Below are positions 1 to 64,000 of a stretch of DNA of 64,000 nt, one piece after another (the first letter of the stretch is position 1; every line of letters starts with the position of its first letter). Below the pieces are notes generated by a model. That model was not told where the DNA came from and ran no database searches. It saw only the letters and a program-made list of their open reading frames with translations. The stretch comes from Myxococcales bacterium. GTDB lineage: Bacteria; Myxococcota; Myxococcia; Myxococcales; JAKAPL01. The stretch is taken from the NCBI GenBank assembly GCA_021783235.1, contig JAJXUD010000001.1, forward strand, positions 170,580 through 234,579, read 5' to 3'. The position numbers and the translations under genes are program-made.

Positions 1-627
1 GAAGTTGCCGCCCCAGATGAAGGGCCACGGCTCGGCGGTGGGCAGCGGCCAGCCGCCGGCCGAGATCGAATTGCCCGAGCTCTTCTTCACCCAGGGCGCC
101 GGCGACCAGAGCGACCCGTAGAGCTTGAAGCCGCCCAGCCGTCCGGCGGCGGCCGCTCCGAGCTGGGCCACCAGCCCGGGCACCGCCTGCTGCGAGAAGT
201 CGAAGAGCTTCACGTTCTGGTCGATGTCGGGCCCCATCACGGCGATCGGCGCCGAGCAGCCGCCGAACGAGGTCGAATAGTCCGCGGCGCTCGTGTAGGG
301 GCGCGTGTTCGTGCCGGCGGGGCCGTCGTGGCCGCTCGTCGCGCTGTCGAGGTTCAGCGGCGCGGCCTGACCGAACCAGGGCGAGCAGTACCTCAGGGTC
401 GAGTACGGGGCCGCGAACGTCGGCGTGAGATCCATCCGGACGATCGACGCCTCGAGCTCGTCGAAGTAGAGGCTCTGCCACCAGGACTGCTGCGCCTCGC
501 TCCCGGACAGGCAGGTCCCGAAGCCGTCGATCGTCTGAAATCGGGTCGAGTCGTCGACGGTGACGGTCTGGCCGGCGGCGGCGACCGACAGCAGCAGCGC
601 CCAAAGGGCGAAAGAGAAGCGGAGCAT
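1..627 (-). CDS. Secreted glycoside hydrolase, GH30-like (partial; 3' end outside the window)
   Basis: ATG at 627 gives MLRFSFALWALLLSVAAAGQTVTVDDSTRFQTIDGFG...; signal peptide followed by the GH30-type 'Q-x-I-D-G-F-G' N-terminal motif. Not in the ORF track because it has no stop in the window. Confidence 0.6.
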   Translation of the reverse strand, partial: MLRFSFALWALLLSVAAAGQTVTVDDSTRFQTIDGFGTCLSGSEAQQSWWQSLYFDELEASIVRMDLTPTFAAPYSTLRYCSPWFGQAAPLNLDSATSGHDGPAGTNTRPYTSAADYSTSFGGCSAPIAVMGPDIDQNVKLFDFSQQAVPGLVAQLGAAAAGRLGGFKLYGSLWSPAPWVKKSSGNSISAGGWPLPTAEPWPFIWGGNF

Positions 628-675
628 GGCGAGGCAGACCTCCCGGCGCCGGTCCGATGGCCGGGCAGCGCCAGT

Positions 676-1809
676 CTACCCTCCGGTCGTCGGGGGGGCG
701 ACCGGCTGGACGGCCTGGCCGTCCTCGAGGTCCGTCGAGACGTTCAGCGCCACCCACTCGCCGCCCTTGAGGCCGCGCCGGACCTCCACCGTCGTGCCGT
801 CGTCGTCGCCGGTCTCGATGGCGACGAAGTGGGCGCGGTTGCCCTCGACGACCACGGTGAAGAGCCGGTCGCCCCGGCTCACGAGCGCCTCGGTCGGGAT
901 GATCGGGAACGGGTGGCCGTGGAGGCGGAGGCGGGCGTGCAGGAAGATCCCCGGGAGGATGCGGCCGTCGCGGTTGTCGACGTCGATCTCGGTCAGCATC
1001 GTCCGCGTGCGCGGGTCCAGGGCGCCGGCGAGCCGCGTCACGCTCGCCACGATGGGCCGATCGGGCTGGTCGTCCATCGTCAGCTCGACGGGATCGCCCA
1101 GCCGAACGGCCTGCGCGTCGTCCTGCCCCAGGTAGACGAAGACCCGCAGCCGCGCCGTGTCCTGGAGCTCGACGAGCGGCAGCGCGCTCGCCGCCGAGCC
1201 GGTCGCCGCCTGGAGCAGGTTCCCCGGGTCGGCGTAGCGGGCCGTGACCCGGCCGTCGAAGGGCGCCCGGATCTGCTCGTAGGACTGGAGCGCCAGCGCC
1301 TGGTCGAGCGCGGCCTTGGAGGTCTTCTCGGCGGCGTCCGAGAGATCGGCCTCCTGCTGGGAGATGAGCCGGCGGCGAAGCAGCTCGCGGTTGCGCTTCG
1401 CGACGAGGGCGTCGTTCTCCCGGGTGGCGCGGGCCGAGGCGACCGCCTGGTCGGTCTCGGGCGACTCGATGACCCCGAGGAGCTGCCCCTTGTGGACGAG
1501 GTCGCCCTTGTCGACCCGGATCTGCCGCAGGTAGCCCGAGACCTTCGCGTAGAGCGTCGCCTGGTCGAAGGGGTGGACGTCCCCGGGGAGCGAGACGACC
1601 CGGTCGATCGGCTTCGTCTTCACCTGCGCCACGAGCACGCGCGGGCCGGCCTCGACGAGCTGCCGGCGCGTCTGCCCCTCCTGCGCCAAGGCCGCCTGCC
1701 TCGTCGCCGAGAACGCGAGCGCCCCCAGGATCGCCGCGGCGCAGATCAGCCCCGCGCCGAGGTAGAGCGGCCAGGCGGAGCGACGCTTCTCTGTCTCGAT
1801 CTCAGGCAT
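676..1809 (-). CDS. RND efflux periplasmic adaptor (membrane fusion protein)
   Basis: N-terminal TM segment, 'AKVSGYL..I.VDKGD.V.KGQLL' lipoyl-like motif, 'IRAPFDGRV'; adjacent to the RND permease. Confidence 0.9.
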   Translation of the reverse strand: MPEIETEKRRSAWPLYLGAGLICAAAILGALAFSATRQAALAQEGQTRRQLVEAGPRVLVAQVKTKPIDRVVSLPGDVHPFDQATLYAKVSGYLRQIRVDKGDLVHKGQLLGVIESPETDQAVASARATRENDALVAKRNRELLRRRLISQQEADLSDAAEKTSKAALDQALALQSYEQIRAPFDGRVTARYADPGNLLQAATGSAASALPLVELQDTARLRVFVYLGQDDAQAVRLGDPVELTMDDQPDRPIVASVTRLAGALDPRTRTMLTEIDVDNRDGRILPGIFLHARLRLHGHPFPIIPTEALVSRGDRLFTVVVEGNRAHFVAIETGDDDGTTVEVRRGLKGGEWVALNVSTDLEDGQAVQPVAPPTTGG

Positions 1810-4800
1810 GCCGGGGCTCCAGGGGGACGTCGTCCTCGGCGCCCGTCGCCTCCCGTCCGAACTGGACGTCGAGCTCGTGCTTGGTCGGCGGCTTCACGCG
1901 CAGGAGGGTGTAGACGACCGGGACGATGAACAGCGTCGTGAAGGTGGCGACGAGGAGGCCGCCGATGACGGCGCGGCCGAGCGGCGCGTTCTGCTCGCCG
2001 CCCTCGCCGAGGGCGAGCGACATCGGCAGCATGCCGAGGATCATCGCGAGCGCCGTCATGAGCACCGGCCGAAGCCGCGTCCGGCCGGCCTCGAGCGCGG
2101 CCGCCATGGCGCCCTCCCGGTGCTCCGCGCGGAAATCGTTCGCGAAGTTCACGAGGAGGATGCTGTTCGAGACCGCGATGCCCACCGACATGATCGCCCC
2201 CATGAAGCTCTCGACGTTGAGGGTGGTGTGGGTGAGGGCGAGCATCCAGAGGATCCCGACCAGGGCCCCCGGCACCGCGACGATGATGATGAACGGGTCC
2301 ACCCACGACTGGAAGAGGACCACGAGCAAGAGGTAGACGAGGACCACCGCGAGGATCATGCCGAGCGCCAGGCTGCCGAAGCTCTCGAACATCGCCTGGC
2401 TCTGGCCCCGGACGGCGATGCGCGTGCCGCGGGGGAGGGTGCCGAGGCCGCGAATGGCCTTCTGGATGTCCGTGGCGACGCCGCCGAGATCGCGCCCCGC
2501 GACGCTCGACTGCACGTCGATGACCCGCTGGACGGTGTAGTGGTTGATGAGCGCCATGGCCCCGGTCGGCCGCAGGTCCGCCACGCTGCCGAGGTAGGGG
2601 CTCGTGTTTTGCTCGGGCAGCGGGCCCGAGGTGGTGGGCCCCGTCTGGGGCAGGGCAGCGCCGGCGAGCGGCGTCCCGAGCAGGTCGTGGACCGAGCGCA
2701 TCTGCGGCAGCGGCGTCTGGGCCGCGACGAGGTAGTTCACGTTGTTCTTCGGGTTCAGCCAGAACGACGGCGCCACGAGCCCGCTCGACGAGAGGGACGT
2801 GATGAGGTCGTTCGCGACCGCCTGCTCGCTGAGGCCGAGCTGGGCGGCGCGCGCCCGGTCGACCGACACCCGCAGCGCCGGGTAGTCGAGCACCTGGGGG
2901 ATGCGCACGTCGACCGTCCCGGGGATCTCCCGGATTCGGTTCGAGAGCCGCAGCGCGAGCTGGTAGCTCTGCTCGAGATCCATCCCCTCGATCTGGACGT
3001 CGATCGGCGCGGGGAGCCCGAAGTTCAGGACCTGGCTCACGATGTCGGCCGACTGGAAGTAGAGACTCGAGCCGGGGAAGTCGCGCCCGAGCTTCTCGCG
3101 GATCTTCGCCTCGTACTCCTCGGTCGGGTGGTGCTTCCCCTTGAGGGCGATCAGGACGTCGGCGTCCTGGCCGCCGATGTTGTCGGTCTGGACGAAGGCC
3201 AGGTTGTAGTAGGTCGGGATGCCGATGTCGTCGTTGATGGTCTCGAGCTCGTCGGGCGGGATGATGCCGCGGATCTCGCGCTCGGCCCGGTCGACCACGC
3301 GCTCGGTCTCCTCGATCCGCGTCCCCACCGGGGCCCGGAAGTGGAGCTTCATGATCCCCGCGTCGACCCGCGGGAAGAAGTCGAGGCCCACGCTCTTGCC
3401 GATCCAGAGGCTCGCGAGGACGAGCACGACCGACGCCCCGAGCACGAAGGCGCGCCGCTCGAGGCAGAGTGAGAGCGCGCGCGAGTAGGCGCCGCGGAGG
3501 CGCTCGAAGCCGCGGTCGCGCCAGGCGTTGAAGCGGCCCGCGAGCCCCTTCGGCTCCGCCCCCTCGTGGTGCAGCTCCTCCTTCTCCATCAAGAGCCGCG
3601 CGAGCGAGGGGACGAGCGTCCGAGAGAGCAGGTAGGAGGCGAGCATCGCGAAGACCACCGCGAGCGCGAGCGGGATGAAGAGGTACTTGGCGGCGCCCTC
3701 GAGCAGCCCCACCGGGAAAAAGACGATGCTGATGGTCAGGGTCGCGGCCAGCGCCGGCACGGCGATCTGCCGGGCGCCGTCGAGGATCGCGACGGTCAGC
3801 CGCTTCCCCAGCAGCCGGTTGCGGTGGATGTTCTCCACCTCCACCGTCGCGTCGTCGACGAGCATGCCGATGGCGAGGGAGAGGCCGCCGAGCGTCATGA
3901 CGTTCAGCGTCTGGTGGGAGAGGAAGAGGCCCGTCAGCGAGGCGAAGATCGCGAGCGGGATGGAGGTGGAGACGAGCAGCACGCTGCGCCAGCTCCCGAG
4001 GAAGAAGAGGATCATCAGGGAGACGAGCAGCGCCGCCACCAGCGCCTCGCGCAGGACGCTCGAGATGGCGGCGCGCACGAAGACCGACTGGTCGAAGTCG
4101 AGCTTGACCTCGAGCCCCTCCGGCGCCGTCTCCTTGATGATGGGGAGCATCTCGCGCGTCGCGTCCACCACCGCAAGGGTGGAGGCGTTCGAGTGCTTCA
4201 AGATGGCGAGGTAGGCGGCCCGCTTGCCGTCGACCCGGACGATGTTCTCCTGCACGGCGAAGCCGTCGTGGACGTGGGCGACGTCGCCCATGTAGACCGT
4301 GGCGCCGTTCACCACCTTCACCGGGAGCTGGTTGAACTCCTCGAGGAGGCGCGGGCTCGAGTTGAGCAGCACGTCGTACTCGGTGTTGCCGATGCGGGCC
4401 GTCCCGGCGGGGAGGATGACGTTCGACTGAAGCAGCGCCGTGACGACGTCCTGGGGCGAGAGCCCCTTCGCCGCGGCCTTCGCCGGGTCGATGTCCACCA
4501 TCACCTGGCGGCTCTTGCCGCCGAACGGGGCCGGGGTCGACAGGCCGGGGATGGTGAAGAGCCGGACGCGGATGAAGTTCAGGCCGTAGTCGAAGAGCTG
4601 CTGCTCGGAGAGCCGGTTGGAGGAGAGGGTGAGCTGGGCCACCGGCACGTTCGTCGCGCTGTACTCGACGACGTTCGGCGGCGTGATCCCGGGCGGCATG
4701 AAGTGGCTCGCCGTCAGCGAGACCGAGGTGATCTGCGCCATGGCGGCGCCGATGTCGGCCCCCTGCTCGAAGTAGACCTTGAGGATGCCGATGCCCGAGA

Positions 4801-5056
4801 TCGACTCGGACTCGATGCGCGAGATGCCGTTGACCGTGGTCGAGTAGGCGCGCTCCGAGATGAGCACGACCCGTCGCTCCATGTCCTCGGCCGAGAGTCC
4901 CGGGTAGGCCCAGACCACGATGACCACCGGGATGTCGATCTCCGGAAAGATGTCGACCGGCATCCGGGTGACCGCGAGGCCGCCCAGGATGAAGATCAAG
5001 AAGCAGAGGACCGCGACCGTGTACGGACGGCGGAGGGCGAGGCGGACGATCCACAT
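1802..5056 (-). CDS. RND efflux permease (AcrB/CusA family)
   Basis: 1084 aa; 'DIFPEIDIPVV', 'GMLVDDATVEVENI', 'RLRPVLMTALAMILGMLPM' motifs. Confidence 0.95.
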   Translation of the reverse strand: MWIVRLALRRPYTVAVLCFLIFILGGLAVTRMPVDIFPEIDIPVVIVVWAYPGLSAEDMERRVVLISERAYSTTVNGISRIESESISGIGILKVYFEQGADIGAAMAQITSVSLTASHFMPPGITPPNVVEYSATNVPVAQLTLSSNRLSEQQLFDYGLNFIRVRLFTIPGLSTPAPFGGKSRQVMVDIDPAKAAAKGLSPQDVVTALLQSNVILPAGTARIGNTEYDVLLNSSPRLLEEFNQLPVKVVNGATVYMGDVAHVHDGFAVQENIVRVDGKRAAYLAILKHSNASTLAVVDATREMLPIIKETAPEGLEVKLDFDQSVFVRAAISSVLREALVAALLVSLMILFFLGSWRSVLLVSTSIPLAIFASLTGLFLSHQTLNVMTLGGLSLAIGMLVDDATVEVENIHRNRLLGKRLTVAILDGARQIAVPALAATLTISIVFFPVGLLEGAAKYLFIPLALAVVFAMLASYLLSRTLVPSLARLLMEKEELHHEGAEPKGLAGRFNAWRDRGFERLRGAYSRALSLCLERRAFVLGASVVLVLASLWIGKSVGLDFFPRVDAGIMKLHFRAPVGTRIEETERVVDRAEREIRGIIPPDELETINDDIGIPTYYNLAFVQTDNIGGQDADVLIALKGKHHPTEEYEAKIREKLGRDFPGSSLYFQSADIVSQVLNFGLPAPIDVQIEGMDLEQSYQLALRLSNRIREIPGTVDVRIPQVLDYPALRVSVDRARAAQLGLSEQAVANDLITSLSSSGLVAPSFWLNPKNNVNYLVAAQTPLPQMRSVHDLLGTPLAGAALPQTGPTTSGPLPEQNTSPYLGSVADLRPTGAMALINHYTVQRVIDVQSSVAGRDLGGVATDIQKAIRGLGTLPRGTRIAVRGQSQAMFESFGSLALGMILAVVLVYLLLVVLFQSWVDPFIIIVAVPGALVGILWMLALTHTTLNVESFMGAIMSVGIAVSNSILLVNFANDFRAEHREGAMAAALEAGRTRLRPVLMTALAMILGMLPMSLALGEGGEQNAPLGRAVIGGLLVATFTTLFIVPVVYTLLRVKPPTKHELDVQFGREATGAEDDVPLEPRHA

Positions 5057-5160
5057 GGGAGTGGCCGCTCTTTAACGAGCGAAGCGACCGGCGTGCAACC
5101 GGAATTTCCGGCCGCCCGCCTTCCGGGCGGCGGTCCGGCGACCGCGCGGCGGCGGGAGGC

Positions 5161-8100
5161 TCAGCGGGGCGGCGTCTCCAGCTTCTCCCCCCTCAACACC
5201 ACGTCCTGATCGCCCCCGCGCGAGACCGCGAGGAGCGCCTCCCGCAGGGCGGCGTAGTCGGCGGCTTTCACCTCGACCAGCTTCGTCACGTAGCGGGTGG
5301 TGAGGAAGAGGCGGCTCCCCTCGACCCGCCAGGTCGCGTCGAAGTCGAAGAAGCGGTTGTCGAGGTGGAGCGGCTCCGGCAGCCGCGCCACCTCGAGGCC
5401 CGGCGGCAGGTCGTACTCCCAGTCGACGGCCTGGTGGCTCCTCGCGGAGAGCACGAGCGGCAGCTTGCGCGTCGCCTGCGAGGCGACCTGCTCGGCCCGC
5501 GGGAAGCCGCCGGGCCGCAGCAGGATCGCGTCGCCCTCGTGGCGCAAAACGTGGCTCGCCGCCACCGCGATCGACAGCTCGAGCGGCTTCGCCACCGCCT
5601 CGAGCCCCACCGCCTTCTCCGCCCCGGCGGGGGCGCCGCCGTCGAAGAGCCAGCGGCCCGCGAGGTAGTCGAACAGCCGCCGGCGGCTCGTCGGGTTGCG
5701 GTAGGCCGAGCGGAGCCCCTGCGCCGAGAGCCCCACCGCCTCGATCTGGACCGCGGCCCGGGCGCTGCCGTCGGGGGCGACCGCCACCTTCGCGTGGGTC
5801 AGCGTCTCGTCGTCGCCCGCGTCGGTGAACGGCGTCGTGATGAAGCGGAAGCCGCGCTGGCCGGGCGTGAGCACCATCGCCTCGACGCCCTGGTCCTGGA
5901 AGGGGAGGAAGCTCGGCCCGAGGTCGTCGGCGGTCAGATCGAGGAAGCGCGCCTTCGCGACGCCGCGCTGCTTCGGCAGGTAGGCGATGGCGTGGTTGTA
6001 CCAGGTGATCGGCACGTCCGGCACCGCGCCGGCGCCGCGGGTCCGCAGCGCCACGAAGTCGGCGTCGAGGCCGAGCCGGCGGGCCAGCGCGATGAAGAGC
6101 GTCGCCTTGTCCTTGCAGTCGCCGTAGCGCGAGGCGAGCACCCGCGCCGCCGGGTGGGGCCGCCAGCTGTAGACGCTCGTGTCGGCCTGGTTGTAACGGA
6201 TCTCCTTCTGGACGAAGCGGGCGAGCGCCGCGACCTTCGCCTCGGGGGTCGACAGGCCGGCCGTGAGCTCCGCCGCCTTCTGCGCGATCGCCGCGTCGCC
6301 CTCCACCTGGTCGTCGACCACCGCGTGCACGAAGGAGGCGACCCGGTCCCAGCCGGGCAGGGTGGAGGCGAAGACCGCGTCCTGCAGGTCCACCCAGGGC
6401 GGCGCCGCCGGCTCGGGCTCGAGCCGCGGCCGGTCGGTCTCGCTGAAGATCCGAACGTCCCGATCGCCCGCCCGCTCGTCCCTCTCCGCGATGGCGGCCC
6501 CGCGCTCGAAGAGCTTGAGGTCGCGGCCGTGCGGCACCGCCAGGATCCAGCGCTCGTCGATCGTCGGGTCGGCGTTGCCGAACGAGAAGTAGCCCCACCA
6601 GTCGTCCTGGGTCGCCGAGGCGCGCGGCTCGTCGTAGCTGTAGCGCAGCTCGACCGTGGAGCCCGGCGAAGGAGCGGGGAAGTGGAGCACGGCGCCGTCG
6701 CGAGAGCTCGACTCGCGCTCCAGCCCGTCGGGCGCGATGGTGCCCGCGTAGAGCAGCTTGAAGTTGTCCTGGGAGGCGATGCGCCGGTTGAGCCAACGGT
6801 CGGCGCCGACCTGGTCGAAGACCTTCGCGGCGACGTGGATGAAGTGGCGCGAGGAGCCGTCGTGGTGGACGTCGACGATCTCCTGCGAGAGCAGGACCAC
6901 GGCGTTGGCGCCGGGGAACGCCTCCGGCGTGGCCTTCCCGGCGCGCGCGAGGATGTCCGCGTGCGAGACCTCGTAGCGGTCGGCGACCGAGGCCCCGGGC
7001 GGCTCGAGCAGCTCCATGTGGTCGCGCAGCTTCGAGTCGGCGGGCGCGTGGCGCAGCGCCTCGCGGTAGTCGGCGAGCGCCGCGGCGGTCGAGCCGGCCC
7101 GCTCGTCGAGGTAGCCGGCGAGCCGGTAGGGGCCGTCCCACTGCGGGGCGATCGCCTCGACCTGCCCGAGCCGGCGCCGCGCCGTCGCGTCGTCGTGGCT
7201 CGCGGCCGAGAGCTTCGCGAGCCCGAGGAGATCGCTCACGTCCAAGGGGCGGCTCGCCATCCGCGCCTCGTAGAAGCGCGTCGCGTCGTCGGGCTTCGCG
7301 AACTCGCGCGAGAGGTCGATGAGGCCCGAGAGCGCGTCCCAGCCGTCCTGGTCGAGTTCGTGCGAGCGGCGGTAGAGATCGAACGCGCGCAGCGGCTCGT
7401 CGTTCGCCCGGGCCGACCTCGCGCGCAGCAGCGGCGGCGCCGCGAGCCCCGGATGCGCCGCCTCCTCCCGATCGAGCAGCCGCTCGCCCTCCACCCAGTA
7501 GCCCTTGTCGAGCCGGAGCGACGCGAGGAGGTCCAGCGCCTCGGGATCCTCGGGGCTCGCCGCGAGCGCCGCCTTCGCCATCTCCTCGGCCCGCTCGTCG
7601 AGCGACATCGAGCGGTACTCGAAGCCGCGCCGCGTGAAGGCCCGCGCGAAGGAGGGATCGAGCCGCGAGGCCTGCGAGAGCCCCGAGAGGCCGTGGTCGC
7701 GGTCCTCGTCGCGCAGCGCCGAGAGCGCCGCGCCGTAGGCGTAGAGCGCGGCCCGCGGCGCCGCCGTCCGCAGCGCCTCGAAGGCGGCGCGGGCCTTTCG
7801 GAAGTAGCCGAGATCGTAGAGCCGGGAGGCCCGCAGGTAGGCCGGGGGGAGGGTGAGGCCCGGATCGGCCGCGACCGCCGCCATCACGGGATCCTCGGGC
7901 GCCTTGGGCCAGGCCTCGTCCGGCCGCGCGGCCTCGAACCGGTGCGGCTCGGCGCTCGTGACGAGCCCCGGCAGCGGGGCGCCCGCCTGGTCCGTGAGCC
8001 GCAGCCCGACCGTCCAGTCGAGCGTCCGCTGCGCCACCTTGACGAGGAGCTGGTTCCAGCCCGCGTGGAGCCGGACCCCGGCGAGCTCCTGCTCGCTCGC

Positions 8101-8913
8101 GAAGGCGCGGGCGCTGTCGTCCGAGACGGCGAGCCGGCCGTTCAGCCAGACCTTCAGGTGATCGTCGGCGTCGGCGCGCAGGACCGCGTCCCCGGCCCGG
8201 TCGGCGTGGATCCAGGTCGCGAGGTAGGCGACGCCCCAGGTCGAGGGAAAGAGCAGGCAGCCGATGCAGACCCGGTCGCCACGCTGGACCGGCGGCACCT
8301 TCCGCCAGCCCACGTCCTCCTGCTTCCCCGGGAAGCGCCTCGCGAGGTCGATCTCCCGATCGAGGTCGTGCTCGGGGCCGTAGGCGACGTCGAAGCCCGA
8401 GTTCTGGTCGTTCTCGAACGGGCCGACGATCTGCCAGTCGACGACGCGACCGAGCGTGGCCCAGGCCTTCCGCGCGCCGTCCAGATCGCCCGACAGGAGC
8501 CGCGTCCGCGCCAGCAGATCGACCAGCGGGCCGCGCGCGGGCCTGGGCGTCTCGAGCTCCTTCGCCGCGATCCGCGCGATCCGCGTCGCCTCGTCGTGCG
8601 AGGTCCGCAGCCGCATCCAGCCGTCGAGCAAGAAGGCCGCCGCCGAAGGGCCGCCCAGCGCCGCGCGGTCCAGGTAGCGCTTCGCCGCGAGCGCCTCGTC
8701 GTCGAGCATCCAGTGGGCCAGGTACGAGAGTTCGAGCGCCGGCGCAGAGCCGGGGTGACGCCCGAGCTCGCCGTCCGCGAGCGTCGCCGCCTCGCGGGCG
8801 TTCGAGGCGACGAAGAGATCGCTCCAGGCCCGCGCGAGATCGGGCGAGAGTCCCGGCGGCGAGGAGGGGGCGACCGCGAGCGCGAGGGAGAGCGCGAGGA
8901 GCGAGGGGGCCAT
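5161..8913 (-). CDS. Secreted TPR + DUF3857/transglutaminase-like protein
   Basis: Signal peptide from MAPSLL (ATG 8913), TPR-like repeats, 'YGDCKDKATL' catalytic Cys motif and 'YNHAIAY'. Confidence 0.8.
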   Translation of the reverse strand: MAPSLLALSLALAVAPSSPPGLSPDLARAWSDLFVASNAREAATLADGELGRHPGSAPALELSYLAHWMLDDEALAAKRYLDRAALGGPSAAAFLLDGWMRLRTSHDEATRIARIAAKELETPRPARGPLVDLLARTRLLSGDLDGARKAWATLGRVVDWQIVGPFENDQNSGFDVAYGPEHDLDREIDLARRFPGKQEDVGWRKVPPVQRGDRVCIGCLLFPSTWGVAYLATWIHADRAGDAVLRADADDHLKVWLNGRLAVSDDSARAFASEQELAGVRLHAGWNQLLVKVAQRTLDWTVGLRLTDQAGAPLPGLVTSAEPHRFEAARPDEAWPKAPEDPVMAAVAADPGLTLPPAYLRASRLYDLGYFRKARAAFEALRTAAPRAALYAYGAALSALRDEDRDHGLSGLSQASRLDPSFARAFTRRGFEYRSMSLDERAEEMAKAALAASPEDPEALDLLASLRLDKGYWVEGERLLDREEAAHPGLAAPPLLRARSARANDEPLRAFDLYRRSHELDQDGWDALSGLIDLSREFAKPDDATRFYEARMASRPLDVSDLLGLAKLSAASHDDATARRRLGQVEAIAPQWDGPYRLAGYLDERAGSTAAALADYREALRHAPADSKLRDHMELLEPPGASVADRYEVSHADILARAGKATPEAFPGANAVVLLSQEIVDVHHDGSSRHFIHVAAKVFDQVGADRWLNRRIASQDNFKLLYAGTIAPDGLERESSSRDGAVLHFPAPSPGSTVELRYSYDEPRASATQDDWWGYFSFGNADPTIDERWILAVPHGRDLKLFERGAAIAERDERAGDRDVRIFSETDRPRLEPEPAAPPWVDLQDAVFASTLPGWDRVASFVHAVVDDQVEGDAAIAQKAAELTAGLSTPEAKVAALARFVQKEIRYNQADTSVYSWRPHPAARVLASRYGDCKDKATLFIALARRLGLDADFVALRTRGAGAVPDVPITWYNHAIAYLPKQRGVAKARFLDLTADDLGPSFLPFQDQGVEAMVLTPGQRGFRFITTPFTDAGDDETLTHAKVAVAPDGSARAAVQIEAVGLSAQGLRSAYRNPTSRRRLFDYLAGRWLFDGGAPAGAEKAVGLEAVAKPLELSIAVAASHVLRHEGDAILLRPGGFPRAEQVASQATRKLPLVLSARSHQAVDWEYDLPPGLEVARLPEPLHLDNRFFDFDATWRVEGSRLFLTTRYVTKLVEVKAADYAALREALLAVSRGGDQDVVLRGEKLETPPR

Positions 8914-9091
8914 CGACGGCGGGGACCATAGCAAGGCCAATGGCGGGCCGCGAGTCGAAGCGGCGCGCCCGCCCGCGCTCCTGACCCCGCGCGAAGCGTG
9001 GGGGAGGCCGGGCAGGGGACGTGCCGAGCGCGCAGCAGCCCGCCCGCCAGCTGCCTTGCAGCCGTGCCGGGCCCGGGACATGCTCGCCGCC

Positions 9092-9775
9092 ATGTGCGGC
9101 CGCATCGTCCAGGAGCTTCCCATGGCGGCGCTCACGGAGCTGTTCGGCCCCCTCGAGGGGCTCGCCGCCGTCGAGCCGCGTTACAACGTCGCGCCGACCC
9201 AGCTCGTCGCCGTCGTCCGCGCCGAGGGCACGGCCCGGACCCTCGCGCGGCTCCGCTGGGGCCTCATCCCCCAGGGCGCCCGCGACCCCGCCATCGGCGC
9301 GAAGCTCATCAACGCCCGCGCCGAGACGCTCTCCGAGCGCCCCGCCTACCGCGAGCCCTTCGCGCGCCGCCGCTGCGTCGTCCCCGCCTCGGGCTTCTAC
9401 GAGTGGAGGACGCGCGGCCAGCGGAAGACGCCGCTCTACTTCCACCGTGCAGACCGCCGGCCGCTCGCGCTCGCGGCCCTCTGGGAGCCGTGGCCGGGCG
9501 GGCCGGCGCCCGCGACCTTCACCATCGTGACCTGCCCCCCGAACGCCCTCCTGCGCCAGATCCACGACCGGATGCCCGCGCTGCTCCACCCCGACGGCCT
9601 CCGCGCCTGGCTCGACCCCGCCGCCGACCCCACCCGGCTGCGCGAGCTGCTCGTGCCGTACGAAGGCGAACTCGAGCAGCGGCCCGTGGGCCGCGCGGTC
9701 AACGACGTCCAGAACGACGGCCCCGACTGCGTGCGCGAGGAGATCGAGCGCGAGGTGCAGGGCGAGCTATTTTAG
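9092..9775 (+). CDS. SOS response-associated peptidase (SRAP/YedK/HMCES family)
   Basis: Starts MCGR; 'RYNVAPTQ', 'RWGLIP', 'INARAET', 'GFYEW', 'IHDRMP'. Confidence 0.95.
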   Translation: MCGRIVQELPMAALTELFGPLEGLAAVEPRYNVAPTQLVAVVRAEGTARTLARLRWGLIPQGARDPAIGAKLINARAETLSERPAYREPFARRRCVVPASGFYEWRTRGQRKTPLYFHRADRRPLALAALWEPWPGGPAPATFTIVTCPPNALLRQIHDRMPALLHPDGLRAWLDPAADPTRLRELLVPYEGELEQRPVGRAVNDVQNDGPDCVREEIEREVQGELF

Positions 9776-10180
9776 GGGGGGCTGCCGAGAGAACTCCCGA
9801 AGTGACACAGCTCCATGCGCCCGAGATCACGACTCCCTGGCAGTCGGAGCGCGACGCCGTCGCTTCGTGCGGGCGGGGCGGTGGGGTCGACGGCCGAGTG
9901 CGGAGCGCAGGCCGGGCCCCGGCGAGGGGGGCGGCCGCCAGGACCGCAGCGGATGACGGAGACCACGAGATTGGCGAGCCGTTGGTCCAGCCACTCGTCC
10001 CTCGTCTCGTGCGGACCGCACGGACGGCCCCCCGCCGGGTGGCCGGAGCGGAGCCCGAGGCCGGCGGCCCCACCGCCCCGCCCGCGCCTTCGAATGGTCC
10101 GGCTGAAGCGCTGCCTGTCGAGCCCCTTTCGCCGTTGCGAGTGTCAGGGATGTATTGACCTGTTCCTGTTGACCTGTTCC

Positions 10181-10720
10181 TCCCCGAGGGATCACGGGCG
10201 ATCCCCGAGGGATCACCGGCGATCCCCGAGGGATCGGCCATCGTCCCCGGGGGATCACGGGCGATCCCCGGGGGATCGGCCATCATCCCCGGGGGATCGC
10301 GGGCGATCCCCGGGGGATCGGCCATCGTCCCCGGGGGATCACGGACGATCCCCGAGGGATCGGCCATCGGCCCCGGGGGATCACGGACGATCCCCGAGGG
10401 ATCGGCCATCGTCCCCGGGGGATCACGGGCGATCCCCGGGGGATCGGCCATCGTCCCCGAGGGATCACCGGCGATCCCCGAGGGATCGGCCATCGTCCCC
10501 GAGGGATCACGGGCGATCCCCGAGGGATCGGCCATCATCCCCGAGGGATCACGGGCGATCCCCGGGGGATCGGCCATCATCCCCGAGGGATCACCGGCGA
10601 TCCCCGAGGGATCGGCCATCGTCCCCGGGGGATCACCGGCGATCCCCGGGGGATCGGTCGCGATCGAGCCTCCCTCGCCGCTCGTCGAGCCTCGCTCTCC
10701 GGCGATCGACCCTCCTTCGC
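10181..10720. repeat. 21-bp-period tandem array of near-palindromic units (core TCCCCGRGGGATC)
   Basis: About 23 cores spaced exactly 21 bp from 10181 to ~10655 with two recurring 8-bp linker types (ACGGGCGA-like, GGCCATCG-like), then about 3 degenerate units to ~10720. Confidence 0.9.
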
Positions 10721-10919
10721 CCGCTGTAGCGGCTCGCCGGTCGCGAATCGCGACCAGTGGTCGCGTTGTCGAACCCCCACCGGAGCGCCGCCGTCCAGTC
10801 GTTCTGGCCGGTTGCGGTTGGCATCGCGGCTGCAATTCCAGCCCGGCGACGCGCACGGCAAGGCCGGGCGGTCACTGCGGGATCTCCCCGCGGGGGTGGC
10901 GGATCGAAAGGAACGGCGC

Positions 10920-11558
10920 ATGTCGAAGACCAACTCCCAGACCTACTCGCTCATCGAGAACCGGCTCAGCTCGATGCAGGCGGGCTTCCAGAAGGACTTC
11001 ACCCCGAAGCAGAGCCTCCCCGTGGATGGGACCCCGATGACCCAGCAGGCGATCATCGGCCAGATCGGCTCCTACCTCCAGATCCTCTCCGACGTGGCCG
11101 GGGCGCGCAACGCGCTCGCCGTGAAGATCGCCGCGAAGAAGGCGGCGATGCCGGCCATCCACAAGCTCCTCTCGGACCTCGAGATCGCGCTCAAGTTCAC
11201 GCTCGGCTCGAAGAACCCGCTCCTGCCGGACTTCGGCATCCAGCCGCCCAAGAGCCGCAAGAAGCCCGACAGCCAGACCAAGGCGCTCGCCGCCGCCGCG
11301 GCGAAGAGCACGAAGAGGGCCCGCGGCATCATCGGCAAGAACCAGCGGGCCCAGATCACGGCCCAAGGCAAGCCCGGCCTGGCGCTGGTCGACGCCCAGG
11401 GGAACGTGCTCCCGGACGCCCTGACGGGACCGCTGCCCCCGGGGAGCCGCACCCCGCTGCGCGTCGTCTCGGTGGCGCTGGACGGCGCCGCCGCGCCCGA
11501 GTCCGCCGCCCCGAGCAGCGAGCCCGCGAACGGCACGGCCCCGGCGAGCGGGAAGTAG
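10920..11558 (+). CDS. Hypothetical basic, helical protein
   Basis: AAGGAA RBS, ATG 10920 (MSKTNSQ...), strong GC3 codon bias; no family recognised. Confidence 0.75.
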   Translation: MSKTNSQTYSLIENRLSSMQAGFQKDFTPKQSLPVDGTPMTQQAIIGQIGSYLQILSDVAGARNALAVKIAAKKAAMPAIHKLLSDLEIALKFTLGSKNPLLPDFGIQPPKSRKKPDSQTKALAAAAAKSTKRARGIIGKNQRAQITAQGKPGLALVDAQGNVLPDALTGPLPPGSRTPLRVVSVALDGAAAPESAAPSSEPANGTAPASGK

Positions 11559-11704
11559 CGCCGGAGCGGGAAGGGGGGGCGCCCGGTCGATTCGGGCGCC
11601 CTCTCTCGGAAGTCCGAAGGCTCGTGCAAGGCCTCTTTCCCTTCGCGCCTTTCCCTTGCCGCTCGCGCGATCCCCTCCTAGGATGCCCCCGAAACGACGA
11701 CGAA

Positions 11705-12475
11705 ATGACCGACCGCGAACGGATCCAGGCGCTCGAGCGCTGCACTGGAGTCTCCTTCGGCGAGGACGGGCTCGCGCTCGCCCTCGAGGCGCTCACCCAC
11801 AAGAGCCACGCCAACGAGACCTCGACCGGCGCGGGCACCCCGCCCCCGGACAACGAGCGGCTCGAGTTTCTCGGCGACGCGGTCATCGACCTCGCCATCA
11901 GCCAGCGGCTCATGGAGCGCTTCCCGCTGGCCAGCGAGGGCGAGCTGTCGCGGCTGCGGGCCTCGGTGGTCAACGAGGGCGCGCTCGCCACGGTGGCGCG
12001 AGCGCTCTGCCTCGGCGAGCTGCTCCTGCTCGGCCGCGGCGAGGAGCGGACGGGCGGCCGCGAGAAGGTCTCGGTGCTCGCGAACGCGCTCGAGGCGGTC
12101 ATCGGCGCCATCTACGTGCGCCACGGCATGGCGGGGACGCTCGCCTTCGTCGACCGCTCTTTCGCCGCGGCGCTCGACGGCACGGCCCGCGGGATGTTCG
12201 ATCTGGACTTCAAGAGCCGGGTCCAGGAGCTCTCGCAGGCCGCCTACAAAGTGGGGCCGCGCTACCGCATCGTCGCCCAGGAAGGGCCCGACCACGCGCG
12301 GGTCTACACGGTCGAGCTGGTCCTCGGCGACGCCGCGCTGGGGCAGGGAACCGGCCCGAGCAAGAAGGAGGCGGAGCAGGCGGCGGCGCGCCAGGCGCTC
12401 CCCGCCATCGAGTCGCGCATCGCCAACGGCGAGCCGCTGCCGGAGTCGCTCGACAAGCGGGAGGACGCGACTTAG
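11705..12475 (+). CDS. rnc: Ribonuclease III
   Basis: 'ALTHKS', 'NERLEFLGDAV' signature, C-terminal dsRBD 'GPDHA...SKKEAEQAAA'. Confidence 0.97.
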   Translation: MTDRERIQALERCTGVSFGEDGLALALEALTHKSHANETSTGAGTPPPDNERLEFLGDAVIDLAISQRLMERFPLASEGELSRLRASVVNEGALATVARALCLGELLLLGRGEERTGGREKVSVLANALEAVIGAIYVRHGMAGTLAFVDRSFAAALDGTARGMFDLDFKSRVQELSQAAYKVGPRYRIVAQEGPDHARVYTVELVLGDAALGQGTGPSKKEAEQAAARQALPAIESRIANGEPLPESLDKREDAT

Positions 12476-12502
12476 AGTGCGCCGGCTTTCAGGAGGCGAC
12501 GG

Positions 12503-13147
<645 letters not shown>

Positions 13148-14141
13148 GGGGAGGGCGACCTCGTCGGCCCCCCATCCCGGCCCCCCCGCGCCCGCGCGGG
13201 GGGGGCCGCCGCATCGCGCCGGCTTCGTGGCGCTGGTGGGCGAGCCGAACGTCGGCAAGTCCACCCTGCTGAACCGGCTCATCGGCGCGAAGGTCGCGAT
13301 CGTCAGCCCGAAGCCGCAGACCACGCGCAACCGGATCCTGGGCGTCGTCACGGGCGAGGGGCACCAGCTCGCGCTCCTCGACACGCCCGGGATCCACAGC
13401 CCGCGGCAGGGGCCGCTGAACCGGAGCCTCGTCGAGGCGGCGCTCGGCGCCGTGGGCGAGGTCGATCTGGTCGCGCTGGTGGTCGAGGCGACGAGGCCGC
13501 CCGAGGCGGGCGAGGGGAGCGAGAACGGCCGGCTGCTCGCGGTCGCGCGGCGCTCCGGCAAGCGCACCGCGCTCGTCGTCAACAAGGTGGACGAGGTGGC
13601 GAAGCCGAAGCTGCTGCCGCTCCTCGAGGCCTGGAGCCAGCTCCACCCCTTCGACCTCGTCTACCCGCTGAGCGCGCTCAAGGGCGACAACGTCGAGGGG
13701 CTCGTCCCCGCGCTCGCGGAGCTGCTCCCGGAGGGGCCGCCGCTCTTCCCGCCCGACGTCCTCACCGACCAGGCGGAGCGGATGCTCGCGGCCGAGCTCG
13801 TGCGCGAGCAGGTCTTCCGCCAGACCGGGCAGGAGATCCCGTACTCCGTGGCCGTCGAGGTCGAGGAGTTCGACGAGAGCCGCCGCGAGGGGGCGAGGCC
13901 GCTCGTCCGCATCCTCGCGACGCTCCACGTGGAGCGGCTGTCGCAGAAGGGGATCCTCATCGGCAAGGGCGGCGCCCGGCTCAAGTCGATCGGCACGAAG
14001 GCGCGCGCGGAGATCGAACGGATGCTCGGCTGCAAGGTCTTCCTCGGACTCAACGTGCGAGTCGAGGAGGGCTGGAGCCAGTCCGAGCGCGCCCTGCGCC
14101 GCTTCGGCTACCTCGGCCCGGCGGAAGGCTGAGCGGCGCGG

Positions 14142-15473
14142 ATGCTACCGGTCATCGCCATCGTCGGACGCCCCAACGTGGGCAAGTCGACCCTCTTCAA
14201 CCGGATCGTCGGGCGGCGCGCCGCCATCGTCGAGGACGTGCCCGGCGTGACGCGCGACCGCCACTACGCCGAGGCCGACTGGGACGGCCGCCGCTTCACC
14301 CTCGTCGACACGGGCGGCTTCTGGACCGACGTCGCCGATCCGCTGCTGCGCGACGTGCGCGCCCAGGCCGAGCTCGCCGTGGCCGAGGCGGCGCTCGTCG
14401 TCCTGGTCGTCGACGGCCGCGCCGGCGTGACCGCCGGGGACCTCGACCTCGCCGCGCGGCTGCGGCGCAGCGGAAGGCCCGTCCTCGTCGCGGTGAACAA
14501 GATCGACTCGGCGCGGACCCTGGCCGAGACGGGCGAGGCCGACTTCTACCGGCTCGGGCTGCCGGAGCTCGTCCACCTCTCGGCCGAGCACGGCCGGGGC
14601 GTCTCCGATCTGCTCGATCTCGCCGTCCAGCGGCTGCCCGAGCAGACGCCCGTCGAGTCGCCCGCCGAGGAGGGGCTGCCGCGGATCGCCATCCTCGGCC
14701 GGCCGAACGTCGGCAAGTCCACCCTCGCGAACCGGCTGCTCGGCGAGGCCCGCTTCATCGAGAGCCCCGTCGCCGGGACCACGCGGGATCCGCTGGACGC
14801 GGAGCTGACCTTCCGCGGCCGCCGCTTCATCCTCACCGACACCGCCGGCATCCGGCGCAAGGCGCAGACCTCCGAGGGGCACGAGCTCGAGAGCACCGAT
14901 CGGGCGATCGGGGCGCTCGACCGGTCGGACGTCGCGATCGTCGTGATGGACGCCGCCGAGCCGGCGGTGGAGCAGGACGCCCGGCTCGCGGGCGAGGTGA
15001 TCGAGCGGACGAAGCCGCTCGTGCTCGCGGTGAACAAGGCCGACCTCGTGAGGGGCGAGGCCGCCCGCAAGCTGGTGCGGGAGACGATCGAGGAGCGGCT
15101 CCCGTTTTTGCCGCAGGGGACGCCGCTCGCCTGGATCTCCGCGACCGCGGGAACCGGCGTCGACCGGCTCTTGCCGCTCGCCGGGCGGCTCTACGACCAG
15201 GCGGACCGGCGCATCTCGACGCCCGAGGTGAACCGCTTCCTGCGCGACGCCGAGGACGCCCACCCGCCGCCCCGGGCCGGCGGCCTGCCGGTGCGGCTCT
15301 ACTACATGGCGCAGGTCGGGACCCGGCCGCCGTCGTTTCTGATCCACGTGAACCGGCCGGAGGGGATCACCGAGTCCTACCGCCGCTTCCTGTCGAACCG
15401 GCTGCGGGAGCAGTTCGAGATCGAGGTGCCGGTGCGGCTGGTCTTCAAGAAGCGATCGCGCCGCGGGAGTTGA
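14142..15473 (+). CDS. der: Ribosome biogenesis GTPase Der (EngA)
   Basis: Two GRPNVGKST G-domains, 'GVTRDR', 'GTTRD', KH-like C-terminus. Confidence 0.97.
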   Translation: MLPVIAIVGRPNVGKSTLFNRIVGRRAAIVEDVPGVTRDRHYAEADWDGRRFTLVDTGGFWTDVADPLLRDVRAQAELAVAEAALVVLVVDGRAGVTAGDLDLAARLRRSGRPVLVAVNKIDSARTLAETGEADFYRLGLPELVHLSAEHGRGVSDLLDLAVQRLPEQTPVESPAEEGLPRIAILGRPNVGKSTLANRLLGEARFIESPVAGTTRDPLDAELTFRGRRFILTDTAGIRRKAQTSEGHELESTDRAIGALDRSDVAIVVMDAAEPAVEQDARLAGEVIERTKPLVLAVNKADLVRGEAARKLVRETIEERLPFLPQGTPLAWISATAGTGVDRLLPLAGRLYDQADRRISTPEVNRFLRDAEDAHPPPRAGGLPVRLYYMAQVGTRPPSFLIHVNRPEGITESYRRFLSNRLREQFEIEVPVRLVFKKRSRRGS

Positions 15474-15536
15474 CAGGGGCGCCCCCGCGGTTGAAAGTCT
15501 GCACCCTTTTGACGGTCTGAACCGAAGGAGACGAAC

Positions 15537-16316
15537 GTGGCACGCGCCGCCGAGAAGCTGGACCGCCATGATCTCAAGGGCGAGGACGCCTTCGTCGAGA
15601 TGATGACGCCCCTCGCCGAGGGACTCGAGAAGAACTGGCGCTACGTCGCCATCGCGGTGGGGGTGGCGCTCACCGCCGCCATCGCCGTGGCCGTGGGCCT
15701 CTCGATCTCCTCGAGCCACCGCGAGCGGGCCGCCCGGGCGCTCGGCGCCGCGCTCGCCGACGTGAACAAGCCGGTGGTCGGCGAGGAGGGCGCGGCCGAG
15801 AAGACCGCCGACTCCTTCTCGAGCGAGCAGGAGAAGCAGCGGGCGCTCGCGAAGGCGCTCGAGGCGGTCGTCGTCGGCAAGGCCGGGACGCGCGCGGCGG
15901 AGACGGCGCTCCTGAGCCTCGGCGACGCGCAGTACCGGCTCGGGCAGTTCGACGACGCGCTCGCGAGCTACCGGAAGTTCTTGGGCGACGCGTCGCCCGA
16001 GGACACGCTGCGCGCCTTCGCGATGCAGGGCGAGGCGTTCGCGCTGCTCGGGGCGGGGAAGGGCGACGACGCGCTGGCCGCGGCGAAGCGGCTCGCGCAG
16101 GAGCCGCCGGCCGGCTTCGGCCGCGACCTCGGGCTGCTCGCCGAGGGGAGGATCGCCCAGCAGGTCGGCAAGGCCGACGCCGCGAAGGAGGCCTTCCAGA
16201 AGCTCGTCGCCGACTTCCCGACGACCGCCGCCGGGCGCGAGGCGAGCGAGCGGCTCGCCGATCTCGGCGTCACGCCGAAGCAGCCGCCGTCCCCCTTCGG
16301 CAAGAGGACGCCCTAA
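15537..16316 (+). CDS. YfgM-like membrane-anchored TPR protein
   Basis: One TM segment followed by TPR helices; lies between der and the bamB-like gene. Confidence 0.75.
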   Translation: MARAAEKLDRHDLKGEDAFVEMMTPLAEGLEKNWRYVAIAVGVALTAAIAVAVGLSISSSHRERAARALGAALADVNKPVVGEEGAAEKTADSFSSEQEKQRALAKALEAVVVGKAGTRAAETALLSLGDAQYRLGQFDDALASYRKFLGDASPEDTLRAFAMQGEAFALLGAGKGDDALAAAKRLAQEPPAGFGRDLGLLAEGRIAQQVGKADAAKEAFQKLVADFPTTAAGREASERLADLGVTPKQPPSPFGKRTP

Positions 16317-16328
16317 GGGCGGCTCGCG

Positions 16329-17480
16329 ATGAGGGGAACGATCGCTCTGGGGGCCGCCTGCCTCGCCGCTCTGGCCTGCGCGCCGCCGCCCGCCGGGCTG
16401 CGCCTCGTCAACTCCGAGGAGGCCCCGCGCGTGCGGCGCGTCTACGATCTCGGCTGGCGGGTGCCGCTCGTCTCGATGCAGTCGACCGAGCCGCCGCTCA
16501 ACGTGAGCCTCTTGCGCTGGGAGCCGCTCGAGACCGCCGGACCGCTGGTCGTCGCCGATGACCGGGAGGTGGTGGCGGGCTCGATCGACGGCAAGCTCGT
16601 GGCCTTCTCGTTCGAGGGCAAGAAGCTCTGGAGCTTCGACACGGGCGGCGTCATCGAGGCCACGCCGGTTCGCGACGGCTCCCGAATCTTCGTCGCCTCG
16701 GACGTGGGGCGGCTCTACTGCCTCGAGGCGGCGAGCGGCCGCGAGATCTGGCGGGCGCCGCTCGGCGAGGCGGCCTCGGCGTCGGCCGTCGTCGGGGGCG
16801 GCGCGGTCTACGTCGCCACCGCCGAGGCGAGCCTCTTCGCCTTCGACGCCGAGACCGGCAAGCGGCGCTGGCACTACCGGCGCGAGCTGACGGGCGAATT
16901 CAGCATCCGCACCCATTCGAATCCCTGGGTCGACGGCAAGGTGGTCTACGAGGGCTTCGCGGACGGGTCGCTCGTCGCCTTCGAGGCGAAGGACGGCTCG
17001 ATCCGCTGGCAGCGCGCCGCGGCGCCCGACTCGAAGGCGCTCGACGCCGCCACGGACCCGCTGGCGGCCGGCGGACGCGTCTACGTCGCCTTCTACGGCC
17101 AGGGCATCCTCGCGCTCGACGCCCGCGACGGCACGGTCCGCTGGCGGAGGCCGCTCAACGGCGCCACCGGGCTGCTCCTCCACGACGGACTTCTCTTCGC
17201 GACCGCCGTCGGAAAGCTCGCCGCGTTGGCGCCGGGGGATGGCACCATCATCTGGCAGAAGGGCTTCGCCGACCGGACGCCGCGCAAGCCGAGCCTCGTC
17301 GGCGGCCTGCTCGCGGTCCCGACCTCCGACGCGCTGGTCTTCCTGGACGATCGGACCGGGACCGTCCAGGGGGCGCCGTTCAACCCGGGCCGCGGCGTCG
17401 ACGCGCCGCCCGCCGCGCACGGCCGAAAGCTCTACGTCACCTCGAACGCGGGCTGGCTCTACGCCCTGGAGCTGCGATGA
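16329..17480 (+). CDS. PQQ-like beta-propeller lipoprotein (BamB-like)
   Basis: Lipobox 'ALAC', repeated 'L.A.D..TG...W' propeller motifs; yfgM/der context. Confidence 0.8.
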   Translation: MRGTIALGAACLAALACAPPPAGLRLVNSEEAPRVRRVYDLGWRVPLVSMQSTEPPLNVSLLRWEPLETAGPLVVADDREVVAGSIDGKLVAFSFEGKKLWSFDTGGVIEATPVRDGSRIFVASDVGRLYCLEAASGREIWRAPLGEAASASAVVGGGAVYVATAEASLFAFDAETGKRRWHYRRELTGEFSIRTHSNPWVDGKVVYEGFADGSLVAFEAKDGSIRWQRAAAPDSKALDAATDPLAAGGRVYVAFYGQGILALDARDGTVRWRRPLNGATGLLLHDGLLFATAVGKLAALAPGDGTIIWQKGFADRTPRKPSLVGGLLAVPTSDALVFLDDRTGTVQGAPFNPGRGVDAPPAAHGRKLYVTSNAGWLYALELR

Positions 17481-17869
17481 CGGCGAAGCGGGTGGTCGCG
17501 GCGCTCATCGAGAACGCCGGCCGCTTCCTGGTTCAGCGCCGCCGGCTCGACGGCGCCCGCGCCGGCCTCTGGGAGTTTCCGGGCGGCAAGCGGGAGCCCG
17601 GCGAGAGCGACGAGGCGGCGCTCGCCCGCGAGTGCCGCGAGGAGCTCGGGCTCTCGGTCGAGGTCGGGCCGCTCGTCTTCGAGACCGAGCACGCCTATCC
17701 CGACCTCACGGTCTCACTCGGCCTCTTCGCCTGCCGGATCCTGGACGGAACGGCCGTGGCGAAGGAGGGACAGCTCGTGAGCTGGCTGCCCCGGGCCGAG
17801 CTCGCCTCCGTGCCGTTCTGCGAGGCCGATCTCGAGCTCGTGCGCCGGCTCTCCGAGGGCCAGCCGTGA
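17477..17869 (+). CDS. NUDIX (d)NTP pyrophosphohydrolase, MutT/NudG-like
   Basis: 'WEFPGGKREPGESDEAALARECREELG' Nudix box. Confidence 0.9.
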   Translation: MTAKRVVAALIENAGRFLVQRRRLDGARAGLWEFPGGKREPGESDEAALARECREELGLSVEVGPLVFETEHAYPDLTVSLGLFACRILDGTAVAKEGQLVSWLPRAELASVPFCEADLELVRRLSEGQP

Positions 17870-18333
17870 GCGCGCCTGGGCCCCTCCATTTCCGGGTGGG
17901 CGCCTACGGGCTGCTCGTCGCGGATGGGCGAATCCTCCTCACCCGCACGATCACCCGCTCGGGGATCCTGAACAACTTCCCCGGCGGCGCCATCGAGCTC
18001 GGCGAGGCGCCGCTCGCGGCGCTGGTGCGCGAGCTGCGCGAGGAGACCGGGCTCGTCGTGCGGCCCGGGGAGCTCGTCCACGCCACCGAGGGCTACCACC
18101 AGTCGGCCGACTATCCCGAGAACCAGCTCGTCAAGATCTACTGGCGCGTCCAGGCGATCGGCGGCGAGCTGCGGCTCGAGGGGAACGGCGACGACGTGGC
18201 CGGCTGCTTTTGGGCCGACCTTCGCGAGGTCGACCGGCTGGGGCTCGGCGACTCCGATCACGAGGCCATCGAGCGGCTGCGAGCCCAGGGGCTGCTCGGG
18301 CCTCAGCCCGCCGTGCGTGGCACCGCGGGCTGA
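17866..18333 (+). CDS. NUDIX hydrolase
   Basis: GTG overlaps the upstream stop; 'FPGGAIELGEAPLAALVRELREETG'. Confidence 0.85.
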   Translation: MSAPGPLHFRVGAYGLLVADGRILLTRTITRSGILNNFPGGAIELGEAPLAALVRELREETGLVVRPGELVHATEGYHQSADYPENQLVKIYWRVQAIGGELRLEGNGDDVAGCFWADLREVDRLGLGDSDHEAIERLRAQGLLGPQPAVRGTAG

Positions 18334-18349
18334 GGGCCACGCGACGCCT

Positions 18350-18913
18350 TCAGGAGCGGTGGTGGCGCCTGCGGCGCCGGCGCTGCTTGCCGGGCTTCGC
18401 GTGCGCGGTCGCCGGCGCCGGCCAGACCGAAAAATGGAGCACGAGCGGCAAGAAGCGCCGGCCTCCGACGTCGGTCGGCAGCGACCCGGCCTCGCCGTCG
18501 ATGACGAGCCGGCAGCAGAGCTTCGACGGCAGCGGCTCGCTGGGCCGAAGGACGAACGACGTGCCGCCGTCGGCCGCCTCGATCTCGAGCCGGTTCGGCC
18601 GGAGCCGGTCCTCGGAATCGATGATGCGGACGCGCACGTCCGAGAGCTCCGCCGAGGTCCGCAGCGTCAGCTCCGCGCCGCCCGGAACCGATGCGTCCGG
18701 GGCCATGAGATCGGCTCGGCCGCCGTCCCACTCCGCCTCGGCGCCAAAGCCCGGCAACGGCCCGGGACCGGCGTCGACGGGCGGCGGCGGCGGGGGGCCG
18801 GCGTCGGGCGGCGCCGGCGGTGGCGCGGGCAAAGGCCTCTGGCAGGCGCCGAAGACCACGAGCAGCGCTCCGGCCAAAGGGCCGAGAAGGGACGTTCTTG
18901 TTACTCGTGCCAT
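18350..18913 (-). CDS. Host lipoprotein, target of provirus integration; first codons supplied by E1
   Basis: MARVTR-TSLLGPLAGALLVVFGAC lipobox; AGGAG RBS; the att core lies at codons 6-11. Confidence 0.75.
   Translation of the reverse strand: MARVTRTSLLGPLAGALLVVFGACQRPLPAPPPAPPDAGPPPPPPVDAGPGPLPGFGAEAEWDGGRADLMAPDASVPGGAELTLRTSAELSDVRVRIIDSEDRLRPNRLEIEAADGGTSFVLRPSEPLPSKLCCRLVIDGEAGSLPTDVGGRRFLPLVLHFSVWPAPATAHAKPGKQRRRRRRHHRS
18878..18905 (+). other. dif-like attachment site L: AGGGCCGAGAA-GGGACG-TTCTTGTTACT
   Basis: Shares 15 bp CCGAGAAGGGACGTT (18882-18896) with 28655-28669; 11-6-11 layout like dif. Confidence 0.8.
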
Positions 18914-19451
18914 GGAAGTCGCTCCTGCCTGACAGACCGGGTTTGCTTCCGCCATGCCCATCCGGCGAGGGGCCGGGGCCGAGCAGCCACTCGGAGATCC
19001 ACGACCATCGCGGCTCCGCGTCCTCCGCCTCGCGTCGTGCCCCGGCGAGGCCGTCAGGGTACCTCTGACATGCCTGCGACCAACAGCCCGGCGGGAGCGC
19101 CGCCGGCGAGAGGCCGACGAGCCAGACGAGCGGGGAGCGGAGTCCGCCATGGTCCGGCTCGTCGCCGAGCTGGCGCTGTAAAACGATTATGCCAGCGAAC
19201 TCGAGGCGGTCGAGGGCGCGCGAAATTGACGGCCGCCCGTACGGCCCGACAAGCCCAAGCCCCGCGCCGCTCGCGCCCGTCATGTTGAAGCTCAGGGGCA
19301 GCGTCGGCCGCTCCCAGACCGACCGCGCGAGCTCGCGCACGAGCTCGCGCTCGAGGCCGCGGCGCCCCTCGAGGGAGCGCCGCTGCCACTCCTCGACGGC
19401 GTCTCTCCAGACGTCGATGGCGCGGCGGAGCTCGAGCGCGGGCGCGGTCAC
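18882..19451 (-). CDS. N-terminal half (wHTH) of the E1 putative replication protein, cut at the att core
   Basis: GTG 19451 overlaps the upstream TGA; 'GRPSISRALDRLEFAGIIV' resembles the wHTH of phage replication proteins; reads NVPSR across the core. Confidence 0.65.
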
Positions 19452-20107
19452 GGCGAGCAGACCCCCTCGCTCGCGCTGCAGCCCGAGAAGGTCGGGATGG
19501 TCCAGCTCGCCGAGCAGGTCGTACCGCCGCACTGGCTCGCGCTCGTGCACTGGGTCACGCAGACATCGTTGCCGTTCGCATCGGTCGCGCAACAGCCCTG
19601 GGAGCACGTCTGCGCGCCGTTGCAGCCATCGTAGAGGGCGCCGTCGTTGGCCTTGCAGACATACGGCCCCACGGGGTTCCCGCTGGAATCCGCCAGTGGA
19701 GCGCACGCGCCCCCAGTGGCGCACTCGGCCGCGGTCGTGCACCTGCATGCCTGAGTCGTGGCCGCACCGTTCGGAGCGCAGGCGGACTGGCCGGTTTCCT
19801 TGCCGGATGAATCGAAGAGCACGCTGCAGCACTGGGCGTCCGCCGGGCACTGGGCGCTATCCGTGCAGATCGTTCCGCAGGCCTTGTTGCCCGCTGCGTC
19901 GGCGATGCAGACGGCGCCGGTGCTGCAGCATGTGGCGCCGCAGGGCGCGGAGCAGCATGAGCCGTTCAAGCACGACTGGCCGGTGCCGCAGCAGCTCGAG
20001 CCGCAGGGGCTCGAGCATGAGCCGCTCGTCGTCCCTCCACCTGGTGAACCGCCGCCGCACGCTGCCAGCACCGCTGCGAGGCCAAAGACGACGAGGATCG
20101 GACGCAT
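19448..20107 (-). CDS. Cys-rich lipoprotein (E1 cargo)
   Basis: MRPILVVFGLAAVLAAC lipobox, many Cys repeats; same position as 39079-39354 in E2. Confidence 0.8.
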   Translation of the reverse strand: MRPILVVFGLAAVLAACGGGSPGGGTTSGSCSSPCGSSCCGTGQSCLNGSCCSAPCGATCCSTGAVCIADAAGNKACGTICTDSAQCPADAQCCSVLFDSSGKETGQSACAPNGAATTQACRCTTAAECATGGACAPLADSSGNPVGPYVCKANDGALYDGCNGAQTCSQGCCATDANGNDVCVTQCTSASQCGGTTCSASWTIPTFSGCSASEGVCSP

Positions 20108-20273
20108 GGGGTTTCCCCTCCCGGGGGAAAGGCCCCGCCCAGATCGCGCCTCCGAAGCGCGACCGGGCAGGGGTTCGAGGCTCGCGGGCGCGAGCGATGA
20201 ACGGGATTGACCGTCGGAGTCGGCCACGTGCAGATTCTAACTAGATCCTCTGACGGTCGGTCAAGCCCGAAAT

Positions 20274-20657
20274 CTAACCCGACGCCTGCGCGCCGCCCTG
20301 GAGGAGCTGGAGCCCACCGTCCGACGACGAGCCCTCCCGACGGTGCCGGAGCGCTCTGACTGCTGCCCAGGCCCCGCCAGCGAGCGCCGCGGCGAGCGCC
20401 AGGCCCGCGAAGACGCCCCAGGCGGACGTGCCGTCGGACTTGTCGGACTGACGGTCCGAGTTTTCGGAGGTCCGACGCTCGGACCCTTCGGACTTCTGGT
20501 CGGACTTCTTGGTCTGACGCTCGTCCGACTTCTCGGTCCGGATGGTCTCCCAGCCGACGAACTTCCCCTTGCCGCCGCCGTCCGGGGCGTCGTACTTCGC
20601 TCGGACAACGCGTCCGTCTTTGAGCTTCCTCTCAGCTCCGACCAGTTTGACCGCCAT
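20274..20657 (-). CDS. E1 protein with charged linker and C-terminal TM segment
   Basis: MAVKLVGAERK...; syntenic with 38650-38961. Confidence 0.6.
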   Translation of the reverse strand: MAVKLVGAERKLKDGRVVRAKYDAPDGGGKGKFVGWETIRTEKSDERQTKKSDQKSEGSERRTSENSDRQSDKSDGTSAWGVFAGLALAAALAGGAWAAVRALRHRREGSSSDGGLQLLQGGAQASG

Positions 20658-20868
20658 CGGCCACCTCACTCTCGACTCGCGGAGGCTCCCAAAGGGCTTC
20701 CTCTAGCCGGCGACGCACCTTCGCCTCGCGCAGCCGCACCCGCGCGGCCGACTCGAGGGCTGTGTCGATAGCGAGCCAGAGCATCCAGAATCCGCCGAGA
20801 AAGAACGCCGCGACGAGCCGATCGGACCGGCGGTCCGCCGCGGCGCTCTCCTTCGATGAATCGATCAC
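20632..20868 (-). CDS. E1 small membrane protein
   Basis: GTG coupled to the upstream stop; one hydrophobic segment. Confidence 0.55.
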   Translation of the reverse strand: MIDSSKESAAADRRSDRLVAAFFLGGFWMLWLAIDTALESAARVRLREAKVRRRLEEALWEPPRVESEVADGGQTGRS

Positions 20869-21167
20869 GCCGGGACCGACCCGCCCTCACCGGAGGAGGC
20901 CTGCGGGAGCGCGGGGGCGTCCGCCGGGGTGTCGAGCGCGTCGATGACGCCGTCGACGGCATCGGCGAGCCCGCGGACCCCCTCCGCGACGAGCTGCACC
21001 GTGCCGACGACGGCGCCGATGCCGGGGAGTTTCTCGAGGACGCGACCGAGGGGACCGTCGGCGGTCTTCTCGATGACGTCGTCGACCTGGTCGACCTTCG
21101 TACGGACCTCATCGCAGAGCTTGCGGGCCTTGTCGAGCGCGGCCTGGACCTTCGGGGGGCGGCTCAT
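20865..21167 (-). CDS. E1 amphipathic helical protein (lysis region)
   Basis: 'ALDKARK..DQVDD..LPGIG..AEGVR' aligns with 38199-38483 'ALDKAKK..DQVDD..IPGLG..ADGLR'. Confidence 0.75.
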   Translation of the reverse strand: MSRPPKVQAALDKARKLCDEVRTKVDQVDDVIEKTADGPLGRVLEKLPGIGAVVGTVQLVAEGVRGLADAVDGVIDALDTPADAPALPQASSGEGGSVPA

Positions 21168-21379
21168 GCGTGCTCCTTGGCTGTGGCGAGCGTGAGCTCG
21201 CGGGTGACCTCGCGTCGGACGAGGATCTGTTGCTCGAGCCGACCGATGCGCCGCTCGAGCGGGGTGAGATTGCGCGTGAGCACGTCCTCTACGGCGCGCG
21301 TGAAGAGTACCTTCGCGGCCCAGAGGCAGCCGCCAGACAGGGCGGCCGACGCGGCTCCGATGATGAGCTCCCGCATCAT
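21164..21379 (-). CDS. E1 small TM + coiled-coil protein (holin-like)
   Basis: ATGA overlaps on both sides; N-terminal TM, 'RIGRLE'; counterpart 38002-38202. Confidence 0.6.
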   Translation of the reverse strand: MMRELIIGAASAALSGGCLWAAKVLFTRAVEDVLTRNLTPLERRIGRLEQQILVRREVTRELTLATAKEHA

Positions 21380-29158: not shown

Positions 29159-30085
29159 GTGATCGGGCGCCGGAACGCCTTCGGCGAGCTCGACGTGACC
29201 ATGGACTTCACGGGCTCGCCCGACGTGCGGCCCCTTATCTTGAAACGTGGCGGGACTAAACACTGCGAGCCCACCCAAGTCCTTGGATTCTGTAGGGACG
29301 GTCACCGGCGGGCCTTCGTCTACGCCTGCACGTCCCGCCGCTGCGAGAGCAAGACCTGTACGAGGCATGCGCTCCGCCAGCGGCAGGAGACCCTCCGACC
29401 GCTGATGCGCGAGAGCTTCCCGGGGGCCTGGGGCGTCCTCGTCCTGACCTACGCCCCCGAGCTCCGCCCCCTTCTGCAGGACGCCGGCGTCTTCCGCCGG
29501 GCGCGCCGAGCGGCGATCGCGGTGATGGAGCAGACCATCCTCGAGCATCACGGCCTCGGCCGCGGCTGGCGCCTCGGTATCGCCTCGATGGATCACCCCG
29601 AAGGCGACCGGAACCCGGGCGACTGGAAGCCGCACCATAACCTGCTCTTCCCCTCGGTCGCGTTCCGCGGCGAGGAGCGCCACGACCTCCGCTACTCCTT
29701 TCCGCCAGAGCTTCTTGACCTTCTGCGAGACCGCTGGAAGTGGGTCCAGGAGTTCCTCCTCGGCCGCGCGCTCGGGCGGTCCGCGGACGTCTGGTACCAG
29801 TTCCGCAGGGGCGACCGGAAGAAGGGCCACGCGCTGAAGTACTTCCCCCGGACGTTCCCGGCCTGGCCGGCGCGCGCCCAGCGACTCACCTGGTGCGGCG
29901 CCTTCGGCGCGGCCGTCCTCCATCGCCTCAAGGAAGTGCAGTCGACTGAGGCAGCGCCTCAGGAGGGCCTCTGCTGCCTCGTCTGCAGGGCTCAGCTCGT
30001 CCGCTTCGAGTACCCCGACGGCCCGGTCCCGCACGGCCACCGCTCGCTGACCGGCGTAGGTCCACCGACAGGAGGAGGCCCATGA
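29159..30085 (+). CDS. E2 rolling-circle replication initiator (HUH superfamily, IS91/Rep-like); start uncertain
   Basis: Cys cluster 'CTSRRCESKTC', motif I 'LVLTY', motif II 'WKPHHNLL', motif III 'LKYFPR', C-terminal CxxC. Confidence 0.8.
   Translation: MIGRRNAFGELDVTMDFTGSPDVRPLILKRGGTKHCEPTQVLGFCRDGHRRAFVYACTSRRCESKTCTRHALRQRQETLRPLMRESFPGAWGVLVLTYAPELRPLLQDAGVFRRARRAAIAVMEQTILEHHGLGRGWRLGIASMDHPEGDRNPGDWKPHHNLLFPSVAFRGEERHDLRYSFPPELLDLLRDRWKWVQEFLLGRALGRSADVWYQFRRGDRKKGHALKYFPRTFPAWPARAQRLTWCGAFGAAVLHRLKEVQSTEAAPQEGLCCLVCRAQLVRFEYPDGPVPHGHRSLTGVGPPTGGGP
29234..29245 (+). other. Putative double-strand origin nick site CTTATCTTG^AAA
   Basis: Near match to the pC194-family dso CTTATCTTG^ATA; an AT-rich island inside the rep 5' region. 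Confidence 0.6.
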
Positions 30086-30726
30086 GCTGGGACACGGGAG
30101 GAAACCGTGCGCGCGAACGGGCGGCCGAGGTCACCCACCGCCTCTGGCGCGCGCGCGCGGTCCTGCGCGAGCTCGAGCGCTTTGTCGCTCTAGGGGGCGC
30201 CCGGCCGGGGGAACCGAGCGATTGCCTCGCTGGGCTCGTGTCGGAGCTGGCGGCCGCCGTCGACCGCGGCCCCGGCCTCCTCGACGGACCATCGCCCCAG
30301 CTCGTGCTCCCCCTCCATCGCTGGATCGCCCTCCAGTGTCGCCGCTGCGGCGGCCTGTTCGGCGAGCGCTTCGTGCCGGTGGCGCCCCCGCGCGACTTCG
30401 TCGAGGTCCGCTGTCCGCTCTGTCCCGGCCAGCGAGCGGATGAGGTCCCTCTCTGCGGCCGCGAGATCAGCGGCTCCCGCCACTGCACGGCAATCGCGCC
30501 GTGCCTGTATCACGACCAGGAGGAGGACCATGCCAGACCCGATCGAGCAGCTCCGCGACTGGAAGAGAAAGTTGGGCTTCTGGAGGGACGGGAGGTTCCC
30601 GACGGTGGCCCAACGCGACTTCGTGGCGGGGCGGCTCTGCCGCCAGCTCCTCGGAGACCTCGACCCGATCATCGAGAGCTTGACGCCGCCCGGGCCACCG
30701 ACCCCGAGCGCCCCGACCGAACCTGA
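30082..30726 (+). CDS. E2 Zn-binding protein
   Basis: GGAGG RBS, ATGA overlap with rep; CRRC, CPLC, 'DEVPLCG', 'CTAIAPCLYH'. Confidence 0.7.
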   Translation: MSWDTGGNRARERAAEVTHRLWRARAVLRELERFVALGGARPGEPSDCLAGLVSELAAAVDRGPGLLDGPSPQLVLPLHRWIALQCRRCGGLFGERFVPVAPPRDFVEVRCPLCPGQRADEVPLCGREISGSRHCTAIAPCLYHDQEEDHARPDRAAPRLEEKVGLLEGREVPDGGPTRLRGGAALPPAPRRPRPDHRELDAARATDPERPDRT

Positions 30727-30856
30727 CATGCTCAATTTCGCGCTCGACCATCTTTTCTCAGCGCTGCACGACCTCTCGGAGGGCCGCCCAGAGTTCGCCC
30801 GTCCGCGCCTGCAGGCCGCCCTTCAACTGCTCCTCGGGACCGAGGTGTTGCCGTGA
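30530..30856 (+). CDS. E2 hypothetical protein
   Basis: AGGAGG RBS before ATG 30530 (MPDPIEQL...). Confidence 0.6.
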   Translation: MPDPIEQLRDWKRKLGFWRDGRFPTVAQRDFVAGRLCRQLLGDLDPIIESLTPPGPPTPSAPTEPDMLNFALDHLFSALHDLSEGRPEFARPRLQAALQLLLGTEVLP

Positions 30857-31047
30857 GGGTCGCCGGCTGTCTTCACGAGGAATTCAACGGGGAAGCTTGC
30901 CCGTGCGCTGGCTCAGGCATTCTTTGCGACAGCGCCGATCTCGGGTGTCTGGGCTGCATCAGGGAGGGACCGCTCCCGTGCGATGGATGCGCGTGCTGCG
31001 CGAGGGACGACGAGGCGGAGCTCGGCGGCGAAGCCGGGGGACCGTGA
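30853..31047 (+). CDS. E2 small Cys-rich protein
   Basis: GTGA coupling; 10 Cys in 64 aa. Confidence 0.5.
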   Translation: MRVAGCLHEEFNGEACPCAGSGILCDSADLGCLGCIREGPLPCDGCACCARDDEAELGGEAGGP

Positions 31048-31316
31048 GCGACCAGCTCGCACTTCCGCTTTTCGGGGCCGCCCCGCGCCGAGAGGCGAAG
31101 GACGGATGCCGAGGATGCGATGCGGAGACGGTGGTCATCGTCGACCCGCACGGCGGCCGGACCGAGTGGTGCCGCGATCTCTGCTCTTCCTGGGCGCGGG
31201 CCGAGTGGCTTCGGTTCTGCCGAGAGACCGGGACGCCGCGCGGCGCGCACCCGGCGTTCGGCCTCACGGCGTCACGGCCGAGCTCGCCGGCGGACCTGAG
31301 CCGAGACGAGCGGTAG
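31044..31316 (+). CDS. E2 small Cys-containing protein
   Basis: GTGA coupling; MSDQLALPLF..., CRGC, CRDLC. Confidence 0.55.
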   Translation: MSDQLALPLFGAAPRREAKDGCRGCDAETVVIVDPHGGRTEWCRDLCSSWARAEWLRFCRETGTPRGAHPAFGLTASRPSSPADLSRDER

Positions 31317-31463
31317 GCCATCCTCGCCGAGCGGGAGCCGCCAGACGCCCCTTGGCCCCGGTCCCTTCCAGCCGGTGATCCGCCTCGAGGCGAGCCAGCG
31401 ATAGATGGTCCGCTCATCTACTTCTACGAGCCGCGCGGCCCGCCCCACCGTCACAAAGACCAT
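31272..31463 (-). CDS. E2 excisionase/MerR-like HTH protein
   Basis: 'VTVGRAARLVEVDERTIYRWL...VWRL'; same position and orientation as the E1 HTH gene. Confidence 0.8.
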   Translation of the reverse strand: MVFVTVGRAARLVEVDERTIYRWLASRRITGWKGPGPRGVWRLPLGEDGLPLVSAQVRRRARP

Positions 31464-31480
31464 GCCCTCGCCCCTTCCGT

Positions 31481-31520
31481 GTCCGATCCTGTCCTATCCT
31501 GCCTAAACCCGTCCAGTATC
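31481..31520. promoter_or_regulatory. Four imperfect 10-bp direct repeats (GTCCGATCCT-like), putative operator
   Basis: Located between the divergent HTH gene and late operon, as in E1. Confidence 0.5.
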
Positions 31521-31552
31521 CACCGTCCGGCCGACGCCAGTAGCCTTGTCGC

Positions 31553-32056
31553 GTGACGTCCGGAGACCAGATCTCGCTGCCCCCCGACCCCGCCGCGCTC
31601 GAAGCGGCCGCCGCGGCGATCGCCGCGAAGCACCAGGAGGCCGACCGTGAGAAAGTAACTCCGCCGCCCGCCGCCGCCCCCCCGGCAGCCGAGCAGCCCT
31701 CCCCCGCAACTGCCTTCTCGCCGGCGGACGACGAGGCGAACCTCGCGGTCACGTTGCCCGCCCTCATCAAGCTCGTCGCGCTGAAGCTCGCCCGCTCCCA
31801 GCCGGAAGGCGCGCGGAGCCTCGCCGCCCAGGCCGCCCGCTCCGCCCAGGCCGTGGCGAAGCAGCTCGCCGTCATGCTGCGCGGCCGCTACTCCGCCCAG
31901 CTCCCGAGCCTCGCCCTCCTCGCCGCCTTCGCGGACCCCTTCATCTCCGACCGGCTCTCCAAGGTCCTCGGCGGCGCGCCCCCGCCGCCGCCCTCCCCTC
32001 TCCGCCAGGTCCCCGCGGACCTCGGGCTCGAGGAAGACCCGGAGCCCTCCCCGTGA
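31553..32056 (+). CDS. E2 first late-operon protein
   Basis: Pro/Ala-rich with hydrophobic helices; coupled to the ATPase gene. Confidence 0.6.
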   Translation: MTSGDQISLPPDPAALEAAAAAIAAKHQEADREKVTPPPAAAPPAAEQPSPATAFSPADDEANLAVTLPALIKLVALKLARSQPEGARSLAAQAARSAQAVAKQLAVMLRGRYSAQLPSLALLAAFADPFISDRLSKVLGGAPPPPPSPLRQVPADLGLEEDPEPSP

Positions 32057-32757
32057 TCCGCGTCCTCGCGCTCGCCCTGAGCCTCGCCATGCCCCGCCCC
32101 TCCGTCTCGTCGTCCGCCGCGCTCGCCTCGATGCCCGAGGGCGGCGCGGCCGCGATCTGTGGCCTGCCGCGCTCGGGCAAGAGCCGCATCGCGAAGGCCG
32201 CCGCCGACCAGCTCCGCCGCGTCGTGGTCTTCGATCCGTATGGCGACCGCGACCGGCTCGAGAGCGCGCACGGCCATGAGCTCTACCCGTGGACCGGGGA
32301 CCTCTGGTCCATCCGCGAGCTCGCCCTCCATCCGGGGGCCCTCCTGCCCGACCCCCTACGCCTCGTCGTCACCCCCCGAGCCCTCGATGAGCACACGCTC
32401 GGGCAGGACTTCGCCTCGCTCGCCGAGCTCTGCTGGCATGCCGGCAACCTCGACCTCGTCGCCGAGGAGGCTTCGCTCTACAGCCGCCAGGCCGCCTCGG
32501 CCGTCCTGCGGCTGACCTCCGGCGGCGGCCACGCCCGCGTGCGCCTCATCCTCATCACGCAGTCCATTGGGATGCTCAGCATCATGGCAGCCCGGCATCT
32601 GACCCACGTCGTCGCGCTGAATCAGAGCGACGCGAGCGATTTCAAAATTCTCGCCGCGCGGTGCGGCAAAGCCTTCACCCGCAAGGTGCAGGCCTGGACG
32701 CCGGGCGACCGGCCGAACATCTGGCGCCTCGGCGCCGAGCGGGAGAAGCCATGCTGA
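32053..32757 (+). CDS. E2 genome-packaging ATPase (FtsK/HerA, A32-like)
   Basis: GLPRSGKS, 'VVVFDPY', 'LVAEE', 'GGGHARVRLILITQ'. Confidence 0.85.
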   Translation: MIRVLALALSLAMPRPSVSSSAALASMPEGGAAAICGLPRSGKSRIAKAAADQLRRVVVFDPYGDRDRLESAHGHELYPWTGDLWSIRELALHPGALLPDPLRLVVTPRALDEHTLGQDFASLAELCWHAGNLDLVAEEASLYSRQAASAVLRLTSGGGHARVRLILITQSIGMLSIMAARHLTHVVALNQSDASDFKILAARCGKAFTRKVQAWTPGDRPNIWRLGAEREKPC

Positions 32758-32906
32758 AGAAGATCTCCGACAACCTCGACGTGCTGGCCATCGGCGGCCT
32801 CCTCGGCATCTTCCTCGCCGACCAGCTCATCATCCCCGCCTTCGGCCGGGTCGCGCGCCTCGTCATCATCGCGAACGCCGCCGGCATCACCCCCCCGCAG
32901 TACTGA
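32751..32906 (+). CDS. E2 51-aa membrane protein
   Basis: GGAG RBS; hydrophobic; between ATPase and capsid genes. Confidence 0.6.
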   Translation: MLKKISDNLDVLAIGGLLGIFLADQLIIPAFGRVARLVIIANAAGITPPQY

Positions 32907-32914
32907 GGATCGCC

Positions 32915-34207
32915 ATGGCCAACCGCTTTCTCGAAACGCTCTCCTTCGCGGGGAGCGGCACCAAGAAGACCCTCAACCCCGGGGACCTCACCATCTCCGA
33001 GGGCGACGTCGCCAAGGGCGTCGAGCTTCGCATCTCGCTGCCCATCAAGAACAACGGCGCGGCCGCGATCCTCGGGACGCTCTCCAAGGCCCTCACCTAC
33101 GCGCTGAAGACGTTCTCCCTCGCCTTCGGCAAGGAGAAGGCACTGACGCTCTGGAGCCAGGAGATCGGGTCCAACCTGCTCCTCGCCCATCGCTGGGCCT
33201 ATGGCACGGTGCCCGCCGTCGCGAGCTCGACCGGCCTCGGCGCGAGCTACTTCGGAGGAACCGGCCTCGCCGCCGGCGGCACGGAGACGCTGACGTTCTG
33301 GGCGCGCATCCCGTTCGAGGCGTGGCGCATGCTCAACCGCAAGCGGCTCGCGGTCGGCTACAGCCAGTTCAAGACGCTCTTCTTCGAGAACCAGACCGGC
33401 CAGCCGACGGACCTGGACGCCTCGGGGAACATCGTCCAGAACGGCAACATGAGCATCGACCTCGTGGCGCCGGTCGACGAGGGGGACGACGTGGTCTCCC
33501 CCGCGATCGCCTGGCGCAAGAACAGCCGCACCGGTCTCTGGGTCGCGCTCTCGAGGGGCCTGCCGCTGATGCTCGCCGAGACGAGCTCGGGGTTCGCGGG
33601 CACGGCGCTCGACCTCGTCAACCTCTTCGTGGGCGACATGCACAACGAGGGGGACCGGGTGAAGTACATCCAGGACTACCATCAGGATACGCTGGCCGGG
33701 ACGAGCGACATCAGCGACACGGTCACGATGCTCCTCGAGCTGATGCCGAACACCGAGTTCCTCCGCCAGCCGAGCGGCCCGATCAAGGTCACGCAGCCGA
33801 CGAGCGAGGAGGCCACGCTGAACATCGCGGGGCTCATCGTCCCCGACATGGACGAGAACATCCGGGCCGGCATCGCCGCCGAGATCGCGCGGCAGACCGA
33901 GGGCAACTTCCACCTCGTCAACAGGGTGGCGGCGCACTCGATCCCGGACGTTCCCGTCCGGTCCCTCGACTACGCGGGCTACCTGCTCGCGCGGCCGGGC
34001 GACCCCACCTACGACGCCTACGACGCCGAGAACTACGGCGCCGACGGCGTCAAGACCGGGCTCTACAAGGCCCCGACCGCGAACGCCGGCAAGGCGGCCG
34101 TCCAGAAGATCTCGAAGCTCAGCTCCATCCCGGGCGTCCTCGGGAAGAGCACGAGCCCCGCGATCCGCAAGGCGATCGTCAGGCCCCCCCACTTCGGCGC
34201 GGTCTAA
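32915..34207 (+). CDS. E2 putative major capsid protein (double-jelly-roll-like)
   Basis: GAGG RBS, strongly biased codons; 'TETLTFWARIPFE...SQFKTLFFE' jelly-roll-like strands; homologous to the E1 capsid candidate. Confidence 0.7.
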   Translation: MANRFLETLSFAGSGTKKTLNPGDLTISEGDVAKGVELRISLPIKNNGAAAILGTLSKALTYALKTFSLAFGKEKALTLWSQEIGSNLLLAHRWAYGTVPAVASSTGLGASYFGGTGLAAGGTETLTFWARIPFEAWRMLNRKRLAVGYSQFKTLFFENQTGQPTDLDASGNIVQNGNMSIDLVAPVDEGDDVVSPAIAWRKNSRTGLWVALSRGLPLMLAETSSGFAGTALDLVNLFVGDMHNEGDRVKYIQDYHQDTLAGTSDISDTVTMLLELMPNTEFLRQPSGPIKVTQPTSEEATLNIAGLIVPDMDENIRAGIAAEIARQTEGNFHLVNRVAAHSIPDVPVRSLDYAGYLLARPGDPTYDAYDAENYGADGVKTGLYKAPTANAGKAAVQKISKLSSIPGVLGKSTSPAIRKAIVRPPHFGAV

Positions 34208-34216
34208 GGAGCCACC

Positions 34217-34444
34217 ATGTCCACCGGAACCGCACTCGCCATCGGAGGGGTCGTCCTTCTGCTCCTCCTCTCGAGCCGCAACCAGTACCCCGCCGGCTAC
34301 CCCGGCGGGATGATGCCCGGCGGCCTCTTCGGCGGCGGGATGGGCGGCCTCGGCGGCCTCTTCGGCGGCGGAGCGACGATCGGAGCGCCGAGCGGCTTCG
34401 GCGGCTACGGCTCCGCCTACGGCACCCCCTACTCGATCCCCTGA
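34217..34444 (+). CDS. E2 small membrane protein with Gly-rich tail
   Basis: AAGGAG RBS, N-terminal TM. Confidence 0.7.
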   Translation: MSTGTALAIGGVVLLLLLSSRNQYPAGYPGGMMPGGLFGGGMGGLGGLFGGGATIGAPSGFGGYGSAYGTPYSIP

Positions 34445-34451
34445 GGCCCCG

Positions 34452-34586
34452 ATGCCGAAGAAGCTCTCCGCCACCACGATGCTCCTCCTCGCCGGGGGCG
34501 CCTGCCTCGCCTACTGGGTGTGGAAGTCCCGGCAGTCCTTGAACGCGACGACGTCCGCGCTCGCCGCCGTGCCCCTCGTCCCGTAG
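34452..34586 (+). CDS. E2 44-aa membrane protein
   Basis: GAGG RBS; MPKKLSATTMLLLAGGACLAYWVWK (below the ORF-track size cutoff). Confidence 0.6.
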   Translation: MPKKLSATTMLLLAGGACLAYWVWKSRQSLNATTSALAAVPLVP

Positions 34587-34597
34587 GAGCAGCCGCC

Positions 34598-34771
34598 ATG
34601 TCCGACACGATGATCCTCGGCGTGCTGGCGATCTTCGGGCTGATCGTCTTCTCGCAGATGGAGAACAGCGCGAGGAGCGCCCAGACCATCGGGAACAGCC
34701 AGGCGCTCGCGTTCCAGAGCGGGCAGTCCTCCCAGGGGCTCATGGGGCTGCTCTCCGGGGTCGGGCTGTAA
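34598..34771 (+). CDS. E2 57-aa membrane protein
   Basis: AGGAG RBS; MSDTMILGVLAIFGLIVF. Confidence 0.6.
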   Translation: MSDTMILGVLAIFGLIVFSQMENSARSAQTIGNSQALAFQSGQSSQGLMGLLSGVGL

Positions 34772-35844
34772 TGATCCGCCTCGTGGGCGCATCGGCCGGC
34801 GTCGCCGCCGACCTCTCGCGGCTCGATCCGACGGGCCAGGCGGGGCCGTCCGGGGCGGCGGGAAGTTCGGCCCCGACCGACGCGAGCGGCGCGCCCTTGC
34901 CCTCGCCGCCGCCAGGCTTCCACTGGGCGGTCTCGGTCGGTGAGGGCATCACCGCCCTCGTCTGGGACGCGCCGAAGGCCTCCCAGGCGTCGGCGCCGAC
35001 CCAGGCCGCGCCCGCGGGCTACGCCTGGACCAAGATCACGGTGCCTGGGGGCGCCTTCTTCGCCGCGCTGACCCCCGCCGATGCGAGCATGATCGGCCGC
35101 GTCGACTCGGCGTTCGCGGCGGGCTACCTCGTCGGGCCGCCGTGGCTGGCCGGGAACGCCGCTCGAGCGGCCTCGACCTCGACGGTCAATGCCTCGCTCC
35201 TCCAGGGCCGACAGCAGCACGCCGCCGCCGCCGCCGCCGATGCCGCCGCGGCCGCAGAGGCCGCGCACGCGAAGGGGCTCACCGATGCGCTCACGGCGGT
35301 CACCGGAGCCGCCCTCGCGGCCTACTCGTCGGCTCAGGCCGCGCTCGCGAGCTCGACCGGGGGCGTGACCCCCGGGGCAACCTCGACCGTCGCCCCCCAG
35401 CAGATCGCGCTCGACCAGTCCGCCATCCAGGCAATCGCCCAGGCCGCCGCGGCAGCTCAGGCCATCGGTCCGGCTCTCACCGCGGCCAAGGCCGAGCGGC
35501 AATCCCTGCAAGCTGCCGCACAAGCAGCCGGCACGGCGGAGTTCGGCTACCCGGACTCGAGTCGCCCGGGGTACGCCTCCGCCGTCGCCGCCCTGAAGGC
35601 GCTCGATGCCGCGCTCGTCGACGGGAAGGCTGCACAGTCGACGGTCGCGAGCTGGGCCAAGCAGCAGTCGGCCAACGTCAACTCCGACCTCTCGTTCCAG
35701 CAACAACAGGCCGGCGGGGGGCAGAGTGGCTCCTCGAGCCTCCCCTGGCTCTGGATCGCCGCCGGGGCGGCGCTCGTCGGCTATCTCCTCTGGCGGCAGA
35801 GCAAGAAGAAGAAGGCCGAGCCCAAGCCGGAGCCGTCCAAGTGA
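34771..35844 (+). CDS. E2 Ala-rich coiled-coil protein with C-terminal TM anchor (DNA delivery/pilot-like?)
   Basis: 357 aa; ends 'LPWLWIAAGAALVGYLLWRQSKKKK'. Confidence 0.65.
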   Translation: MIRLVGASAGVAADLSRLDPTGQAGPSGAAGSSAPTDASGAPLPSPPPGFHWAVSVGEGITALVWDAPKASQASAPTQAAPAGYAWTKITVPGGAFFAALTPADASMIGRVDSAFAAGYLVGPPWLAGNAARAASTSTVNASLLQGRQQHAAAAAADAAAAAEAAHAKGLTDALTAVTGAALAAYSSAQAALASSTGGVTPGATSTVAPQQIALDQSAIQAIAQAAAAAQAIGPALTAAKAERQSLQAAAQAAGTAEFGYPDSSRPGYASAVAALKALDAALVDGKAAQSTVASWAKQQSANVNSDLSFQQQQAGGGQSGSSSLPWLWIAAGAALVGYLLWRQSKKKKAEPKPEPSK

Positions 35845-36710
35845 GCGGCCCCGCTCGAGCGAAGCTCCCCCGGACCACTCGCAACGTCGAGCTGAAGGTC
35901 GGCTCCGACATCGCGGGTAGCGCCTGGGGCGTCTCGCTGTCCTGGCCGAAGTTCTACGACGCGCCGAACCTCCTCAGTCCGCCCCTCGAGGTGCTCTGCT
36001 ACCTCGACGGGAACGAGACGGACCTCGTCCTGTTGACGCTCGGCCGCGTCTACTACGGCTGGTTCAACCGCCTGACGGTCGCCGACTTCTCGAAACAGGC
36101 GGCCGACCTGGTCGTGGCCGGGGGGCCCACGCCGATCCTCGTCGACGTCACCGTGCTGCCGGACAAGGAGAGCGCGGTGTGGGACCGCGCGGAATCGCCG
36201 CGCACGCTGACGCAGGTCCAGAGCGGCCAACAGCTCGAGTCGCCCTTCGGTGAGCAGCTCGCGGGCCTCGATGCCACCGGAATAGGGCGGCTCGTCGGGG
36301 CCGATGCAGCGGGGCATGCCCTCACGACGCAACGTCGAGGGGTCAACGTGTTCTTCTCCGACGGTGGCATCTTCACCGTCGGCGGTGCCTATTTTCAGCC
36401 GCTCGGGACTGGAGCGCGCTCGGGCATTGCCTCCGGCGCTGACGTTTATTCTGGAGTGATGGGAGTTACCGCGTTCGTGGGAGGGACGAGCCCCACGCTG
36501 AGCTTCAGCTTCTTTAGCTCCAACGATCTGTGTGACACCGGCTCATATGCAAACACGCCCGGGAATGCTTCCTCCGCCGGAGGCAACGCCATATCCCCGG
36601 CAGGACAGCAGGGCATCCCAATCGATTGGCCATTCGTGAATTTCCAAGGCGACATCGCCGGTTCGCCGACCTCGACGACCGTGACCGGAGTGTATGTTTA
36701 TGGCCACTGA
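35841..36710 (+). CDS. E2 putative spike/receptor-binding protein
   Basis: GTGA coupling; beta-rich; homologous to 22322-23083; lower-GC C-terminus. Confidence 0.6.
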   Translation: MSGPARAKLPRTTRNVELKVGSDIAGSAWGVSLSWPKFYDAPNLLSPPLEVLCYLDGNETDLVLLTLGRVYYGWFNRLTVADFSKQAADLVVAGGPTPILVDVTVLPDKESAVWDRAESPRTLTQVQSGQQLESPFGEQLAGLDATGIGRLVGADAAGHALTTQRRGVNVFFSDGGIFTVGGAYFQPLGTGARSGIASGADVYSGVMGVTAFVGGTSPTLSFSFFSSNDLCDTGSYANTPGNASSAGGNAISPAGQQGIPIDWPFVNFQGDIAGSPTSTTVTGVYVYGH

Positions 36711-37155
36711 TGCAAGAGGCAACCTGCTCATGCTTGGACAGGCCGTGACGCTCCATGCCGATGTCGCGGCCAAGAACGGTCTGCTGACAGGAGTCATCGA
36801 GCACCTCATTCCGTCCGGCTCCGCGATCCCCCGCGGCGGGGGCGCCAGGCTGGGGACCGTCACCGTCCATTGCGGGCCGACCGCCCGGCCTGCCGCCTTG
36901 GAGTATTGCCGAGCGGCTCATCATCCGACTGATGGTTCGCCCGTGCCTGCGCTCAACCCCGTTTCGGTCGACGTCGCGATCGTTCGGCTAGATGCCGCGG
37001 GAGAGGCCGCGCTCGTCGCCTGGGCCGCCGGCCGGCCGGTCCATCCCGATCACGCTCTCGACGATTCCTGCGGCCAGCTCGGCGCGCCTGTCGGCGCTCG
37101 TACCTGCACCTGCCCCGTCCGCGCCTGGCTGCGCGCCGATCTGGTGAACCCGTGA
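36694..37155 (+). CDS. E2 hypothetical protein
   Basis: 153 aa, in operon, no E1 counterpart. Confidence 0.5.
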   Translation: MFMATDARGNLLMLGQAVTLHADVAAKNGLLTGVIEHLIPSGSAIPRGGGARLGTVTVHCGPTARPAALEYCRAAHHPTDGSPVPALNPVSVDVAIVRLDAAGEAALVAWAAGRPVHPDHALDDSCGQLGAPVGARTCTCPVRAWLRADLVNP

Positions 37156-37481
37156 TCTCCGGCCTCGATCCCGTCGACCCGAACGCCGCTGCGAACGGCT
37201 GGTCCTCGGACCCGGTCTCGTCGGCGCTCGACGGAATGAGCCCCGACCCCTCGATGGGCGGAACGCCCTATGGGCAGGAGGGCATGTACGCCCAGGGCGA
37301 CCCGAACCAGTCTCCGCTTTCGAAGATCGACAACAGCCTCTTCGACGGGGGCGGCGGCGGCGGGGGCCTCCCCGGCCTGGGCGGCCTCTTTGGCGTCGGC
37401 GGGATGGGCGGCCTCGGCACCGTCGGAATCATGGTCCTCGTCGGACTGGGCCTCATCCTCGCGATCGAGGTGGCGAAGTAA
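37152..37481 (+). CDS. E2 putative virion membrane protein
   Basis: C-terminal TM; counterpart of 21995-22321. Confidence 0.65.
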   Translation: MISGLDPVDPNAAANGWSSDPVSSALDGMSPDPSMGGTPYGQEGMYAQGDPNQSPLSKIDNSLFDGGGGGGGLPGLGGLFGVGGMGGLGTVGIMVLVGLGLILAIEVAK

Positions 37482-38005
37482 TGGACCCTCTCCTCGAAGG
37501 AGTCGTCCTCGTGAGCGCAGCCCTCTTCCTGGCCCTCTGGATCGCTGCGAAGACCGGCGATCCGAACCTCGATCGCTTCGGCATCCGAGGCCGCATCATC
37601 CTCCGGGGCGCGGAGCACTTCGGCCCGCGGCTCTCTCGGCCAATCGTGCGGGCTCTCATGGCGATCGTCCACCAGGAGAGCGGCGGATTGCAGGTGAATT
37701 ACCTCGGCGACAAGACCGCCCCCGGCGGCCCCAGCGTCGGCCCTGGCCAGGTGGAGTACGCGACCGCCAAGGAACTCGGGCTCATCCCGCAGACCGAGAC
37801 CCGCGACCAGTACGCCGCCCGCGTCTCCCAGGAGGGCTGGGGAATCGACGCGATGGTGCAGGTCTTCAAGGCGAAGCTCGCCGCGGCGCATGGCGACGTG
37901 GCCGATGCGATCCGCAGGTACAACGGCGGGGGACAGGCCGCGCTCGGATACCAGGCGTCCGCGCTCGATTGGGCTCAGCAGACCTGGCCGGGGGCCATCT
38001 CGTGA
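37481..38005 (+). CDS. E2 membrane-anchored lytic transglycosylase (SLT-like)
   Basis: 'AIVHQES' catalytic Glu, 'GPGQV', 'AIRRYNGG'; N-terminal TM. Confidence 0.85.
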   Translation: MDPLLEGVVLVSAALFLALWIAAKTGDPNLDRFGIRGRIILRGAEHFGPRLSRPIVRALMAIVHQESGGLQVNYLGDKTAPGGPSVGPGQVEYATAKELGLIPQTETRDQYAARVSQEGWGIDAMVQVFKAKLAAAHGDVADAIRRYNGGGQAALGYQASALDWAQQTWPGAIS

Positions 38006-38202
38006 TCCCGCTCGAGCTGCTCTGGGCCGTCGGCGCGGCGATCGTCGTGGAGCTCGCAAGGGCGATCACCCTCTGGCAGGTCCGGAGCATCATCGCGGCC
38101 GAGCTCCGCCCCTACGGCTCGCAGCTCCGAGCCGTCGAAACCGGTTTGCGCTCCTGTCTGGAGCGCGTCACGCGCCTCGAGGCGCAAGGAGAGCACCGAT
38201 GA
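38002..38202 (+). CDS. E2 small TM + coiled-coil protein (holin-like)
   Basis: N-terminal TM, 'ERVTRLE'. Confidence 0.6.
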   Translation: MIPLELLWAVGAAIVVELARAITLWQVRSIIAAELRPYGSQLRAVETGLRSCLERVTRLEAQGEHR

Positions 38203-38483
38203 CGACAGGCGGAACGAGCGCGATGGAGAAGATCAAGTCGGCCCTCGACAAGGCCAAGAAGATCGCCGACCAGGTCGACGACTCGGTGGACAAGCTCCAC
38301 AGCTTTGCGGGGACGTTCGCGCGGCTCATCCCGGGCCTCGGCGAGATCGAGGCCGTCGTCGTCACCCTCGCCGATGGGCTCCGCGCGGCCGTCGACACGC
38401 TCGACGGCGTCGTCTCGCTCGCCGCCGGCGATCTCCCCGCCTCGTCGACGAGCCCCACGCAGGCCCTCGAGGGCGCGAAGTGA
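38199..38483 (+). CDS. E2 amphipathic helical protein
   Basis: Homolog of 20865-21167. Confidence 0.75.
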   Translation: MTTGGTSAMEKIKSALDKAKKIADQVDDSVDKLHSFAGTFARLIPGLGEIEAVVVTLADGLRAAVDTLDGVVSLAAGDLPASSTSPTQALEGAK

Positions 38484-38653
38484 GCGGCGAGGCCTCCGCC
38501 CCGCCGAAGCCGCCGCCCCCGGGCTACGACTGCGAGTACTGGGCCTACACCCGCGGGGCCATCAAGGGCGGCCTGATCGGCCTCGCTTGCTGCGTCGCCG
38601 TCGCGTTCCTCTGCGACGCGGCGCGGGACTTCACCAGGCTGCGGCGCGCGTGA
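38480..38653 (+). CDS. E2 57-aa membrane protein
   Basis: GTGA coupling at both ends; 'GAIKGGLIGLACCVAVAFL'. Confidence 0.5.
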   Translation: MSGEASAPPKPPPPGYDCEYWAYTRGAIKGGLIGLACCVAVAFLCDAARDFTRLRRA

Positions 38654-38961
38654 TCCACGCCGAGAAGAAAGGGCCGGATGGCACGATCACGACGTTGCCG
38701 TCCGGCCTCGTCCGCGGTCCGGATGGCAAGCTGCGACGCCAAGCCGCGGCCTCGCCCCCCAAGGCCCCGGCGGTGACCAGGCAAGAGCCGCCGGCGCGCT
38801 CGCCGGAGCCGAAGCTCGAGGGAACGCCAGAACCGAAGCCCGAGAGCAAGAAGCAGGGCGGCGGGGCCATCGCTCTGCTGCTCCTCGTCCTGCTCCTCGG
38901 CTGGGGCTTCGGACGCTCGCGTGAATCGCAGAGCTTTTCGTCCGTCAGTCCCTCGTGGTAG
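38650..38961 (+). CDS. E2 protein with Pro/Lys linker and C-terminal TM
   Basis: MIHAEKKGPDG...GGAIALLLLVLLLGWG; counterpart of 20274-20657. Confidence 0.6.
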   Translation: MIHAEKKGPDGTITTLPSGLVRGPDGKLRRQAAASPPKAPAVTRQEPPARSPEPKLEGTPEPKPESKKQGGGAIALLLLVLLLGWGFGRSRESQSFSSVSPSW

Positions 38962-39016
38962 ACGGTAGGTCGGTTGGTGGACCGACGAATTCCCTGTGAT
39001 GCCTGCGGGCATCCGG

Positions 39017-39065
39017 CTGAACCCCGGAGAGTGGCGCCACCACGCCCCTCCGGGGTTCAGTTTTT
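39017..39065 (+). terminator. Intrinsic terminator ending the E2 late operon
   Basis: Perfect 13-bp stem CTGAACCCCGGAG/CTCCGGGGTTCAG followed by TTTTT. Confidence 0.75.
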
Positions 39066-39078
39066 CTAGGGAGGCCTC

Positions 39079-39354
39079 ATGCGACCCGTTGCGTTGCTCC
39101 TCGTGCTCCTCGCCGGCTGCGGCCCGGCGCTCGAGCGTCCCGCGGAATCGACGGCTGCTCTCACCCTCGACGGCGGCGGCTGTCCGGCGGGCTACGACCC
39201 CTGCCTGGGCGGCTGCATGCCGAGCGGCGAAGCCTGCTGCGCCTTCGACGGTGGCTCGACGTGGAGCTGCGGTGGTGGCTCGTCGTGCGCCGGCTTCAAG
39301 TGCTTCTCCCCCGACGCCGGCCCGTGGTGCTCCTACATCTGCTACCCGGACTGA
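39079..39354 (+). CDS. Cys-rich lipoprotein (E2 cargo)
   Basis: GGGAGG RBS; MRPVALLLVLLAGC lipobox; Cys-rich. Confidence 0.8.
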   Translation: MRPVALLLVLLAGCGPALERPAESTAALTLDGGGCPAGYDPCLGGCMPSGEACCAFDGGSTWSCGGGSSCAGFKCFSPDAGPWCSYICYPD

Positions 39355-39474
39355 CGGCCTTGTCGGACAAGGATCGCGACATGCCTGTCAGGCGCAACAG
39401 ACCCCCGAGGCCAGTCCTCTCGGGCCCTTCCCGACCTTCGCCCGCGAGGTTCGCGCGGCGAGGGCGGCGGGCCC

Positions 39475-39502
39475 GGCGGGCGGGAGGGACGTTATGTTCC
39501 TT
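39475..39502 (+). other. dif-like attachment site R: GGCGGGCGGGA-GGGACG-TTATGTTCCTT
   Basis: 16 bp shared with site M; about 25 bp downstream of the guaA stop; carries the original 5' end (MRRRNITS) of the host lipoprotein gene. Confidence 0.8.
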
Positions 39503-39524
39503 CGACGCATTCCCGACAGACCGC

Positions 39525-41069
39525 TCATTCCCATTCGATGGTCGCCGGCGGCTTCGAGCTGACGTCGTAGACGACCCGATTGATGCCCCTCACCTCGTTC
39601 GTGATGCGCGACGAGATCTTGGCGAGCAGCTCCGGCGGCAGCCGAGCCCAGTCGGCGGTCATGCCGTCGAGACTCTCGACGGCGCGAACGACGCAGGTCG
39701 ACTCGTAGGTGCGCTCGTCCCCCATGACTCCCACCGACTGCACCGGCAAGAGCACGGCGAACGCCTGCCAGAGCCGCCGCTCGAGCGCGGCCTGACGGAT
39801 CTCCTCCTGGACGATCACGTCGGCGGCGCGGACGAGCGAGAGCCGCTCGGGGTTGATCTCGCCGAGGATCCGGATGGCGAGGCCAGGCCCCGGGAACGGC
39901 TGCCGCTCGAGCACCTCGGCCGGCATCCCGAGCTCGCGGCCGAGCTCGCGAACCTCGTCCTTGAACAGCTCGCGCAGCGGCTCGACGAGCCGGAAACCGA
40001 GCCGCTCGGGAAGCCCGCCGACGTTGTGGTGGCTCTTGATGGCCGCCGAGGGGCCGTGGACGCTGACCGACTCGATGACGTCCGGGTAGAGCGTCCCCTG
40101 GACCAAGAACTCGAAGCCACCGAGCTCGCGGGCCTCCTCCTCGAAGACCGAGATGAACTCCTGGCCGATCCGCTTCCGCTTGGCCTCCGGGTCGACGACG
40201 CCGCCGAGCCGCTCGAGGAAGCGCGCCGAGGCGTCGACGCAGCGCAGCGGCAGATGGAAGCCGCGCTCGAAGACCTCGCGCACCTGACGGGCCTCTCCCG
40301 CCCGAAGGAGCCCCGTGTCGACGAAGACGCACTGGAGCCGGTCGCCGATCGCCTCGTGGACGAGCAGCGCCGCCACCGCCGAATCGACGCCACCGGAGAG
40401 CGCGCAGAGCGCCCGCCCTGCGCCCACCGTGGTCCGGATGGCCTCGACGGCCGAGGATCGGTAGCCGCGCATGCTCCAGGAGGGCTCGCAGCCGCAGATC
40501 CGGCGGACGAAGTTGCCGAGGATCGCGGCTCCGTCGGGCGTGTGGACGACCTCCGGGTGGAACTGCACGCCGTAGATCGGCCGTGTCTCATGGGCCACGG
40601 CCGCGGTGGGACAGTCGGAGGTCTCGCCGATGGGGCGGAACCCGGGCGCGAGCCGCTCGACCCGGTCGCCGTGGGACATCCAGACCGGCAGCCGGCGGCC
40701 GAGCCCCTGGAACAGGGGCGAGCCTGGATCGACCGAGATCTCGGCGCCGCCGAACTCGCGCCGCTCTCCCCGACGGACCTCGCCCCCGAGGAGCGAGGTG
40801 AGCAGCTGGAGCCCATAGCAGATGCCGAGCAGCGGGACGCCGAGCTCGAGGATCTCTGGGCGGACCGTCGGCGATCCTGGCGCGGTCACGGAGGCGGGGC
40901 CACCGGACAGCACGATTCCCTTCGGCGCGAAGGCCCGGATCTCCTCGAGCGAGCAGTGGTAGGGGCGGATCTCGCAGTAGACGTGGAGCTCACGGATCCT
41001 TCGCGCGATGAGCTGGGTCGTCTGGCTGCCGAAATCGAGGATGAGGATCCGATCGACGGGGAGGCTCAT
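39525..41069 (-). CDS. guaA: GMP synthase (glutamine-hydrolysing)
   Basis: 'ILDFGSQ', 'GICYG', 'LSGGVDS', '[11 protein letters not shown]', '[10 protein letters not shown]'. Confidence 0.98.
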
Positions 41070-41122
41070 GGCTGGCTCCGAGCGTTGACAGCTCGCGGGG
41101 GGGCTCGATACAACCGTCCCGA

Positions 41123-41719
41123 GTGACGCGCTACCCTATCCGATGGGGCCTCCTCGCTGCCAGCGGGCTTCTGAGCGCCTGCGCGCACCCGGCCTACGGT
41201 CCCTCCTCCGACGACCGGCTCTCCGCCGAGGTTCAGGACAGCGCCCAGCTCTCGGCCGCGAAGTCCACCGACCGCGTCCTCTCCTGTGCCGACCTCGACG
41301 AGTCGCTCGCGCGGGCCCGCAACGGCGAGCGGCCCGAGTCCGACCGGCTCCGAAGCTACATGCACCTCTACCGCGAGCTCGTGGGGCGGACCCAGGCGAA
41401 CCAGAAGGCGTTCGACCGCCATCCCGAGCTCGTCTACGGCGGCGGCAAGGAGCAGGCCGCGGCCGCGGCGTCGCGCAGCGCCTCCGACCAGTGCCAGCAG
41501 ATGCTCGCCGACGCCCGCTCGGAGTTCGACCTGCTCGTCCGCGAGCTCTTCCAGCCACTCATCATCACGGACGTCGCATCGGGCCGGAAGCTCAAGGTCG
41601 CGCGGATCAGCTTCCCGCTGCTCAAGAGCGCGGTCCAGGAGCTCGCGCCGACCGACCAGGACTCCCTGCTCGAGAAGATCGCGATCGCGGAGAAGCTCGT
41701 CGACAGCCGCCACCGCTGA
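41123..41719 (+). CDS. Hypothetical lipoprotein
   Basis: Lipobox 'LSAC'; fills the gap between guaA and guaB. Confidence 0.65.
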
Positions 41720-41721
41720 CG

Positions 41722-43191
<1,470 letters not shown>

Positions 43192-43575
43192 TTACGGAAA
43201 GGCGACGACCACCTCATGAGGGCCATCGCCGTCGACGTGGAACGGCAATCTTCGGGGATCCGGACGACTCGATCCGAGGGCCGAGGCCGAGAGCTCGTAG
43301 TCGCCCGGCGGCAGCTCGAGGCGCTGGATCTCGCTTCGTGGTCCCGCCGGAGCGCCGGGCTCGAAGTGCCACTCGGCGTGCCGCTCGAGACGACCTCGCG
43401 CGTAGATGTCCGACCGGAGCCCGGTCGCGCCCCGGTCCGCGAGTTCGTAGCGCACCGTCACCGTCTCGCGGTGGCCGCGCTCCATGAGCCAGGCGCCGAA
43501 GACGATGACGAGGAGGAGCGGGAGCCGCCGGAGGAGCCGGTGGCCGCCGAACCAGCTTCTCAGCCGCTCGATCAA
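43192..43575 (-). CDS. Hypothetical membrane-anchored protein
   Basis: One TM segment; coupled to the upstream gene. Confidence 0.55.
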   Translation of the reverse strand: MIERLRSWFGGHRLLRRLPLLLVIVFGAWLMERGHRETVTVRYELADRGATGLRSDIYARGRLERHAEWHFEPGAPAGPRSEIQRLELPPGDYELSASALGSSRPDPRRLPFHVDGDGPHEVVVAFP

Positions 43576-44093
43576 CCGTGGTCCTTCGGGCCTGGCGAGC
43601 CCTGCGATCCCGGGCCGGACCTTCGTCCTCGGCGCAGCCTAACGCTCGGATCGCCCGTCATCTGCGGCTTCAAGCCTTTCCCCTCGTCGGGGTGGAGGCG
43701 GATCTCGGTCTTCACCTCGATGGTGACGTCCGTGAGGAGCTTGAGGATCTCCTGGTGGAGCTGGGCGGACTCGAAGAAGCGGCGGATCTCCTCGCCCAGA
43801 ATCCGGATGACGTCCTGCTTCGTCCGATCGGCCTGCGAGAGCAGCGCCCCGATCAGCTCCTTCGGGAGCTTGAGCTCGCCGACCAGGTTGCGGATCCCCT
43901 CCTCGGTCATGAAGAGGGCGCCGACGCCGGCCACGATGGCCTTGCGCATGAAGTCGGTGGCGCGGCCGCGCAGGCCACCGTCGCCGCCCTCGCCCTCCGG
44001 GGGAAGCGCCCCCTCTTCCTCGTCGAACAACGGGTCGGGGTCGGACGGATCGGGCGGCGTCGCCCCGCCGTCGATGGGGTGATGCCTCGTCAC
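43572..44093 (-). CDS. Hypothetical protein (phasin-like helical)
   Basis: 'AIVAGVGALFMTEEGIR'. Confidence 0.65.
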   Translation of the reverse strand: MTRHHPIDGGATPPDPSDPDPLFDEEEGALPPEGEGGDGGLRGRATDFMRKAIVAGVGALFMTEEGIRNLVGELKLPKELIGALLSQADRTKQDVIRILGEEIRRFFESAQLHQEILKLLTDVTIEVKTEIRLHPDEGKGLKPQMTGDPSVRLRRGRRSGPGSQGSPGPKDHG

Positions 44094-45179
44094 CTAGGAT
44101 CCCGTCCGGAAGATGGGGAGCTTCGTCGTGGAGCTCCGCATCGACAGCTGCCCGGCGACCCGCTTTGCGACCTCGAGGAACGCTCGCGCCTGCGCGCCCT
44201 CCGGCTGGGCGGAGGCGACCGGCTCGCCCTTGTCTCCGCCCTCGCGGATCGACGGCTCGAGCGGAACCCGCCCGAAAAATGGGATCGCGAGCCGCTCGCA
44301 GGCCTTCTCGGCGCCGCCGCGGTCGAAGATGGCCGTCTCGTGCTGGCAGTGCGGGCAGACGAAGCCCGACATGTTCTCGACGAGGCCGAGCACCGGGATG
44401 CCGACCTTGTCGAACATCATCTTGGCCTTGAGGACGTCCGAGAGGGCGACGTCCTGCGGCGTGGAGACGAGGACCACGCCCGCGGAGCGCACCTGCTGGG
44501 CGAGCGTCAGCGGAATGTCGCCGGTCCCTGGCGGCAGGTCCAGGACCAGGTAGTCGAGCTCGCCCCAGTCGACGTCGCGCAGGAGCTGGATCAGGGCCCC
44601 GTGGAGCATGGGACCACGCCAGACGAGCGCCTGATCGGGATCCACGAGGAAGCCGATCGACATGACCGCGAGGCCGTGGGCGCGCAGCGGCGCGAGCCGC
44701 CGGCCGTCCTTCGACTCCGGGCGGTCGTGGACGCCGGTCATGATCGGGATCGAGGGGCCGTAAAAGTCCGCGTCGAGCAGGCCGACCTTCGCGCCGCAGC
44801 GGGCGAGCGAGACGGCGATGTTCAGCGCGACGGTCGACTTGCCGACCCCACCCTTGCCGGCGCCGACGAGCACGATGTTCTTGACCTGCGGGACGAGCTC
44901 CTGGGCGGGCTGGTTCGTGCCGGCCGCGCGGCGGACCTCCGCGCCCCAGGCGACGTCGATTCGACCGATCCCAGGGATCGCGCCGAGCGCCTTCTGCACG
45001 TCGGCCTCGATCTGCTCCTTGAGCGGGCAGGCGGGGGTGGTCAGCTCGACCTTCAAGGCGACGTTCGCCCCGTCGACGCGCAGATCCTTGATCATCCCCG
45101 CCGACACGAGATCGCGGTGCAGCTCGGGGTCCAGAACTTTCGAGAGGGCCTCGAGGACCTCCCGCTCCGTCAATGCCAT
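44094..45179 (-). CDS. mrp: Fe-S cluster carrier ATPase Mrp/ApbC
   Basis: N-terminal DUF59 'LTTPACP', 'GKGGVGKST', 'WRGPM', 'CPHC'. Confidence 0.95.
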   Translation of the reverse strand: MALTEREVLEALSKVLDPELHRDLVSAGMIKDLRVDGANVALKVELTTPACPLKEQIEADVQKALGAIPGIGRIDVAWGAEVRRAAGTNQPAQELVPQVKNIVLVGAGKGGVGKSTVALNIAVSLARCGAKVGLLDADFYGPSIPIMTGVHDRPESKDGRRLAPLRAHGLAVMSIGFLVDPDQALVWRGPMLHGALIQLLRDVDWGELDYLVLDLPPGTGDIPLTLAQQVRSAGVVLVSTPQDVALSDVLKAKMMFDKVGIPVLGLVENMSGFVCPHCQHETAIFDRGGAEKACERLAIPFFGRVPLEPSIREGGDKGEPVASAQPEGAQARAFLEVAKRVAGQLSMRSSTTKLPIFRTGS

Positions 45180-45290
45180 GAGCGTCGTCTCCTCGTTCCG
45201 TGGGGTCGCGTCTGCACGGGGCGCCGGATCCTGACGACGCCGTCCCTGAGTGTCAAGAACATCGGGCCGCGCCGTCGAAATCCGGTCGGC

Positions 45291-46943
45291 TCAACGCAGC
45301 GAAGGGCCGTCGTGGAAGGCCAGCGGCCCGGCGCGACTGCCGATCGCGAGATCTCGCACCGCCCCGGCCCACGACAGGGGAGCCGCGCCCGAGCCGTAGG
45401 CGCGGACTTTGGGCTTCCCCCGGATCCCGCCGAGCTCCGCCGTCAGCTCCAGGGCTCGGGCGAAGCCGCCCACCTCGTCGACCAGGCCGATCTCGCCGGC
45501 GCGCTGCCCCGTGTAGATCCGGCCGCCGGCGACCGCGCGGATCTCCTCGACCGTCCGCCGGCGCGACTTCGCGACGACCTGCAAGAACTCCTCGTAGAGC
45601 TCGCCGACGATCCGGTCGGCCGCCGCCCGCTCCTCCGCGTTCATCGCCCCCCAGGGCTGAGCGAGACCGGAGGTGGCGCTCGTCCGGAGAAGCTCCCGCC
45701 GGACGCCGATTCGGATCAGCGCGTCGCCGGGGTCGAACCGCCCGTAGAAGACGCCGATCGAGCCGACGATCGCGAGCGGCGCGGCCACGATCCGGGTCGC
45801 GCCGCACGCCGCGAAGTAGCCGCCGCTGGCGGCGACCGCGTCGACGTAGGCCACGACCGGCTTCTCCGCCGCCGTCCGCTCGATCTCGTGCCAGATGAGC
45901 TCGGAGGCGCCCGCCGAGCCGCCCCGCGAGTCGACGTAGAGGAGCACCGAACGAACCGAGCGATCGCGGCGGATCGCCTGGAGAAGCTCGGCGGCCGATT
46001 GGCTCCCGAAGAAGCGCCCGCCCGTCGGGAGCTCGGCGCTCCGTCCCTCTCGGATGAGCCCGCGAAGCGTGACGAGCCCCACGGCCGGACCGCGGCGCAA
46101 GGGCACGAGCCCGAGCGGCGGGAGGCCGGGACGGAGCCGGCGCCCGCTCCCGGGGCGAGTCTTTTCCGGCGCGAGCTCTCGGAGGGCCTCGTCCACGAAG
46201 CCCACGCGGTCGACGAGCCCCGCGGCGAGCGCCGATCGGCCCGTGAGCGGCCCCCGGTCGAGGGCGCTCTGGACCTCGCCCGGAGGCAGCCGCTTCCCGA
46301 GCGTCTCCGAGAGCTTTCGGTGCGCCTCCGCGAGCAGCCCTCGGGCGGTCTCCCGCTGCGCCTCCGACGCCTCGACGCGGGTGAAGAGCTCGGGCGCCGT
46401 CTTGTGCTCCTCCCGCCGGAAGAACTCCGGCCGCAGGCCGAGCTTTCCGAGCGCCGCTCCCGCCGAGCTGAGCGCCAGCGAAGGGCCGGTCAGGTCGAGC
46501 GTGCCGCTCGGCGGCAAGACGAGCCGCCCGACGCCGCAAAGGGCGGCGTAGGAGCGGCCGTCCAGCGCCTCGGCCCAGACGACGACCTGCCGCCCAGCCG
46601 CGTGAACCCGCTGCAGCTGTGCCGAAAGCGCGTCGAGCTGGGCCCAGGAGCCGTGGATCCCATCGGCGCGGACCAAGAGGCCGCGACAGCGCCGGGAGGC
46701 GACGATCCGATCGCAGAGATCCGCTACCTCCTCGATGCTCGCCGAGGAGGGGGCGCGGCTGAGGTGCCGCTCGAGCCAGCCTGGCCGCCGCTTCCGGTAG
46801 CGAAGCGGACCGGCGAGCCGCAGCTCCACCCACTCGGGCCCCCGGAGACCGAGCGCCCATCGCCCGATCGCCCGCAGGGGCCAGCCGAGGAGCGCGAGGA
46901 GATTCCAGACGAGCGAGACGAGCGCGCGCAGCATGCGGAACAT
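45291..46943 (-). CDS. sppA: Signal peptide peptidase SppA (S49)
   Basis: 'VDSRGGS', 'AASGGY', 'GSIGV', 'GRIYTG..A..IGLVD'. Confidence 0.85.
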   Translation of the reverse strand: MFRMLRALVSLVWNLLALLGWPLRAIGRWALGLRGPEWVELRLAGPLRYRKRRPGWLERHLSRAPSSASIEEVADLCDRIVASRRCRGLLVRADGIHGSWAQLDALSAQLQRVHAAGRQVVVWAEALDGRSYAALCGVGRLVLPPSGTLDLTGPSLALSSAGAALGKLGLRPEFFRREEHKTAPELFTRVEASEAQRETARGLLAEAHRKLSETLGKRLPPGEVQSALDRGPLTGRSALAAGLVDRVGFVDEALRELAPEKTRPGSGRRLRPGLPPLGLVPLRRGPAVGLVTLRGLIREGRSAELPTGGRFFGSQSAAELLQAIRRDRSVRSVLLYVDSRGGSAGASELIWHEIERTAAEKPVVAYVDAVAASGGYFAACGATRIVAAPLAIVGSIGVFYGRFDPGDALIRIGVRRELLRTSATSGLAQPWGAMNAEERAAADRIVGELYEEFLQVVAKSRRRTVEEIRAVAGGRIYTGQRAGEIGLVDEVGGFARALELTAELGGIRGKPKVRAYGSGAAPLSWAGAVRDLAIGSRAGPLAFHDGPSLR

Positions 46944-46959
46944 GGTAGCATCCGCGACG

Positions 46960-47652
46960 ATGAATCTCAGGGAAGTTCCGATGCTGGCCCTCGGCCTTCT
47001 CCTCGTCGCCTCGACCGGAGCGTCCCGGTCCGCGCTGGCACGCGATCCCGCGCCGGGCGCCGCCGCGTCCGCCCCCGGCGACGAGGAGGCCGCGACGGAT
47101 CCCGAGCCGGTCCACCCGAGGGCCAGCCGACCGGGCGCGCGCCCGGTCGGGCCTCCGCCCCAGTTCGGCGCGGTCCCGACGCCCCCGCAGCCGACCGAGA
47201 GCTACGATCTCATCGATCAGCTGGTCTATTACGGTGGCCTCTTCCTCCTGCTCATCGGCGCCGTCGCCCTGCTCTATCGGCGCCTCGTCTTCATGTTCTC
47301 GCTCGAGCCCACCCCCGAGCTCGCGGTGGGGCTGCCCGCGTCCGAGGCTCCCGAGCCGGAGCCCGCGGCGCGAAGGAGCGCCCCTGCGCCGCCGCCGCCG
47401 CGCGCGCCCGCGCCCGCCGAGCCGCCCAGGCCGCGAGCGGCGGCCCAGCCCTCGCCGGGCGAGCTGCTCTCACGCGCCGCGCAGGCGCTCTCGAGCCTCG
47501 AGGGCAAGTGGGTGACGGCCTCAGGACTCGCGGCGACCCTGGAGGTCGACGAGGCGACGGGCTCGCGGCTGCTCGATCGGCTCGTCGACGAGGGCCACGC
47601 CCAGGAGGCGCGGACGCAGGACGGCCAGACGGTCTATCGCTCGGCCCGCTGA
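46960..47652 (+). CDS. Hypothetical membrane protein with C-terminal wHTH-like domain (start uncertain)
   Basis: Signal-like N-terminus, TM segment, Pro-rich linker. Confidence 0.55.
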   Translation: MNLREVPMLALGLLLVASTGASRSALARDPAPGAAASAPGDEEAATDPEPVHPRASRPGARPVGPPPQFGAVPTPPQPTESYDLIDQLVYYGGLFLLLIGAVALLYRRLVFMFSLEPTPELAVGLPASEAPEPEPAARRSAPAPPPPRAPAPAEPPRPRAAAQPSPGELLSRAAQALSSLEGKWVTASGLAATLEVDEATGSRLLDRLVDEGHAQEARTQDGQTVYRSAR

Positions 47653-47993
47653 GGCCGGGCGGCGCGGAGCGGCTGCAGCGTCCCCGACCCCCGCGCCAGG
47701 TCGCCGAAGCGGACCTGCCCCTCCGTCCAGGCGACGCCCGCCGGGCGCAGCGGCTCCGCGGCCACCGGCGGCGTGGGCGGCAGCTCGAGAAGAGCGCGCG
47801 CGGGCGCCGCTCGACCAGCGCACCCCAAGGGCGAGAGCGCGCTCGACAGCGAGATGATCGTGGAGAGCACGGGCGGCGCGAGGAGTTGGAGGAGCGTCAT
47901 GGTGGGTCGAACCTGCCCGAGCCGTTCGCTGTTCCCGACCCCGACGAAAGCTCTTCGTTTTCGGGGCGCGCGGGACGTGCTAGACCTAAAGTG

Positions 47994-49079
47994 ATGCGCG
48001 CGCTCGTCATCTTCCTCTCCGTCCTGCCGGCCCTCGCCCCGATTCTCGCCAGCCCCTCCGTCGCGCGGGCCGAGATCCAGCCGGATTGGTACTCGAGCCT
48101 GGTCTCCGATCGCGGCCTCGAGATCGACGCCGACGTCCGGCTGTTCACGCTCTTTGCCGCCCTCAATTCGCTCGGCTACGACGACGGCCCGCTCGCCCGG
48201 AAGGATCCCATTCCTCGGCCCGCCCTCTCTGCCGCCCGCTTGCTGGTCCGGACCCGCGCCCCGGTTCCCCCCGCGCTCGCCGCGAGGTTCCAGGCCTTCT
48301 TCGACGCCCATCCCGCGCCGCTGCGAGCCTACGTCGCCTTCGTCACCTCGCTCGGCGCTCCTCCGGAGTTCGCGCCCGGAAGCCCGCCCGCAGAGGCCGC
48401 CTCCCTGAAGGGCTTCGAGGCTCTCCTCGCCGAGTACTACCGGACCACCGGGGTCGCCGCCGCCCATGCGGAGCTGCTCCCGCAATATCGGACGGCAATC
48501 GCCGGTTCGCTCACGAGTATGGATGCCGCATTCGCCTCCGCCGACCGGCTGCTCGCCTCCGCGCGGGGAGAGCAGCCCGCGCCGCCCGTGATCGCGCTCG
48601 ACCTGCTCGCGGCCCCCGGCAGCGGGTATGGCCTTCGCCAGGGGGGCGGAACCCTGATCTCGGTCGGCCCGGGCCCGTCGGGCGATCGGCCGGACGTCGA
48701 GCGCGCGATCGAGCTCTACGCGCAGGTCCGGGCCGGCGCCATGATCGAGGAGCGAGCCGCCGCCGTCCGCGGGCTCCCCGATCTCCTCGCCAAGGTGCGC
48801 CGGGCGCACCTCGCGGCGGGCGACCTCGCCCCCGGCGAGTACCTCTCCAGCTGCTTCTCCTTCGCCCTGGCGGCGAGTGCGATTCCCGAGGAGCGCGCCG
48901 CCGAGCTCGACCGGGCCGACGCCAACGGCTGCTGGATCTCGCGCGATCTCGAAAAGGTCCTCTCCGAGACGGCCTCCTCGCCGAGCGCGAGTCCGCTCGA
49001 CGCGCTGCTCACCGAGGGGTTGTCGGCGCTCGACCTCCGGCGCGTCGGCCCGGGCCCCGACCAGGCGGAAGGGCGCTGA
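47994..49079 (+). CDS. Hypothetical secreted protein
   Basis: MRALVIFLSVLP... signal peptide; the real gene is the 3' part of the long ORF-track ORF. Confidence 0.65.
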   Translation: MRALVIFLSVLPALAPILASPSVARAEIQPDWYSSLVSDRGLEIDADVRLFTLFAALNSLGYDDGPLARKDPIPRPALSAARLLVRTRAPVPPALAARFQAFFDAHPAPLRAYVAFVTSLGAPPEFAPGSPPAEAASLKGFEALLAEYYRTTGVAAAHAELLPQYRTAIAGSLTSMDAAFASADRLLASARGEQPAPPVIALDLLAAPGSGYGLRQGGGTLISVGPGPSGDRPDVERAIELYAQVRAGAMIEERAAAVRGLPDLLAKVRRAHLAAGDLAPGEYLSSCFSFALAASAIPEERAAELDRADANGCWISRDLEKVLSETASSPSASPLDALLTEGLSALDLRRVGPGPDQAEGR

Positions 49080-49778
49080 TTGAACCACCGCCTGTTCCAG
49101 CTCCTCGTGGCGGCCCACGGCGCCCCCGCCTACGGGCTCGTCTTCTCCGTGCTGCTCGCGTGCGGCTTCGGGCTGCCCCTGCCCGAGGACGTCGCGCTCG
49201 TCACCGGGGGCTACCTCGCCTTCACGGGGGCGGCGAACCTGTGGCTGATGCTGACCGTGGGCTTCGCCGGAATCCTCTGCGGCGACCTGCTCGTCTACTC
49301 GGCCGGAAGACGCTACGGCGGCAGCGTCACCCGGACCCGCTGGCTTCGCCGCTACTTCACCGAATCGAAGCGGGAGCGGGTCGAGGGCTATTTCGCGAAG
49401 TACGGGCAGGGCATCGTCGTCCTCGCCCGCTTCCTGCCGGGCATCCGGGTCCTCACCTACTTCACCGCCGGCGCGGCCCGGCTCGGCCTCGTCCGCTTCC
49501 TCGTCTTCGACGCGCTCGCGGCCTGCGTCTCCGCGCCGCTCTGGGTGCTCGTCGGCCACCACCTCGGCCGCCACCTGCAACAGGCGGTCCATTGGGTCGA
49601 GCGGGCGCATTCCACGCTGATCGTGGCCGCCGCGCTGATGGGAATCGGGCTCGTCCTCTACATCGTTCGGCGCAGCAGCGCGCCCTCGGCGAGGCGCCGC
49701 GCGGCACAGCCCCCCCCCGAGGCGGCGGAGCTGCCGATCGAGCGCCCCCAGGCGAAGCCGATGGGGCGGGTCGGCTGA
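49080..49778 (+). CDS. DedA family membrane protein
   Basis: 'GLPLPED', 'GDLLVYSAGRRYG', 'ARFLPGIR'. Confidence 0.9.
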   Translation: MNHRLFQLLVAAHGAPAYGLVFSVLLACGFGLPLPEDVALVTGGYLAFTGAANLWLMLTVGFAGILCGDLLVYSAGRRYGGSVTRTRWLRRYFTESKRERVEGYFAKYGQGIVVLARFLPGIRVLTYFTAGAARLGLVRFLVFDALAACVSAPLWVLVGHHLGRHLQQAVHWVERAHSTLIVAAALMGIGLVLYIVRRSSAPSARRRAAQPPPEAAELPIERPQAKPMGRVG

Positions 49779-49794
49779 AGGTCAGGCGAGCGGC

Positions 49795-50904
49795 TCAGCG
49801 CTTCGCCGCCGCCACCGGGGCCTCGCTCTTGGCGGGGAGCCGCAACAACGAGTAGCTCGCCTTCCCGTCCTGGATCCGGAGGACCGCCGCGAGCCCGTGG
49901 GCCGTCGTGCCATCGTTCATGGCCCAGGGGACGGTGTCGGCGGCGCCCGGGTCGAGGTAGAGCTCGAGGGAGACCTCGTCCGGTCCGATCGCCCGGTCGC
50001 CATGAAGCGAGGTCGCGTTACCCCCGGCCTCGATGATGTTCGCGAAGACGCCGAAGTGGATCTGGTTCGTCGCGAGGAAGTCCGTCAGGTTCGGATCACC
50101 CACGTTCCCCGGTGGGCTCTGGACGCGGTCGATGGCGTGCAGCCCCTCCCCGTGCGGGGGCCCGTGCGACGCGAGGACGACCGTCGACTTGAGCTGCGAG
50201 GCGAGCCGGCCGAGCGCCTTCAGATCGTCCGTGTGGTAGAGGCAGCCGTCGGCTCCGGCGATCAGGTAACGGGGATCGTGGTAGCCCGGAAGCGACAGCA
50301 GGGCCACCGAGCCGAGGTCCACCTCGCGGGCCCGGCTCAGGTTGAAGACGTTCGGAAACTCCTTCTGCACGCTCGAGATCGCGTCCAGAAAGCCGCCCTT
50401 CGGCTCGCGGTTTCCGATGAGGACGAGGACCGGTAGCCCTGACTTCGCGATGGGTCGGAGAACCCCCGCGATCGCCTCCGCGGAGTCGCCGCTGTCGCCG
50501 TCGACGAGGATCGCCTGCGCCCCCTTCTGCTTGAAGAACTCGAGGTAGGAGCCGATCGCCTGCAGATTCGCCGGGCTCGGCTCGTTCACGTTGGCGAGGA
50601 CTCCCAGGACGACCGGACCCGTCTTCGGGACGTCGAGCGTCAGCTTGTAGCCGTTCAGCGTGGCGCTGTGGCCGGCGTACGTCACTGTCTCGGGCACCGA
50701 GAAGTCGAGTGGCCCGAGGCACTCGGGATCGCTCTTCCCCGACGTCGACGGGGCGAAGGTCACCGGGCCGGCCGCCACGGGCGCCGCTGCCTGAACGGGG
50801 CTCGCCGCGGGCGCAGCCTTCGGCCCGCTCGCCTCCGTCCCCTTCTGGCAGCCGAGAGTCAGCGATCCTCCGGCGAGGAGAAGCAGCGAGAGCCTGCGCA
50901 CCAT
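49795..50904 (-). CDS. Metallophosphoesterase-like lipoprotein
   Basis: Lipobox 'TLGC'; 'GD', 'GNRE', 'SHGPP' motifs (divergent). Confidence 0.65.
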   Translation of the reverse strand: MVRRLSLLLLAGGSLTLGCQKGTEASGPKAAPAASPVQAAAPVAAGPVTFAPSTSGKSDPECLGPLDFSVPETVTYAGHSATLNGYKLTLDVPKTGPVVLGVLANVNEPSPANLQAIGSYLEFFKQKGAQAILVDGDSGDSAEAIAGVLRPIAKSGLPVLVLIGNREPKGGFLDAISSVQKEFPNVFNLSRAREVDLGSVALLSLPGYHDPRYLIAGADGCLYHTDDLKALGRLASQLKSTVVLASHGPPHGEGLHAIDRVQSPPGNVGDPNLTDFLATNQIHFGVFANIIEAGGNATSLHGDRAIGPDEVSLELYLDPGAADTVPWAMNDGTTAHGLAAVLRIQDGKASYSLLRLPAKSEAPVAAAKR

Positions 50905-51092
50905 GGGAAGCCTCCGGGGACGTTGCGGGTTCGACGAAGCGGGGCCGGAGTATAGGGGGGAGCCCGGCTACCGGGCAAGCGAGGTCGGAGGCCTCGCGCC
51001 GCGGGCCCACCGGCTCGCGAATGAAGGATCAACGAGTGCCGAACGTCAGCCCCGCGATCTAGCTTTCAACCATCGTCTCTTGGAGGTTCGAA

Positions 51093-51275
51093 TTGAGGGC
51101 GCCAAGCTCCAATCCCGTCGTCGTCGTCAAGCCTCGACCCCGCTGCCAGGCGCCGAACTGCGTCGAGAGCGCGCTGGTCCGCTGCCCGATCCACCAGAGC
51201 CTGCTCTGCCCGGTCCATTTTCGAGACCACGCCCTGGAGAAGGGCTGCCGCCAGCTCCCTCCGGGCGCCGGCTAA
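51093..51275 (+). CDS. Small putative Zn-finger protein
   Basis: C-x4-C...CPIH...C..H..H pattern; low certainty. Confidence 0.35.
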   Translation: MRAPSSNPVVVVKPRPRCQAPNCVESALVRCPIHQSLLCPVHFRDHALEKGCRQLPPGAG

Positions 51276-51739
51276 CCTCTCAGGGCAGCCTCGACGAGCA
51301 CGTTCCGCATCCCGTCGAGCGAGCTGCCGACCTGGCTGGCGATCGCCATCATCAACTTCAGGCAGGCCTGCGGCTTCTGGGCCTGCAGCCGCTGGAAGTC
51401 GCGGGCCCGAAGCTCGAGCACCAACGTGTCCTCGGAGGCGACCGCGCTGACCAGCCGGGCCCCGCTCGCGTGGAGTAGCGCCATCTGCCCCAGCGCCTCG
51501 CCGGGTCCCAAGGTGGCGAGTGGCTGGTCGGTCCGGTCGGGGCGCTTGAGGACGACCTGGACCGAGCCCGTCTGCACGACGTACATGGCGTCCGAGGCCA
51601 TTCCCTCGACGAAGAGCGGCATGCCAGCCCGGACGGAGCGCTCCGCCGCGATCGTCGCTAGAATCGCGAGGCCGGTCTCCGAGAAACCTTTGAACAGGTC
51701 GCACTTCGAAAGCGCCTGCGCCGCGCCCTGCATCGCCAT
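51272..51739 (-). CDS. Cyclic nucleotide-binding domain protein
   Basis: AAGGAG RBS; 'LFVEG', 'YVVQTGSVQV', 'GEALGQMALL...RLVSAVA'. Confidence 0.85.
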   Translation of the reverse strand: MAMQGAAQALSKCDLFKGFSETGLAILATIAAERSVRAGMPLFVEGMASDAMYVVQTGSVQVVLKRPDRTDQPLATLGPGEALGQMALLHASGARLVSAVASEDTLVLELRARDFQRLQAQKPQACLKLMMAIASQVGSSLDGMRNVLVEAALRG

Positions 51740-51884
51740 CCCCGCTCCTTTTCGAGAACGACCGTCGAGCTCATCCTCCCGGCAGCTGGGCCGAGCTGTC
51801 AACCCGCCGTTCAGCGGCAGGGGCGGGCAGGGTTGATTCCGGATCCGAACCTTCGATAATCTCCGCGGCGAGGGAGGAGTCGTT

Positions 51885-53777
<1,893 letters not shown>

Positions 53778-53813
53778 GGCCGCGAGCGAGCCCCCTCCCG
53801 TCCCCTCCGAGCG

Positions 53814-54209
53814 TCAGGTCGCGGCGCGGCTCCTCCGGCCGAGCCAGCGCGTCGCCGCCAGCGCGAAGAGCGCGCCCAGCCCGCTGCCGATTCCGTCGGC
53901 GACGACGTCCCCGAGCTCGGCGTCTCTCCCGGGCACGAAGCTCTGGTGCAGCTCGTCGCTCGCCCCGTAGAGCAGCCCGATCAGCGCGACCCAGCCGAGC
54001 AGCTCGCGTCCCTCGAGGCGGGACGCCAGCGCGATCCCGAGGCAGAGGCCGAGCCCGCCGTACTCCGTCAGGTGGAGGAGCTTGTCCCAGACCCTCGCCG
54101 TGAGTCCGGGCAGCGGGTTCGACTGGGTCGAGAGATAGAAGATGATCCCCGCGTAGGCGACGACCAGGAGCCAGGCGAGCGGGCGCCAGCGTCTCGGAGC
54201 GCCGATCAT
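53814..54209 (-). CDS. VanZ family protein
   Basis: 'DKLLH..EY', 'YGASDELHQSFVPGR...D..AD'. Confidence 0.9.
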   Translation of the reverse strand: MIGAPRRWRPLAWLLVVAYAGIIFYLSTQSNPLPGLTARVWDKLLHLTEYGGLGLCLGIALASRLEGRELLGWVALIGLLYGASDELHQSFVPGRDAELGDVVADGIGSGLGALFALAATRWLGRRSRAAT

Positions 54210-55585
54210 GCGACGACCGGCAGCGGAAGGTGCCGCGGTGCGGCCGCGGGAACGAGCGGCGGCTCGACGAGCGACGCGAGGCGACCGCCCAGCGAGGCCG
54301 TCGTCGCCTCCTCGACGCGGACCCGAACGATCGAGCCCGGCTCGGCGTCTCCCTCGAAGTGGACCACCCAGTTCTCGGAGGTGTGGCCGCAGCGCCGCGC
54401 GGGATCGGACTTCGAGGGCCCCTCGACCAGGACCTCCACCTCGGTGCCAATCGCCCGCTCGTGGAGCTCACGGGTGACGCGGCGCTGGATCGCCTGGAGC
54501 CGCTCGAGCCGCGCGAGCTTCACGGGTTCGGGCACGAGCCCCCAATCGCGCTCCCGGAGCCGTGCGGCGGTGTGGGGCCGGGAGGAGTAGACGAACGAGT
54601 AGAGGTTGTCGAAGCGGACGCGCTCCAGCAGCCCGAGCGTGGCCTCGAAGTCGTCCTCCGTCTCGCCGGGGAAGCCCACGATGACGTCGCTCGTCAGCGC
54701 CACGTCCGGCGACGAGGCGCGAAGCCGCGCGACCTTCGCCTCGTACTCCGCCGCGGTGTAGCCGCGGCGCATCCGCTCGAGGACTCCGTCCGAGCCCGAC
54801 TGGAAGGGCAGGTGCAGGTGGCGGCGAAGCGACCCGAGCTCGGCGAAGCAGCGGACGAGCCCCTCCCCGAAGTCCTGTGGGTGGCTCGTCGTGAAGCGCA
54901 GCCGGGCGAGCCCCGGGACCGAGGAGACGCGGCGCAAGAGCTCCGGGAAGTCGCAACCGCCCGAGAACGAGTTGACGTTCTGGCCGATGAGCGTGACCTC
55001 GCGGACGCCGACCCGCACGAGATCGTCCACCTCGGAGACGATCTCGGCGTAAGGGCGGCTCTGCTCGCGCCCGCGCGTGCGCGGCACCACGCAGAAGCTG
55101 CAGACGTTGTCGCAGCCCTTCATGGCGGTGACGAAGGCGGTCACCCGTCCGCGGGACTGCTCCGGGTCGGCGCGCGGAAAGAGGTACTCGGAGGAGTCCA
55201 TCCAGTCGGTCCGGGCGCCGGCCCGGACCCCCCGCCGCGCCTCCGCCACCAGCTCCGGGAGCGCGGCGAGGTTGTCGGGGCCCAAGACGAAGTCGACGAA
55301 CGGGGCCCGCCGCAGCAGCCTCTCCTTCTCCTGCTGGGCGACGCAGCCCGCGACGCCGAGGAGCGCGCCGCCCCCGCCCTTCTGCCGCTTGTAGCGGCCG
55401 AGCGCGGAGTAGAGCTTCTGCTCCGCCTTCTCGCGGATGGCGCAGGTGTTGACGAGGATGAGGTCGGCGTCCTCGGGCGCTTCGGCGTCCGCCCAGCCGT
55501 CGCGGCGGAGCGCCTCGAGCATCCGCTGCGAGTCGCTCTCGTTCATCTGGCAGCCGAAGGTGTGGATGTAGACTCGGTTCCCCAT
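54206..55585 (-). CDS. miaB: tRNA methylthiotransferase MiaB
   Basis: 'TFGCQMN', 'NTCAIREKAE', CxxxCxxC, TRAM domain. Confidence 0.95.
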   Translation of the reverse strand: MGNRVYIHTFGCQMNESDSQRMLEALRRDGWADAEAPEDADLILVNTCAIREKAEQKLYSALGRYKRQKGGGGALLGVAGCVAQQEKERLLRRAPFVDFVLGPDNLAALPELVAEARRGVRAGARTDWMDSSEYLFPRADPEQSRGRVTAFVTAMKGCDNVCSFCVVPRTRGREQSRPYAEIVSEVDDLVRVGVREVTLIGQNVNSFSGGCDFPELLRRVSSVPGLARLRFTTSHPQDFGEGLVRCFAELGSLRRHLHLPFQSGSDGVLERMRRGYTAAEYEAKVARLRASSPDVALTSDVIVGFPGETEDDFEATLGLLERVRFDNLYSFVYSSRPHTAARLRERDWGLVPEPVKLARLERLQAIQRRVTRELHERAIGTEVEVLVEGPSKSDPARRCGHTSENWVVHFEGDAEPGSIVRVRVEEATTASLGGRLASLVEPPLVPAAAPRHLPLPVVA

Positions 55586-55758
55586 CTGGACGGCCCCTCT
55601 ACCACGTCCCGGCCAGCGGGCGCGAGGGAGATGGGCGGGCTCGGCAGCGGCGGCGGCGTGCAGGCCCGGGCCACGAAGAGCGCGAGGACGAGCGCGGCGA
55701 CCAGGGCGGCGATCCCCAGCTCGAACGTGTGCCAGATGACCAGCCGCTTCGCCTCCAC
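55543..55758 (-). CDS. Small hypothetical membrane protein
   Basis: One TM segment; fills the gap in the operon. Confidence 0.4.
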   Translation of the reverse strand: MEAKRLVIWHTFELGIAALVAALVLALFVARACTPPPLPSPPISLAPAGRDVVEGPSRWGTESTSTPSAAR

Positions 55759-55797
55759 CCTGGAAAGCTGGGGCGCGCCGCGCCCGGCCGAAAGCCC

Positions 55798-57192
55798 TCA
55801 GCTCGGGACGATCGAGTCGGCGAGCTTCTCGAGGTCGGCGACGCAGGAGACGATCGCCACCTGGCTCACCTGCCGCTCGTAGGTCAGCATCTCGCTGTCC
55901 CCGAGCCCCCACGACGAGCGGGGCTCCGGGCAGATCCAGACGACGCGGCGGGCCTTGAGCTTCAGCTCCCGCAGCGCCCAGGCGTTTGCCGGGTTGTAGT
56001 TGTTCCGCCCGTCCCCGATGACCATCACCGTCGTCCGCCGCGTGACCGCGCCGAGTTCGGTTCGGACGAACTGCGAGAGGGCCCGCCCGTAGCTCGAGTT
56101 CTCCGTGAGGCTGACCACCCTTCCGACGACCGAGGGATCGACCGCCCGCCGCACGTCCAGCTCGCGCAGCTCGCGGGTGATCTCGCCGATCTCGCTCACG
56201 AAGACGTAGCTGCGCACCCGCGCGAAGAGCGACTGGAGCGTGTGCAGGAACAGCAGCATGAGCCGGCTCGTGGTGCGGACCGAGTCCGAGACGTCGCAGA
56301 GCACCACCACGTCCGGCCGGGCGGGGCGCCGGCCCCGGAACGCGACGCGCGCGGGGTAGCCCCCGGCCGAGAGGTTCAGGCGGAGCGTCCGGCGAACGTT
56401 CAGCGCGCCGCGGCGCCGCAGCCGCTGGCGCCGGAGCATCCGGGCCTTGAGCCGCTCGGCCAGCCGCCGGACCGTCCCCTCCATGTCGTCGATCTCTTGC
56501 TGCGAGAGGAGCGCGAACGGCTTCTCCTCGGGGGCCCCCGCGGGCTTGCCCGCGAGTCGGGCCTCTGCCTCGCCCTCGACCAGCCGGCGGACCGACCGCT
56601 CGAGCCCCTCGAGCGCCGCTCGAAGCCGCTGGCCGATGGCCTCGAGCGCCTTCGGGTCGAGCCCCCGGGCCCGCAGGTCGGCCTCGAGCTCCGCGAGCTC
56701 GCGGGCGACGCCTCCGAGCCCCGCCGCGGAGCCCAGCCGCCTCGCGTAGAAGCCTTGCTGCAGCGTCGAGGACATCTGGCCGAGGTCGAGCCGCAGCGCC
56801 GCCCCGCGCAAAAGCGAGGTCACCTGGGCGGCGTCGCCCTCGAGGGCGGCGCGGGTGAGCGGCGAGAGCGGCCGGTTCTGCAGCTCCCAGGCGAGCATCC
56901 GCAGCGTGTCCTCGTCCAGCGCACCCTCCTCTTGGAGCCGCGCCAGGATCCCGGCCTCGATCTCCCCGAGCAGGCCGACGACCCCGGAGAAGAAGAGCTC
57001 GAAGGCCTCGCGGAAGGGCTGCCGGTCGCGGGACCGCTTGACGAGCGCGCTCTCGAGCGCCGCGCGGACCTCTTCCTTCCGGCCGAGGTCGACCCAGCCG
57101 AGGGCGGCGCTGGCGTCCACGAGCTCCGCCGTGGAGACGCGCAGCCCGCGCTGCCGCAGGAGCCCCGCGAGCTCGACGAGCCGCGCCTCCAC
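55798..57192 (-). CDS. VWA domain protein (CoxE-like)
   Basis: 'VVLCDVSDSV' MIDAS motif, 'IGDGRNN'. Confidence 0.85.
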   Translation of the reverse strand: MEARLVELAGLLRQRGLRVSTAELVDASAALGWVDLGRKEEVRAALESALVKRSRDRQPFREAFELFFSGVVGLLGEIEAGILARLQEEGALDEDTLRMLAWELQNRPLSPLTRAALEGDAAQVTSLLRGAALRLDLGQMSSTLQQGFYARRLGSAAGLGGVARELAELEADLRARGLDPKALEAIGQRLRAALEGLERSVRRLVEGEAEARLAGKPAGAPEEKPFALLSQQEIDDMEGTVRRLAERLKARMLRRQRLRRRGALNVRRTLRLNLSAGGYPARVAFRGRRPARPDVVVLCDVSDSVRTTSRLMLLFLHTLQSLFARVRSYVFVSEIGEITRELRELDVRRAVDPSVVGRVVSLTENSSYGRALSQFVRTELGAVTRRTTVMVIGDGRNNYNPANAWALRELKLKARRVVWICPEPRSSWGLGDSEMLTYERQVSQVAIVSCVADLEKLADSIVPS

Positions 57193-57193
57193 C

Positions 57194-58456
57194 TCAGGCC
57201 GCCCGCCGCTCGAGGCCGACGACGGCCTCGAGGTGATAGGTCTGCGGGTAGAGGTCGAGGACGGCCGCGCTCGCGACCCGGTGGCCGAGCCGGACGAGCT
57301 CCCCCACGTCCCGCGCCAGCGTGGCGGGGTCGCAGGAGACGTAGGCGATGCGACGCGCGCCGAGCCCGCCCAGCAGCCGGACCGCGCCGCGGGCGCCGGC
57401 GCGCGGCGGATCGAGCAGCACGGCGTCGAACGATCCGACCGGCCGGAAGGACTCGACGCGCGAGGCCACCCACTCGACCCGGCTCTCGAGCTCGGCGGGC
57501 GTGGCGCGCCGGGCGAGCTCCAGCGCGACCCCCTCCTCCTCCACGGCGACGACGCTCCCGGCGGCCCGCGCGAGGGAGAAGGTGAAGTTGCCGGAGCCGC
57601 AGTAGAGCTCGAGCAGCCGCTCGCCTGGCCGCGGCGAGAGCGCCCCGAGCGCTTCGTCGACGAGCCGCCGGTTTCCCTCGCGGCTCGCCTGCGCGAAGAC
57701 GTCGGGCCGCAAGAGCGCCTCGCCGTCCCAGAGCGCGGGCTCGGCCAGCGCCCGCCGCCGCTCGCCGCCGCGGACCACGAGCCCCGCGAAGCCGTCGAGC
57801 CGTTCGAGGAGCCGCGTGGCCGCGCGGACCGCCGGCTCGAACGGAGCGCCCTCCCCCAGCACGAGCTCCGCCGAGGCCCGGCCGGCCTCGCAGATCTCGA
57901 CGTGGGCGAGGCCCGGAACGGGCTCTTCGAGCAGCGCCGAGCCGAGCCGCCGGACGGCGGCCTCGAGCGGCTCGGTGAGGAGCTCGCAGCCGGAGGAGTC
58001 CCCGAAGACCGGGACGATCCGCCGGGAGCCGCGCGCGAAGAGGCCGAGCGCCCAGCCAGGCCCCAAAGCGAGCCGAGCGCGCCGCCGGTAGCGCCGGGCG
58101 AGCGGCGCCGCGATCGCCCGGATCTCCGGCAGCTCGTCCGACGGGATCTTCCCCAGCCGCCGCAGCGCCTGCGCCAGCGTCTCTCGCTTCGCCTCGAGCT
58201 GCGCCTCGGGGGAGAGGTGCTGCCACTGGCAGCCGCCGCACTCCCCCACCTTCGGGCACGAGGCGCGGACCCGCCCGGGCCCCGGCTCGACGACGCCCGA
58301 GAGCGTCGCGCGGAGCGGGTTCTCGCGCCCGGGCAGGAGCTCCGCCTCCACGAGATCCCCAGGCGCGGTTCCCGGCACGAAGACCGCGCGGCCCTCGAGG
58401 CGGGCGACCCCGTCGCCGCCGTGCGCGAGAGTGTCGATGCGAAGCGTCGCGCCCAT
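57194..58456 (-). CDS. RNA (uracil-5)-methyltransferase, RlmD/TrmA family
   Basis: TRAM domain, 'CGGCQWQH', 'LYCGSGNF', 'DPPRAG', 'YVSCDPATLARD'. Confidence 0.9.
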   Translation of the reverse strand: MGATLRIDTLAHGGDGVARLEGRAVFVPGTAPGDLVEAELLPGRENPLRATLSGVVEPGPGRVRASCPKVGECGGCQWQHLSPEAQLEAKRETLAQALRRLGKIPSDELPEIRAIAAPLARRYRRRARLALGPGWALGLFARGSRRIVPVFGDSSGCELLTEPLEAAVRRLGSALLEEPVPGLAHVEICEAGRASAELVLGEGAPFEPAVRAATRLLERLDGFAGLVVRGGERRRALAEPALWDGEALLRPDVFAQASREGNRRLVDEALGALSPRPGERLLELYCGSGNFTFSLARAAGSVVAVEEEGVALELARRATPAELESRVEWVASRVESFRPVGSFDAVLLDPPRAGARGAVRLLGGLGARRIAYVSCDPATLARDVGELVRLGHRVASAAVLDLYPQTYHLEAVVGLERRAA

Positions 58457-58486
58457 GACGGGACCGGCTCGGCCCTGGCGCCGCTC

Positions 58487-58867
58487 CTACCGCTTGGACT
58501 GGGGCGGCTCGGGCAGATCCTTCTGCAACTTGTCGACGAAGGCGGCGATGCGGCCGCGCTTCTCGTCGTCGATGTCGACGAACTCGATTCCCATCCCCGG
58601 GACGAGGTTCGAGGCGTTGTCGAACTCGTTCACCCACGAGACCTTGCCCTGGAGATCGAACGGGAAGGCGGCGTCGGGCAGCGAGACGATGAGCCGCACC
58701 TGCGAGCCGACGGGGAGCGGCGTGCGGGTGTTCACGAAGAGGCCGCCCTTCGAGATGTTGACCGCCCAGTCGGTGATGAAGCCATCGACGGTTCGGTACG
58801 CCACGAGGATCTCGTGGTGGAGCCGCTGCGCCTTCCGCTCCTGGCGCTTGCCCTTCGCCGCGTCCAT
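58487..58867 (-). CDS. PilZ domain protein (TIGR02266-like)
   Basis: 'ERKAQR', 'NISKGGLFV', 'GMGIEF'. Confidence 0.85.
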   Translation of the reverse strand: MDAAKGKRQERKAQRLHHEILVAYRTVDGFITDWAVNISKGGLFVNTRTPLPVGSQVRLIVSLPDAAFPFDLQGKVSWVNEFDNASNLVPGMGIEFVDIDDEKRGRIAAFVDKLQKDLPEPPQSKR

Positions 58868-59004
58868 GGCCGGCGACTATAGCACCCCGCCGGCCGGCCC
58901 GCCAAAGAAGCGTCGGCTTCGATCGGGCTCGTTCGCGAGCGTTGTCCGAAAGGGGGGCCCTCTGTTATTGATGAAAACGGGTCAGCTCTCGCCGGGGAGG
59001 GAAC

Positions 59005-59628
59005 ATGCGCCAGACTCTCGTGAAAGTCTTCGTCGCCGCGCTTCTCTCGGCTTCGGCCGGCGGCTGCTCCGGAGGGGGCGGTGGGACGGTTCCCGGCGGA
59101 GGCGGATCGACCGGAGGGACCTCCGGAGGATCGTCCTCGGGCGGAGCCGGCGGCGGCCTCTCCGGATCGCTCGCCTTCACGCCGAGCTTCCAGGGGCTCG
59201 AGCTGAGTCTGCTCCCTGACGGCGGCGTCGACCCGACTCGGCTCGGCGTCCTGGTCGCGGACGCCGACTGGGGTGACGCCTGCGACGCGGGCATCTCCCC
59301 CGCCGCGCCCCATTCGCTCGGGCTCTCGCTGTCGAGCCTTCCGGATCCCATCCAGCCGGGCAGCTACGGGCTCCCCGTCGGAGGCGGCTACGCCACCTTC
59401 GCGACCTACCAGGCGATCTCGGGTGGCTTCGAGGCGACGGGCATGTACGCCGCCGTCTCGGGGACGATCACCCTCACCTCCTACGACGGCGGCGAGGCGA
59501 CCGGCTCCTTCGACCTCGTCTTCGACGGAGGCTCCCAGCTGCAGACGAACGGGATCGACGCCGGGTTCTTGAGCGGCACCCTCTCCGGAAGCTTCGACGC
59601 CCGCTACTGCTTCGGTTCGTCGTTCTGA
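59005..59628 (+). CDS. Hypothetical lipoprotein
   Basis: Lipobox 'AGGC', Gly-rich linker, beta-rich domain. Confidence 0.7.
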   Translation: MRQTLVKVFVAALLSASAGGCSGGGGGTVPGGGGSTGGTSGGSSSGGAGGGLSGSLAFTPSFQGLELSLLPDGGVDPTRLGVLVADADWGDACDAGISPAAPHSLGLSLSSLPDPIQPGSYGLPVGGGYATFATYQAISGGFEATGMYAAVSGTITLTSYDGGEATGSFDLVFDGGSQLQTNGIDAGFLSGTLSGSFDARYCFGSSF

Positions 59629-59641
59629 CGCCGGCCGCGAT

Positions 59642-64000: not shown

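What the first reader, a model, noticed from the sequence alone, without database searches (positions are those of the whole stretch)
18878..39502. Integrase-less integration at dif-like sites: probable XerCD hijacking by a jelly-roll virus
Seen: three direct-repeat sites (18878, 28651, 39475) with an 11-6-11 layout and identical spacer GGGACG. Reconstructed attB is AGGGCCGAGAA-GGGACG-TTATGTTCCTT, attP1 is TTGCCCGAGAA-GGGACG-TTCTTGTTACT and attP2 is GGCGGGCGGGA-GGGACG-TTATGTTCCAC. No tyrosine or serine recombinase is visible in either element. Known: E. coli dif is GGTGCGCATAA-TGTATA-TTATGTTAAAT; IMEX elements (CTXphi, VGJphi, TLC) use host XerCD and form tandem arrays. Inference: both viruses are IMEXs; attP2 has a degenerate XerC-side arm and attP1 a divergent XerD-side arm. 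The order of arrival cannot be determined from the sequence.
Basis: partly seen in the sequence, partly recalled or inferred. Interest (0 to 1): 0.85.

Follow-up and report, generated by a model that had tools for sequence, protein, structure and literature searches.

The report
Two capsid proviruses parked at dif
Two small tailless (double jelly-roll capsid) viruses without any integrase sit side by side at the chromosome's dimer-resolution site, so they most likely borrow the host XerC/XerD enzymes to integrate, a trick already described for similar viruses in other bacteria.

Summary
Three direct 28-bp sites (18878, 28651, 39475) share AGGGACGTT (3 hits against 0.24 expected) and bound two elements of 9.7 and 10.8 kb. 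Each element has a PRD1-like double jelly-roll capsid gene and an FtsK-type ATPase.

- No tyrosine or serine recombinase is detectable in either element.
- The host encodes XerD, an XerC-like protein and FtsK-gamma.
- The site behaves as the host dif. It lies at the contig's GC-skew maximum and at the switch in GGGNAGGG polarity. It is the only such site in the assembly.
- Two family relatives carry the site empty at the same guaA-lipoprotein junction. A third relative carries it occupied.
- In another family, two related proviruses form a 24-kb tandem insert exactly at that genome's canonical dif, again without an integrase.
- Of 11 related elements found away from dif, 6 carry a tyrosine integrase and 10 a small serine recombinase.

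The concept is in print: dif-type versus int-type DJR prophages in Vibrio, and the phages Jorvik and PhiCjT23. This is therefore a new member of a known kind, in a Myxococcales-like host.

Three details appear to be new. The two viruses have complementary half-site attPs that bracket one rebuilt dif. The dif lies inside a lipoprotein gene's first codons. The proviruses carry host-like, dif-pointing KOPS polarity.

The parts
18878..18905 (+). Site 1 (attL of the array): host XerC-side arm, shared hexamer GGGACG, and the divergent XerD-side arm of E1. It lies inside the 5' end of the lipoprotein gene.
28651..28678 (+). Site 2 (hybrid): the good XerC-side arm of E1, GGGACG, and the good XerD-side arm of E2. 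It equals the inferred empty site at the 22 inner positions of 28, so it is the probable working dif.
39475..39502 (+). Site 3 (attR of the array): the degenerate XerC-side arm of E2, GGGACG, and the host XerD-side arm. It lies 22 nt from the guaA stop codon.
18350..18913 (-). Host lipoprotein gene (signal peptide ending in a Cys lipobox). Its first 4-5 codons and its start codon now come from E1.
   Evidence: homologues beside the site in G001, G002 and G003
39525..41069 (-). guaA (GMP synthase), the host flank on the right.
18906..28650 (-). Provirus E1 (9,745 bp between the sites; genes on the minus strand, transcribed away from site 2).
18918..19481 (-). E1 terminal gene, an HTH protein (start uncertain). 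It is not a recombinase by any search.
   Evidence: no family; HTH-type clusters, score 0.93, a lead only
23894..25354 (-). E1 major capsid protein (486 aa), homologous to the E2 capsid family.
   Evidence: hhalign probability 99.9%, E 1.4e-31, 429 columns
25536..26228 (-). E1 packaging ATPase (Walker A; FtsK/HerA-like).
   Evidence: phrog_2666, 5e-12; 37% identity to the E2 ATPase
21376..21960 (-). E1 lytic enzyme, homologous to the E2 transglycosylase-like protein.
   Evidence: 32% identity, E 8e-10
28679..39474 (+). Provirus E2 (10,796 bp between the sites; genes on the plus strand, transcribed away from site 2).
28827..29069 (+). E2 first gene: Acb2/Tad1 hairpin-domain protein, a candidate anti-defence nucleotide sponge.
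   Evidence: PF24729, 4.4e-15, 56 bits against a cut-off of 27
28751..30085 (+). E2 open frame whose C-terminal ~300 aa look like a rolling-circle Rep. The first ~100 codons overlap the previous gene and are probably not translated.
   Evidence: Rep_1-bearing clusters, score 0.96, a lead; no Pfam or PHROG hit
31272..31463 (-). E2 small HTH protein (excisionase/MerR-like HTH_17, below cut-off).
   Evidence: 1.2e-4, 22.7 bits against a cut-off of 27; phrog_66, 0.0035
32053..32757 (+). E2 packaging ATPase.
   Evidence: phrog_2666, 2.9e-8
32915..34207 (+). E2 major capsid protein (430 aa) with a double jelly-roll fold.
   Evidence: pLDDT 88.9; PRD1 P3 and PR772 at E ~1e-12, then STIV, PBCV-1, FLiP and PM2
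37481..38005 (+). E2 lytic transglycosylase-like protein.
   Evidence: phrog_2013, 1.7e-5; phrog_669, 2.8e-4

Best explanation
Window 18878-39502 holds two different temperate double jelly-roll (PRD1-like capsid) viruses. They are integrated head to head at the host chromosome's dif site, which in this family lies between guaA and a lipoprotein gene, inside that gene's first codons. Neither virus has a recombinase. Each circular genome carries a half-competent dif mimic with the host's exact central hexamer (GGGACG). E1 keeps a good XerC-side arm, like TLCphi or GGI. E2 keeps a good XerD-side arm. Host XerC/XerD would synapse such an attP with dif and exchange strands in the hexamer. That leaves one crippled junction and one rebuilt dif. 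Because the two viruses keep opposite arms, E1 always ends on the XerC side of the live dif and E2 on the XerD side. Together they bracket site 2, which is a full dif. Shown here: the sites, the lack of recombinase genes, the dif status of the target, and the comparative pattern. Inferred: catalysis by XerCD, and which strand is exchanged first.
For: Sites and their specificity. Virus identity. No Tyr or Ser recombinase in the array: six-frame HMMs; tblastn with the integrases and resolvases of related elements, best E 0.33, with positive controls elsewhere in the genome. Host XerD, XerC-like protein and FtsK-gamma. Target is dif: (a) the GC-skew maximum of C6 is at 199,197, against site 2 at 199,230; with both elements removed in silico the maximum lies about 10 kb from the junction, on a plateau. 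(b) GGGNAGGG is 69:3 (+:-) left of the array and 5:10 to the right, and the last '+' (197,124) and first '-' (202,276) bracket site 2. (c) No other ...AA-N6-TTATG candidate appears among the 102 TTATG occurrences in the 97%-complete assembly. (d) 3 of 3 family relatives have exactly one GAGAA-N6-TTATGT site. In G001 and G002 it is empty and lies between the guaA stop and the lipoprotein start, with conserved arms but different hexamers, and 14 of 14 GGGNAGGG motifs converge on it. (e) The XerC-side arm matches the published Myxococcus xanthus dif at 9 of 11 positions (PMC2731167, table passage). Independent case: genomes of family f5 have one conserved ATAA-N6-TTATGT dif, which in G253 lies at 51% of the genome from dnaA. 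In G269 two related ~12-kb proviruses form a 24.3-kb insert exactly there, compared with the empty locus in G253 and G029. They are bounded by three sites that share the XerC arm, and no PF00589 match lies in that stretch. Contrast: of 11 related loci away from dif, 6 hold a tyrosine integrase and 10 a small serine recombinase; one lies beside tRNA-Gln and one is an 11.5-kb circular contig. Population hint: in 4 of 4 runs from one study, which may be the source of this DNA, contigs end with 30-nt overlaps exactly where the three sites stop being identical, and E2 stands as its own 10,840- or 10,860-nt contig in 2 of them.
Against: No experiment or read-level junction shows XerCD acting. The alternative junction contigs themselves were not among the rows shown. 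The XerC candidate scores just below NCBIfam's equivalog cut-off (326 against 335). The family's dif differs from the order's consensus: GAGAA instead of GATAA, with a divergent outer XerD arm. It also lies inside a coding sequence, which is unusual for dif. With the elements removed, the skew maximum is about 10 kb from the junction, not on it. To the right of the array the GGGNAGGG polarity is only 10:5. No XafT-like Xer activation factor was found (no DUF3653 hit at E<=0.01), although a TLC-like attP might need one. The genome is a 133-contig draft, so a second dif-like site in unassembled DNA cannot be excluded.
Confidence: 0.8

Rival explanations
1. A dedicated recombinase that no profile recognises does the integration. 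It could be encoded by the elements (for example the E1 HTH protein, the 240-aa coiled-coil protein at 27779-28501, or the shared Zn-finger proteins) or supplied in trans by another element. On this reading the lipoprotein 5' end is simply its target, and the nearness to the terminus is incidental.
For: Most E1 and E2 genes have no family assignment. E2 has a small HTH_17, excisionase-like protein, which in other phages works with an integrase. Both attP flanks supply an in-frame start codon for the lipoprotein, as phages with dedicated integrases often restore their target gene.
Against: E1 and E2 share only the ATPase, a lysin, a small coiled protein and a Zn-finger protein, and none resembles a recombinase. 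The target has every computable property of dif. Related proviruses in another family sit at a canonical dif whose sequence differs from this one. A sequence-specific private integrase would not explain that. Elements of this group that do own an integrase lie elsewhere.
Confidence: 0.1
2. XerCD does the job, but the site is a secondary dif-like sequence (as reported for phage Jorvik, whose attB lies in an operon) and not the chromosome's working dif.
For: The site is inside a coding sequence and departs from the GATAA...TTATGxAACT consensus of the other families in the order. The assembly is fragmented.
Against: The skew and GGGNAGGG switches fall at this place in G000, G001 and G002. There is one such site per family genome and no alternative candidate. 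A weak homologue of the same lipoprotein lies about 400 bp from the canonical dif in G029.
Confidence: 0.05
3. The rolling-circle Rep (an HUH endonuclease) of the virus cuts and joins at the sites and so integrates the genome.
For: E2 has a Rep_1-like protein next to site 2, and a similar protein lies in the second G269 provirus.
Against: E1 has no detectable homologue of it, yet uses the same hexamer and layout. The 11-6-11 architecture with partly palindromic inner arms and a conserved hexamer is that of tyrosine recombinase sites. The junctions are reciprocal and precise.
Confidence: 0.03

Closest known systems
dif-type DJR prophages of Vibrio (IMEX arrays), Commun Biol 2025, PMC12715192 (passages read)
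   Same: They are small tailless DJR-capsid prophages without an integrase. Their attP is dif-like and may be full-length, left-armed or right-armed. They integrate at chromosomal dif and form tandem arrays. Int-type siblings with their own integrase sit at other loci.
   Different: The host here is a high-GC Myxococcales-like MAG, not Vibrio. The capsid is 430-486 aa and ranks nearest PRD1 P3, not the ~270-aa PM2-type P2. No RstR/XafT-like terminal gene pair was recognised. The dif lies inside a gene. That paper's main text has no occurrence of KOPS, orientation, GC skew or Myxococc*.
TLCphi and the gonococcal genetic island (IMEX with a good XerC arm and central region but a divergent XerD arm); review PMC5357621 (passages)
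   Same: The attP of E1 has a good XerC-side arm, a hexamer identical to the host's and a divergent XerD-side arm.
   Different: E1 is a capsid-encoding virus of about 10 kb. No XafT homologue was found. Dependence on FtsK is unknown.
CTXphi / VGJphi type IMEX (XerC-side exchange only, non-homologous central region); PMC5357621
   Same: The two G269 proviruses share only the 11-nt XerC arm with dif and have unrelated hexamers. This fits an exchange on the XerC side only.
   Different: The two elements in this window keep the full host hexamer, so both strand exchanges are possible there.
Phage Jorvik of Rhodobacter capsulatus (PMC10589892, passage) and PhiCjT23-like prophages of Flavobacterium (PMC9719478, passages)
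   Same: They are membrane-containing jelly-roll phages without an integrase. Their att sites resemble dif, and their authors propose XerCD-mediated integration.
   Different: The Jorvik attB is in the cbbII operon, and the authors call its place variable. PhiCjT23 is an ssDNA phage of 6-8 kb. Here the target is at the terminus and two unlike viruses share it.

Membership tests
IMEX (integrative mobile element exploiting Xer) | No element-encoded integrase | tested here: met
   PF00589, PF00239 and PF07508 six-frame searches give no match in C6:189457-210081. Pfam and PHROG scans of 20 ORFs find no recombinase. tblastn with 6 recombinases from related elements plus host XerC/D finds nothing.
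IMEX | Junctions are dif-like: two 11-nt arms around a 6-nt central region | tested here: met
   The arms are conserved and the hexamer varies among the family's sites. The XerC arm matches the published M. xanthus dif at 9 of 11 positions.
IMEX | The target is the chromosome's dif, at the replication terminus | tested here: met
   GC-skew maximum 35 bp from site 2. GGGNAGGG polarity switches there. The site is unique. The same locus is empty in G001 and G002.
IMEX | The host encodes XerC and XerD | tested here: met
   XerD: TIGR02225, 365.9 bits (cut-off 329.6). XerC-like: TIGR02224, 326.2 bits (cut-off 335.15), which passes the subfamily model NF001399.
IMEX | One junction regenerates a usable dif | tested here: met
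   Site 2 equals the inferred empty site at the 22 inner positions of 28.
IMEX | Integration depends on XerC/XerD catalysis | not testable with these tools
   This needs genetics or biochemistry.
TLCphi-type IMEX | An Xer activation factor (XafT, DUF3653) is encoded by the element | tested here: inconclusive
   There is no such Pfam hit at E<=0.01 among the 20 ORFs scanned, but most of these ORFs have no family at all.
Double jelly-roll capsid viruses (PRD1/PM2-like, tailless, membrane-containing) | Major capsid protein with a double jelly-roll fold | tested here: met
   E2: model pLDDT 88.9; Foldseek finds PRD1 P3 at E 1e-12, followed by STIV, PBCV-1, FLiP and PM2. E1: profile match to the same family, probability 99.9%.
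Double jelly-roll capsid viruses | FtsK/HerA-type packaging ATPase next to the capsid gene | tested here: met
   phrog_2666 matches at 5e-12 and 2.9e-8. In both elements the gene lies directly upstream of the capsid gene.
Corticoviridae / Vinavirales specifically | PM2-type short MCP (P2) and PM2-like gene order | tested here: not met
   The MCPs are 430-486 aa and rank nearest PRD1 P3. PM2 P2 is only rank 50. No phylogeny was made.

The most novel reading that the evidence does not exclude
dif-resident jelly-roll proviruses may be adapted to life in the terminus, not merely integrase-less. (1) They carry FtsK-orienting GGGNAGGG motifs at host-like density, all pointing at the live dif: 13 of 13 motifs in 4 proviruses of two bacterial families. 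Their int-type relatives carry 0-2 per ~10 kb. (2) They have lost the tyrosine integrase and also the small serine recombinase that 10 of 11 non-dif relatives keep. This suggests that XerCD at the dif-like attP now serves both integration and multimer resolution of the viral replicon. (3) Two unlike viruses with complementary half-sites can share one dif without destroying it, and each supplies a new start codon for the lipoprotein gene that dif overlaps.
Probability: 0.3. Interest if true: 0.65.

Novelty: new member of a known kind. Interest (0 to 1): 0.5.

Why it matters
The finding extends Xer hijacking by capsid-forming, non-filamentous phages to a distant, high-GC lineage and to a different branch of jelly-roll viruses. 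The same split into int-type and dif-type elements seen in Vibrio appears here too. That supports the view that swapping an integrase module for a dif mimic is a recurrent and easy evolutionary move. The locus is also a clean natural example of two IMEXs with opposite half-sites flanking one rebuilt dif. It raises a testable point: elements that live at dif may have to match FtsK/KOPS polarity so as not to spoil chromosome dimer resolution. For annotation, it shows that small proviruses at the terminus are missed or merged by integrase-based prophage finders.

Tried and rejected
- Capsid searches in the sequence collections gave little. In genome contigs there was 1 weak hit (L026, a Bryobacterales MAG, 43% over 44 residues; not followed up). 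There were no hits in viral contigs for either capsid and none in metagenome contigs.
- The search for homologous proteins gave only 2 hits: P0001 (97% identity, on an 11,259-bp contig) and P0002 (51%).
- No tRNA lies in the window, so a tRNA target is rejected.
- Direct-repeat scans of the int-type relatives L041, L042 and L044 did not reveal their att sites. Their borders remain undefined.
- I looked for dif-like ends on the ~10-kb contigs of G194 (L051, L052). G194's dif lies about 140 bp from a contig end. I found no dif-like ends, so I make no claim for G194.
- Promoter scan: one sigma-70-like match on the minus strand at 19213-19186, about 270 nt upstream of the new lipoprotein start. 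It is only a consensus match and is not used as evidence.
- Read-level proof of circles or empty sites was not obtained. laid contigs only.
- Supplementary files of the papers were not seen. The supplements of PMC12715192 and PMC5894146 may list hosts outside Vibrio or proviruses of this group.
- A search for 'Myxococc', 'double jelly-roll' and 'provirus' (listing only) showed no title about such proviruses. PMC13669383 holds two of the words and was not read.
- A search for 'KOPS', 'IMEX' and 'FtsK' found 6 papers. I read passages from PMC5357621 and PMC6744903, and neither speaks of KOPS inside IMEXs. That does not prove it is not in print.

Full report
THE OBSERVATION. All are on the plus strand with an 11-6-11 layout and the same central hexamer, GGGACG. 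The 9-mer common to all three occurs three times in the window against 0.24 expected, and 0 of 100 shuffles reached three. Sites 1 and 2 share 15 nt, and sites 2 and 3 share 16 nt. These longer cores occur nowhere else in the 4.58-Mb, 133-contig assembly. The window is C6:170580-234579 of a genome that is 72% G+C and 97.45% complete.

WHAT LIES BETWEEN THE SITES. Codon-position G+C shows that the genes of E1 (18906-28650) lie on the minus strand and those of E2 (28679-39474) on the plus strand. The two elements therefore stand head to head around site 2.
- Each has a packaging ATPase (phrog_2666 at 5e-12 and 2.9e-8; 37% identical to each other).
- Each has a large capsid gene directly downstream of the ATPase.
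- The E2 capsid protein has 67 distant relatives of about 440-450 aa among 1.84 billion representatives.
- Folded with 59 of them, it gives a confident model (pLDDT 88.9). Its best structural matches are PRD1 P3 and PR772 (E about 1e-12), followed by STIV, PBCV-1, FLiP and PM2. This is a double jelly-roll capsid protein.
- The 486-aa E1 protein matches the same profile (probability 99.9%).
- The elements also share a lysin, a small coiled protein and a Zn-finger protein.
- E2 additionally has an Acb2/Tad1-hairpin protein, a Rep_1-like protein (a lead only) and a small HTH_17 protein (below cut-off).

NO RECOMBINASE.
- Six-frame HMM searches of the whole genome found 8 tyrosine recombinase matches and 2 serine recombinase matches. 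None lies in C6:189457-210081.
- tblastn with the integrases and resolvases of related elements found nothing in the array (best E 0.33), though it did find the host's resolvases elsewhere.

THE TARGET IS THE HOST DIF. The host has XerD, an XerC-like paralogue and FtsK with its gamma domain. Several lines place dif here:
- The cumulative GC skew of the 247-kb contig climbs for 199 kb and then falls. Its maximum is at 199,197, and site 2 is at 199,230. With both elements cut out, the maximum lies on a plateau about 10 kb from the junction.
- GGGNAGGG is given as the FtsK-orienting motif for E. coli and V. cholerae in PMC5357621. It is 69:3 in favour of the plus strand to the left of the array and 5:10 to the right. 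Permuted control motifs are far less skewed.
- Among 102 TTATG occurrences in the assembly, nothing else looks like dif.
- All 3 other genomes of the family have exactly one GAGAA-N6-TTATGT site.
- In G001 and G002 that site is empty. It lies between the guaA stop and the first codons of the homologous lipoprotein gene, and the arms are conserved while the hexamer differs: GGGGCG and TCGGCC.
- On those two contigs, 14 of 14 GGGNAGGG motifs converge on the site.
- In G003 the site is occupied. The lipoprotein-side contig ends 130 bp into foreign DNA, and the guaA-side contig begins with 120 bp of foreign DNA. The two junctions share 16 nt and have a degenerate left arm on the guaA side, as in E2.
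- The left arm of the inferred empty site matches the dif that Carnoy and Roten list for Myxococcus xanthus at 9 of 11 positions (PMC2731167, table passage).
- The dif sites I found in the larger families of the order resemble the M. xanthus and Anaeromyxobacter entries. The order is therefore probably Myxococcales. This is an inference.

AN INDEPENDENT CASE. An ATPase search over 362 other genomes of the order found relatives in 11 of them.
- Genomes of family f5 hold one conserved ATAA-N6-TTATGT site each. In the single-contig genome G253 it lies at 6.30 of 12.35 Mb, opposite dnaA at position 434.
- In G269 the ATPase lies 5.7 kb from that dif.
- Stitching 54 kb shows three sites, 12.3 and 12.0 kb apart, that share the 11-nt XerC arm. 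Each interval holds an ATPase and a capsid gene.
- The flanks that are adjacent in G253 and G029 lie 25 kb apart in G269.
- No PF00589 match falls in that stretch, and tblastn finds no recombinase.
- The hexamers there differ between the sites. This fits an exchange on the XerC side only, as in CTXphi and VGJphi.

THE CONTRAST. The other 11 related loci are not at dif.
- Six hold a tyrosine integrase: L041, L042, L044, L045, L047 and L051.
- Ten hold a small serine recombinase, all but L051.
- Several of these loci are partial contigs, so these are lower bounds.
- L047 has its integrase beside tRNA-Gln.
- L045 is an 11.5-kb contig with a 127-nt terminal overlap.
- All 4 dif-located proviruses have neither enzyme.

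MECHANISM.
- E1's attP (left arm of site 2, right arm of site 1) has a good XerC-side arm, the host hexamer and a divergent XerD-side arm.
- E2's attP (left arm of site 3, right arm of site 2) is the reverse.
- Recombination with dif therefore puts E1 on the XerC side of the rebuilt dif and E2 on the XerD side. This is exactly the arrangement seen.
- Site 2 equals the inferred empty site at its 22 inner positions.
- Either order of arrival gives the same array.

POPULATION HINT. This is an inference. Contigs of four runs from one study, which may be the source of this DNA, cover the array without a single differing letter. They end with 30-nt overlaps at 28655-28684 or 28661-28690, and in two runs also at 39471-39500 or 39485-39514. 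These are exactly the points where the sites cease to be identical. E2 forms its own contig of 10,840 or 10,860 nt in those two runs. From recall, these contigs come from a 31-mer graph. A 16-nt repeat cannot break such a graph, so other junctions (single lysogens, circles) are probably present. I did not see them.

EXTRAS.
- dif overlaps codons 5-13 of the lipoprotein gene.
- E1, E2 and the G003 element each supply an in-frame start codon followed by a basic residue.
- All GGGNAGGG motifs inside the four dif-located proviruses (3, 4, 4 and 2) point at the live dif, at near-host density. The three int-type relatives hold 0, 1 and 2.
- At the level of elements this is only 4 of 4, and the elements' own GC skew favours it, so it is suggestive and nothing more.

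WHAT IS KNOWN. XerCD use by jelly-roll phages is in print:
- dif-type and int-type DJR prophages and IMEX arrays in Vibrio (PMC12715192);
- Jorvik (PMC10589892);
- PhiCjT23-like prophages (PMC9719478).

This finding is therefore a well-supported new member of a known kind, in a new host lineage and a different capsid lineage. XerCD catalysis remains untested.

Noticed in passing
window 28827-29069 (+): The first gene of E2 encodes an 80-aa protein that matches the Acb2/Tad1 hairpin domain (PF24729, 4.4e-15). It is a candidate sponge for CBASS or Thoeris signalling nucleotides, carried by a tailless provirus.
   Followed up: no
window 19448-20227 (-) and 39079-39354 (+): Each provirus ends with a Cys-rich predicted lipoprotein (signal peptide with lipobox, many CxxC-like repeats) next to its crippled att junction. 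It could be a lysogenic-conversion or superinfection-exclusion gene. Neither has a family hit.
   Followed up: partly
window 18878-18913; L060 (G003:C191) 1990-2030; window 28679-28695: The host dif lies inside the lipoprotein's codons 5-13. Three different elements (E1, E2 and the unassembled G003 element) each carry an in-frame ATG or GTG plus a basic residue just outside their XerD-side arm. The lipoprotein therefore keeps a plausible signal peptide after integration.
   Followed up: partly
C6 (whole contig) and window 19-39 kb; G269:C3:432-486 kb: GGGNAGGG is extremely polar in this genome (69:3 over 189 kb). Inside all four dif-located proviruses every copy (13 of 13) points at the live dif. 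Their genes are all transcribed away from dif, head-on to replication.
   Followed up: partly
L041 11800-12441, L042 11699-12379, L044 11855-12463 and 7 further loci: The int-type relatives of these viruses almost always carry a ~200-aa serine recombinase (YLRVSTDEQ motif) beside the replication genes, in addition to the tyrosine integrase. The dif-located elements lack both.
   Followed up: partly
window 27297-27373: Contigs of all four runs also break inside E1, between the genes at 26964-27326 and 27330-27782, and short alternative pieces with 1-2 differing letters are present. E1 is therefore polymorphic in the sampled population.
   Followed up: no
window 17477-18333 (+): Two tandem NUDIX-like genes lie just left of the lipoprotein. 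The same pair flanks the site in G001 and G003, so the left flank is syntenic across the family.
   Followed up: partly
L045 (G105:C31, 11,669 bp): This contig has a 127-nt terminal overlap and encodes an ATPase, a tyrosine integrase and a serine recombinase. It is probably a complete circular genome of an int-type relative binned with its host.
   Followed up: partly
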